Shown here: positions 1 to 64,000 of the stretch, piece by piece
How the letters are laid out: every line of letters starts with the position of its first letter
Position numbering within the stretch: the stretch's first letter is position 1
Assembly: GCF_006345805.1 (NCBI RefSeq)
Contig: NW_021836126.1
Location: forward strand, 324,484 to 388,483
Length of the DNA: 64,000 bases
Reading direction: 5' to 3'
Source of the DNA: Octopus sinensis
Taxonomy: Eukaryota
Position numbers and translations under genes: made by a program
Notes under the pieces: model-generated
Told to the model about the DNA's origin: nothing
The model's input: only the letters and a program-made list of their open reading frames with translations
The model's database searches: none

Positions 1-65
1 ATTGTTAATATTCTCGCTGTCGTTTTCATCAAGGATATTCTTAATACGTGAGATTTTTGCCTGAA

Positions 66-1056
66 GGTTTTAATGGACCTCATCATGAATGTCGAGGACA
101 TTCGCGTTGTTCATTTTAATCAAAATGCAGAAAATAATTTTTTGATTTTTTGGGGGGAAGGTTTTAAGGACTTCATCATGTAAGTCGAGGACATTGTAGT
201 TGTTCATTTTAACCAAAATGCAGAAAATTTTTTTTTAATTTTTTTTGGGGGGGAAGGTTTTAAGGACTTCATCATGTAAGTCGAGGACATTGTAGTTGTT
301 CATTTTAACCAAAATGCAGAAAATTTTTTTTTAATTTTTTTTGGGGGGAAGGTTTTAAGGACTTCATCATGTAAGTCGAGGACATTGTAGTTGTTCATTT
401 TAACCAAAATGCAGAAAATTTTTTTTTAATTTTTTTGGGGGGGAAGGTTTTAAGGACTTCATCATGTAAGTCGAGGACATTGTAGTTGTTCATTTTAACC
501 AAAATGCAGAAAATTTTTTTTTAATTTTTTTTGGGGGGAAGGTTTTAAGGACTTCATCATGTAAGTCGAGGACATCGTAGTTGTTCATTTTAACCAAAAT
601 GCAGAAAATTTTTTTTTAATTTTTTTGGGGGGGAAGGTTTTAAGGACTTCATCATGTAAGTCGAGGACATTGTAGTTGTTCATTTTAACCAAAATGCAGA
701 AAATTTTTTTTTAATTTTTTTTGGGGGGAAGGTTTTAAGGACTTCATCATGTAAGTCGAGGACATCGTAGTTGTTCATTTTAACCAAAATGCAGAAAATT
801 TTTTTTAATTTTTTTGGGGGGGAAGGTTTTAAGGACTTCATCATGTAAGTCGAGGACATCGTAGTTGTTCATTTTAACCAAAATGCAGAAAATTTTTTTT
901 TAATTTTTTTGGGGGGGAAGGTTTTAAGGACCTCATCATGTAAGTCGAGGACATCGTAGTTGTTCATTTTAACCAAAATGCAGAAAATTTTTTTTTTAAT
1001 TTTTTTTTGGGGGGGAAGGTTTTAAGGACCTCATCATGTAAGTCGAGGACATCGTA
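66..1056. repeat. Tandem array of a ~95-bp unit, 11 unit starts
   Basis: Unit GGTTTTAAGGACTTCATCATGTAAGTCGAGGAC... starts at about 66, 160, 256, 351, 446, 541, 636, 731, 825, 920, 1018. Confidence 0.97.
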
Positions 1057-1080
1057 TTGCCAATTTGAAGTTGGTGTGCA

Positions 1081-1130
1081 CACACAGACAGACAGACACA
1101 CAGACAGACAGACACACAGACAGACACACA
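1081..1130. repeat. (CAGA/CA)n microsatellite
   Basis: cacacagacagacagacacacagacagacagacacacagacagacacaca. Confidence 0.9.
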
Positions 1131-1155
1131 CCATACCATTTTATTATTTATTAAA

Positions 1156-2980
1156 TTTTTTTTTTATATGTAATTAACAAATAGTTATTAACTAACTAAA
1201 TTCCCGGCATCGTAAATGGAAACACAGTTTCCACGTACTATGGCCAAGGAAATCCTTTCGAAAAGCCACTTGGACTCGCGTGGGTCTCCCCGTTTATGGG
1301 AGATCATGCGGCCAAGCTTTTTTAGAAAGGAAAGAGACTTTTCGCCGATGACGCCGGAAGTCTCGACGGCGATGGGAGTGAACAGATACCGTTCAGAGAG
1401 CTCCTTGTACTTTCCAATCTTCATCTTCTCGGTTTTGCGAGAGACTGAGCCAGGCTCGACAGCTGAAGAAGGAAGGTTGAGCTCCGAGAAAGTGTCTGAA
1501 CACGTCGCATCCCATAACAGAGACTTGCCGAACTCAAACGGGAAAGTCGATAGGCCGTCGGGTCTTTTTCCGTCTCCCCTCGCAAGTCCGACGGGTTCGA
1601 GGATTGATGGGATCCCAGCGGCCGTGAGCCCCCTCTGAATAACGTCGTTAAGTGCTGCATGGCGTGGTGCGCGCCCTGCGAAAAACATTAATCTGCGGAA
1701 AACATTACCCACGGCGATCGGCCTGACCCCGTTATCTTTTTTGCCCAAAGCAGTGAGATTAGCCGAGAAGAAAATCGCCCGGGCAAAATCCGGTAAATTC
1801 CCACCGATAAGACGGTTACAGAGATTGGTGATAGATTCCAAGAGGAGACGCCCTGCCTCAGCAGTAAGAGGTGAAGTCAAGTCTTTAATGTGTCCGGGCT
1901 TCAGCCCATCTATACCCCCACTGCTGCTTGGGGAAAAACTTTTCAGTGCCTTCTCAACCTGTGAAGCGGTAACCAGCAGTTGCGGAAGGGCGGTCGTATC
2001 GACAGCGGGTTGGGTGCGGGAGTTTACTGGAGGACTGGGGTGCTTGGATCTCAAATTAGACAATGCGGAGGGAGATGGGGACAAAAGCCGGTTAGAGGAG
2101 GCAACAAGTCTGACAGCTCCGCGGACGTCGCCGTCCAACAGCTTGCTGTTCACCTTACGACGGAGGTAAATGCAATCGGAGGAAGTTTTAGTGTTAACCA
2201 CAGAAGGGGCGACACATTTGTGAGAGTCAGAGTGGAGGGAATCGAACTGGGAGGGAAACAGAGAAGTACAATGATCGAATAGGGCGAGTTGCTGTTTAAT
2301 AATCGATGCGGGAGAAAGTTTTTTAGACTCGCTGTCGGGCCGGGAGGGTTGGATCCCAATACCGAAAACAGCAAAACCAAAAAGGAGTAACCAGTCAGAC
2401 TGGTCATTAGATGACAAAGCGCGGTTTATAGCTGTGGACAAAGAGAGAGCAGCTTGAATCCTCGCTGCCTTCGGTATCCGTGCCGGAATTTTGCGGTTAC
2501 AGCGAGAAGAATAGATGAATCTTAAAGCATCTTCGGCTGACGGAGATAAACTTTCAGCAGGGATTTCCGGCGGACTGTTGGCCGGGACCGGCCTGCAAGA
2601 ACGACAAACAGGGCAGTTCCAGGTTATGAGAGAAGCTGAAACGCGCCTGGAAAGTCGAACACACGAAAGGTGGAAGAAACTGTTGCAGCCAGAACAGTAT
2701 CTACCTTTCTTCCGATCGTTGCTAGTTTTGCACGAAGAGCAAATAGCCATCGTAGGAAAGAAATAGAAAAGAAAGATGGAAATGTATAAAAAAGAAATAG
2801 AAAAGAAAGAAGAAAGAAGGACAGAAAGAAATGAAATAAAGAAATGGAAGAGATAGAAGGACAAATAAAATGAAAGAAAAAGAAATGATAGATGGAGAGA
2901 TAAAATGAAAGAAAAAGATAAGATAGGTTGACAAATATACTGAAAAAGTGCACCACAACAACAACGTGCAACGTGCAAAA
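1156..2980 (-). mobile_element. CRE-like RLE non-LTR retrotransposon, internally deleted so that the RT core is missing
   Basis: 5' leader GCACGTTGTTGTTG, pyrimidine-rich UTR, PHD finger, RT N-terminus, RLE (RPDG...WDATC...PIAVETSG), A10 tail at 1156-1165. Confidence 0.9.
1188..2750 (-). CDS. 520-aa PHD finger + partial RT + RLE endonuclease ORF
   Basis: Uninterrupted ORF from MAICSSC (ATG at 2750). C4HC3 PHD. RPIAVGNVFRRL joins directly to RHAALND. Confidence 0.85.
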   Translation of the reverse strand: MAICSSCKTSNDRKKGRYCSGCNSFFHLSCVRLSRRVSASLITWNCPVCRSCRPVPANSPPEIPAESLSPSAEDALRFIYSSRCNRKIPARIPKAARIQAALSLSTAINRALSSNDQSDWLLLFGFAVFGIGIQPSRPDSESKKLSPASIIKQQLALFDHCTSLFPSQFDSLHSDSHKCVAPSVVNTKTSSDCIYLRRKVNSKLLDGDVRGAVRLVASSNRLLSPSPSALSNLRSKHPSPPVNSRTQPAVDTTALPQLLVTASQVEKALKSFSPSSSGGIDGLKPGHIKDLTSPLTAEAGRLLLESITNLCNRLIGGNLPDFARAIFFSANLTALGKKDNGVRPIAVGNVFRRLMFFAGRAPRHAALNDVIQRGLTAAGIPSILEPVGLARGDGKRPDGLSTFPFEFGKSLLWDATCSDTFSELNLPSSAVEPGSVSRKTEKMKIGKYKELSERYLFTPIAVETSGVIGEKSLSFLKKLGRMISHKRGDPRESKWLFERISLAIVRGNCVSIYDAGNLVS

Positions 2981-3779
2981 TATTAAGATTAAAAATACTT
3001 ATAGGGTATTTTATTATTAAGATTAAAAATACTTATAGGGTAGCGTACGACTCATTGTGAGTGACTGAAAGGGACATTTGGTGCCATTGTACTGTAAGGT
3101 TAAAATAATATTTTTACAGAGATTCTAAACTGAGTAGATCTCTAAATGCGTTTATTGTCACGAAACTCACGTTTCCGCAGTAAAGCAGACGTGGAATATT
3201 TCAAAATATTTAAATGTACATATTGGGTAATTCAACTCATCAAACGAGTTTTCTCCGCAACGCGTTTTCATCACAGAAACTAGTATTAATGTTTATTACA
3301 ATTCTATTAATTCGGCTAAATTCCAGAATACCGCTCCATTGGAAAAGTCGACGATTAATTTTAGATCTACATTTTCTCCTCTCAATTTATTCACTCAAAT
3401 TGCTAATTTAACACAAGCAATTCTCAAAAAACTTTTTTGAGACACAAAGATACAAAAAGTAAAAAACGCTGATGAATTACAATTAAACGTCATATTTACT
3501 GACAGACGATAAAAATGTTTGGTGTGTTCGGCTGTTCACTAAAACCTTTCTAAACCCATTAGTAGATGTCAGTGACAGGGAATGCAGGTTAGTTGGTGTA
3601 AATGACATTTCTGTCAATATTGGTTTTTATTCACAAAGATGACTGCTCGTAACCCACTATATTATTGTAGAAAGGCCCATGAATTTAATTTCCTTATTAA
3701 GTGGACAACTTATCATGTTTGTGTGGTCAGAAAGCGTAGACTGATAAACAATACTCTCTATTGTACTTATTATGTGCAA

Positions 3780-4670
3780 TACCACTCAGAATGCGCTCTC
3801 TCTCCATTTGTGACTTGTCCCCGTGAATAGAGGCCGACCTGTAGCCGAGGTGATTAATATTCCACGACACTTCATCCGATTTCCTTTTGGTCTCACAGAA
3901 CACGAGTGTCTTGTTTTGCTTCTCTTCCATTATACTCCTGAGAATAGACTGGAACCTGACAAATGAACAACTCGACTGACCGTTCGTCACGATTATAGTC
4001 GTTCACCACTTCCACAACCTGCGTAATATTGTGGTTGGAACAAATGTCGGGGTTTCCGATCGTGATGTGGTGGTACCGACTTTGGTACCGACAAGTCGAT
4101 GCACTGCTTTCGGCAACGTCGTAGAAAACATCAACAAACGACGATCAGGCTAAACAATCAATCAACCACACAACCCGAATAATAATTCGGATTTAAGGTT
4201 CGAAACCGAGGTCTAACATTCGGTCAGCCTCTTCCATGATGAGTAGAAAACACCTTTTCGACAAATCCACAATATCCTGTTCAAGAAAGTCAATCAGAGG
4301 CCCAGGAGTGGCCATAATTATTTGTGCCCCTAACTCAGTCCATAAACCCTCACGGACTTCCCTGATCTGCCTCCTTCTTTCTGCCCCTCCATACACACAG
4401 ACCACCTTGTAGCCCATCATCAAATCATTGGAGACAGCCTGCACTTGCTGAGCCAATTCCCTGGTCGGCACCAACACCAGAACCTTGAAATACTACACAA
4501 CGATTGGACCGTCGCCTCTCCGGACAGGGGACATGCTAGCAATATGATCCATGGCGGGAATCAAAAACTAAAGAAAGTCACCGAGGGAATGAAACAGCCA
4601 ATGTCTTCCCCGACCCAGTCTGTGCTATCCCAACCATATTGTTTTTTATTAGCATTAGAGTTGGGCCCCA
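3780..4670 (-). pseudogene. DDX5: DDX5/Dbp2-like DEAD-box helicase pseudogene fragment retaining introns
   Basis: MVGIAQTGSGKTLA, LVPTRELAQQ, EEADRMLDLGFEP*, IHGDKSQMERE. Introns of 18-28 nt, an in-frame TAA and a 10-bp duplication frameshift at 4071-4092. Confidence 0.9.
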
Positions 4671-5744
4671 CTCTTCTCATCGTGGAAATCTTGACGCATT
4701 TGACTCTTTTATTGTACTGTTCTCTGCGATGACAACGACCAATCTTTCGACGTCTCTTCTCTGTCTTGGGAATCTAGAAATGAACAATTGCTGTCCACTT
4801 TGGGAGTCCGATTCCGCACTTTGCCGACGTGCATGAGCGATCCGTGCTGACGACCTGTCATCTACACAACATTCAGACCTCCATGACACTTTATTCTCTT
4901 TTGATTTGAAATAAATTTAAATTCAATCAAAAAAAAAGTCTTTAAATCGAAAAATGTTTGTTGAGAAATGAGGTTTTGCTGTTTTAAAAAAAATTTCAAA
5001 TTAGACGGAAAAACAAAAAAAGTGTTCCTTGATAAAATCACAAGCCGAATCACAAAGCTTTGCTATGGCCTAAACGAGCGAATTTATTTTTCAATATGCT
5101 CAGGTAACGCTCAAAGTGGTCAATGGCCTCTACTCCGGTGTAAAAATCAAAGAACTTAACAATCTGGCTGCAGATTTTCAGTCACAATATTATCTAGAAA
5201 TGTTTTAGATCCGGCGGATCAGTTTTACCGTTATATCCACAAGGAGACATCGAGACCATACCCCCTTGTGTATAAAAATCTATATAATATAGTCCAAATC
5301 CATAAACAAGTTTATGATTGATTTCATTAAAATAGACTATTAACGACGCAATCAAAAAATTTTTGAACTTCAATATCATGTGGTGTTTTATAAGATTATT
5401 CACCAATGACTATTAAATTTAGTCTGTCGGAAAAACATTTTCGTTAGAGAACATTCGAAATCCGAATTATAGAAATTACATATACCGTGAATCCATTTAG
5501 TTTTTTTACATAAAAGTGATTTTCCATTTTCAATTCTAATAACGAAGGGTGAAATTCGATTTTCAAAAAATATGATCATTGTTTGGAAGCTTAGTCGAAA
5601 AAAAATGATTTGGTGATGAAAATAGGTTATTATACTTTTCAAAAAACATCAAAATACTTTAAATTCTTCGAACTATTTTTATGTTTTTGGAATTATGTGC
5701 ACAAAAATCTTTATAAACAAATTTTCTTAGCGCCCCAGTAGAAA

Positions 5745-6215
5745 ATGTCATCAGAAAATGGTGAAACGTCGGAATCCAAATCAGATGAATCTTTTCGACA
5801 ACAAAGGTATTTTTTAATCAAAAATAGCGAATTGTCTTCGAGTACCTCCAATTCTTACGACTCTTTTGACGGATATGAAGTCAAATCTCAAGAATCTCCC
5901 ACTGAGGAAAGGGAAAATAGTAAATCACCGATGAGCTCTGATTCCTCAAACGTTGAACAAGAGAATTCCGGAATCTGTTGTTCTTGTAATCGTATTTACA
6001 ACGAGAAACAACGACAGCCACTAATCTTACCCAAATGTAGACATACAATATGCAGAAGATGCATTGTCAAACAACTTAGTGTTACAGGGTGGACAATTAA
6101 ATGCTCCTTTTGTGAGAAAAAAACAGAACTTCCCCTCCAGAATCGTTTATCGGTTCTCAGATTAAATAAATTGGCTCTTCAACTTTCTATTATTAAGAAA
6201 AACACCGACTTTTAA
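5745..6215 (+). CDS. Small RING-HC finger protein with a Ser/Glu-rich N-terminus
   Basis: CxxC...CRHTICRRC...CxxC motif. Possible in-frame 21-nt intron gtattttttaatcaaaaatag. Confidence 0.8.
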   Translation: MSSENGETSESKSDESFRQQRYFLIKNSELSSSTSNSYDSFDGYEVKSQESPTEERENSKSPMSSDSSNVEQENSGICCSCNRIYNEKQRQPLILPKCRHTICRRCIVKQLSVTGWTIKCSFCEKKTELPLQNRLSVLRLNKLALQLSIIKKNTDF

Positions 6216-6914
6216 ATCTAACTTTAATCAATGTCTAACAAAAATTAATAATTTATTATATCGCTATTTTTCATTGGCTATCATGTGACCAACGATCGGT
6301 TAATCTGAGGGCCCTTTGTTGGGCCTCCTCGATTCGCCTCCTGTTGGACCACGATAGCCGCGGACCCCATGATCCGCAAGCGTAGGCAATACAAGGTTCG
6401 AAGAATACATTGATTCAATACATTTTTCTCATTAAAATGTTTAAAAAACACAATTTCCTCAAATCCATATTTCCTCTTATGAATGTAAATTCCATTTCCA
6501 GCCGATACAGGGATGCTCTTGGGTGTCCCAATGTAATATGGAGTCCTGGTCTTGAGCGTCCTGAACAGATAAATATACAACGCGAAAGTTAAAATTATTC
6601 TCATTCTTGTTTGTTTCCTCGTCTTGATAAATTTAGGCCATTATTATGTTACTATTCTTCTATTTTTGCAATATGAGATTTTACTTTTTTCTAACATACT
6701 ATTGCTTATTTATTCCTGAGTCAAGTATCATAATATCGTCAGCATAAATAATCATTTTGGTGTTTTTACTCTCAATTTTTGGCATCTCTCCAATTGTAAA
6801 AAACCCCAAAAAATTATAGAAATAACTTAAGTTGTAAGCATGTCATTATTTCCATAACTTGACGCATCGTATCTGTAAATATCATTTAGAAATGTATCTA
6901 CTTAAAAAATCATC

Positions 6915-7030
6915 ATTTTTTAAAAATGTCACTCACGGAAAGAATGCCTCCATTTTGTTTGCAATGCGTTTTTGTTTGAAAATATTTTTTTTCCGCTGTT
7001 ACATATGTATAACATGCATAATTAAAACAT
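6915..7030 (-). pseudogene. Possible C-type lectin exon
   Basis: CFNYACYTYVTAEKKYFQTKTHCKQNGGIL flanked by AG and GT. Confidence 0.35.
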
Positions 7031-7309
7031 TCTATTAATTTTATAATGTATTTATAATAATACTGGGAACTGACATTCGGTCGAGTGACCAAAGTAATAA
7101 TACAGCAGTTAAAAGGATTCCACAATAATTGTTAAGGCATCTAAATAACAAGTATTTAGGAATAAAGAATTTTATGGAAATTAAAAAACTGATTCGACGA
7201 TGAACAATCTAATTCAAATATATTCTTTTGTCAGATATACAAAGTTTAGGAAATTGATATAATTTTAAACTTTCGGGTCTTTTTGAGCTCTTTTTGTCTT
7301 TTCTGCAGG

Positions 7310-7490
7310 TTTTTAGCTGCTATAGATTTCAAGAAATGTGTCTTGAGTCTGTTTATATCGTATCGTCGACAAAAATACATATGAATCTATCAACGTACTC
7401 CGTTATGTCTTCGCACGTAATCACTATTGACCATTCGATCACAGTTTGTATTCAAATCGTTTACGTTTTTTGCTCGACTGTTTGTAAAAT
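7310..7490 (-). mobile_element. R4-like retrotransposon relic
   Basis: CDRMVNSDYVRRHN...IHMYFCRRY resembles CGSMLYHDYTWRHN of the intact element. Confidence 0.6.
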
Positions 7491-7861
7491 AAAATAGCAA
7501 ATAGTCTACGATTTTTGATTAAATTGTCTTAATTACAATATAAATAATTGTTCAGCCTATTTCATTCTATTAAAGAGTATAATAACTTTAAACGGAATGA
7601 AAGTAAAATACATTTTATAATTTTTAAATATTATGAAAGTAATGAAAAAAAAATATCAAGCTTGAATTATAAGCTTGACTGAAATTAAATCAAAGAAGGG
7701 TATTTAAAAAACGGTTTATTTTTTCAAAAATAAATTTTGTTTGTATTAATGAATATTTAAATATATTTATATGAGATTTTCATTTTTTTATAACGTGAGA
7801 TGTAATCGGTTTTTTGTTGAGTGGGATAAAGGTTTTTATATAAAAAAAGGTATATTAATAG

Positions 7862-9148
7862 ATGCCTAAATCAAAAAAATCTAATGAATTCAAACTCTCT
7901 AAAATATTAAATAAATATCCGTACGAATTTACGAGAAGTACTAATGGGGGACTTAATTGCAAGTTCTGTTGTGTTCCGCAAATTGGTGTATGATAAATAT
8001 CTTCTAAATTTTGAACGAATAAAAAATCTTATTTTAAATTTGAAAATATTTTTGATTGTTGATGAAACCCAAATTTCAAATAATAAATTTGTGAATGTTT
8101 TGGGGAGACTATTTGTAATCCATCGAAAATTTATCTATTAAATTGCATTTCTGTTGAAATATGTAATGCTTCAGTTATTTTCCAGATAATCGATGAAACT
8201 TTAAAGGATTTTAACGTCAAACGATTTAATTTTGTTTTATGGTTATCGACGCTGCATCATACATGATATCTGCTCCAGAAACATTGTCAATTATGTATAA
8301 CAATGTTATACACATCACTTGTTTTGCTCATCTTTTACATAATTGTGCCTTAAAAATTAGTACACACTATGGGGATATTAATAATCTGATTGCCACGATG
8401 AAAATTGCATTGCTCAAAAAAAATCTTGAAGAGATCTTTTTGACAATATAGAATTACCACCTGAAGTAATAATTACAAGATGGGGAACTTGGCTTAGTGC
8501 AGCCTTTTACTACTCGAAAAACATGCATACAGTTCGCACTATAGTTTCTGGTCCTGAATTTAACAAAAAAGGGAAAATCTTAGATAAAGTAAAAACTGCT
8601 TTAGATTTAATTAATTTGGAAAGAAACCTTGCATTGATAAAATCGTGTTATAGTGACATATTAGATGGATTACATCAATGCCAAGAAACTTTTTTTACCA
8701 TTGAGGATGCCGTTAAATTTATTAATGTGATAAATTTTGGGGATGATCTATGGGGAATATCTAAATATTTCCGTAAAAGAATAGATAAAAATCGATTAAA
8801 AGAAATTTATACTGCTAAGATTGATAATTGTTCACCAGAAATTTGTTCGATATTATGGAAATGTCCAGCAACAACTATTTCCATTGAAAGAAGTTTTTCT
8901 ATGCTTCAAAAGATGTTGGAGAAGGATAGAAACTTTAAAAATGATAACATTAAATATTACTTTTCGTTATATTGCAATAAATTTGAGTGATTAGTTCGAA
9001 ATATAAGTCTTATTAAAACTTTATTAATACATAAAATAAAAATTTATTAGGTCATATTATGGGCATATATTTTTTCGTTTAAGGTCATATAAGTCATATT
9101 TTATCGGTCATATTTGAAATTTTTTAGGTCATATTTGCGGTTGCCCTA
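7862..9148 (+). mobile_element. Degenerate hAT-like (DUF659/CGGBP-type) transposon
   Basis: LIVDETQI, HITCFAHLLHNCA, TRWGTWL, ISIERSFS. GGTCATAT subterminal repeats and end GGTTGCCCTA. Confidence 0.8.
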
Positions 9149-9398
9149 CTCATAATATGTATAAAATTAATGACAAATTACAATTCATAAAAAATATATC
9201 TAATGTACAAAACAAAAGTTTTGAACAATTAAAATATATTTTGTTTAATAAAACTTAGGAAATTGAAAAAATTTACTTCAGTCATAAAATTTTGATATTT
9301 TCAAAATAAAGTGATACTATTAATAAAAATGTTAGATTGAAACAAAATCTTCTCACGCGTTGAATATTATAAATAGCAAAAAATGAAGAAAAGCAGAA

Positions 9399-9635
9399 AT
9401 GGAGCAAAGAATTCCAACCCCGGAAAATAATGAGAACAACGACAATTTTGAGAATGACTTAGTTGAAATTATCGACATCATATCTACACTTGAAGAGTTA
9501 AACCAATGGCTAAACGAAGAGGAGCTGACAATGGATGATATAAATGTGATCTACATAATTGAACAGTTTATACAATTTTTGTCGGAGCGATGTGATGTTA
9601 TTAGAAATCGATTCAGAAACGGAAACAATAATTAG
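9399..9635 (+). CDS. 78-aa acidic orphan protein, paralog A
   Basis: Open ORF, TATAAATA at 9368-9375, homologous to 11481-11705. Confidence 0.7.
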   Translation: MEQRIPTPENNENNDNFENDLVEIIDIISTLEELNQWLNEEELTMDDINVIYIIEQFIQFLSERCDVIRNRFRNGNNN

Positions 9636-9699
9636 CTATCATTTATTTCTTTTATTTTTTTCTTATTAAAATAAATTTCAATTTCCTACATTCGGTCAT

Positions 9700-10020
9700 G
9701 ATAAACGTATGGATGATCAAGCAGTAAACTGAAAGGACATTCGGATGTGTCTATAATGTCGACCCAAAATTCCAAAATCAAAGTTGACACTTAAAACAAG
9801 AATCCATTTCTATAAACCTCAATATTTTTGTTTACGACAAGACAGAAGAATGAAATAATTTTAATCGAAGTTCGCATTTTTTCCACAAGAACTGTTATAA
9901 CAAGTTTTGGTTTGGAAATAACACAAATACTATCTTCTTGCAAATGAGAAGTAAAGATTATTCCAATAGTCCTAAAATGGAATAAAGCTGTCTCAAAGTT
10001 CTAAGATATTTTCATACTAG
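9700..10020 (+). mobile_element. R4-like RLE relic
   Basis: KPNIFVYDK..IILIEV, KYYLLANE, VKIIPIVLKW across frames. Confidence 0.6.
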
Positions 10021-10399
10021 AGTTATAGCAGTGAAAAATGTAATTTAGTTAGAATTAAGTTTTCGTTAATGAGTTTGTGATCACTTAATTATCAAATCAA
10101 AAAAAATATTTGGTATTTTTGTTAGTTGACCAATTTTCTAGCAGATAAAGAAATCAATGATATACAGAAACACAATAATTTTGATTTTTTCACAATTAAA
10201 GATAGAATAAAGAAATTGAGAAAAAATTTCTTTTGTAAATTGCAAGAAATCTAAAATATTTAGAATGTAATAAAATTCGTAATTAGTTAAGAAAAATTTC
10301 TGATATGGGATTTGCGGTCAAATGGACTTAATTTTATTATCAAAATATGCGATATTTGTGTAACATTCTATAAAAAATGGTTTGTAGAAAAACACAAAT

Positions 10400-11445
10400 T
10401 GATGCAAAAACATAAATCGCATATGAACAAGCCTAAAAAGAGCATTCAAAGGTTTTTTCCCACTACTGTTGTTACTAATGATTTTTTGCTCAATCTAACT
10501 AAATCATTTGTTTCAGCAAATATTCCATTATATAAATTACGGAATCCTGCCTTAATAAATTTTTTTAATACTATTGGATTCGAGTTACCTTCAGAATCAA
10601 AATGTCGAAACAATGTCAAAATTTTGGCAGAAAGACGTGTTAGTGAGATTATCCAATTGTTAATTAATGAAAGGATTTTCTTAATTGTTGATGAGTCTGA
10701 TGCCGGTAAAGATAAATTTGTCAATATTCTTATTGATACACAATTGTGGTTTAAGGATAAAACTAAGTTACCTTACAGTGGATAACTTAATTGCCTTCAT
10801 TAAAGGACTTGTTCTCAAAAACAGTAGTCGAAGGCAACTATTTTCTGAAATAGGACTACCTCTAGAACCTATTGTTACTAGATGGGGAAGCTGGCTTTGA
10901 GCAACCAAGTACTAGGTGGAACATTTTCTCAGAGTGTTGGAAATATGCAATTCGTTAAAAGGAGAATCCCTATTGATTCGGAGGGCAAAAGAATCAATAA
11001 ACCATGAAGGACTTGTTAATGATTTAAAAGAAATATGGAATCACTATTCTCCACTTGCAGATGTTTTTCCTGAAATTGAGTCCACAAACTTTTTAATCGA
11101 GAAGGCTATTAATTTTTTGAAAATACTCGATCTGAAAGAAGATACCTGCAAAATAAAAGAATATATTGATAAAAGAATGAATAAGAATGAAATTATGAAA
11201 ATTGTTACGGAGAAGAATATTTTTCGCCTATGGAAAAGTTGCGACTACTCCAATGTCAGGCAACTACATGTTCTGTGGAGCGTTCATTTTCAATTCTCCA
11301 TAAAATTTAGGCAAAAGATCGGAATTTTAAACCGGAGAACCTTAAATTTTATATGATTCTTTATAACTCCTGATTTAAAAAAAAATTCTTGGCTCTTTAT
11401 AGGTCAACTTTTTGATATTTTTGGGTCAACTTTGTGATTACCCTA
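10400..11445 (+). mobile_element. Second degenerate hAT-like (DUF659-type) transposon
   Basis: VSANIPLYKL, LIVDESD, PIVTRWGSWL. GGTCAAC repeats and end GATTACCCTA. Confidence 0.8.
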
Positions 11446-11480
11446 TTTATTATAAATAGGAAAAAATTAAAAAAACAGAA

Positions 11481-11705
11481 ATGGTGAAAAGAATTCCCAC
11501 CCCGAACAATAATGAGAATAATGACTATCTTGAAAATGAATTAAATGAAATTTGCTACATAATTGAAGAATTAGACCAATTTTTAGACGAATATATTTTG
11601 AACGAAGAGAATCTGACACCGAATGATCTAAATGTGATCAACATGGTCGTTCAGTTTATAGAATTTTTGTCGGAGAAAATTGATAATATTGGAAATCGAA
11701 TTTAA
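11481..11705 (+). CDS. 74-aa acidic orphan protein, paralog B
   Basis: Open ORF, TATAAATA at 11451-11458, RIPTP.NNENND shared with paralog A. Confidence 0.7.
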   Translation: MVKRIPTPNNNENNDYLENELNEICYIIEELDQFLDEYILNEENLTPNDLNVINMVVQFIEFLSEKIDNIGNRI

Positions 11706-11869
11706 AACTAATATTAATTTCTTTATTTTTCTCTATTTAAATAAATGGTTATTTTGGACATTAAGTAGAAATTTATTATATGATATGGTTTAGTTTTGAT
11801 TACTATGAGAAATGACACTTAATAAATTATTGTTTGAAAACTAAAATGATTTTTATTTTTTTATTTGAC

Positions 11870-12330
11870 ACATCTTATCTATTTGGGAATTTTGATTTAA
11901 TGGTAGGCAGTGTTGAAAATGCCGTCTCACACTCATATGTTAGTTGCAAATGGAATAAGCACTTAAAGTAGCATATTTGCTAATTCTGAATAGGAATCAG
12001 CCATCTGAATCCAGAAATCGCTTCGCGAAACTTCAGTGAATACGTGTTTTTCATATCCATAATTTTTCATGTCGATAAATTCTTCCTGATTTATACAATT
12101 TTCAGACGAAAGATTTTCAACTGAAATTGAAAATGGGTTGTTCAGAAAACGATACTATTTATCAAAATCTGAAATATCAGAAAAATATCTTAGAATTTAG
12201 ACGCCAATTGAGTCAATTACAATCCACAAAATATTCTCAGCAAGATCATTTATTTGTCTACTAACAGTATCATTTAAAAGTGAGATATGTTTCAGAATGT
12301 AAAGTTCAGAACTTGCTATCATGAAAAAAT
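11870..12330 (-). mobile_element. Buster-type hAT transposase relic
   Basis: HISLLNDTVSRQINDLAENI and a degenerate VLIPFAT...CETAFSTL. Confidence 0.65.
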
Positions 12331-13740
12331 AAAATATCGGAAAAATGGAATTTTTCGATATAAATATTTGAAATTTTATTTAATGAAAAAATAAAATAAT
12401 AATTTTTTACCTAGTTTTTAAATATAGTTGAATATGCTAAATCTATCTCCTCTCCATTCTTTTTAATCGCATTCTTCAATCAAATTGCTTACCAAAAACT
12501 CAACAATGTGAAAAAAGATGCCGTTAAATATGCCTTTTTAAACCGAATCTTGCAGTTATACGAGGACTGGCTGGAACAGGAAAAACCGCTGTCTTAATAG
12601 AAATTATTCAGCAGTTACTTATTGATAAAAATAAACGAGTTATTATATTTTTCAAATTTAAAGATATTGGTAACTGCTTTTCGAATACTGCTGAAAAAAT
12701 TGCATTAATTGCAACAACACTGGGCAACTGGCGGGCTACGATGCCCGATAAATGCACGGGTTGCAAAGAATCTGGCAGCTAAAAAACCGGTCCACTGGGC
12801 AATGTCGACAAAGCACTTAAGATGGTTGTCGCCTCGCGTCACAAAATATTTGGGATCTGCGCAGTCGAACCCATCACGTTGTGTTTCTTTTGGGGGTATG
12901 TTTTTCTCATAAATTGAATTTTTATTATAATTTTCGATAGTAAATGAGATTAACATCAAACTAAGTGGGATTAGAAGAAAATTAAATGAGATTAACGTCA
13001 AACTAACTGGACTTAATAACGAACTAAATGGGATCAATAAAAGATTACGTTTATTATAAATATTATATTTCGACGCAGAAAATAAAAATGCCACGTAAAT
13101 CATTGGAAGAGAAAAATCAAATACATAGAAATGAAATACATTTAATTTCAGCTGCAGAATCAGGTGGGGATTGGAAAAAAAGGCAATTGAACTCAATATC
13201 TCGAGAACAACAGGATATCGTTGGATAATGGATGGAGTTAAACCTGACACGAGAGGTGGAAATTATAGAAAAAAGTTTGACGAAGAACATATCGACTTTT
13301 TTATATCATGCATTGAAGACTATAGCACAATTACCCTTCATGGAATAAAACGAAAATTTGAATTAATTTTTCCGAAATTATCAATATCAAGTATCGCTCG
13401 ACATCTCGATCTAAGTTTGTATACATTAAAGAAATTGAGATTCGACCCTGAAAAAGCTAATTGTGAAATTAACAAAATCAAGAGAAAAAAATTTGTTAAA
13501 AAATATTTAAAATTTAATGATTTTCACATTCTTCGTCTCGGTCCGTACAGCCCAATGCTTAACCCCATACAAAATGTATGGTCAAAAGTAAAAGCTCACA
13601 TGAAAAGAGACATCTCTTCTAAAAAAACCAAATTTTATTCCAACAAGGAGAAGGTTTGTCAATTAAAGAGTATCGAACACGGATACTTGAACAAATAATT
13701 GTTATGCAACGAATAAAGAGTCTTGAACAAATAAAGAGTC

Positions 13741-16700
13741 TGTTATGCAACGTGCTACTATCTCGATGTGTGCTCTACCTGGACAACAAGAAACTAACAA
13801 TATTATTAATAATAATATACCTAGAGCAGGATGGACAACCGCATCGGAGAGACAGACGTCCGATGGCAAGAACATCGTCTTTGCCATTGCTGAAGGGATC
13901 GAGTGCACGACCCGGGAGGACTGGGTTAAATCCGCCCTTTCCCAAGTGTTGGGAAGAGCTTCCAGGATGCCCAGAAATGGGTGGCCTACCCTGCTTCAGT
14001 GTTTCAATCGACGCTTTAGCTCGAACCTATCGTTAGATGCACTGAAGAAGCTGGCCAAGACCCCTCCTCCTGGCTCGCGGGGGAGGACTGCCGCTGCGGT
14101 TACGCCGTCAGGATGCCCCCCGTGTTCTGAACAACACGAGCACCAGAGTAGTGAGTTATCGCTACTCTTGCAGGTTAAGGAGATATTTAGTAGGCATATC
14201 TCTGCGAATCGTGTTGTCCCCCTTGCGGACCGCAGAGTGACCCGAAAGATACCTCGGTGGCAACTCAGAAGTGACGTGATGGGTTGCATCAATCGTGCCA
14301 TAGCTTACGCGATCGTGCGTGAGCCTCCGGAGACAATGGACGAGATTTCTCTTTATTTGTACTCGGCACAGACAACCTATGATGAAATCACTCAGAGGCC
14401 TGCCCCAAAGAGTAGATGGAGAGAAAACATTGCCGCAAAAGTAGCCGCAAGGAAAGCCGAGCTGGAAGCGCTGACTGGGCACATTTTGAATGTGAGCAAT
14501 GGGGTCAAGGGCAAGACTCCCCCCTTGGTGCGTACTTTACTTCGTCGGGAACGAGCTGCCAAATGGGACCTCAACGAGTTGAGGCGTGTCCGGGCAGAGA
14601 GGGAGGAGCTGATTCTCGTTTATCAGAAGAAGCTCTCAACTCATGAGTCTCGGTGTCAGCGCAGGCGGGAGAACAACCTGTTTGAATTTAATCGCAGGTC
14701 GTTCTATCGTCGGTTGCACGGAGAGACGAAGGAGGGTACCCAGCAAAAGGCCGAAATGCTTGACACATGGGGGAGTATGTGGAAAGCACGTCCTCGCAAG
14801 GGTGTGTCGTTTCCGTTTTGTGGACCCGATGCTCCCTTGATGACCGAGTCTTGTGGTGTCTCTGACATCCGCAAGAAGTTCGATGAAGCAGTAACCCGTC
14901 TCTCTGACTGGAAGACACCTGGGGTCGATAAAGTGTATAATTTCTTTATTAAAAATTGCAAACCTATCCATGATTGCATGTGTCGAGCAATCGAACAGTT
15001 TACACTAGACCCTGGCTCGATTCCAGAGTGGTTATGTACTGGGGTCACTTATTTGATCCCTAAAGTAGATAACCCTTCCGCTCCGACAGATTATCGTCCG
15101 ATAACCTGTATGCCCAACCTGTACAAGTTGATGACTAAGGTGGTGGCTACTGAGGTCAGAAATTTCGTGGAGGTGAATGGGATTCTGTCCGAGAACCAGT
15201 TAGGTACTCGGCGGGATTGCCAGGGAGCTAAGGAGCAGGCACTGATCAACAAATGCCTCGCGAGAGCCCACGGAAACTCACTAGTGTCAATGTGGGTGGA
15301 TGTGAAGAAGGCATATGACTCGGTTGATCATGCCTACCTCGTTGAGTGTCTGCGAAGGCTTAAGTTGCCAATGTGGTTTATCAAATTTGTTGCAACTGTG
15401 ATGGACAGGTGGAACGTCCATCTAAATTACAACAAATGCGATATAGGCGAGGTGAAACTAGAGAGGGGCATATTACAGGGCGACAGCATGTCTCCGCTGC
15501 TGTTCGTCCTCTGCCTAGAACCGCTGAGTAGAGTCCTCACTGCCCAATTCGAACAAATGTCGATCGAACATGAAGGAGGGTGTTTTAGCACCAACCATCT
15601 CATGTTCATAGACGACATTAAGCTGTTCGCTCGGTCTTCAGAGATCCTTCACTCAATGGGTAAAGTCCTGAAAGGTTTCATGAAGGCCGTGGGGTTGGAG
15701 CTCAACTACAACAAGTCGGCGACTAACACCCCTGTGTGTGGTGACCTAGTCAAAGTCTTGGAGGAACACCAAGGATATAAGTATCTTGGTGTGGTTGAGA
15801 GTCCAGCCTCATTAATCACACCCGAAACGAGAAAGTGTGTAGTGGAGGGTGTGCGTAGTAGGGCGGCAATGTTATGTAAGACTCGGCTTAATGCACGGAA
15901 CTTATTTCATGCCTTGAACGAGTATGCCATCTCATTGCTAAACTACTACGTTGGCCTGATCGAATTCGAGCCGAGTGAGTACGATGAAATGGACCTTATT
16001 GTCCGAAGAGTACTCCGAGAGAATCATGTCCACGTGTTGGCAAGCAATAAGGAGAGATTGTACTTGTCTCGCGGGCAGCTAGGACGTGGACTGAGTAACA
16101 TCGTACACTTAAGTGAGCGAATTCTTACTAAGATGCACGACACCTTGTGGAGTGGGTCGAGTGTATCCCAAAGGAAGGCTGCCATCCTTGCTGCTGAAAA
16201 AGCGCGTGGTACACACCTAGGGACCATAAAAGGCTATGTGTCGGCTAAGTATGGTCTAGGTGCTACCCAAGTTAATGTGAAGGAGTTGATCAAACTTCAA
16301 AAGGAGTCTTTAATTAAAAAGATCAACTTAAAAGTCCTTCACAAGACTCTCTTTAGCAGCCTGGACAACCCGCACATTGACGTATCGTCGTCATCTACGT
16401 GGCTGAAATATGGGAATAACTCTCCCCGATCAGAAGGGTTGTTCTCATATTTGCAGGATAGAAACTTTTTTAATGGTCAACGGAAACAGTGTAACCACTG
16501 TAAGAGTAAGGCAATGACCGTTGACCATTTAGCCACGAAGTGCGGGAGTATGCTTTACCATGATTACACATGGAGGCATAACGAGGTGGTGAGGTCCCTC
16601 CATCTTTTGCTCTGCAATAAGTACGGCTTGAGGCGGTCCAGAAAGTTGCGAACCCATCGAGTTCAATCGGTGTGTGAGAACTCGCGGGTGTGCATTAAGG

Positions 16701-17247
16701 TGGATACCCCCATACGCACCTCGATTGTTGTCCAGCACAACAGACCCGACATTGTGGTCCACGATAAGGTCACCGGGGAGATTGTTATCGTGGAGGTGGG
16801 CATCACGTGCCTAGACCGTTTGCAGATAGTGGAAGTGGAGAAAAGGAGGAAGTATGACCTCCTTGCAAACGAGCTAGGACTGATGCACCAGTGCAAAGTC
16901 CATGTCATCCCGTGTGTGATGACATGGGATGGACTGGTCACCAAATACCACAAGCGGTACTTAAGACAGTTGGATGTAGATAAGTCTCTACAGGCTTATA
17001 TACAGTCAACTGTTCTTAAGAGGACTCTGGAGAGTGTCTCGTTTGATGCTCGCCGATCCAGCCCTTTCCTGACGTTTAGTCAGCAAGAGGCGCTGGACTG
17101 CACCTTCTCGAAGGTCTACAGTGCCAGAGAAGAGGAGGAAGAAGGGGAGGAGGTGCGTGGAGTGCCGCCTTCTGCTCACTTCGAAGGCTCTGGACTTAGT
17201 TAGTAAAATTACTTAGTTAATTAGTTTCTTTCTTAATAAAAAAAAAA
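13741..17247 (+). mobile_element. Intact R4/Dong-like RLE non-LTR retrotransposon
   Basis: One long ORF, short 3' UTR, AATAAA plus A10 tail, visibly more GC-rich than its flanks. Confidence 0.92.
13745..17203 (+). CDS. 1152-aa reverse transcriptase + CCHC + RLE endonuclease
   Basis: YRPITC, DVKKAYDSV, GILQGDSMSPLLF, FIDD, CNHC..H..TKC, RHNEVV, RPD...IVEV, KRRKY. Confidence 0.95.
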   Translation: MQRATISMCALPGQQETNNIINNNIPRAGWTTASERQTSDGKNIVFAIAEGIECTTREDWVKSALSQVLGRASRMPRNGWPTLLQCFNRRFSSNLSLDALKKLAKTPPPGSRGRTAAAVTPSGCPPCSEQHEHQSSELSLLLQVKEIFSRHISANRVVPLADRRVTRKIPRWQLRSDVMGCINRAIAYAIVREPPETMDEISLYLYSAQTTYDEITQRPAPKSRWRENIAAKVAARKAELEALTGHILNVSNGVKGKTPPLVRTLLRRERAAKWDLNELRRVRAEREELILVYQKKLSTHESRCQRRRENNLFEFNRRSFYRRLHGETKEGTQQKAEMLDTWGSMWKARPRKGVSFPFCGPDAPLMTESCGVSDIRKKFDEAVTRLSDWKTPGVDKVYNFFIKNCKPIHDCMCRAIEQFTLDPGSIPEWLCTGVTYLIPKVDNPSAPTDYRPITCMPNLYKLMTKVVATEVRNFVEVNGILSENQLGTRRDCQGAKEQALINKCLARAHGNSLVSMWVDVKKAYDSVDHAYLVECLRRLKLPMWFIKFVATVMDRWNVHLNYNKCDIGEVKLERGILQGDSMSPLLFVLCLEPLSRVLTAQFEQMSIEHEGGCFSTNHLMFIDDIKLFARSSEILHSMGKVLKGFMKAVGLELNYNKSATNTPVCGDLVKVLEEHQGYKYLGVVESPASLITPETRKCVVEGVRSRAAMLCKTRLNARNLFHALNEYAISLLNYYVGLIEFEPSEYDEMDLIVRRVLRENHVHVLASNKERLYLSRGQLGRGLSNIVHLSERILTKMHDTLWSGSSVSQRKAAILAAEKARGTHLGTIKGYVSAKYGLGATQVNVKELIKLQKESLIKKINLKVLHKTLFSSLDNPHIDVSSSSTWLKYGNNSPRSEGLFSYLQDRNFFNGQRKQCNHCKSKAMTVDHLATKCGSMLYHDYTWRHNEVVRSLHLLLCNKYGLRRSRKLRTHRVQSVCENSRVCIKVDTPIRTSIVVQHNRPDIVVHDKVTGEIVIVEVGITCLDRLQIVEVEKRRKYDLLANELGLMHQCKVHVIPCVMTWDGLVTKYHKRYLRQLDVDKSLQAYIQSTVLKRTLESVSFDARRSSPFLTFSQQEALDCTFSKVYSAREEEEEGEEVRGVPPSAHFEGSGLS

Positions 17248-17403
17248 GTAGATAGAATGAAAACAATTACATCTAAAGATTATGTACAACTTTATTTCTG
17301 GAATACAGGGAAATATTGCTGACACACTAAATATGGTTAACATAAAATTTAAACAAACAAAACTCTTGAGCTACTCGTAAATATCAAATTCAAACCTTCA
17401 GAC

Positions 17404-17800
17404 ATGCGACGGGTTAATTTACCTATTCGTTACGGGGGCATCGGCATTCGTTCTTGTGGAGATTTATCCCTCCCATGTTACCTTTCCTCGTTGTCTGCTT
17501 CCGCTAGTTTCGTGAACTCTGTTCTATTCCCCTTCTCTGAACAGCCCGAGTTGTCGGAATATGCGGCAGGTGTCGTCAACATGTGGATTTCTCGTGGGCT
17601 TAAAATCCCGGACGTCCCCTCAGTTCAAAAGAACTTGGATGAGATACATTGTTCGCATACACTCGAAGATATCCGCCTACGTGCTGACCAGTTTCAGTTG
17701 GCAAGCATTAATTGTGCCTGTCAACCCCACTCGGTCGATTGGATTGACGCTTTGCCGATTTCCTCTGCTGGAATGTTCCTGGACAACGAATCCGTATCAA
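17404..17800 (+). mobile_element. CRE-like fragment, post-RT region
   Basis: LPIRYGGIGIRS..LSLPCYLSS and WIDALPISSAGMFLDN. Confidence 0.8.
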
Positions 17801-17854
17801 GACATAACCGGATTTTCTCTGGTTGGAAAAGGTTTTTTGATTAAAACCGCACCG

Positions 17855-18436
17855 ATGGCTTTAAATTATGGAGAGTCGGGTACAGAAGGTGGAAGAGTAA
17901 CTCTCGAAGAATGGAGAGTAGCACTAATGAAAGTGTTAGCGCCTGTAAGATTTGCTCACGCAGCAGAGCGAAATCCTGATGCTGTCGACCCACTAATGGA
18001 CAGATTTCACACAGTAATGCGGAACTTAGATCCAACATACCAGCCGGAACGTTCACTTGTATTAAAAATGTACCAAAAATATCTTCCAGACCGAGGTCTA
18101 GATAAACTATGCTGTTTACTAGACAAAATGCTTTATACATGTCCTGAAGATCCAATGTCAGCATTGAGATTCTGCACTATTCCTTTTTATAATGCTGGGA
18201 ATGCAGTATTATCTCGTGTGGTTTCCCTATGCGCAGCATTCCCTAATGAACTAGAAAGAGCAGTGATGGTAGAGTCGTTATTCGCGTCAGCACACGTAAA
18301 TAAAGTTAGTCGCTTCATTGGTCACTGCTTCGCGGTCTTAAATCCAGACCATTTATGTATATACCAGAAAGGGTTAGGATTAGTGAAATCATCGGCATTC
18401 AGCTCCATGTCTCTCGATGTGCGAGCCGGTACTTAA
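17855..18436 (+). CDS. 193-aa intronless orphan protein
   Basis: Clean ORF MALNYG...VRAGT. The upstream extension of the track ORF is off-frame CRE sequence. Confidence 0.6.
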   Translation: MALNYGESGTEGGRVTLEEWRVALMKVLAPVRFAHAAERNPDAVDPLMDRFHTVMRNLDPTYQPERSLVLKMYQKYLPDRGLDKLCCLLDKMLYTCPEDPMSALRFCTIPFYNAGNAVLSRVVSLCAAFPNELERAVMVESLFASAHVNKVSRFIGHCFAVLNPDHLCIYQKGLGLVKSSAFSSMSLDVRAGT

Positions 18437-18559
18437 TAGCTAGCTTATTCCGTTTTCCACTTTTTTTTAAAATAAGATTAATTTGTGGATCTGTCAATTC
18501 GAAAATCGAAACTTCATTCATTTCCCAAATTTAAAAGAAACAAAATCAAATGATATATT

Positions 18560-19181
18560 CATTCTTTTAGAAGTCCTTATCGAATTAAAATCCGAATTTT
18601 CATCTCGATTTTTGGACTTTAGAGCTCATTCGGACGAATTTTAAATGTTTTCTATACCTTTTGATGTAGAAATCAGCAAATAAAATTTATCAATTGAAAC
18701 TTATAGATTTGCAGTCTGATCATGTTCTTAAAACGATTTTTTATTCAAATCTTTGTAACATTGTGGAATTTTATGAGAAATATGTTCAACCGCGTAGAAA
18801 ACATACGCTGTTAGTAAGCCATTCCAAAAAATGATATCTTTATTTGGAAGTACTTTGTGTTTGCGAACAGTTATTTTCAAAAATGAAACACAGGAAAAAT
18901 AATCATAGAACAAGAATTGCGGATAATCATCTTAATGATGTTTTAACTTTATCGAAAACGACCTATGCACCTAATATCGATGAACTCTCGAACAAAAAAC
19001 AACAGTATATGAAAAATTAAACAACAAGTTCAATTAAAATAAAATTTACTCGTTGTTTGGTTAAGAAAGTTTTATTCAATTAATTAATATTAGCCTTAAA
19101 TAAGTAAAAAAATTATCCGGCCCGCAGACCAATAATATTTTATAATCCGGCCTGTGAAGTCGGAAATTCTGCCGACCACTG
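18560..19181 (+). mobile_element. hAT (SPIN/GTF2IRD2-like) 3' relic with right TIR
   Basis: SLFGST..CEQLFSKMK, YAPNIDEL. End GCCGACCACTG. Confidence 0.75.
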
Positions 19182-19639
19182 TACTAGAATGAACTGCCAC
19201 AATAAAAATACACAATAAAATACTAAAAAAAAGATCGAAATACCAAAAAATCAAAATTTAAAATACTATAAAGAATTAAATTTAATTTAAGAAATCCTTA
19301 TGAATGAAGATTAATTGATTGATAAAATAAATACAAATTTACTTGCAAAATAAACTTTATAGAAAATATTTTACCAGTAGTCAATTTAATTAATCTTCAA
19401 ACAAATAAAAAACAAAAATATTATAAAAATAAAGTATTAATTTCAAGAAAAAATAAAAATTAACACCCAATAATAACAATAATTAATTGGAACCAGATTA
19501 ACAACCAGAAACACAACAAAATAAGAAAATAACGTGCATAAAACGTGATATGTAATTTATCCTAATTAAGTCAATAAATTTAAAATATTTTAAAAATTAA
19601 ATGATTTATTGTAAAATAATTGTAATTTACTAAAAGTTA

Positions 19640-22600
19640 ACAAAAGCATCCATCCGAAGTGGACCCCGCCAACATTATTGACGTTGCGTTGCCTCTCACA
19701 ATAGCAACGGAGTTCAACTGGAAAAGCTACCGGGTCTCTCGTGTGGCGTAGCTTTTTAATGTAACTAAGCGTCCAAGCTTCTTTAGGAAGCGAAGCGATT
19801 TCCCACTTATTCCTCCAGTTGTCTCGACCACAATCGAACAGAACACGAATCGGTCTCGCAGCGCTTCATATTTTCTCTCCTTTGCCCTCATCGTTTTTTC
19901 CGCGGCATACAGTCTGTCCACTGCGCTCCCGGCAATGTTTTCAAATGGGAAAATTGTGATCCCATCAGGACGTTTTCCATCTCCTCTGTCAAGCCCGACC
20001 AGTTCAAGTACGGCGGGGTATCCTGCAGACTCCACGGCTCGCTTGAAAAATTCGTTAATCGCCTTGTGTCTTGGGAATCGTCCTGCACTTCTTCGACAAG
20101 AGTAAGCATGGTGTCCATAACAATCGACGTGGCCCCACACCGGTATTTGTGAGTCCGGCAAAACTCCATTCCAAGTCTGATGTTGATGCGGACAGTATCG
20201 TCGTCAAGGTGGGTTCCGACACTATCAACGGGGAGTGCGTGATCCAAGCTCCACTCGATTCGCATCTTCCAGTCACTAGACAGGCACGTCTGTGTTGGTT
20301 GGATTGGTTTAGAAGCCTCTCATATTTATCCTCGCAAATGATCCTGTAACGATCTTTCTTCTCAGGCATCATCCCCCTCGAATGCTTTATGTCTGTGATT
20401 TCAGATGATTCAGTTTGGAGTTGGAGAATCATCCTGATCAGCAGTCGACTGGAGTCCAAAGAGGATAGATATGCGGGGCAAGCTAAATCTTTCGGAGAAG
20501 GGATTCCCAGTCCGCCCAGGTTAACGGGTATGGTCGCCTGGTCCCACCCTTGGTCGTCGAATTTCACATTGGTGATGCGTTCAATGGTGGTTCGAAAGAG
20601 ACCATCAATATACTCGAGCTGTTGCATTTCCAGGTAGTAGGGTGCGCTCCGAAGAACGTAATTCAGTTTTTATGCTGGCAAGGCGTTTCTTAGCAGGAAT
20701 AGGGAGGTATGTGCGTACAACATCTCCAGACGTCTGAATGTTGTTTTTAGTTGATGTTCTTTTGTTATTAGAGTGTTACTGATTCCCGCATCAGAGAAGC
20801 ATCTAAGTATATCTAGTTGTTCTGATTTGGTTTCTGTGGCTTTAGGCATGATCTCTCTGAATGTATCAAGAATCTGGTTCCATTCAGGCTGCGAAAATTC
20901 AAAATTGATCACTTTACACTTATTGGTGTTTAGGGTTAGCCATATGGATTCCAATTGGGCTATCAGACTTTTTAGGCAATCTAGTACATTCTTCGGATGG
21001 CCGCCCATGGTGCAATCATCCAAATACAGTCTAACCCCGGGGTGGGGCACCAAAGTGCCCCAAAAAGCGGGGGTGCCCTTCCAAACAGGGGTCTGGTTCA
21101 AACTATTGAATTATAGTTCATTTAACTTGAATTTTGGTTTACTTTGCGAACAAAGAACTCTTTCACATCTTCCAAAGTGTTTATATACCGATAATACAAT
21201 AAGTTGTGCTTTTTTGCTCTATATTTTAATAGATTTCTATTCTGTTTTTTAATTTGATTCTGATTAAAATAAATCATTATTTTTAAAACATTTTTTTGAA
21301 ATAATCAGTCAATTTCAAATTTTTCTTATTTCTTAAATCTTTTCCAAGTTGAAATCTAAACTCATAATAATTTTTGAGTGTCTCGAAAGATGTATTTTGC
21401 GCTATATTCTCCAACTTATCCATCATTTCATACGTTTTAATATCGTTGTTTTGTCCTCTATCCCAATTCCATTATAAAATTCGCGACTTTTGACTAGATC
21501 ATCATTTTCTTCAGATATTACTTCCCCGCAATTTTTATCTTCAACTAATTCTTCTCTATTTTCCTCAATTTTCTTCCAACAATTAATTATTGTTGTTTCT
21601 TTAACTTCCATCCACGCTTTTCTAACAAGTACCATAATCTGTCGCATATCTATATTTTTCAAAGATTTAGGATTAATTGTTGTATCTTCTTTCAAATCAA
21701 ACATAAAGTCCATTAGGAAGTTTGTGTAATATACTTTAAAACATTTTATTATACCCATGTCTAGAGGTTGAATCAAAGATGTTGTGTTTTTTGGAAGAAA
21801 AAACAATTTAACATTTAAGTATTCAAATAAAGAATGGCATGTAGCATCATCTACTATTAAAATTATTTTTCTATCTTGTGAGAGAAAGTCGTCGTTAATC
21901 TTTGATAGCCACATTTAGAAAATTTCTCTGTTCATCCAGAAAATATTTTCATGACCATAAGTTTTCAATAAATTATCGAATTGAAAGAAAAATTTTGGCA
22001 AATTACTTTTGTCTGCTGAATTTTTTCACCAGAAATGGTTTTAAAAACCAGATCATGTCTCTTCTTAAATCTGTCTAACCTTTGAGGCTTTAAAAGATGT
22101 TCGAGAATCAAATTTTGTTGATATTTTCTTCGCGATGACTTTGATTAATGTACCCGAAATAAAAAAAGGAATCTTCCCTCAATCGACGAAAAGCATTAAA
22201 AGTTAATTCGTCAAGTTTTTCAAATTGATTTATTCCATTAGAAACTTGTTCAACTTCATCTATTTGAACTAATCTTGAAATGACTGATCCTTATTAATGA
22301 AAGAAAAAATGTTTTTTTATTCGGGAAATAGTGCCTTTGCTTATCTTGAATTTTTTTGCAACCTCTCTTTCAGAAGAAGTTTGTAGACACTTTGCAATTT
22401 TAATTTTTGTTTCAATAGAAATTTGGAAGGCATTACACAAAGATAAGTATCAAATGTTCAAAAATAATATTATTCAAAAAAATATTATGTAATAATATTA
22501 CAATAAATTAGTAAAGTGCCCCATAGTGGGGTTTTGATAATTTCCAAATTTGGAAAATATTGCTGAAAAATGTACTAAAAAATAAAATCGCCCCAAAAAC

Positions 22601-23104
22601 CGAGGGTGCCCCAAGGCGGGGTTTTTGTTGGGGCGGGGTTCGACTGTACCAGGGAAGTGGAACAATATTTTGTGACATGGGCAATTCCTAGGCTGAACAA
22701 GGCAGGCCCCAGTGGGTCTCCTTGTTGGACTCCAGAACACGATGGGATGTGATATTGGCCGTCCACCAGACTGGATGGTTTTCCATATGAGATATGAATA
22801 TAGCTGTACACTGATGGGTAGTATGTGAAGCAATCCTCCATAATTGTATCACGCCGTATCGAGTTGAAGGCATTTTTAATTTTGACGATTACGAAAGGAG
22901 TGTTCTCATTCTTTTCGGCGAATGTTCGGACAGCATGAACTGCCGCTTCACAACCCCTATTTGGGCTGGTTGTAATTGTGTTATCAACGTAGAGTTGCTC
23001 GTGTTACGAGCAATAAGATCTTTGAGGTGACCAGGACGGAGCCCATTTGCCGGCTTGGTTTTCTTAGGCTTTCTTGCCTGACATTGGCAGCATTGAGAGG
23101 ACAA
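19640..23104 (-). mobile_element. 5'-truncated degenerate CRE-like element interrupted by pogo
   Basis: GLRPGHLKDL, QPAQIGV, GVQQGDPLGP, WYLDD, LGGLGI, RHKAIN, RPDG, VETTG. Confidence 0.9.
21027..22646 (-). mobile_element. pogo/Tigger-like DNA transposon, internally deleted
   Basis: TIRs CAGTC(T/G)AACCCCG, TA TSD, DDE_1 motifs LIVDDATCH and LPKNTTSLIQPLDMGII. Confidence 0.9.
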
Positions 23105-23269
23105 AATTAAATAAATAACATTTAGAAGCTTTTTCTGTTTGAATTCACCTATTGACCTCCAGGCTCTTTATCAATTCGTGTATAACTTATTCCCCATTTT
23201 AATTAAATATTTGCTAACTAAAAAAAAAAAATTCACCTATTTATTTAACCTAATTTATTTTTCGTCTAC

Positions 23270-23820
23270 ATTTTCACGTGCACGTTGTTGTTGCTCTTTC
23301 TTATATTGTTGTTCATTCTTATATTGTATATTGTTCATTCTGATATCCTTGTATTCATTCTTATATTCTTGTATTCTCACCTATCTATGATCCCATCTCA
23401 TATCCAATCGTTTCAAACATTCCAATGCTTAATTTGCTTAACCAATAACACTCGCAAGAAGGCGAGAAAGTGCTTTGACTGTCAGAGAGATGTGCACCTA
23501 TCTTGTGCCGGCTTAACTAAGTTATCATCTGCAGCCCTCGCAATCTGGAAATGTCCAGCGTGTCTCAGTGCTTGTCCCCTAAAGCCAGTACCCCTTCAAA
23601 ATCCCCCACTTCCGTCTCTCCCGGTTGTTTGTGACATCCCCTTCGAGGATTTGTTATCCACTGTTGCCGGTCTGCGCCGCGCACGTAAGATAATTTATTT
23701 GGCCGATTCAGTTTCCTGAACATTCCTGAGGCCTCGTTTGTAAGAATTGGAAACGAAGTTCGAATGTTAGCCAACTCGATTTCAAGTCAAATGGCAATGT
23801 CAGCTTTTGGAGTTAATCGA
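23270..23820 (+). mobile_element. CRE-like 5' fragment: leader, UTR, PHD
   Basis: CACGTGCACGTTGTTGTTG, then CLIC...CFDCQRDVHLSC...WKCPAC. Confidence 0.8.
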
Positions 23821-23929
23821 AAAATGAAATAGTGATTCCAGAGTTTATATATTTAATTCTGAAGCACGTCGAGATAATATGAACATTAATAATAACGTCA
23901 GAAGAACTGAGATAGAAGAAATAATTCGG

Positions 23930-24650
23930 CTTCTAGAATTGTCTTTACCACATTAGCTGGTGTTTCAAAACTAAATTCGTTTCCTGAAAAATTTGATGTT
24001 ATCATAATTGATGAATGCAGCCAAGTCTCATTAATTTGTAATTATATTTAGGCTTTGGAATCTGCAGGATGGATCGGACTACTATTGTCCAAAAAATGCA
24101 AAATGGCAGGTGATGATTCCCAATTACCTCCGATAATTAAATCATAAAGTAATATTATCGTGGATTAATTCGAATTAGAGCAGAAAGACGGGATTTATCT
24201 GTATCACTAATGGAAAGGGTTTCAATTCTTCACCCACAAAATGTAAATATGTTGACAATTCAATATCTAATGAACGAAACAATTATGAAATTTCCCTCTA
24301 ACGAATTCCATAGTGAAAATCTTATTCCACATTCTACAGTCAAAACGAATCTTCTCTGGTTAGTGAAGATAATTATTACTTTATAGTAAAATTCCAGTTA
24401 TTCGGAAAAAATTTTCTATATTAATTGATACAACAAAATGCAATTATTTTGAAAATAATACACAACAAAGTTCAAAACACAATCCACGTTATATTGTAAT
24501 AATTTTTAAAGACAAGGCCGATATTATAGCCAAGTGTATAAATCGATTCGATGACGCTAGTGTTCTTCAGACAAGAATTGGAGTAAATTCATTTTATTCC
24601 AAACAAATTTAGACAATACAAAATAAACTGAAGACTGTTTGCAATAGATT
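23930..24650 (+). pseudogene. IGHMBP2: IGHMBP2-like SF1 helicase pseudogene fragment
   Basis: FDVIIIDECSQ, AGDDSQLPP, SLMERV, MLTIQYLMNETI, LIDT. 27-30 nt introns and internal stops. Confidence 0.8.
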
Positions 24651-24752
24651 TATTTGCCTGCTAAAAGGCGGATCGAAAATTATGTTTGTCTGACTTAAAC
24701 GCAAATTTGTGTTAGTCCAAAAAATATATTTGATTATTTTTGTCCCTTAACC

Positions 24753-25961
24753 CAGGTGTTCTCAACCGGGGGCGAATCGCCCCCCTAGGGGCGAAAATTT
24801 TGTACAGGGGGGCGATAATTTTGTAGAGGGGGGCGATAATATATTTAATAAAATATTCGAATTTTAATATAATACAAGTATTTATACATGTTAATTTTAA
24901 TAATGTTTCAGATTTATTAATATTTGTTCTATAGTGTTTATCCTTAAATTTTATATTTAGAATAGCACGCTGTTTTTACATTCTTGTTTGGTATCTAAGA
25001 TGTCTTCTCGCTCAAATAAGAAAAGTCGTCATTATCAAAACGAATATTTAAAATATGGGTTTAATATGGCCTAAAGTTGAGCAGAATTAAACCCGACATA
25101 GAATATAGGGTTTTCGGATCAATATAATAACTTTTCGAATCATATAATAATTTTTCGAACCAATATAATAATTTTTCGAACCAATATAATAATTTTTCGA
25201 ACCAATACAATAATTTTTCGAATCAATATAATAATTTTTCAAATCTTCTGAACATTCAATCGAACCAGCGATGGTTCGCCGACAAATAATATCTAATGAT
25301 GTCGTTATTCTTGAATCACTTCAGAATTTGAGCATCTATTCAAATACGTTAACATCTTTCTGTAGAAGGATCCGCAATGTTCACTTGTTATATTTCGTTG
25401 AATTTAGATGTAATTAGGCATCTAAGATCTTTTTCATTCTTGGCTTTACCACGGACTACCAAGTTTTTCTATACTGAAAAACATTTTCCAGTCCACGGTA
25501 GTGATGAATCCTCGCATTATCCATAATAAAAATAGGATTATTTGTCGGCGAACCATCGCTGGTTCGATTGAATGTTCAGAAGATTTGAAAAATTATTATA
25601 TTGATTCGAAAAATTATTATATTGATTCGAAAAATTATTATATTGATTCGAAAAATTATTTATGATTCGAAAAGTTATTATATTGGTTCGAAAAATTATT
25701 ATATTGATCCGAAAACCCTATATTTAGCGAGTAAGCATCAATATCAAGGGTCTCACTAATAATTTTTAATAAAAATTCAATTTTTTACATTTGATTTATT
25801 ATTTTAAATTTTGATTTTTGAGTTATATACAAAAAACAACCAATTAAGGGACAATGCCCAAAAATTTTTGAATTGTATGTGGACAAGGGGGCGATAAAAT
25901 TTCAAAGGGGGCGATAAAATATCTAAGGGGGCGATGAACAAAAAAAGGTTGAGAATGCCTG
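24753..25961 (+). mobile_element. Non-autonomous Buster-type hAT
   Basis: TIRs CAGGTGTTCTCAACC / GGTTGAGAATGCCTG, perfect 8-bp TSD CCTTAACC, GGGGGCGAT repeats, KKSRHYQNEYLKYGF remnant. Confidence 0.95.
25108..25718 (-). mobile_element. Nested IS630/Tc1-like element with ~180-bp TIRs
   Basis: TA-GGGTTTTCGGATC...GATCCGAAAACCC-TA. TIRs contain ~21-bp repeats. Core encodes IFIMDNARIHH and ENVFS. Confidence 0.9.
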
Positions 25962-27569
25962 CCTTAACCGATGTTCTACCAGATAAAGAAATCGATGGTA
26001 TACAAAAAAACAATAAGTTTGTTTTTTTCCAAATTGTAATAAAATTTGTAATTGGTTGGGGAAAATTGGTAATGGGGAATTTGCGGTCAATCTCAACCCG
26101 TATTATATAATAAACAAAAATGCATTTTAAATAAAAATTAATTCACTGATAAGAGAGTAAAAATTAATTTGACTAATTTTCTGTTTGAAAATATTTGACA
26201 AATGAAAAACGTATTTAATTTTTACTAAAATGCATTTATTGAATATATTCTTGATAAAAATTGAATAAAAATCATATAAAATAGGGACTAAAAGTTAGAT
26301 TTAACAACACAAAAATAATGAAGAACAGTGGAACAAAACACCACGTGGTGAATACGTGGAATATTTATTTAAATTACAGACTTTTTCTAAAAAAATTAAA
26401 ATTAAAAACATTATTAATAATGCACTTAAATTATCTATATTAGCTGGGGCATTTTAATATTTTTAAAACTTATGTTAGAATTGATATTCTTTTACGATCA
26501 AAATCAGTAAAGTCTATTTGTTTTAAAACAGGATTAGTAATACAAATAAGACAAAATTTCACTACATAACATTCGTAATTTTCAAAAGTAATTACTACCG
26601 TATTTCCGGAATTACCGTATTTGAAAATTATCCTCAGTTTCAATATTTTCACTTCAAATCAAAGACAAACAAAATCAGGTATGACGATGAATGCAAGAGA
26701 GAATTCATATGTATTGAATGAGTAAAATGTTTAAAAAAGAAAATATTGAAAAAACGAATTTTCCAATATAACTATTTGAAATTTTTTTTGATAAAAAATA
26801 ATAATGTTTTATCTATATAGTCTCGCAAAATTAAGAAACCAAGAATGCACAAACGGCCAATTTCTTTCAAAATTGATGTAGAAATGTCAATATTTATTAT
26901 TCCACAGTCAAAATTGATGCAAAAAATGTCAAAATTGAACTGAAAATGGTATGGTTTTTTCAATAGAGTCGAATATGCTAAATCTATCTCCTCTTCATTT
27001 TTAATCGCATTCTTCAATCTACTTGTTTATCGGACCCCTTTTAAACATTTCCAAGTCTCAAGACTTGTTAGTATTCTATATTTATCAAATTATTGTACGG
27101 TTTGAACTCTTTCTCACTATCTTGGCTATCTTGAATGTATCTATGCTTTTCAACTTCAAAATATATAATCAATATTCCTCACTATTTTCATATCTTTGCA
27201 TAAATTCAGCTAAGATGTTACTCCTTTATTTGTTTTATTCTTTGTTTTTTTTTCTTTTGAATATTAGGAAATGGATGTTCAAAGCAATTTTCTATAGTTC
27301 CAGTCCGTATAATTCATGACATACTTTGTTCTTTCATGCAGAGAAGTATTCAAAATCGAAAAGTGTGTATTCCTAACCCTAACCTTAGACTGAGTATAGT
27401 TTTCATTATATTTTGCGTCCATAGGTTCATCCGTTTGGGTTTCAATAGAAACGCTGCTCTTAAAGATATCTGTTGAAAGACAATCGTTCCAAACTGAGGT
27501 CATGTTTTGGGCTTTTTAGAGACCGTGTAAAATCCGGAATCAGAAGGTGGATTGGCTTTTGTATTTTTG

Positions 27570-27900
27570 TTATTTTTCGCTGAGGGGCAGCCTCCATAAG
27601 TAGCCCAGTGTTCTGATGATCCACAGTTGATGCAGAGTTTCGTGATTCCTTTCGGATTTGGGCATTAGTAACCACAAGCATTTTACTTCTGCTTTACAAA
27701 AACGTGCTATATGCCCGTAGAATTGGCATTTATAACAACGAATCTCTGGCTTACGGAACCATTCTGCAACCATTTTTTCAGATATTTGAAACTCCAGATA
27801 ACAATGGGGAACTTAAATGAATAAAAACTGAGAGATCAAAAAGACAAATTTTTTAATTGGTTTATGAACTGGCCAATTCTCTGCTATCTTCTTGAATAAG
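27570..27900 (-). mobile_element. LINE ORF1 (gag-like) relic
   Basis: CYKCQFYGHIARFC zinc knuckle. Confidence 0.6.
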
Positions 27901-30595
27901 AGAGCCATTTTCAGACTCCATTATTACTATACCAGTAGGTGAGAATCATTTGACATAATATATCGTCATATCCACATATTCATTTAGGAGTGTTCACGCT
28001 TCTGCGTAAACACAGAAGATAAATTAAAGTAGTTTCTTTGAAAAATTATCGATTTTATTCTCTAATTGGCCATTTCTCAAATTTTTTTTACCGTTGAACT
28101 TGATAATCAAAGAATCTGTTATTTAGTATTTCTCAAGGAACCAAAAATGGCCAATTTGAGAGGGTTGAGTGTATACATTTTTTTGAGTTACTTATTCTTT
28201 CTGTTTTCAAAATCGATATTAATGATTTAAAAAAAATATACATTTGATTATTACAAAATCGTTTTCAACAAATTTATGAAATACTGTTTTGAGATTGCTT
28301 CTATTTTTATAGCATTCAGTCCTTACTCTAATTGGTCAATCTGAAATGAGGGATTCGTTTGTTTGTAATTTATGACTTTTTAAATCAACAGTAAGTTCCT
28401 AAATTCGAAGAACTTAATGATTTTTATATTCTTCGTCAGGTCCAGTACTGTGATTGCATCACGACAAAACTCCTCAAAACGACCTATAAAATCCTCAAAT
28501 GGTATCCTTTTAATCATATCAGAATTAACGTTTTTAAACTCCTTAAAAGAGCCACCCAATCTCTCTAATTAGACCTACTCACAACAACCTGAAGTGCCAA
28601 TTCAGCGTGTTCGTACTCAAATGTGCCATTAGTCGTGTCCAAACCACTTTTTTGAGTCAAAGTTGCTGTTATTTGTGACTGTTTTCTGAGATAGTGTAAT
28701 TTATTTTACTCTCGAATAAATTTCTTGTGTTGAAAAGCGTCAAATTTGGGCTTTAAATTACTCTGCATTTCATTGCATAGTTCTCTAGTGGGATTGACAG
28801 GATTTTTGTTACATTAATTCGTCTAATTCATAATCTTAACTCTCTTCTTGGTCGATCTTAGACTGCTGGCAAGTGGGGATATCTGGGAAGTCGAAATCGA
28901 TTAGAATGGCGTTATATTTTTTGAGCTTTTCGTATCTTTTTGTTTGTTGTGGAATTATATTACCTTTTAAATTGTGTGTTTGATACTGTACAGTTGTCAG
29001 GGATGTTCATGATGCCATTGAACAATGGTTCTGCATTATTTATGGCGAAAAATTCTTTATATTTAAATAAATTTGTTTTTATATCATTAATATCATATTT
29101 TTCTTGATTATCCATACACAACAACAAGAACTAAATTAATAAGCGCAAGTTTGTTCTAAATATATTTACTGGTTCTTTATTATTTTTATTATTTACATTA
29201 AAAAACTGTTATTTTAGATTGCAAACCCATTTAATTTTAAAATCTAACAAATTCATAATCTCCATTTTTGTAGAAGGATGGACGGCCAACTAATATTATT
29301 GTATTATAAAAACCATTTTTTGGCATAACTATGTCTCATCACACCTCTCGACCTAAGAAAGGATATGTTTTCTTGACTTGGTGCAGTAACAGCAAAGCAT
29401 ACAAAAATCACTTTTTAAATATTAAAAAAATTAATTTACATATATTCATCTGGCATTGTAAGATGTTTCAAAAATCGACTTTTCTTGGTCCTGTCTACCT
29501 TAAATCACAAATATTAGTCTTTTAGATGTTTTACTGTTTTTTATCTTTCTGTGGGACTTTTAGGCTTCTGTCAAACTGATTTAGATACATTTGGGAAGTT
29601 TTATAGTTCACCTGAAATGACTAAGTGAAAGTTTGACTTTGAAACTGAAACATTAAGGTAATAAAGTTCAACTACCCCATTTCAGATGCCAATTTAAAAA
29701 ACTCAATTATGCTATGCTCAAATATGAGCGAAACCCATAAGTTGAAGGTGGATTCCGAAAATACAATCTCCAAATATTTTGATGCAAACGAGACTCATAA
29801 TTCAGAGATTAATCTGAGTTATTTATCAGAGAAATTAGATGTAAAATTATAAGCAATACTATTGTTTAAGAATAAGTAAATGTTCCTAAACTTGGAAGAC
29901 TGGTTTCTCGGAATATTCTCCTTACATTAATGCCAATTGTTACTAAAAGCCAGCAAAAATGTATTTCAGAATTTGATCCAAAATATATCAAAGTTTATTT
30001 TTTGAGTCCAAAACTAAATAAAAAACTGAAAATTTGAAGATATTTTAAGGATCTGCGGATGACCTGGACAACCTCAAAGAGATTGCACGCAACAGAAAAT
30101 CCTGGTCGAGACAAACGGAGTGAAAGCTCGGAACACGACAAAAGAGAAACTTAAATAACTTTATGTTTTCTCGAAAGTGCTCTTAATAACTAATTAATAC
30201 TTTTGGTGGTTCTTTTTTAATAAACAACACAAATACATTCCATGGAGACTTTCTTGTTTACAGCTTTAGTGCCTACTTATTTAATTTTAAATTTTATTAA
30301 AAAATAGTTTCCGCTCAATCTGTAATTTTGACATAAAAAGAACATAAATAAACAAATTTCTACATCTTCCGCCTATACCATCTTTAGGGCCGAACAAACA
30401 AATTAGTTTAAGTTTTAGAATGATGCCAAATCTATGAAGTTTGAAAAGTCTAACTCTTTATCAGATAGATCGTGAAAAATAAAAAATTTGATAATATCTT
30501 TAACTTTGACCTAAAAATATTTTCAAATTGGGTTTGAGTTCAAAAATTCAAAAATTTTGGTTAAAATTCATTAAGAAAGATATTCATGTCAATCA

Positions 30596-32262
30596 TTATT
30601 TTCTTCCACCGATTGGGTAAGAAGCGCAATGGAAGCTTGTATTCTATCTGAAATATTTAAGTTTGGGTCCTTACTTATGAATTGATAAATCCTTTTTAAT
30701 TTGTGTATTTGAGTTCCGACGAAGTAAACTGGAATGGCAGAAAGTGTGATCAAAAAACCGATTCCTCTTGATAAATAAAAAATACTAAACCTGCCTCGGT
30801 TGGGGCAGCTAGGATGGAGCCAATGATAAGTAAAGTGACGATGATTATGAAAGTAATCGGTAAGACCAGATTAACCTGCATAAAATACTTTCTCTCAAAC
30901 TTTAATGGGTCTCGGCAAATTGGGAGACTTGTAACGCAAATATAGCAGAGCGACAACTGTGGCATCAATGGCAAGCCAGGACATAACTCCACAATAGTTT
31001 AGCAAGAAGACAATGTCGTTATAAAACGTATACAACATTGAAATGATTGCCTAAAACTGATTTTGATCCTTACAGCAAGGACTACTGCGACGATCGGAGT
31101 ATTGAACCGAATATTGACCACGTTGACAATACCAGGCATGTGTCCATGACGAGCGGCGATGAAAAACATTCTCTGACTAAATGGCAATAGAATACCTCGA
31201 AAAAGTGAACATGTTCCCGTTGAGAGCTCCGATGGTTGAGCAGGCGACTCCGACGGAAATAAAGTAGCCAAAATAATGGTGAAATTTATTGCCGAACGAC
31301 TAGAATTGTTACTTGAATTGCACCAGTCCGATTGCATCTGCGTTGATTGCTTCGGATTTGGTAAGCACAGCATAGTAAGAACAAACACAGAGAGTATAGA
31401 CAATCATGCAAAACAGGATAGAAAAAAGAATGCTCTTGGGCATATCCCTAAAAAATGTAAAAATAATTCCTTCTTTTTTAAATTTTTCATTTCCTCGGAA
31501 ACAGTGTTCAAGTATTGCCTAAGAATGCAAAAAATGAATTACCAGCCATAATATGCAAATAGCCCTCCATAATGGGCCACTGCAATCTGTCCTATGTTGC
31601 TGGTGCTTCCTTGAAAACCCGACGCCAACGTGTCCAAACTCCCTAAAAGTGACGGTTAAGAACCACCAGATGCTAGTTTATATATTCCTGCGGATATTAT
31701 GATAAAAATGACAGCAATCTTGATTCCGCTGAAAATATTTTGAAGCACAGTAGAGGCCTTGATACTCAAACAGTTGATGACTGCCACAATAACTGTACAT
31801 ATTGACACCAAATGTACATATGCAGCAATTGGCTAGGAGTATTACGGCGGGCTGGTTAGGGGGACACCCCGAATAAATTGGCTTTAATAAATAAACGGCA
31901 AATGTCAGTGATACGACCGCATTCGTGGCGGGTCGGATTACCATTAACTCAATCCAAATCCTCAAAAAACTGGCAAAAGACCCGAAGGCTTTCATGATGT
32001 ATATGTAGTCACCCCCTGAGCTTGGGATCATGGTCCCTAATTCGACATAGCAAAAGGAGCCAAACAACGAAATCAGACCAGCGTTGACCCATATAATTAA
32101 GGATAACCCAATGCTGTTTGTTTGCCGTAGAATTGATGCTGAGCTTATGAAAATTCCTGATCCAATGATACTTCCAACAAGCAGGGACACCGAGTTGAAC
32201 AGTGACAGTTCTTTCTTTAGTTTATTTCCTGTCTGAAGTGAGCTCTCAGGCGAGTCGAACAT
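30596..32262 (-). CDS. SLC7/LAT-type amino acid transporter with ~9 introns of 23-27 nt
   Basis: GSIIGSGIF, CYVELGT, GGDYIY, GLFAYYGW, GALNG, AARHGHMP, PRPIKV, AIPVYF. Splices in frame, but one intron lacks a GT donor. Confidence 0.8.
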
Positions 32263-32844
32263 TTTTCAATTTTTTTAAATAAATAGTCTTGTTGATATAT
32301 TTTAAATAACCTTTGTCACCAAATTTTACAAAATTATTTTCAATAATTATTAAAAAACCTTGACTCTCGAAAATTTGCAATTTTTGGTTCTTTAAAATTT
32401 TGTGACTAATTTGAAAAATATTTAATTTTCCAACAAGAACATCGCAAATCCGAGAACCGTGGGTGGATAAAGTTTTCTTTCTGTTGGAGTGCAACTGTTG
32501 GCTGGTAGGAAACTCGTGACATTTTATCATGTTTGAAATCTGTATGTGAAGAGATATCCATGACGGCGTAATTTGTCAAACCCAAACGAAGCTACTCGCA
32601 CAGGCAGCCGCTTGAAGTCAAACAACAGATTCTCGACTACTCAGCTGCCTTTAAATACCAAGTTTAATACATAAAAGCAATAATTTTGAAAAAATAAGCA
32701 AAAAATTTGCTAAAATGCCCTAAATTAACACAAAACGTATTTAAGTTTTATTAAAATAAAATTCAATTCCTATTTTTTATTTCTTCCAATAACACTCGAC
32801 TATTTTGGAGATAGAAATAGCAACTTGGCAGTTTAAAAACAACA

Positions 32845-33030
32845 ATGAGGACACCCCAGGGTGATTCCCTCTCCCTTTTACTATTCACCATATACTTTGA
32901 ATCTGTACTCCGCGACCTTTGTAAATTTCATACAGGAGACATAGACGAGACATCTTATGCGCAAGATATGGATGTAAGATTACGGGACGTGACAGCACTC
33001 CAACATCTACTAGAAAATGTCTCTCGTTGA
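32845..33030 (+). mobile_element. Non-LTR RT relic
   Basis: TPQGDSLSLLLFTIY...SYAQD. Confidence 0.7.
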
Positions 33031-33843
33031 TTATCCGCAGTTTCGGGAGGGCCACCAGAACTTGCTATTTCTCCTTATTCCCACAACTCAGGACATATTG
33101 CGATAGTTGGGACGGGGGTGGCAGATGTGACCGATTCAAATTCAGAATCACGGCGTTTTTGAGTAGAAAGTGTCGATACGACTTCCTCCCGACCGTGGCA
33201 GAGGTCAGAATAACCTGGTGGGGGTCTCTGAAATACGTGTTCTTCACTTCTATGATCTTCCTTCTCCTGTGTGGGAGTGCCAGACAAAGATCGGCTTCGT
33301 CGATTGCCCAAATCCTGAAGGATGGGTTGATTTGGATCTTTTGGGAGTGCAAATGGTGGAGTAGAGGCTTGTATGTCGAAATTATTATATTCGGCTTGTA
33401 GTTCGTCAGCAACGACCTTAAATAGGAGACGTGGACATATTCCTGAAATTCCACACTTGTGTCGTCGGAGAGGTTGACTGAGGTCACTTTTTCTGCATAT
33501 TTGCACATTTTCTTGAGGAATTTGTGTGTTTGGTGAGATGTTTCCTTCGTAGGGCACAAAAAAATCCGGATTATGTCATCAGAGTGATACTTTGGCGCGA
33601 TTTGGGTGGCAAACTGTGGAGAGGGTCGATTGGATGATGGGGAGGAGGAATGCGCCTGTCTTTCCTGAGCCAGTGCAGGCTCGAGCCACAATGTCCCTTC
33701 CTTCACCACAAAATGAAATTATCTTTTCTTGGATTGGGGTTGGTTCGGCCCATCCGAGGTCTTCTATTCCCTGTCAATACAACAACCAATTTTGACACTT
33801 TTAATATTCGGAGATCAAGATTAAAATCTGAAAATTTAGGCAT
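33030..33843 (-). pseudogene. DDX56: DDX56/Dbp9-like helicase, N-terminal half
   Basis: PTPIQ, TGSGKTGAF, DEADL, SAT, SHLPPPSQLSQY, then TAG and truncation. Confidence 0.8.
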
Positions 33844-34439
33844 GTGCTGTTATTATTGGCCTAGAGAATTAGGAATACAAAACACAACAAACACGCTGAA
33901 ATATATTTTTATTTGAAATTAACTAAATTTAATATTAACTTTAAACATGAATTTAAAAGTGGTTAAATTTGTTCAAAAATAAGAAAATTAATTGAACAAT
34001 TCTGAAAATTTCCTATCTTGTTTTTTTGAGATATTATTTTTTTTGACACTGTGCAGAGGATTACAAATTAGTGTCGACGAGTTTATTTTATTTGTGATAA
34101 TTAATTTGTTCAAAGTGTTTGTAAATAAAGTATTTGAATTATAGCGGGAAGTTATGAAGGAATCGAGTGGTGTACATTTCGACTGTTTCGAAGAACGGAT
34201 AGCAATGTGCTGGAAAGTAACCCTCGCACTTTATATGATACAATTCACAATTCCCTTTCCAGAGTGTCGGATTGGCCTGTTTTTATTTATGCTTTTATTT
34301 CTCTAATTTCTGTTATTACACAGTTAATTTCTCGACAATAAATTAATGTTTTTATATATGATCTCAACTAGAGGAGAATATCACAGGCAAATGCTAAGAC
34401 AATCCAAAAAACAGTTTGTGTAAACATTTCCAATCACCC

Positions 34440-35040
34440 CAACAGAGCCCTCTCGAATACAGCCATATCCAATACAATGTGAATGTGAATGCGGCCAAAG
34501 TCTGATTCTGGATTATGCCGTGGATCCACGATGGTAGAACATGTCGTTCGGAAGTAAGGATTCCTTTGGGTAAACCTCGAAACTGCCAAAGAAATACAAA
34601 GAAATTTTTACTAGAACGAATCAACGACAAGTCAACCCATTCTGTGCTATTCAAGTGCCTGAGTGTGCCTGCAGTGAATACCATCATCGTGAATCAAGTA
34701 AGAAGACAACTCCCCAATTAGCAAAGCAATTCTATATTGTCGATTTTGTCTATTGAAACATTGGCAATGCAAAGAGATGGGCGTCCAAAGAACAGAAAAA
34801 GATCTGCTAGAAGAAAATGAAAATAAACCGACAATTAAGAGTCTAGAAAATACGGACGTAAATTTGAATCTGGAGGGTGACTAATACAGGGAAATAGCTT
34901 TCCTTTAACTGAGGAATGCTGTATTTACGCTAGACCGAAATTGTTATTCGATCATTGTAAATCAACAAAGAGAACAGCTGACCATCTTACTACAAAATGT
35001 GGCAGAATACACACAAGTTATAATTTCACACGACACAATT
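34440..35040 (+). mobile_element. Two R4-like relics
   Basis: RINDKSTHSVLFKCLS and HCKSTKRTADHLTTKCG match the intact element C-terminus. Confidence 0.55.
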
Positions 35041-35689
35041 AGGAAGACCAAGAAACACAACGCACTCAGGCACGACAATTAAAACTGAAAATAACAGAAT
35101 ATCTCTAAAAGACGAGAATCAGCAACATTAGTTGAAACAGGGATAGTTCAATAATGAGATCCTGTCTTGATGGGACGGAATTGTCTCAAAATAGAAAATG
35201 ATTAAGACACTTCCAGGAGGCTGTCGATGCCAGTTGTCTCGCAAAACTGTACTTTGACGTCTATTCTCAGTTGTGGTTTGTTGGGAAGGTATAGACTGAG
35301 GACATGCACTGAGTTGGACTTGGTAATCGGGGAAAGCACGAGACTGTGTTTGTCGTTGGGGGAACATCAACTTAGAGTGTTCCCCCCTCCCCCACAATCG
35401 ACCGGGCAATCAGGCCATACCACTCCCTCCTCCTCCGACACAACATTCACGGATTCGCTACCCTTCTACGAGTACACTCCACAACCCTCTCCCTACAGGA
35501 AATGTCCGCACGGATGGGGGTTCGTCTCGACAAGGTTGGCCGACTGTCAGGTGGCAGGTCATGTCGATGGCCACCTATCTCCTCTACTGGGGTCTCGCAG
35601 CCCTCATCTTCCCCATCTGTGGCCATTCCATGTACAAAAAGTCGGGCAAATTAAACAAATCGGAGCTCCACGTGATCCAGAATAGGTTC

Positions 35690-36820
35690 AATCGGAAGTT
35701 CCCGAAGTACTCGCTCATATAAATTCTGAACAACAAGAATCTGCGTGCTCACGCCTGCATTGGGGGGACGTCCATCGGGGAGGACATTCGCAAGTTCGGG
35801 GAAGGTGTCCTGTGCTGACCTGCCAGACTTTAAGCCACAAATATACGAGATATACCGGTCTCGAGAGTCAAGCGCTGCATGGAGAGTGGACATGACCAAC
35901 ACGGAATCAGTTTCCGCAGCAAACATGACCGTAGATAGGTGTGTCTGGGCACAAGGATTAGCCCCATTGTCCAACAGTAGAGTGACTGTCTCGGGATGCT
36001 CCCATGATCCATCAGGGCAGGCCGTCCACCCAACTCCACATTCGCCTCCAGTCCTATAAGTCGTTCTGCAATGTCTGAATGCCCGTGTTTGCATGGACAG
36101 AGCCGTCTTTAGGCCACACCCACAGACATCATTAATTCCACTGACCACATCTAAACACAGTCAGTCTGGGTGGACAACCAGGCATCTCCAACAGCACGTC
36201 GATGATCTGATCCGACCGGTACTTGACTGCCTCAATGAGAGCACTATAGCCATTGACAACACTGTGGAGAGTGTATTGCCTGTACTCCATCAATAATTTA
36301 AGCAACTCGACGTTCTTTTCACGAATACTGAGAATGATGGATTCTCATAGGCGTCCTCCTATCAATGGAAAGAGGGCATACGTGAATGGGTGTCCCCTTC
36401 TGCACTGCCCCACACTTGCAAACACACGGCGAGACTACAACTGACCACCCACTCTCCGACGACTTTTCCGGCTTGGGAGGCACTTTGGTGGAGGCTCCAT
36501 ATCGGAGGAGTAGTTGGACGAGTGCTGTGTCGTTCTCCCTGACTGCATACATGGGGAGTAGTGCAAGTCGAATTCGTTCGGATCCGAGTCCTTGCCCAAC
36601 AGTGATCTCGTAGCACTGGCCCGCAGCAATAAGAGCAGTGGCCCCCGAGACTGGAATATGCCTGAAGGAGTACCCAGAGACCGACCAGACGTAGTGAAGC
36701 CATACTCGACCAGCAAGTGGAGGATGGGGAACTGCTGGTTGTGGATTACCTCCACCACGAATGTTGGGTCAGTCTTGAGTTTGGAAATGGAGGGAGGTTG
36801 GTCGCCTTCCAGAATGTTCT
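35690..36820 (-). pseudogene. Decayed ankyrin-repeat gene, possibly ANKHD1/Mask-like
   Basis: LVQLLLRYGA, SALIEAVKY, ANVELG, LLLDNGANP. Frameshifts. Confidence 0.6.
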
Positions 36821-38429
36821 AAATCAATAAAAATGAGTACTTTGAAGAATGTGGTGTATTTACACAAGTCATTGCAGGCACTTTAATGACCAAGGAGGTG
36901 TAGGCACTTTAATGACCCATCTGAATACATTTTCCGTGACTTTTCTCAGACAGACTCCCCTTCGTGACAGTCGATGATAAATCTGGGGGGTATGTAGTGT
37001 TTATTACTCAAATCGAGGAGTGGAATGTGGTACTGTCCTTACTCACTCAACAAATATGTACTTCCCTCTGACTTGACCAACTTTTATCTCTTTTCTGGAC
37101 AGTATCCTCAGTGCCGACGGGGACAATTTATGTCAGTCCAATTGATAAATTGATGGAAATTCAAATTGAGGGGGAAACTACTCATTTAGGTGGAGGGACT
37201 GTGCACTGCCTATGCACTCCACCACTGTCACGGAAATGGGAAAATATGTTTGCTGGTGGATAAGGGTACTCTGTGTTGTCCTTGTTTAGAAAAGGGAGAG
37301 AGTCGGGGATATTTTATTTGATAGGACATTTCGGTGGCATTTCATGTCTGGTTCATTCATGGGGTACTATCGGGGGCTTCTCTCTCGTTTGGGTGTCCAC
37401 AAGTGGTACTACCATTCACGGACTACGGAATGCCACAACTCACCAAGGTATGTTCACCATTCCCCAGTTCTGGCTTAATTTGCTTACTAACATTCCCAGT
37501 CTACAGTTGTAATCAGCTCCCTTATTTTTCGAAATTAAACTTTTTTAATTAATATAGTTTATATGTTTTTTAGTTTTGTTAAATATATGTTTATTTTAAA
37601 CAATAAAATGTCAGAAAGTGTTTGATTTTTGCCGCCTTTTAACCGTCAAAATATTTTGTTGTGTTTCTTTTGATGCTCCAAGAAAATTTGAACTGCAATA
37701 AAATAAAGCAGATTTGTGAAAAGTTGTTAAAGGATGGAGAAAAGTTGACTAAAGAAAGACAACAGACCTTGCTAGAATTGAACAACAAAGTTCGAATCGA
37801 CTTTAATCAGCCATAGGACATGGAAATAAACTGCTACGTCAAGCAAAACGAGCAATTGAAAGAGAGAATACAAGGTTATTCTCACTTGAAGCATCTTCCC
37901 AGGCCAGATATGAATCCTTAGAAACAAAAATGTCAATAAACACTGAGCAATTTGAAAGAATGGAGGATAGGTCGGGTCGAGTGATAATTCCCAGAGTCTA
38001 CAAAGCCCGGGACATGTGCAGTCTACTAGCCCAGCACGTCCACACATCCAGTAGACATTCCTGTTCAGTCGAGGACCACAAAGAACGGTCTCGACTTGAC
38101 CTACAAGCTGTGAAAATGCACAACTCGACTTTCGTTTGGAGGGTCTGACTGTCCAACACGCCGATTCGCTTAATTTAATCAGCAGTTTGGAGTGCTCTCT
38201 TCGCAGCCACCAAAAAACAATCGAAACCACACAAATCGGCATTTCTGGTTGTCGAAATGTATTCACTGAGTGGTAGAACATGTCCTTCCTTTCCTGAGCA
38301 ATGTTGGGAGTGTTGGGTTGGCAGACTCGTTTGATTGTCAACAACGTCTAATACATTCCAATATTGTCTGATTATTTTGTAGACTTCCGTTCAACGAAAG
38401 TCACGGAAATTAATAATTGCTGTCCTTTC

Positions 38430-38875
38430 CTTGTTATCTCTCTGTTTTGGTCATTCGCTCAGGAAGATCCGGGACATCAAAGTGGCCGACGTTTGTTTGA
38501 TGAGCCGAGAGTGGCAGTGGCTGATGGGGGATGAAAATGATGGGGTGCCGGAAAGACAGGCGGGACAGACCCAAGATGGAATACGTTCCGAAGTGCGGCG
38601 GGAAAGGGAGACACAAAAAAGATGAAAGAACAGATAACACGATTTTGTTAACCATGTGCAGATTGAGCAGGAAGAAACGGGATTAAGAGTGGGATGAGAG
38701 ACCACCATATGGAGGAATGAGAACAGAACGAATAATGGATAGAAAAAAATAGACAGAGAAAGATTAGATGGATAGGAAAAGATTAGATAGATCAGAAATA
38801 TTAGATAGAAACAACAGATAATTGAATTGCAAATAAACAGAAAAAGTGGACCACAACAACAACGTGCAAAGTGCG
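38430..38875 (-). mobile_element. CRE-like 5' fragment
   Basis: TTGCACGTTGTTGTTGTGGTCCAC leader and a degenerate PHD (FHLFC...WVCPAC). Confidence 0.8.
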
Positions 38876-39833
38876 TTTACACTAATTTTAAGAATTGATT
38901 TTTGTTTGTTTCCTTATTATTAATAAGCACACCGCAAAATAACGTTAGTAAAGTTATCTCGCTTGTGCCACTCTCTCCTGGATGCGTTTTGTTAATCGCT
39001 TCAAGTCCCTCTGTTCCTCGATAGTTCTCTCAAGATCGTCTGCTGATTTCAGCCCTCTGTTCTAAACAAGCCGTAAGAGCTTTCAGAGATTTGCTAGTTG
39101 TTGACAACATTGAGAAATCGACCAATTTTTACAAGGTAAAGTTGGATGAATTAACATGACAGAGTATAATTGAACGATACATTGATTTTTTATTTCATGA
39201 GACCACATTTGATAACTACGAATCAGTTTCCGGGTCTATTTCTGAGTTGGGGGACACAAGTCTATCCCAATCCACGTATTTATGCTTTTATTACAGGTTT
39301 TTAGTCCCCTTTATTTAAATCGGGAAGAGGAACTTTGCTATTTGATAAGCGTCTATCAAAAATTAATGAAACCATTACTGGTGAACATATTTTTGTCTAA
39401 ATTTACAGCTTGCCGATTCCCAGATTGAAATATCCCCCAAAACTGTCAAATTGGTGAATTATTATTGTCTACTGTTCGGGCAGTTATTGTCTCCCTGTAG
39501 ACTCAATTCAGTTTTTTGTTCTCAGTTTATTTCAGGCATTGTGGGACATTCTTAAATACTGTCTCGGGGATTTTTATCCCTTACGGCAATTTGCATTTAC
39601 ACTGGCCCAAGAAAAAAAAGTAAACATTTATTTTTTATTGATTAGTACAAACAATGTTATCATTTTCTCAAAGTTTGTAATTTTCTTGTCCCGGAGACAT
39701 CGATACTCTTACACACATTATTTGTATACATTTTGACCCACATTGTCCATTGGTAAATAATTTCAATACATAAATATAGCCGATTGACCAAAAACTTGAG
39801 GATTATACTAAACAACTATTAGATCTGTGAGCT

Positions 39834-40233
39834 GTAAAAAGCGCATATTATCCAGAAATATTTCAAACTGATCTCCTGAAAAAATGAGATCGATTGATTT
39901 CACACACGTGGAGAACTGAGTGGGGATCTTTATAATTACGCAAATCTTGCTGAAAATTTTAAAACGCCAGAATAGAGTATATAAAAAGGTTTTAGACGAG
40001 CGGTAAAAAGCGCATTTTATCCAGAAATATTTCAAACTGATCTCCTGAAAAAATGAGATCGATTGATATCACACACGTGGAGAACTGAGTAGGGATCTTT
40101 ATAATTACGCAAATCTTGCTGAAAATTTTAAAACGCCAGAATAAAGTATATAAAAAGGTTTTAGACGAGCGGTAAAAAGCGCATTTTATCCAGAAATATT
40201 TCAAACTGATCTCCTGAAAAAATGAGATCGATT
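39834..40233. repeat. 169-bp tandem duplication, ~2.4 copies
   Basis: TAAAAAGCGCAT at 39835, 40004, 40173. Confidence 0.95.
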
Positions 40234-40670
40234 GTTGGAGTTGTTTTATCGGGTATTAAAGTCAATGCCCAGGACGACCAATTCATTGGAAGGTTGGCAT
40301 AAGCTGCTGAACAGTTTTTTTAACAGAGCGCACCCAAATTTGGCAGCTTTTATCAATGTTTTGGCCAGGGAAGAACAAAGACTTTTCGTAAAAATGACAC
40401 AAATTAAGCCAGGAAGGTATCTTGAAGTGTCTGCGACAGACTGCAAAAAGGAACTTGAACTGAGAATAGCATGTGAAAATTTTTATGAATTTGAAGTATA
40501 TTGCTATTTTAAGCTAATTGATGGTTTGATTTGCTTTAAAAGTTCAGAATAAAAAGTAATTGTTTTAAAATTTTATTTTATTTACCCTTAAAATATTTTT
40601 CTTCGTAGACGAGTTGTCGCCAAAAAAAATTAGGCGAGTTAAGCGAAAACTCGTCTATAGGCGAGTTTGG
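39834..40670 (+). mobile_element. MULE transposase 3' relic
   Basis: MPRTTNSLEGWHK...HPNLAAFI. Confidence 0.75.
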
Positions 40671-41566
40671 TTTTACTAATCTGTAGGTTTATTTGATTGA
40701 TAAAAATATGAACATGAGACTTAGTATTCTCTATCCGGCTACTACTGGAAGGAATGTTAGGTTTATGTAGTTTTAATATTTTAGTGAGCTCTTACGAGTG
40801 ATTGATTCTGTCATTATGACTGATGTTCATGCCTTAGCCACCCCAGTTAATTGGAAGGTTGACAATTACTTTAGTATATTTGTAGCAAGGTGACGATTGT
40901 ATTATATTTCTTCTCTGAGTGATGAAGAAGCCATAAACCGCTTTACTGCTATTAGAACAATAGTTCTGCCATCCGAGAAACAGTACTTGCGGTATACTGC
41001 ATGGAAATAAAACATATTGACTCTCTTCTTGGTTTAATGGGTTAGTTTTACTAATACTGTTATCCTTTGATTTATTTTGTGGGCTTATTTACTTAATTTA
41101 TTATTAACACATATCGCTTTCCCCGCAACTTGTGCATTCCGCTTATGCCATTTTTTCAACATCCTCTCTAAGATTTTGTGGACATGTCGATAGAATATAA
41201 ACGTATTCATAGACTATTTCTACTCGTGGGGATAGTAGAATTGAATAATAACATAAACGTATTCATAGACTACAATGACAAATAAAGAAAAATAAAAACC
41301 TTCTATAATAGATAGAGAATTGGTTTCTTACAAGACTATAGGAAGACCACGTACAACTTCTTAAATGGGATGAGTGTTTGAGTATTTTTGTCTTTCGGAA
41401 AATTATTTAGAAATGAGTTTTATACAGGCTGAGGTGATTTAATAGTTTATTCCTACAAAACTTGAAAAGCTATGAGACGTGGTTCATTAAGGAGAGAAAT
41501 ACTCCAAATATCAGACAAAGTAGGATCATTTCAACTGTGTCTTAATCTTTTATAAAATAATGTAAA

Positions 41567-42320
41567 TCAAAATGGTGGGTAGAAAGGATAGTAAGGGTAG
41601 GCAGATCGTGGCGGATATCGCCAAGGAGGAGGCCACATTCTCATAGTGGGGGGTTTTCTTCGATTGATCGATCTCTGTTTCCTTTGTTGGCGAATTCGTA
41701 TAGCCTCCTCATTGGTGACTCCCAGTTTAGACTCGAGTCGGGCACACTTCTCCTGTTCGTCGTCCGAGTAGTCCAAGTGCTAGAAATAAGACTAAATAGA
41801 ACAACCTGGAAGTGGTTCAGTGTTCCCAATCCAAGAAGCGTCAGAACCACGTGTTCTAAAATAGACCTCCAAGAAGAGACTGTTTAAGGGAGTCGACATT
41901 GAAGACAAATTGAGTGAGTGTGGGGTCTTGGGGGACACAGAACACTTGTGTGTTGTTGAGAACTATTCCACGGGAAATCAGATCGAGAGCTTCCTCACAC
42001 AGACCGACCACATAGGAGGGCTTTTCAACAAGGCCGAATATTTCTTTAACGTAGAGGAGTGTCTTTGTGGGGGAGAAGGACAGTGTCCTCTGCAAGTGGA
42101 GGGGTATCACTCGTCCCTTCCACGGTAGCGGAAATAGGGTTGATGGACAGACGGAGGAGTCCGACTGGGTGTGATTGAAGGGTGATGTTGGTGAGGTGGA
42201 TTGAGGGGATGTTCCAGTCGTCCTCTTCGACAGGGGGAGAAGGATGAATGCATTGGTCATGTCTTCGTAGAGAATTTGTGAAGGCCACCCAATCTGTGCT
42301 GCTTTCCGAGTCGTACAATT
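41567..42320 (-). pseudogene. NAF1: NAF1 (H/ACA RNP assembly factor) pseudogene
   Basis: PPLAEDTVL, EIFGLVEKPSYVV, GSDASW, LDYSDDEQE, Pro/Tyr-rich tail. Frameshifts. Confidence 0.8.
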
Positions 42321-43019
42321 ATTTAATAATTTATTCAAATAATAAAATTTATATTCGAATTTGACTTGTCTGATGTCAAAAAATGTAATACTCACAGTGG
42401 AGGATAGTAAATTTAAGAATTAGGGAGATTGTGAGATCTGTGTACGCCACCAGAATTATTAAATTATCCTTAATTACTAATCAGAGTGATCATTAATTTC
42501 CTTGACAAAGACATATTCCTTAGTTTATGTCGTCAAATGGATTGTTGCGGATGTTCATTAAATAAATCCATATTACTTTGTTAAAATAATGTTTTGATGT
42601 AACTCAAGTTTAGTTTTAATAAAGCAATTGTAAAGATTACGATCGCTTGGGTTTCTTTCTATGCTTGACGTCAATTAAATACCGAGGTTGGAAGCGGACA
42701 TTGTTTCCGACCATGTGCCGCATTGAATTACATTTTTTGCAATTATCAATATCAAAGTGAAGTAACGCTGAACATCTCAATCTAAATTTGTATAAATTAA
42801 ATAAATTGAGATTTGAGAATGTAAAAGTTAATTGTAAAATTAACAAAATCAAGAGAAAGTTAGTTAGTTAATGCACGTTCTTAATAAAATCGATTGTAAT
42901 TTTTTGAGTGCTATTTTGGCTAAGTAAGATTTTCCGACATGTAATATCTCCTGAGTCGCCAAGTATAGATCCAAGCTTTCTGGTGTTCCTCCACTTTTCT
43001 ACGCGAGTTTTCCTATATT

Positions 43020-43741
43020 AAAGAAACTCTTTTATTGATAAACAAATCATTTCAGAACAGGTCAGAATTAAATTAAAAAATTGCAGCAGATTCCATTATT
43101 TAAAAAAGAAAAATCTACCTTATTGTTCGTTATTTCTCCTCTTATTGCTAAAACAGAAGATCTAAATTTTGCACCATTTGAAATAAAAATTTCTGATTGT
43201 AAGATAATATTACTGGAATTAAAGAGTAAGGAATTATGGGCTCAAAAGTTAATCCACCTAACCACCGAATTATAAGAATTAGAAAAGAACAAATATTCTT
43301 CAATAATTGAAGCAAGAATTACATAAAAATAATTGTTAAGAAACACGAAATATAAAGACAAGATTTGTTAATATTTGATGTATGGAATAGCCTTCCTGAG
43401 TCATTTTATCGATTAAAAAAATTCTCATTTGGAATTATAACAAATCAACATATAATTGCGTAAAGTCATTATCAGAAATAAATTCAATAAAATCAAAATT
43501 GAGGAGTCAGCTAACTGACGAAAGTTTTAATTCTTGTGTAAAATTAAAAATCCCGAGTTAATACCACTGTCAAACGAGATACAAGGACAGTCGTCGTATT
43601 AATTATTTTATACTTTCTATGTTTAAATTTTCTTTCATGTTTTTTTTACAAAATATTTTTAATATGGTGGCTCTTTAATTATGCTTAATTGCTGTTTAAG
43701 TAAAAAGTGGCTCTTTGCCACAAAAAAGTTGCTGACCCCTG
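43020..43741 (+). mobile_element. hAT (SPIN-like) 3' relic with right TIR
   Basis: IKSKLRSQLTDES. End GTTGCTGACCCCTG. Confidence 0.7.
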
Positions 43742-45119
43742 GCCATGACGGACGACACACAGTAACGCACGTCGTTCTTGATTGCAAAAACCTTACCGCT
43801 ATAAGAAGATCGTGGAGGTCTGTCGGTTTTCTTATGGTGTGACCCTAAGATATCTATCGATTTTTTTCGTGCCGCATTCCTCCCAATTTCACAGAGGAAT
43901 GGGATTAAATAAGTGCATCGATCAAGAGAAAGATAATTGCTAAAAATCAAAAAACTTATCACCGTATTAATTCCAGAAATACCCCCAAACTTTTTGAAGG
44001 GGATCTCATTGATAGCCAAGTGAAGTGTCGTATTATAGGAAAAAGCTTACTTTGTCTGAAAATTGTTTCCAATTTGTAGTTCTTTCTTTATCCACCAGTT
44101 TTGTCATACCCTGTGTCAATGTTTGATTAAAGCGCTAATTACACTCTAATTTATTTATTTTTCAGCGCATTTCGCTCGCGATATTGCGTGGAAACTGCCT
44201 GTCTATTCGCTCGTCCTCTCAATCAAAGAATTAACATGGATGAATTAAAATTTAATTTATGACAATAATTGATTAATTTCAAATTTATAAACTTGTGACA
44301 TTATCATTTTTTACATGGTCTAAGGATTGAGACTATACTGATAAAAAATCTTCTTGGAAGATTTTTTAATTAAAATAATGAAAAACGCTTCTTAAAATAA
44401 ATTATTTTTCTTTTTCATTAAATGCCAAACTATGTAGGTGACGCATGGGGATATCCCTTGCGATAGTACCTCTAACTCTTTCTGGATCGCGTAAAAAAGA
44501 TCCAATGATAAGTTTGTTTTAATTTATTATATTCTTTAGAAAGACTTTTACAACAATTAACAGAAATCAGTGTTATGCTCGACTATATAATCTACCTTTG
44601 ATATCCTTGAGATTCAAATTCTAAAAAGCACTAAACCTCTTTTCAAACAGGGATCGTCCTTTTACTATGGTGATCATCCCCGGAGATGCATATCTTGTGG
44701 TGAAATGGTAGGACATCTCCGAGCTCTGTCAGTCTCGATGAATACCCAAAACCTCAACATATTCGATGTTTGCAATTCAAATATGTCAATACTAATCTTA
44801 AGAGGTATCCCAAATCTTAACAAAGGAAAATAATTTATTTTGTTGGTCTAAAATCGTTATAATTAATTTTCCTTGTTTTTTTTGAACAAATAAAAGAAAT
44901 GATTTTTTGAGACTAGCTTTAAATTTACTTCTGGATAAAAAACAGTTGTGTCTCCAGAAAAAATCTGATTGTGGGAAATTGTGGGAAATAATAGTTTTAA
45001 ATAAAAATATTTTTTATTTGTCAAAGTAACAATTCGCGAGCGAAGAATGAAACCGAGCGAAAATGTCATAACACTGACACCGCGCTATAAAAAATGATCC
45101 ACGTTAAAATAATTATGAA

Positions 45120-45350
45120 AAGACAGCCTTACTTTGGATGAAGAGTTTCCTCTCGGGAAGAGAAACATTTATACGCGTCGAAAACCAATTGTCGAGGAAA
45201 ATTTCTCTTATGAGAGGAGTTCCACAGGGATCTGTCATCAATCCACTTTTATTTAATTATAAGATGTGTGACATTCCCAAAGTGGATCATCCTAACATGG
45301 AGATGGTCATTTATGAAGATGATATTTTATTTATAGATCTTTCCATGAGC
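45120..45350 (+). mobile_element. Jockey/CR1-type RT relic
   Basis: WMKSFLSGR, GVPQGSVINPLLF, YEDD. Confidence 0.75.
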
Positions 45351-45409
45351 AAATCAATATCATGAAAAATAACTCTTGGTCATATTGATAAGATTGCAAG
45401 ATGGTATAA

Positions 45410-46845
45410 AAAAAAGGAAACCTCCCCGAACGGAAATTGTCTGACGATTACTCTGCCGCCTGTGGTCTGTGAGAGCCTCAGTTTGGCTCGAAGCTGCCCA
45501 AGTCTCAATCTGTCCAGCGTCAATGGGACGAAATCTCTTGTTCACGGGAAATCAGATCGAGGGCTTAACGTCAATGGGACGAAATTGATTGACAGAGGTG
45601 TCTCAGTTGATAGAGAAAGTGCCTCTCGTGGATGATTCACCCCCTCTAATTCTCCCCTCTCCTCCCTTGATAACTCTTACTTCCAATTGGCCACAATATG
45701 CATCGACATCAGTGATTGGAGACGTCCTTATTAAATGTGATGAGCCAGAAGAGGTCGTGGGGGATGTGTCTGCTTGGGGGAATGACGCGAATTTGGATTT
45801 TGACAGTAACTGGTCATTTGGTCATGTCTAGAAGAGAGTGACGTTGAGAAGACAGTATTGGATAATGGGATGTCGATGATATTGACCTTCCAATTGAAGT
45901 TGGTGATTGTGTTCAATCAATTAGTTGGAGCAGTCTATTTCACCAGTCGAGACGGGTAGTGTGGTGGACGAAGGTGTGTCCCCTGCCGCTGTGTGGGGAA
46001 TAAACGCCAAGTCTGTGGTTGACTACATTCTTGCGGGGGCATTTGATTCAGCTATGATGGTCTCATTTGTCGTCATTTTGTAGGAATTACGCACACGTTA
46101 TTCGGTGGTTGACTTTTCTCCATTTGAACCAATTTTCATTCGTATTTACGTTCAGTCGAGATCATTTTTATCCACGTTGCCATCAACCAGTTCTATTTTT
46201 TATATCCTCAGCTGAATAAGTAAATGCTGTGGGTTACGTAGTGATGAAATCGGGAACAAGTCAGGGAAGAGTCTGTATTCAATGTCATTAAGTGACCTGA
46301 AGAAAAGTATTCCCGCAGCCTACGAGCAGACTACAAAAGGGAACTTTCAGAAAGCATTCTTGGACTTTCGATGGAGATTTACAGAAAGAAGATGCCAAAG
46401 GACACATTGGCTAGTCAAATTCGACAATGCGAACTAGCCCTTTATTTCTCGAATTGTTCTCTCCAACTTTCCCATCAAATACTGACTCTCCGCACTGCCT
46501 TAAATCTGTGTTATCGCCTCAGGAACTTCCAGACTGCTATCAACATTGGGAATCGTCTTTTGAAGCTGGGTCCACCTGCAGACGTTTCCTCTCAGGCTAG
46601 GAAAATATTGGCATCATGCAGTAAGGAACCGCAAGATTTTAATCCAATGGACTATGATTACCTCAATCCATTTGAAGTGTGCAGCATCATACAAGCCAAT
46701 CTATAAGGGTTCTCCACTTGTGCGTGATATGTTGACACGTGCTGCATATTTACCGGAATTTGCTGGTCAGATTTGCCGAATCAGTCTTGTATTATATTTT
46801 GGGTGTTAATTGATGTAGGTCACTGAAATAGGCCGAGATGACTAG
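45410..46845 (+). pseudogene. COPA: Coatomer alpha 3'-half pseudogene
   Basis: NWP, WG.D, AGAFDSAM, TTKGNF, CELALYF, LRTALN, YDYLNPF, GQICR. Internal deletion and frameshifts. Confidence 0.9.
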
Positions 46846-46899
46846 TTTTCACATTAGTAATTGAGTAGTCTAAACATTTATTCTTCAATAGGGACGATC

Positions 46900-47560
46900 G
46901 AGTTCCCCCTATCAGTGGTAACACTGTAGCCAATAAGAATTCTCCCATCTCGTGGAACTACTATATTCTTGTGTTATCTTAAAAAAACATAAAGCCGAAT
47001 TTTCCTATGCATGTAATGTTTCAAAAAACGACATTCCACACTTGAATGGCTTTCTCAATAGTGCAAATGTAAACAGAACGACGGCTACGTTTAACTGGTG
47101 GCAACATTCCTCGTCCTCCTGCGTATTCCTCTACCCGAAAGTCCAACTCGACCGAAAACTCAGTAAACGAGTCGACCTTCTCCTTTACAATAGCCACAAA
47201 TGGAAGGACGATAATCACATTTTTTACTGTGGCACAATATTGTTCGGAGAGTGAGAAGCTCTGCCATCAAAGTCTTGCCTCCGCTAGTCCGCTAGTGGAA
47301 GAGATATTATCAGGTTCCCTCCCGAACGAATTGTGGGCATTGACAGGGCCTCCACCTGCCAGTCTTGCATTGATAATTAAAGCCGAATACCATACAGCTT
47401 TCGATGCCACGACGATAACGCAATATTTCTTCCACTTTTGAAGGAAGGCCATAAAAACTTCCCACTGCGGACTGAGATGTCGAGTCGTCTATTTTGGCTG
47501 TCACTTCCAGTCGTTCTTGTGTGTTTTGATAGTTTTCGTTGAGCAAGTCTGTCTGAGAAC
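46900..47560 (-). pseudogene. HELQ: HELQ/HEL308 helicase N-terminal fragment
   Basis: FYGLPSKV, LPTSG(G)KT, LPFVAIVKEK, VEEYAGGRG, ICTIEKA. 8-bp duplication at 47281-47296. Confidence 0.85.
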
Positions 47561-48319
47561 GGAAATCTGCTATCGAATTTTTATTTTATGTGAGTCTCCG
47601 TCTTAGGTCACTGTGAAGTGAAGGCTTTTCTTGCTTAAGGTTATTTTTAATTATGTTTTTGTTTATTGGAAAGCTGATTTGCTGTGACATTACTTTAAAT
47701 TTCGATCAATAATGGACAAACCAAAAACACCACTTAACACTATTTCCTAAACCGCCGTTCAAATTTAAAAACAAAATTATATTTTGGGTGTTAATTGATG
47801 TTTGTTTCGTCTAAGAACTTAACAAGCCTTAATGAAATTTATTACTTTTGAATCCTGGACGTTGGTTAGACCCATTTAACTCTCATGAATGCAAAAATTG
47901 TTCTTACTTCCTTTGATAGAAAGGCTTTTGAGAATTACGAGCTTCATGTAAAAGGAACCCTAGCAGTCTGACGTTTTTCAAAGGGCACATGACCTTCAAT
48001 TTTGTTTAGTTCCTTCGGAAAATTCTAATTTTTTGCATTCAAATTATGCTAAAAATAAGCCCGACTTTGTTACTTGGTCATAAGAGGGCTAGTTGGTTTC
48101 CGTCAGTACAGAACACAAATGGTTTTAAATCCTAACAATTGATAAAACTGTGTGAGTTCATGCGCAGTTTGTGAGTCAATGTTTAACGTGATTAATTTAA
48201 AAACTTTGTATTTAAATTTCCTTTTTGTCCGATACAATTAAACCGGAAATTATTTTCAATTATTATTTTTTGTGAACTAACTTGGTACCTCACATTGTAC
48301 ATAAACTACTCATTAGAAC

Positions 48320-48815
48320 AAGCAGCCGAATGCTGACTTTTTTGGGTTGGAAAGAGTGTTCTCTTTCTTTTTGGTGAATGTTAGGACAGCATGAACTGCC
48401 GCTTCACAACCCCCCGGTGTGCCGACCCCTATTTGAGCTGGTTGTGTTATCAACGTAGGCAGAATTTTTGAGCGCCACCCAAGTCCTCCAAAGATAAAAA
48501 AACAGATAACACGATGACTTGGGTGGCGCTCAACAAGTGATGTATAGGACTGTTCAGATTGCTCAATTATACGGTGTTGATCTGCAAGGGTTTTCACAAC
48601 AGCACGGATTCCACCTTCAGAAAGTTTTCGACGGATAGCATTTCTTAATCTCTGAGTGTCCGAGATAGTCGATGTTGGCTATCCATGGTTTTGGGATTTG
48701 TAGGTGAGCTTATCTGAGTCTCCAGTTGATCTCTATTGCTATCGTGAGAGGCAAGGCAACGTCGATAATGTCGGCGAGGTTCACTCCTGATGGATGGCTG
48801 TGTAAACTTTTAATT
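48320..48815. mobile_element. Rearranged CRE-like composite: minus-strand RT piece plus plus-strand 3' end
   Basis: AQIGVGTPGGCEAAVH on minus, SIAIVRGKATSI on plus. Same family as the 19.6-23.1 kb copy. Confidence 0.8.
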
Positions 48816-48891
48816 ATATCTTTTCCATGTAAAAGATTATTTAATTAAAAACTTAAATAAAAAGGATTAGTATATATATTGTTTTGTGGTG

Positions 48892-50406
48892 ATGGATAAT
48901 TCTCAGTTTTCTCGAGAGTATTCAGTTCGTGACCCGAGCTATTCTAATCACTGAACAAAACTAGAACAAAAAATAAACGTTTTCATCTGCTGGCATTCGG
49001 ATCAGGCAACTAAGTCAAAGTTTCAAAAAGTTCAAAAGTAACCAACTCTCCCCACATCACCAGATCTCTATGCAACGGGAAAACAATCTCCGTGAATACA
49101 AACTCGCCAACGACAGCGACGTGGTCCCCAAATACGGTGCCGGGACTGAATACGGAAAAGACTTCCGCGATGAAGCCAAACGACGGAAATACGGAATAAA
49201 ACGGGAAGATTACAGTGTAGATGACCAGCCGTGGATTTACAGACAAGGAATTGGAAAGGACACGAGAAAGTGTGTTTATTCGTCATTTCCAGGTTCAAGG
49301 GAGTAAAGGAAGGACAAATAAACCAAAACGCGGACTACTATGTGTTTATGCAGAACAAGGACGGTGTTTTCGACGCATATCTGGTCGATTCAGTCTACAA
49401 AATGTATCCGACAGGTCGATATAAACATTTGTCGATAGATGAGGCAGAAAATGAATATAAAAAGTATATTTTCCATTTATAAATAGACATGATAAATATG
49501 TGGATCACTACCAGTTGATGATATCCCGAAGAATGAAGAAAGAAGACGAGGACACGTCTAATGAGTCGAGGACTAAGGATTTGGTAGTTTTGTGTCTTAT
49601 TTCCAGATTCTTAGAAGTGGGGGAAAGACCAAACCACAGTCCCAGCCCACAGAGAAGGATAAACCCAAAAATATTAAATTCAATGAGGATAACGAGGCAT
49701 TGGACGAATCAGGAGAAGACAGCAACGGGGAAATGAAGGAGGTTTATGACTCATCCAGGTTTATAAGTAAAAACAGTTTAAAGTGAGAATGAAACAAGCA
49801 GGGAAGTGGGAAAGTATTCGGAGAAGGGGGTGATGGAGGAGTTGGTTGAGTCCGAATCCAATGATGAGGTCCCAGTGGCCGAGACTACTAAAGATAGAGA
49901 GGTTTCTGATGCCAGGAAGGAGGAACAAGTCAAACGAGGACAAATATCAGGTTGGAGTGTGTTGTGAGTGTGTTTTAGACAGTGAGGACACCGAGGACAG
50001 AGTGGAGATATCAGGAGGGAGTGATTCTTCTATCATTCCTGACGAGGATATTTATGATGAATTCGATGTGGGGAAACGAAAGTCCAAGCCAGAAGTGGAC
50101 TCCCCTGCCAAGCGACCGGTTAGCAATGATTTGGATGTGGTGGAATCTCCTCGAATTGCTAATAAAGTGTTCAAGTTTGTGGTTTAGTTTTATTGTAGTG
50201 AAAAACTGTCGATTCAGGCAGTTGAGTGGTGTTTGGAGAATCGTCCTTATCGTTTTAAGCATTTGTTGAGTTTGTTTATGAAGACAACCCCCGAATATAG
50301 TAAGCAGGAGATGAGCACTGAGCTGTTTAATATACTCGGACGACTGGACGTGCAGACAATCAAAATCGGCACATATCAACACATGTATATCAAGTCACGC
50401 AAATAA
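48892..50406 (+). pseudogene. GTF2F1: TFIIF alpha (RAP74), full length but with 5' lesions
   Basis: PKYGAGTEY, KRRKYG, DQPW, FKGVKEG, C-terminal WH. ~8 tiny introns, the first with a CT donor, and an in-frame TAA near 49009. Confidence 0.8.
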
Positions 50407-50469
50407 TGCTTTTCTTTATGTCTTTTCTTGTAGGTTAGAAAGTATAAAAACACATTTTTAGACATTTTC

Positions 50470-51557
50470 TGACATTGTTAAAATGCCGGAAACTCTGATT
50501 TGTTTTCCTTCGTCGTAAATAAAGGCATCAGAATCGTCAAGACTTTTCTTACTGGAAATCACCTGAATTCGAAATTAAACTTGGTCGGAAACCTCAATAA
50601 CTTTAATGTTTTTCTTTAGTCCGTGAAAATGTAATAAACGAGGAACGTATTCTTCTGGCTTTACATGAGTGAAACCTGATTCAGCTCCTCCCGACATAAT
50701 GCTTATATAAAACATATAAGACATACACAATCTCTTTAAAATAGCTAAGAAACAGATCCGATTCGTAGCCCTGTACTTGTCGGTATTGAATCGCTCTATC
50801 ATCCAAATAAGTGTCCAATTCCACAGTTTTGTAGGCAGCAGTTCCTTACTCGTCCTATTGTTCAAATGCTAATTCAAGCACTCACTGGAGTACTGTAGGA
50901 ACCAATCCAAAAGTGCAGATCATATGACAATTCCTGGGTTCGAATCTCACTGTCATCATTCCGGCCGAAGGTTCCATGCATATTACATGCAGCCCGGATT
51001 GACGAGTGACGCCGTCAACAGTGATACATCACTGCGGAACCGGATGTCTACATCGCCACAAGCGATAAACACAGATGGAGCAGAGACATCGTTCGTTCGG
51101 ATTCCCCTCGTTCGGATTAGCTAGTTACTAAATAACATGTTCTCTCTCTGTGTTGCACATGCGGGGCTATAAACATTATGGCTTTCGTGAAAAGTGCTAT
51201 AATAAATAAAATAATAATATGACAATTCTCTGCTGTTTTTAGTTTTTTTTATAGGCTTAGGAAGTTAGGGTGATAAAAATACATTTATAATTATGTAGGA
51301 GTCACCATTATAAAATTTCCCGTACAATTCAACATTCCAAGGCGTAACTTTAAAATTCTCGATACATTTAAATTGAATCTTGCCACAATTCTTCAAATTT
51401 TCAAACTTTCTTGGTCACTGTTTTCCCAGGCAGGTTCGAGTTTTGAAGCAGATTCTACGGGTTTGAAGACACGGCTACTTTTAACACTCCTTTCAGTGTC
51501 ACTTCCAAACAAGGCTAAATTAGTTTGCTGTATGTCGTAAATTTTGACTTTTTTCAT
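50470..51557 (-). pseudogene. Gelsolin-like pseudogene split by a SINE
   Basis: [49 protein letters not shown] at a Trp and TAA at a Tyr position. Confidence 0.9.
50934..51216 (+). mobile_element. 5'-truncated tRNA-derived SINE-like insertion
   Basis: 12-bp TSD ATATGACAATTC at 50922-50933 and 51217-51228, B-box GGTTCGAATC, A-rich tail. Confidence 0.8.
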
Positions 51558-51825
51558 TTGATACGGAATAAATTAATCTGTTTTAAATAAGCGAATCGGA
51601 TTTCCGGCTGCGTATTATTTCATTGAATTAGATAAATAAAAATAAATTCTAACCACTGAGTTACGAATACGCGTTAACCAAAAAGAAAGCATCTTTTATC
51701 GTCTCAATCTTTGAAATTCAATTTACCGATCAAAATTAAATTAAAAAATAAAATCTGATTAATTTTAGTGATAGCTTGCTTCGCTCACCGCGACCTAGCT
51801 CCTGTGGAGAAGTTAAAGTAGATAT

Positions 51826-52340
51826 ATAAAACAACCTGGTTTGATGTAGCTCTATTCTAACGCCTCGTGATAAACGATGTTTATCGTCTGTCCTTCCTTG
51901 TCATATATGAATAAATTTTTTCTTCTGCCTACCCTTGACAGCTCTCCATGTGAAAAGCACTCGCTCTCTAAAATAAGCCAACTACCTTTAATAGCTGTCC
52001 CTGAGCCTGTTAATACTCTCGCTGTCGTTTTTATGAATATGTTAAAAATAATTTTTTATTTTTTTGCCTGGAAGGTTTTAAAGACCTCATCATGTGAGTC
52101 GAGGACATATTTGTTGTTCATTTTAACCAAATTGCAGAAAATGATTTTTGGAGGGAAGGTTTTAGGTACCTCATCATCGATGACATTTTGATATGTTAGA
52201 TTTTGAGTGGAAGGTTCTTGGAAGACCTCTTTATTAGCTAATTATAAGGGGAACAAATTTTCACAATTTATTTGTATTTTCCTAATTTGAAGTTGATGTC
52301 CACAGACAGACTGACAGACACACAGCATATTATTTAGATA
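51826..52340 (+). mobile_element. Helentron/HINE-like element, near-complete copy
   Basis: 5' hairpin GATAAAC-GAT-GTTTATC, ~2 degenerate 95-bp units, CAGACAGAC tract, ATTATTTAGAT end. Confidence 0.6.
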
Positions 52341-52429
52341 AAAAAGATACGGTTAGGTTAGCTACATGCCACTTTTTAGCGTTTAATTTTGTATTATTCA
52401 ACCAATACCACCGTCTAAAAACACAAAAT

Positions 52430-53270
52430 AACTAATCAGGTGATCCCAGCTTCTCTAAGAGGGTCCTCATTTTTTCCCTGGCGTTCTTCCCTTTTTTCCA
52501 TACATTTTTTGTGGAGGCGCTGCGGGTGTGTCATCGGGTACGTCGTGCCCACGTTTCTTCACCAGGTCTCCTCAAAAGTGGCAGCATTTAGTTGTTCGTT
52601 TGGTTCTTCTAGAGTTTTGCACATTCTTGATTGAATTTTCGAAATTTTTCCCCGAATAGTGTAGCTGATCGTATTTCCCCACGCTGCGCAGGCGCAACTA
52701 ACTGTGGGTTCAATTTACTGTTTATAGACGGTTTGGGAGTGGCGAGGCTCGTCCACTAAACTCTAAGTATGCTGAGTTTCTCACTTCGACAGGAAGCAAT
52801 CCTTCTCCTGATGCCATCGATAAAGACCATGGTAGGATTTTCTGAGATGCCAGAGGAAGGGGGATAAGTGATATCCCAGGAAATTTTATATTTGTTGATT
52901 TTCGCACGTTCCGCCTTGTTCGCCTTATGGCCAGAGGATAGACCGACGAGATAATATGCGACGCTGGGAACGTGCCCGTACAAGTAGATTACCCACGAGT
53001 AACCTGCCTTCTCGGAATGGAAAATTTTCGTCTACTGTCGTCATGCAGCGGCATTTGTGTGTTAGGCACTGGTTCAATCAGATTCGAAGATTCTGGGGAA
53101 GACGTCTCCGATTAAGGTCCTAGTGGATGTAATAAGAAATAGTTGAGAGTGTGTAAATTCTAAAAGATAAGGGCAACGGCTCCTGGAGATTAAGGAAAAG
53201 CGGGTTTGAGGACTAAGGTTCAATAGGTCCAACTCATTGTCTTCAGACAATTTCAGTGAGCCTCGCAATA
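52430..53270 (-). mobile_element. Possible DIRS-like gag relic
   Basis: KPSINSKLNPQ...TLFGEKF resembles DIRS ORF1 as I remember it. Stops present. Confidence 0.3.
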
Positions 53271-53394
53271 AACTCGGATGATCAAATACATGTCTTTTGA
53301 AAGATACTCAAGCGACTGAAACCACTACGCCCTGAAACTAGTTCGTGTATTTTCGATTTATACTATACAAAGATCGAATTGTAAATGACTTATT

Positions 53395-54865
53395 TTACAT
53401 ATTATGTGTTTTGTAAATAATCTTCATTAGTGTTCTTTTAGAAATACTTTCTTGGAAAGCTAAAATATGAAAAATACTTTTTTCTAAAAACTCATGAATT
53501 TTCGGATTTGAGACAAGTAACCGACATATAGACCGATTCTCGCCACAAAGGGAATATCCATCAGCAAAATCAATGAAAATTCTCAAATATCCGTCAGTCC
53601 CAATATAGAGTAAAGTGGGATTTATATCATGCCCACAAAGTCTATAACGTCCTTTGAAAAAATAATAACCAAAAAGGCAACCAACAAGAAACGATAAAAC
53701 TTGCTGATTAAATTTCGAGCAGCATTGAGATCCATCTGCACAAATAACACTAAGGTTGCCATCTCGAGTACAAATATAAACATCATCAGCTTCTTTGGGA
53801 ATATTATCGATGATTGACTGTATTTAAATGACTACTCTCGCACCATATTAGTCATTTTCTGCAAATCTAAGGTGATTGGAGACAAAATTGAGGAAGAAAT
53901 GACCAAATTGTTTTCGATTAAGTAAAACTTGCCTTCAAATATCAAAGAGGGAAACTACCATCACAGGTGACACAAGCCAATCTTTTTCGGTCTTCATCAT
54001 AGCAAATATCGCCCAAGATTCTGGTATCGCTTGGGAGGTATGACAACTCAGGGTCACCGTCATTAAGCTCTGGTCTGAATATATCAAACGAAAGAAACAA
54101 TCGGAATATTTTTATCTCTTTGGATGGCTGGGAGTCCTTTTTTGGAGGAAAAATGTGCTCATTCAACTCGAGGATTTGAGGCGAGATGCTACAACCGAGG
54201 ACAAGTCCATTTTTATCGTGAAGAGTAAATGAAGAGATCTTGCAGTAAATAAGTTCCCATACCTCCATTGGAATAGGAATTGATCTTATTTTTGTAAAAT
54301 GGTAATTATCAACGTTATATATCAACATTTTATCGTTTTTGTGCAGCAGTATTAACTTCAGCTTTTTCTCGGCCTCTGAAAGATGACAAAAAATGTCCAC
54401 CAATGTATCGAAGGACGGCGGACTTTGGAGCAGAGTTAAGTCGTTGTACCGCGACTCGGTTGTAGTAAGATAGATTGGCCGAGGACGGACTCTAAAATGT
54501 TGGCTGACGCCTAAGTACTGTCTTTCGTTGTGTATGACTGATTATTTGAGCGAGTCCGTCAGTTGTCAGTATAACAATTATAGACTTTCCGGGGGCTGCC
54601 TTTCCAATAAGAATTATATAAATCTATAAATTATGTTAATTTATAACAAAGCCCAAGTCTGAGAGTTTGTAATTTGGAAACGTTTCAGTGCCTTTAAAGA
54701 TCATTAATGTTCCTTGTAAACTGCCGACGACAATCTCGTCTCTCTAATTATAGATTGATCTGCAAATACCGAGTCGTTGTCAGTGTCTCCAACTGCCAGA
54801 GATTTTCTAGAGAAGTTGCCAACGATTTTGATTAGTCTCTGATTGCGCAAGGTAAAATACTTCAT
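53395..54865 (-). CDS. ITFG2: ITFG2 (KICSTOR subunit), 8-10 introns of ~18-30 nt
   Basis: LAVGDTDND|EIVVG, LACVTCDG, ICTRDG, PTLLY. Splices in frame with GT-AG throughout. Confidence 0.8.
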
Positions 54866-55222
54866 CAAGTAAATTTATATAATATTTTTAAATTATTATG
54901 ATAATTCTTAATAGTATTTAAATACAATATAAATCCCAAGTTGTTCATTTATTTAAAACTTACAAATAGGTAGGAGTTTGTCAAAATAAAAAAGGCAGAA
55001 ATTATGATACTGAAAAGGTATAATTATATATGAAGTAGTACGCATTGTGATCCTACTATCAACAAAGAAAAACTGATTGAATGCGAGTAAATACAAAGAT
55101 CCACCAATCGTGAATAATGTTTAATTCAGTTAATAATTCATAGATATGTATGCTGGGCTTTCAACTAGGATGCATTCTTTTAAACGATTTTTCTGTATCA
55201 CTGGGTGTTTCCCATTAACAGA

Positions 55223-55480
55223 TACATCCATTTTAAATTGATTGTTCTTCTTCCCTTTTTCCCTACTTAGTTTTACATCCATTTTAAATTGATTGTTCTT
55301 CTTCCTTTTCCCTTTTTTTCTACTTGTTTTACATCCATTTTAAATTGATTGTTTCTTCTTCCTTTTTCCCTACTTAGTTTTACATCCATTTTAAATTGAT
55401 TGTTCTTCTTCCCTTTTTCCCTACTTAGTTTTACATCCATTTTAAATTGATTGTTCTTCTTCCCTTTTTCCCTACTTACT
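55223..55480. repeat. 51-bp minisatellite, 5 copies
   Basis: TACATCCATTTTAAATTGATTG at 55223, 55274, 55330, 55381, 55432. Confidence 0.95.
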
Positions 55481-55589
55481 TTTTCCACCTGGCTGACTCT
55501 CTCCGTCGGTCTTTTTCCTTTGGATGGACCTATTCTCCTCCAGGCCAATATTTTGGCATAAAAATCTATTGTTGTTCTCAATTTGTATG

Positions 55590-56020
55590 CCCTCAAGTGG
55601 ATTCTTTATAGCTATAGTCTCTATATGGATTTTTATTATAACTGAGGGTATTTTGATGCTGTTTTTAAACCTTGCTGACAATACAGTTTCAAGGTAACAT
55701 CAAAGCCATTATTTCATTTATAATTGTTGACCATCGCTAATTAACTAGCAAGAAGTTCATATTCGTCCATCTTATCAACTTCTAGGTGTTTCTGAAAAGT
55801 TATCTTAATAAAAAATGATGGTTTTCTTCTCTTCCAGTACAAATATATCCGACTATTTAGACTGGACTTTGGTTTTCGTATTTATTAGTCTATCCACACG
55901 TATTACTTAATTTTAATGGGTCATTAGCGATTGAACAAGTGAGTCTTTAGTTTTTTGATTTTTTTATCCTATATTCTTGACAGAGACGCTCACCGCTTCA
56001 TTATGGCACTTAGATAATCA
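55590..56020 (-). mobile_element. R4-like RLE relic
   Basis: KKLKTH, DIFVLE, YELLAS, IETIAIK across frames. Confidence 0.6.
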
Positions 56021-56089
56021 CTATTCAGGATTTGTCACTATACCATTTTCAGTTAAAGTTTAACAATTTTTATATTAATTTTGACATCG

Positions 56090-56527
56090 ACTCGGCGGGA
56101 TTTCCTTTGGTTCTCGAACCACCGGGCCTTGACCGCGGTAACGGGAAACGTCCTGACGGGATGACCCTTTTCCCTTTTGAGGGTGGAAAAGGCCTCGTAT
56201 AAGACGCAACCTGCTGGGACACTTTTTCTGCTTCTCATTTAACTTCGTGTGCTCTGGAGGCTAAATCTGCTGCTAAGAAGCTGAAGATTTAAAAGCTTCC
56301 AATATTCTGCCCTTTCAAAAAAGTTTTTCGTGGTGCCGATAGCGGTAGAGACGTCGGGTGCTCTTGGTCCTAAGACGGAAAAGTTCCTCCGCAAGCTCGG
56401 AGCCAAAATCTCAATGCGCACTCACGATCCTCGGGAGGTGGACTGGCTATTGCAACGGTTCTCGATCGCCGTTATCCAGGGGAACAGTTTGGCGATCCGC
56501 CAGACCTCTGGCCTTCCCTTCGATTAA
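56090..56527 (+). mobile_element. CRE-like RLE 3' fragment
   Basis: [35 protein letters not shown]. Confidence 0.85.
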
Positions 56528-56760
56528 TCGATATTAATTGATAAACTCACCAGAAATTATTAGTTAAAATAAAATTTTGACATTCAATATTCAAATTTTA
56601 CAATGCGGTATTCAATCAAATTTGAAAATGTGATATTCAATTTTGAAACTTTTTTCATCAATTTTGATATTTTTATGTTGATCTTGACTTTTGCCGATTT
56701 ATCATTTATTTTATATTTTCTGATTTGACGTTTTTGTTTTTGTAAAGAAAAAATTCAAGA

Positions 56761-57560
56761 GTGTCAGAAGCTACAAGAAAAGCACTTATAAATAAGAATG
56801 AAAAGGATGGCGATTATATACAACTTGCTCGCGATCTTGGTGTCAAGAGGACAACAGCTATAACCATTGTAAAAAGTGGAAATCCGTATTTTTGTAAACG
56901 TGGAGGTAGAAGGGATGCAACGATTAAACCTACGGATGATATGAATTTGATAATTGAAAAAATTGAGAATAATCCATCGATTACATTGAAGGAATTACGA
57001 AAATTGGTAATTAATAAAGTTTGTATTGGAACAATATAACCGACTTGATTACCTACAAAATGTCGCGAAGAGAACCAATTTCAGGAATAATCCTGAAAAT
57101 ATAGAAAAATATTTACATTGGATTATCAACGTAATACAAATAGAAAAATACATCTGGACGAAATAAATTTCAATCTCTACATTAAAAAAATTCGGCCGAT
57201 CCTATATAGGATCACGTGCGATAGTTCCAGTAAGGGCAAGCAAAGGAGTGAATCTTAACGTCACTTTAACAATTGATGACAATGGAACAATGTGAGATTT
57301 GAATCACAGATTGGATCTATAAAATCCAAATTTAGCAATTTGTGACGGCATTATCTGACAGTTTAGCTGGAGAGGAAATTATTATTTGTATGGAAATTTT
57401 GAAGGCGTGCGAGTAGAATATACAATTCGAAAAGGCTGTTTTTCGATTCTGAAGGCTGGGATAAAGACGTATTTATCAAATCACAACAATCCTCATAACA
57501 ATGTTTATGCAGCAGGAAATGGAACCCTGACGGAATTTCGAACATTATTACTACAAAATG
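56761..57560 (+). mobile_element. IS630/Tc1-like transposase relic
   Basis: LARDLGVKRTTA, RGGRR, IENNPSITLKEL, DEINFNL. Confidence 0.75.
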
Positions 57561-57589
57561 AGTTAGAATATTCTATGAGGACCTGTCGA

Positions 57590-60292
57590 GCCAAGTGAGA
57601 GTGAGTAGTGATGGAGTAGTTTTACGGGGGGAGTGTGGGGAAACAGAGCGAGTGAGCGTGTGGTGGGACGGTTGAGAGAACTGAACGAGAACGTGGTGGT
57701 GAGTGTAGGACGGGGGAGTTGACTATGGAAGTGTTGAGTGAGTATAGGCATTGTGGTGGTGACGGAACAACATCGAAATGAGTGGTGTCGTGGGGCGAAT
57801 ATTCTCATTGATTTTGTGTAATTCGTTGGGCGTGTTTGGGTTGGTGAGTTGGTTGTGATTGTCAGACAAAATATTCTGCGACTTTGGGGAGGCTTCACAG
57901 TGTATGACACGGAACGGGATTGTTCCTCGCCTACTGTTCGTGATTGACAAGTACATTGCGGAAGTGTGATCTGGAGTGGTGATATACGGACGAGCGTCCA
58001 GCGACATCGACGATACGACATGTACTCGACACAATCGTGATCAACGTTTTCCCAAGTGAAAGCAATGAATGGAATAAACGAGCATCCCCCGATGCCTATC
58101 TGACTCATCAGTAACCATCACTCATCATTCAGGCAGTTCGTCCTTCTCCATTGATGCCTCTTTCGGCAAGTACGAGGGAGGAGGAGTAGTCAGGGCTGTC
58201 AAAGGTGCCCGTGGTCATGTCCTTCGTAGGCCTCCCCCTCATTGTAGAACTCTCTCCTCCTACTTCATTGACGACTGTCCTTCCGAATATGCCTCCCACT
58301 CATTCAGGCTTCCGCACCTCCCAATTATTCGTCCCGACTTATCACCGAATGCCCTCAGTCAGGTATGAGGTTTCCCCCTTTCTCCACCAGACTGATACTC
58401 GTGCCTTCCAACAACTGCCCAGCTCCTCCCTCCAACCCTCTTCCTCTCTTATTACTGTGGAGCATGCCCTCTGCCCCATGGACGCAGTCATTGGGAGTCT
58501 GTGTGCTCAGGAAGTCTTCATCAAGGGATGCACGGCAGTTCACATCCCATCCACCAGTGGTTTACTTCTCGACTCTCTGCTCCCTGTGTGTCCCCGACAC
58601 AGGTCTGGTACACCCCGGCAATAGATATGCTGGCCCAGTCCATCTTTTTGGCGACCAAGTAGAACAGACTCATGTCCCTCAACATCGTCGGCATGGGCGC
58701 CATTGGCTGTGAACCTCCTCAAAAACTTTGCAATGATGGGAGTGAGTTGTGGCTCCGGCACTACCTGGGTCATCGACATGGAGAGAATCGAGAGGTCCAC
58801 CACAACAGACAATTTCTCTCTCCGTTCCACCGATATGATGCGCCCTAAATCGACCACTGCAGCTGCGAGCTCGAGCAATCAAGGAACTGAACAAGGACAT
58901 GAACATCCAGGCATTGGAGTATCAAGTCGGCATCCTATATTTCTACTTACTGATTTCTATTCAACAACCAGTTCTAACGCTTCGACAGACTTTGTCCTCA
59001 CTGTACTGCCCTCGACAGACTTGACGGGCACTCACGGAGCAAAGGGGCACTGCCAGCCTGACATTCCCCACCTCACCGAGTCATACTTCTCCAACGACCC
59101 CATCACTCACGACTTTGCCTTCTGCACTGTCCGACACTTCCTCAATTCCATTGAACATTGCATTCAGTTCGCCCTCGACTATTTCCGCGGGGTCTTCTAC
59201 AAACCAGATCGAGGCCGCCCACAAATATACTCTTTCTCTCCTCACTCCTCTGTTCCTCATCCACTTGTCCTCGCTCTCGGATTTCTACCACCCCTGCACG
59301 CTCCCTTTGATTGGCCCCTCCTCATGCGCGTCTCCTGGGCCTTCCGACAGTTCCATGACCACTTTACCAACAATATTTCACAGTTACTCCACAACTTCCC
59401 CCCGATCACGTATTCCCCACCCACACTCACACAGACCACCCACCATTCACGACTCCCTTCTGGGCTCCCCCCAAACGATGTCCTTCCCCCATCACTCTCG
59501 ATGTCGCCAATGTACTCTCCTTTCCTCATCCCAGCCTACTCACATACATATATATCACTCTCGCCGCACACCTCCGAGCACAGTCCTTGGGAATAGTCCC
59601 TCAGTCACTCTCGTCGTGGACATACTCCAGTCACTCACAGTCCCTGTCTTCACTCCCCAGGAGGGACTCGAGATTGGCGGGATGACCAGCAGCCTGTTGA
59701 CCCGGGGGGATGATGTCGGGAGGACTTGGAAAAATGTTTGGTGGAGGACAAGAGCAGGGTCACTCTCACTCCTCTGCAGTACGACAAGGACGACGATGTG
59801 CATGCCCAGTTTTTGACGTGTGTGGCCAACCTGCGAGCACAGAACTACGGAATCGAACCGACGACGGTCTACAATGCTCGATTCGTGTCGGGAAAAATAG
59901 TCCCGGCAATGGCGACAACCACTTCTCTGGTGGTGGGATTGGTGTGCCTGGAGTTTGTACAAGATTGTGCAAAACATGACTGACTTGGAGTCCTACTCGA
60001 GCACATATTCGGGACACGGCTGTCAACCAGTTGCTCAAGTGCACTCCAATCAAGTGTCCTGTCTCCAAGGTTGCCTTCTTTGTTCATTAGGTTACCATGT
60101 TTTGCCTGGACTTTGTGGGATCGCATTGAGATCACTCATAAAATGACTTTGTCCCAATTGTTCGAGTACTTGAGGGACGAGTATCGATTCAACGGTCGAC
60201 GTGTTGTCTCAGGGAAATGCCATTTTATATTCCTTCTTCATGCAGCAAGAGCACAACCACCTAAACAGCGCACTCGTATGGCCATGGAGTAA
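57590..60292 (+). pseudogene. UBA1: Ubiquitin E1 (UBA1) pseudogene, heavily decayed
   Basis: DLSSQ, LRELN, AQEV, LLKNFAMMGV, DMERIERS, IQFALDYF, YDKDDD, GKIVPAMATTT, WTLWDRIEI. Tiny introns and many indels. Confidence 0.9.
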
Positions 60293-60579
60293 CCAACTTT
60301 TTTAAATACAACGAGTTTCATTAACATTATTTCCTATCCCTAATCAAGAGTTGTCTATTTTGGCTTTCTAATTACTTTACTTGTTCAATTAATTCCATCC
60401 ACCCTCCTGACCTTCCAAGTGAGTAGGGATGGCACCTCCTTCCCTGGCTTTGTAGAGGAGGTCAAGTCCATAATACATAGAATCATCTACAGTACCCCTA
60501 CCAGTCCATCGATTAATATGACTTTACACTAGTTCAAGGAATAATCCGAATAGAATGAATAAAATAAAAAGTGAATGAA

Positions 60580-61020
60580 CTAAGCCTCTTCTCCCCACGA
60601 ATCCTCCTGGCGAGTTGAATGTCGGATACCATAATGGTCACTCGTTTCGCATGAATAGCACACATGTTTGTATCCTCAAACAAACTGACGAGATACGCCT
60701 CAGATGCCTCCTACCCAATTACTCCACCAGTCCAACCTGGAGTGCCCCAATGGCCGAGCTTTGGATCTCTCAAATCAGTCTTGTAGTGTTGTGCTGTTTC
60801 CCTCACTAATCTTTGGAAGGGAAGCTTCCTTATCAGCAAGTCCGTGCTTTTCTGGTATCGTCTTATTTCCTTCATAGCCAACGCTCCCGCCCGAAATCTT
60901 CGCGGCGTTTGAGTCCTGCTGCCGCAGTAGCACTTTTACGGGCAGTTTTCACTGACAGCTGCTTTCTTGGCACCTTTGCTCCCGACGATTTGCGTGTGCT
61001 GTGTGCTTGGTTCGTGCCAT
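60580..61020 (-). pseudogene. H3: Histone H3 (H3.3-like, one 26-nt intron) with frameshifts
   Basis: [36 protein letters not shown]|[18 protein letters not shown]. Confidence 0.9.
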
Positions 61021-61539
61021 CAATCAGCCTAAACATGTCAACAAGCATACACCACTAAAATTATCTAATGTGAATAAATCTAGGCAGGAAATATCATTAA
61101 TGTGATCCAGTCAACAAACTATATATTTTGAAATATATATAATATATATTACCAGCTGGCCATCCTCAATCCAATTCCATTTACCCTCCTCCTCTGAGGA
61201 AATTGTAAGCCAATCTTTTCACTGGCGGCGAATATCCTATTAGTATGACTATATTTTGATTTTTTAAGTATTAAATTAAATACATATTTATGTATATATA
61301 AATATTTGTTTACGGATGTTGAGACCCCAAATGCTTCTTAAAGAAAGCGTACAGCTCATTAATTTTATCAATATTGAGTTTGCTCCAAGTAGAAGAGACC
61401 ATTAGAGAGAATCCTTTTTCTGTGCCGAGGCAATTTAATTACTATTTAACTGGACCGTTGTAGAATAAGGAGCACACGGTTTTGAATTGTTTTTTTTTTG
61501 AATTCTCCAAAGCAGTCCACTCATAATAAAAGTTGCCTC

Positions 61540-64000
61540 ACTAAATGGACATTAGAGGTTGAAATTGAGAATGACTTATTTATACCATATTACAAGTATA
61601 ACAGAGGTTATCTTGTGTTCGATAGTAATACAACGACTATCACATCCATTTCCACACTTACTTCAAACAAGACAGTGCTGATGCTGAGGAAATATCATTG
61701 ACTAACAAACAAGCAAACTAAAGAGTTGTTGATGTTGCGAAATGTGTAGGTAGATCATCTCGGGTTCTTGAAGTTTAACGCGTATTTGTCAGTGAAAAAA
61801 AATCAGTGCAGTAAAATCAGATATTTTTTGTGTACGAGTGTCGACATTGAAGGGGGATTGGCTTACAAATGTATTTCCATTGCAAATAAGTTGTCTTGCG
61901 CACCGGGTGGTAGTGCTGTGATGTATCACAGGATTGTCATATTTGTCACTTGAAATAACCAAATTCAAAAATATCAAATGGAAAAATTCGGACATTGCTA
62001 TTCGTCTCAGATGCTTCGAAATGGCATCCAAAGAATCAGGTCTACAATATTGCAACTCGAAGTGGAATGCGTTCTACGGATTGCGCATTACCGGTGACAA
62101 AAATAGAGTGGAATACAAAATTGTGGGAGATTGGGTGGTGTATTTAGACCAATACAAGCGAAAAACAAAGTAGAAAGGAATATATTTTCCATGACTCTTC
62201 CACAACAACATCAATTTCACACAACCATCTTCACGCCACTTCAACCAACAGCAGACAAAATGCGCATACCACTCATTCTCGCTCAATTTGGTGGCTAATA
62301 ATAAAACGGTCGGCGATTGTCTTAAAGAACAAACGGACATTAAAAGTGAAGATGTGTCGAAAATGTAAGCCACTGATCCTGCATTGAGTAGTTCGAGTCG
62401 AGTTGTTGTTAACTCATTTTGAGGAGAATTTTGACAAAATTTGCATTTCATCCTACGAAACCACGTTCTACCCATTGCAGAGCCAGTACATTCTCAGTGT
62501 ATGCGGATTGATTGTGGACAGCGACTACAACACACGTGACATTTAATAGGAAATACTTTCAGTCACCACGCTTGTTCTCGATCGAGTCAAAATGAAGAAA
62601 AGTCGTGGGAAAATGAAGTTAAAGCGGACCAAATGCCGGGGGAGATTTGACATTGAAAAATCCATTCGTTGTCGTGTTCTGTGCAATGGCAGAGGACGTC
62701 AAGAACCCCGAAAACTTGTATTACGCGTCGAATACTTATGTCCGCCTTGCAAGTGAGGAAAAGCCGAGAACGGCCGGCAAACTATTTCACTGAGCAGTAT
62801 TTAACTAAACCTGTTAGCAGCAGTCATAATTAACGGGAATAATACTCTTAATATTGGCCACAATGATTGTCTCTCATCACCAAACATTCCGTCCCATACC
62901 AATTAAGGTTTTTACCTCTCTCCGTTCACATTTAGTGCAGACTGACTCCCAACAACAGACTCATTTATTCTGGCAGGATTGAGACCGGAGTTTTAGCGAA
63001 CTTTGATTTAAACTGTGTCCGACACATCCGGACATTTGCGTAAAGGACTTGGAGAACCACATTGACTGTGATCTGGGGTTTTGGGGGAAGTGGGTAAAGT
63101 CCTTGTCGTCAAAAACTCGGAAATCCGACGTGTCCGCGTATTGTTCTACTAACACGTCAGTGGGGTGGATTTGAGGTTCGAGAAATTCCAATTCCGACCA
63201 AACAGAGTGTTGTGAGGCCGGACGAGCCTTTCGGAATTATGGCAGAAATGACCGCATTCTCGTTCGATTTCGTCCGTTTCCATAAATCCGCGTTCCGTCC
63301 AGTTCTCAGCGCACGCGCAGGGAACTACTCCCGTGGTACTCGCCCAGTTGGGGAGGAATGGAAGAACACATTGGTGATATGTGCATGTCGAGCGTAGATG
63401 ACGAGCAAATACTACCACTCCAAGCTAAACATAGAAGAATTCAAAATTGGACTAAACAAAGCAACATTCATTATTTGTGAACAGACGGTGACATTTTACT
63501 GGCCATCTCTTTTCAAGAATACGCTCACTTTGATATTGACTTGGCAAATAATCGTGAGGCAAAGTGCGTTCGAGTCTAAAAAACTTTTTCTTCGCCCTAC
63601 GGCGGGAAAGGTTACAAGTGCATTGTTAGTGCTGACGGAAAAAAAAGTATATTTTGAATCACCCATTTTGGTGCCAAATGTGCAAGTGGTGGTGCGAAAG
63701 AATGTCTGAAAATAGACGGATCGTACTGCGAGGACCACAGCCGAGTCGTTCGCTTTCAAGTTGTGGACGGCTATGCACGAGTGACCAGACAAACAAGACA
63801 TTCTGTGAAGGTGATGATGAGACATTTCCAGAAATAAACAAATGTAAGAATCTTTGCGACGAGAATGCGAATGCAGTAAGTGATGGACTCGTATGTTTGT
63901 GATAGTGCAGTCATGGCTTCGAAGGAAAAGATTCGAGTGCACAAGTTCATGCAATACTCATTTCTGAAGTGAACGACTGCGAGTCCGTCCATTGCAACAA
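61540..64000 (+). other. Degenerate coding region of unknown family with an apparent internal repeat
   Basis: GGLAYKCI..CAPGG..MASKE at ~61.85-62.03 kb and GGKGYKCI..CASGG..MASKE at ~63.6-63.93 kb. Stops present. Confidence 0.35.

Follow-up and report, generated by a model that had tools for sequence, protein, structure and literature searches.

How did decayed copies of so many unrelated housekeeping genes come to lie side by side in 57 kb of octopus DNA, and were they copied from genomic DNA or from RNA? The window, a stretch of 64,000 nucleotides from contig NW_021836126.1, holds approx. 13 such fragments within these 57 kb, roughly one per 4-5 kb, which correspond to at least 12 different host messenger RNAs. 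The copies are mostly truncated at both ends and interspersed with LINE and DNA-transposon pieces. They are arranged in co-oriented runs, both orientations being present in the window, and several adjoin LINE fragments or one another on the same strand. A preceding interpretation made without database searches (the sequence-only reading) had described a dense mosaic in which unrelated housekeeping genes, as truncated and decayed copies, lie amid fragments of transposable elements (TEs), and this description was borne out by the matches and truncations found here (Table 1). It had named at least 11 decayed genes. Ten of the 11 were recovered (DDX5/17, IGHMBP2, DDX56, ankyrin, COPA, GTF2F1, gelsolin, UBA1, H3 and, weakly, NAF1), while HELQ, placed at 46950-47700 on the plus strand, was not confirmed, as no Pfam or PDB match was obtained within 46.85-48.35 kb. 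With NAF1 as the weak exception, the E-values of the confirmed fragments are far beyond chance. An Rfam scan of the whole window gave no match. The patchwork is rich in repeats and probably without function. We consider it reasonably probable that the window is a segmentally duplicated, repeat-rich patchwork of RNA-derived pseudogene fragments whose frameshifts are in part assembly errors.

Table 1. Positions of features in the window. Coordinates of confirmed gene fragments are those of their conserved peptides.
Feature	Position	Strand	Basis
DDX5/DDX17-like helicase core, from motif I to slightly beyond motif IV	3781-4643	-	Pfam (DEAD 3.7e-15, Helicase_C 6.6e-08); PDB (DDX17 5.8e-38, residues 95-359)
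IGHMBP2 (SMUBP-2)-like part 1, P-loop, residues ~188-255	12540-12620	+	SMUBP-2 alignment
Nested TE block splitting the IGHMBP2 copy, ~11 kb	12700-23800	.	Pfam scans and ORFs
Tc1/mariner piece in this TE block	13135-13695		
Intact 1152-aa LINE ORF in this TE block, reverse transcriptase and C-terminal restriction-like endonuclease	13745-17203		
Pogo-type DDE_1 piece in this TE block	21426-21914		
IGHMBP2-like part 2, residues ~297-550, motifs II to IV	23828-24609	+	AAA_12 (2.7e-13) and SMUBP-2 (1.7e-15 over residues 188-550)
SLC7 (LAT / b0,+ type) amino-acid transporter copy	30709-32265	-	Pfam and alignment (spanning 32235-30718)
DDX56-like N-terminal half, Q motif to motif III	33029-33773	-	DEAD 1.1e-09; DDX56 is the top database match
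Ankyrin-repeat fragment	35654-36760	-	Pfam Ank, E 1.2e-05
Putative NAF1-like core, Gar1/Naf1 domain and acidic tail	41726-42056	-	Gar1/Naf1, E 0.0069 (under cut-off), and match by eye
LINE reverse-transcriptase fragment	45108-45590	+	Pfam; directly adjoins the COPA 5' end on the same strand
COPA C-terminal fragment	45595-46839	+	COPI_C 2.3e-50
GTF2F1 (TFIIF alpha) copy covering the N-terminal domain and the acidic middle part	49103-50190	+	TFIIF_alpha 8.3e-28; PDB 1.6e-18
Gelsolin/severin domain 1 fragment	50491-50921	-	Pfam 1.5e-06; PDB 5e-10
ORF-rich segment	53060-54953	-	97% identical to 7148-9029 of O. sinensis locus L001
UBA1 copy, C-terminal two thirds	~57577-60337	+	UBA_E1_SCCH, E1_UFD; tblastn match with an O. 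sinensis protein (9e-105)
Full-length H3.3-type histone copy	60537-60935	-	Histone 4.4e-25

The DDX5/DDX17-like copy is intronless, cut at both ends and disrupted by at least five frame changes, with substitutions in the catalytic motifs (EEAD for DEAD, STT for SAT). It lies upstream of an internally deleted LINE (1188-2978) on the same strand, approx. 700 bp from the 5' end of the latter. The IGHMBP2-like copy is split by a block of nested TEs, which also contains LINE pieces other than the intact 1152-aa ORF; a HMMER search placed this ORF in a large LINE family. Part 2 of the copy is contiguous with several frame changes. The SLC7 copy, absent from the list of the sequence-only reading, is near full-length (residues ~18-447 of ~485) and intronless over approx. 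1.5 kb, with an open stretch of 194 N-terminal codons and a frameshifted remainder. It is separated by 670 bp from the DDX56-like copy on the same strand, which covers residues 50-287 without introns and has an open stretch of 214 codons and at least one frameshift. For the ankyrin fragment, every ankyrin family except Ank remained under the Pfam whole-protein cut-off. The contiguous fragment at 41726-42056 may tentatively be assigned to NAF1.

Further downstream, the COPA fragment starts at approx. residue 880 and stops approx. 20 residues short of the stop codon. It is intronless, its frame changes at least three times, and ~30 residues are deleted internally. Its junction with the preceding LINE reverse-transcriptase fragment lies at approx. 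45590. The GTF2F1 copy is intronless and frameshifted, and the gelsolin domain 1 fragment is contiguous with frame changes.

The sequence-only reading had stated that nearly all of these copies keep introns and had proposed DNA-level copying by Helitron or Pack-TE capture. Neither statement was supported by alignment: all alignable fragments are intronless and colinear with the protein, without any intron-sized gap. The intron-free spans extend over 250-650 codons for UBA1, DDX5/17, SLC7, DDX56 and, once the TE block is taken out, IGHMBP2, while in COPA, GTF2F1, gelsolin and NAF1 conserved peptides follow within tens of bases of one another. Vertebrate UBA1, COPA, DDX5, GTF2F1 and IGHMBP2 are multi-exon genes with ~13-33 exons. 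Since the copied spans hold many introns in known animal orthologues and the copies hold none, RNA (cDNA) intermediates are suggested, and the comparison points to copying of the fragments from RNA and not from DNA, with the introns of the parents assumed from other animals and not from octopus. No octopus parent genes were among the matches in homology searches with the window fragments; generic helicases dominated those of the query that included the DEAD-box fragment, and the COPA search yielded matches of 41-60% identity only, while another query brought up the Octopus UBA1-like protein through which the O. sinensis loci were compared. There are only two intron-like exceptions, the 11-kb TE block in IGHMBP2 and an insert of 26 nt in the H3 copy. 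The latter has GT..AG ends and lies exactly between Q93 and E94, the site of intron 3 in H3.3. Its conserved position counts against an RNA origin.

The rightmost part of the window (53-64 kb) has relatives in O. sinensis, namely contig VCDQ01005470.1 (L001) and two other loci with the UBA1 module (L002 and L003). In blastn, L001 covers 53060-54953, 57493-60303 and 60302-63996 of the window with 90-97% identity; counting substitutions, the two are ~98.8% identical. Homology begins at 53060, and leftward of this edge the window and L001 are wholly different. The ORF-rich segment next to the edge had been overlooked by the sequence-only reading. Pfam and PDB searches of 52.4-54.9 kb gave it no identity, and ITFG2 or BBS9 was rejected as a guess resting only on a PTHB1_N match (E 0.02). 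The UBA1 copy is GC-rich (~52%) and intronless, with residues ~350-969 in one colinear alignment of 1.8 kb, and a UBA1-like O. sinensis gene model consists of a single exon of 1446 bp. In L002, the UBA1 frame is open for ~615 codons, the conserved sequence moves to another frame for ~130 codons, and there is an in-frame stop; the copy in the window carries ~50 extra indels. The H3 copy differs from O. sinensis by four indels and no clean substitution. Its amino-acid changes are mostly conservative and both of its halves are open in L001, but the insert brings in a stop unless an intron of 26 nt can be spliced.

No fewer than three loci in O. sinensis, each differently flanked, contain the UBA1 module; in the corresponding protein cluster (P0045), O. 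sinensis is represented by three members spread over three contigs. L001 and L002 have ~9.8 kb in common with 97-99% identity, while for L003 the overlap measures 1.4 kb (L001) and 1.7 kb (L002), at 92-96% identity. The three loci, on three contigs of one assembly, thus qualify as segmental duplications (>1 kb, >90% identity, separate loci). L002 may be a haplotig; however, its left flank differs. The order of ORF-rich segment, UBA1, H3 and downstream sequence is common to the window and two separate O. sinensis contigs. The module of UBA1, H3 and downstream sequence was later duplicated to other loci at DNA level. The shuffling or duplication process envisaged by the sequence-only reading is corroborated by the different flanks of the module and by the disagreement of window and L001 left of 53060. 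The flanks at these loci contain further intronless fragments, namely the COPA N-terminus and a HIRA-like fragment in L001 as well as DnaJ followed by ferroportin, 220 bp apart, in L003. The COPA WD40 and TPR regions of L001 lie within ~3.7 kb and are broken only by a LINE piece. The COPA overlap between window and L001 amounts to only 82 bp (94% identity), and the flanking sequences differ on either side.

Between 53 and 64 kb, the comparison of the window with O. sinensis gave 25-87 gap openings versus 30-94 mismatches per block, with transitions about as frequent as transversions, while L001 and L002 differ by 13 gap openings and 123 mismatches. Because indels are about as numerous as substitutions, unlike between the O. 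sinensis copies, many of the frameshifts in this part are probably assembly errors, and the frameshift load, at least here, is probably in part uncorrected long-read indel error and not biology, an argument that rests on 8.5 kb of comparison. The noise is not uniform, as indicated by LINE ORFs that are intact over 1152 and 596 aa, and truncations and frameshifts of the copies are also present in the O. sinensis assembly, which is cleaner. The gradation of decay from two point lesions to shredded copies drawn by the sequence-only reading could not be upheld, given that 53-64 kb, the sole part with a comparator, is indel-noisy. It had also considered that the window might be a scaffold of unrelated contigs or its lesions assembly errors. 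The window contains no N characters and is therefore not a gapped scaffold; the errors apply in part, for 53-64 kb.

The copies would have been made by the reverse transcriptase of resident non-LTR elements. Template switching or partial-cDNA capture would be more likely than classical L1-type retroposition, because poly(A) tails are missing and truncation affects both ends. No poly(A) tract of at least 12 nt lies beside any fragment, and the only two A/T-rich tracts of this length in the window are at 23220 and 27245. The missing poly(A) could be due to decay or to poly(A)-independent reverse transcriptases. COPA and DDX5 also lack their 3' ends, a loss not predicted by simple LINE-type retroposition; like the missing poly(A), a classical hallmark of processed pseudogenes, it counts against the preferred reading. 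Target-site duplications were not found, the boundaries of the inserts being undefinable without parent transcripts. Afterwards, the copies would have decayed neutrally and been shuffled through TE insertion, deletion and segmental duplication.

Several other explanations were weighed against this RNA-derived origin. Intron-keeping copies made at DNA level, by Helitron or Pack-TE capture, genomic break-repair capture or decay after a large gene duplication, would account for the H3 insert at an intron site, for the 11-kb split in IGHMBP2 and for multi-copy modules in mosaic arrangement. Yet the alignable fragments all lack introns over 250-650 codons, the gap in IGHMBP2 consists of recognisable TEs, and self-comparison of the window revealed no terminal inverted, long direct or LTR-like repeats framing the fragment runs, so that copying at DNA level is judged very unlikely. 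The array might instead be ordinary background, octopus genomes being rich in old processed pseudogenes and any gene-poor, repeat-rich 60 kb looking alike without a mechanism of clustering. L001 and L003, which were chosen only for their UBA1 module, do hold other intronless fragments, but loci with this module are a non-random sample. One fragment per ~5 kb genome-wide would mean hundreds of thousands of copies, and neither literature searches on octopus and cephalopod retrocopies nor a paper on O. vulgaris repeat annotation brought up any mention of abundant retrocopies; ordinary background is hence regarded as rather unlikely. The density is nevertheless far above known levels of processed pseudogenes elsewhere, which counts against the preferred reading of RNA-derived fragments. 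To explain it, either such copies would have to abound throughout the octopus genome or a special mechanism would have to concentrate them.

It is also conceivable that some copies, notably the UBA1-like and H3-like ones, are functional, fast-evolving intronless paralogues (retrogenes) and that assembly indels mimic their breakage. NCBI annotates O. sinensis copies as proteins (XP_036356038.1, XP_029655530.1, XP_029654955.1 and XP_029657523.1), and the long open UBA1 frame in L002 and the open H3 halves with their conservative changes fit a retrogene. The frame switch and in-frame stop in the L002 UBA1 copy and the stop in the H3 insert do not, and the open UBA1 frame lies in DNA of 52% GC, where chance stop codons are rare. 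Functional retrogenes are accordingly held to be improbable. A chimeric assembly, in which cDNA or concatemer contamination of long reads or repeat mis-joins produced an array that is not genomic, would agree with the indel noise and with the total disagreement left of 53060. It is extremely unlikely in the face of the order common to the window and two separate contigs, of natural-looking differences between L001 and L002, and of nested TE insertions in IGHMBP2, which are unexpected from cDNA contamination. An endogenous giant virus or large DNA transposon with cellular homologues was considered, as the copies are intronless and divergent, and was rejected: Pfam scans detected no viral hallmark domain, the copies break off within domains, and for UBA1 the copy represents a canonical sequence with shifted frames. 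Degeneration of syntenic genes on a W/Y or B chromosome was rejected as well, since degenerating gametologues keep introns.

Among known systems, mammalian processed pseudogenes are likewise intronless copies of spliced mRNAs, often 5'-truncated, decayed by frameshifts and stops and located among LINE fragments. Here, however, poly(A) tails and detectable target-site duplications are missing, several copies are truncated at the 3' end, and the density exceeds the mammalian average by orders of magnitude. Retro-pseudogenes that arise as bi- or tripartite chimeras via template switching are described for human L1 and a Magnaporthe LINE. They may resemble the runs found here in that co-oriented pieces of different RNAs and LINE RNA stand head to tail without poly(A) in between, as for LINE reverse transcriptase and COPA, DDX56 and SLC7, or DnaJ and ferroportin in L003. 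The known chimeras have two to three parts, usually with a LINE or small-RNA 3' end, whereas the runs here are longer, occur in both orientations and have junctions not resolved to the base. In the segmental-duplication mosaics of primate pericentromeric and subtelomeric regions, blocks of unrelated gene fragments are juxtaposed and copied as larger units with differing boundaries, as in L001-L003 (92-99%), but primate duplicons keep their genomic exon-intron structure and the units here are intronless. Pack-MULE and Helitron capture in rice and maize also gives multi-copy arrays of unrelated gene fragments; these are DNA-level copies with introns, while no element termini appeared here in the self-comparison for repeats. 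Maize Bs1 is an LTR retroelement that carries host cDNA fragments. It similarly unites several intronless host gene fragments in one orientation, but its flanking long terminal repeats were not detected here.

At least four decayed copies are annotated as protein-coding in the O. sinensis RefSeq, one under the name 'UBA1 Y'. Loci annotated in this way swell the number of genes and can lead studies of orthology or sex linkage astray. Where a long-read assembly covers duplicated regions, its frameshift counts should not be taken as evolutionary decay. It is a speculative and rather doubtful possibility that octopus genomes contain an undescribed compartment of 'cDNA-fragment islands', in which pieces of dozens of different host mRNAs would be joined to LINE pieces, through either template jumping of a reverse transcriptase or cDNA capture at chromosome breaks. 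Segmental duplication would afterwards have spread these islands, which, like pseudogene-bearing piRNA clusters, might give rise to small RNAs directed at host or TE transcripts. Cephalopods have active LINEs and heavily reorganised genomes. If the clustering is real and not background, it would mean that host mRNAs were reverse-transcribed with unusual promiscuity in the germline of a cephalopod, and the fragments would form a natural archive of old transcripts in which edited transcripts might be readable.

The window was translated in six frames and stop-free stretches of at least 35 codons were kept. Those that were of low complexity or mostly inside a longer stretch were dropped, and the remainder was joined per strand in genomic order. 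The joined translations were scanned against Pfam, and selected regions additionally against PDB sequences. Ten of the eleven genes that the sequence-only reading had named as decayed copies were confirmed in this way. Strong statistics were obtained for DDX5/17, IGHMBP2, DDX56, COPA, GTF2F1, gelsolin, UBA1 and H3, and weaker support for ankyrin and NAF1. HELQ gave no match in any Pfam or PDB search. A near full-length SLC7/LAT transporter copy at 30.7–32.3 kb had been absent from that list, and an ORF-rich segment with no Pfam or PDB match beyond PTHB1_N (E 0.02) is possibly a further gene fragment.

All fragments alignable to reference proteins were colinear and free of intron-sized gaps, contrary to the earlier claim that nearly all copies retain introns. 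UBA1 residues ~350–969 formed a single colinear alignment of 1.8 kb, and the O. sinensis UBA1-like gene is annotated as one exon of 1446 bp. DDX17 residues 95–359 mapped to 3781–4643 with gaps of at most 60 nt between successive motifs, SLC7 residues 18–447 fitted within 1.5 kb and DDX56 residues 50–287 within 0.75 kb. IGHMBP2 residues 297–550 were contiguous, as were the COPA, GTF2F1, gelsolin and NAF1 fragments according to conserved-peptide coordinates. IGHMBP2 is interrupted between residues ~255 and ~297 by 11 kb of recognisable nested transposable elements; this is a later insertion and not an intron. Vertebrate counterparts of these genes have roughly 13–33 exons. Provided that the octopus parents are similarly exon-rich, the intronless copies must derive from spliced RNA. 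Capture at the DNA level with introns retained, as proposed in the sequence-only reading, is contradicted by these colinear, gapless alignments. The best-supported explanation is that host-gene copies derived from RNA (cDNA) make up a non-functional, repeat-rich patchwork in the window.

A chimeric protein query matched XP_036356038.1, 'ubiquitin-like modifier-activating enzyme 1 [Octopus sinensis]', whose locus L001 lies on contig VCDQ01005470.1 (assembly GCA_006345805.1). L001 was colinear with window positions 53060–54953, 57493–60303 and 60302–63996 at 90–97% identity, which places the window in O. sinensis, O. vulgaris or a very close relative. Only from 53060 rightwards did the window match L001. 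The UBA1-like module occurs in several copies, with three members, on different contigs, in its 90% cluster. L001 and the second locus, L002, have ~9.8 kb in common (UBA1, H3 and downstream EGF/TSP1-rich sequence; 97–99% identity), and the third, L003, shares merely 1.4 kb (92–96%). The left flanks of the three loci are unlike. To the left of the point matching 53060, L001 contains an intronless N-terminal and middle part of COPA (WD40, second propeller, TPR; Pfam 1.6e-22) together with a WD40 fragment resembling HIRA, whereas the window has the COPA C-terminus, GTF2F1 and gelsolin. The COPA overlap between the two is just 82 bp (94% identity) with unrelated flanks on both sides. Intronless, frameshifted DnaJ and ferroportin-like copies neighbour each other in the right flank of L003. 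Given the multi-copy module, the differing flanks and these two copies, fragment arrays are present at several loci with mosaic kinship and different cargo. The EGF/TSP1-rich stretches past the right end of the window comprise EGF, calcium-binding EGF and thrombospondin type-1 repeats and represent either a further copy lacking introns or the large exons of a gene for a matrix protein. Decayed intronless UBA1 copies of O. sinensis are annotated as protein-coding by NCBI: XP_036356038.1, XP_029657523.1, XP_029655530.1 (under the name 'UBA1 Y') and XP_029654955.1. The L002 gene model treats 33 bp as an 'intron' and thereby bypasses an in-frame stop. These annotations are likely artefacts.

The sole observation fitting retained introns, against all other alignable fragments, was a 26-nt insert in the H3 copy, which bears H3.3-type 'AIG' residues. 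The insert is placed exactly between Q93 and E94, the site of the last coding intron in vertebrate H3.3 genes, and was seen in both assemblies. It is below normal intron length and could be an intron remnant, the trace of a mis-spliced template or a coincidence. Between the window and L001, the H3 copies differ by four indels and no clean substitutions; in L001, both halves are open from start codon through stop codon.

The window (64,000 bases, zero N, GC 27–53%) is eukaryotic and crowded with transposable elements, among them LINE pieces, Tc1/mariner, pogo-type DDE_1 and hAT-like ORFs. A 1152-codon non-LTR ORF with 50% GC in AT-rich surroundings is located within the IGHMBP2 pseudogene. It had a best library match of 69% identity and 568 relatives at E <1e-30, and the element may be young and possibly active. 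The LINE at 1188–2978 has an (ACAG)n tract at its 3' end, and this is followed by a 95-bp satellite. The satellite occurs again in L001 (19592–20988, 93–95% identity), ~4 kb past the right end of the window, and as a degenerate copy at 52008–52177; a LINE family may carry it as a 3' tandem-repeat tail. A fuller relative of the hAT-like transposase copies was found in L003 (14128–15254). The RING-type ORF has a serine/acidic N-terminus and may be a gene fragment or a transposable-element protein. The insertion relative to L001 holds a 51-bp tandem repeat (55223–55483), part of a LINE endonuclease domain and a Tc1/mariner-like ORF (56761–57039).

Features of the window and of the related O. sinensis loci L001, L002 and L003
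Feature	Position	Strand	Remarks
95-bp satellite	63-1056		10.4 copies, 96% identity
RING-type ORF, 156 codons	5745-6215	+	ATG start; zf-RING_UBOX E 1.8e-4
Two hAT-like transposase copies	7900-9000, 10300-11400	+	diverged, tandem orientation; tails ~71% identical
Intact non-LTR ORF, 1152 aa	13745-17203	+	reverse transcriptase, CCHC zinc finger, C-terminal restriction-like endonuclease
169-bp tandem repeat	39829-40234		2.4 copies, 97% identity; immediately upstream of transposase-like ORF 40232-40552
ORF-rich segment	53060-54953	-	open stretches ≤153 codons; 97% identity to O. sinensis
Insertion vs L001, 2.5 kb	54953-57493		188 bp at same place in L001
26-nt insert in H3 copy, GTTGGACTGGTGGAGTAATTGGGTAG	60711-60736; L001 ~12.5 kb	-	starts GT, ends AG
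EGF/TSP1-rich stretches	L001 15700-19500; L002 19000-21500	+	long, stop-free; EGF_CA 1.3e-07, TSP_1 7.8e-05
NCBI-annotated UBA1 copies	L001 10001-11823; L002 10001-12016; L003 10001-10507

Both ends are missing from most fragments. The DDX5 fragment is without its N-terminus and motifs V and VI, COPA begins at about residue 880 and ends ~20 residues short of its natural terminus, and IGHMBP2 spans residues 188–550 of ~990. Neither poly(A) tracts at fragment 3' ends nor LTR-like or inverted repeats framing the fragment runs were found in the window. NAF1, ankyrin, DDX56 and SLC7 form a co-oriented run on the minus strand. On the plus strand, a LINE reverse-transcriptase fragment (45108–45590) directly adjoins the COPA fragment at 45595 and is followed by GTF2F1 in the same orientation. 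The DDX5 fragment sits shortly upstream of the 5' terminus of a LINE that has lost internal sequence. The missing introns, the neighbouring transposable elements, the multi-copy mosaic and the surplus of indels in the window are direct observations; the enzyme, the template switching and the cause of the clustering are inferences. Host mRNAs would have been copied by the reverse transcriptase of resident non-LTR elements. Since poly(A) tails are absent and both ends truncated, classical retroposition is less likely than template switching or the capture of partial cDNAs. On this reading, transposable-element insertions and deletions afterwards broke up the copies, and segmental duplication carried them to other loci.

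As to how much of the decay is genuine, gap openings were about as common as mismatches between the window and L001, at 25/30, 87/94 and 66/43 in the three blocks. Transitions about equalled transversions and most 1-bp indels were beside an identical base. L001 and L002, from one assembly, differed by 13 gap openings and 123 mismatches over 6.1 kb, so the indel excess is specific to the window. This pattern is the signature of long-read sequence that was incompletely polished across a duplicated stretch. For O. vulgaris, for instance, the reference was assembled from ONT R9 data and then polished with Hypo (PMC10700109). The noise cannot be uniform, as two LINE ORFs, of 1152 and 596 codons, have stayed intact and the DDX56 and SLC7 copies retain open stretches of 214 and 194 codons. 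Most of the lesions between 3 and 53 kb are therefore probably genuine. Pseudogene status does not rest solely on the window, since the O. sinensis COPA, DnaJ, ferroportin and UBA1 copies are likewise frameshifted and truncated. The L002 UBA1 frame is open over ~615 codons with one stop and one pair of compensating frameshifts, and the window copy has ~50 further indels. The UBA1-like and H3-like copies might possibly be functional retrogenes, but the frame switches count against this. An assembly chimera is unlikely, since the arrangement is common to three independent contigs. Degeneration of a sex or B chromosome was considered and rejected, as was an endogenous giant virus. It is possible that such copies are an ordinary genome-wide background.

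Processed pseudogenes, template-switch chimeric retrocopies and segmental-duplication mosaics are already known. Literature searches and a recent O. vulgaris repeat-annotation paper yielded no description of such arrays in cephalopods. What is unusual in the patchwork of cDNA copies is its density, with ~13 different genes in 57 kb and more at related loci, its anatomy, with missing poly(A) tails and truncation at both ends, and its history, as entire arrays were duplicated later.
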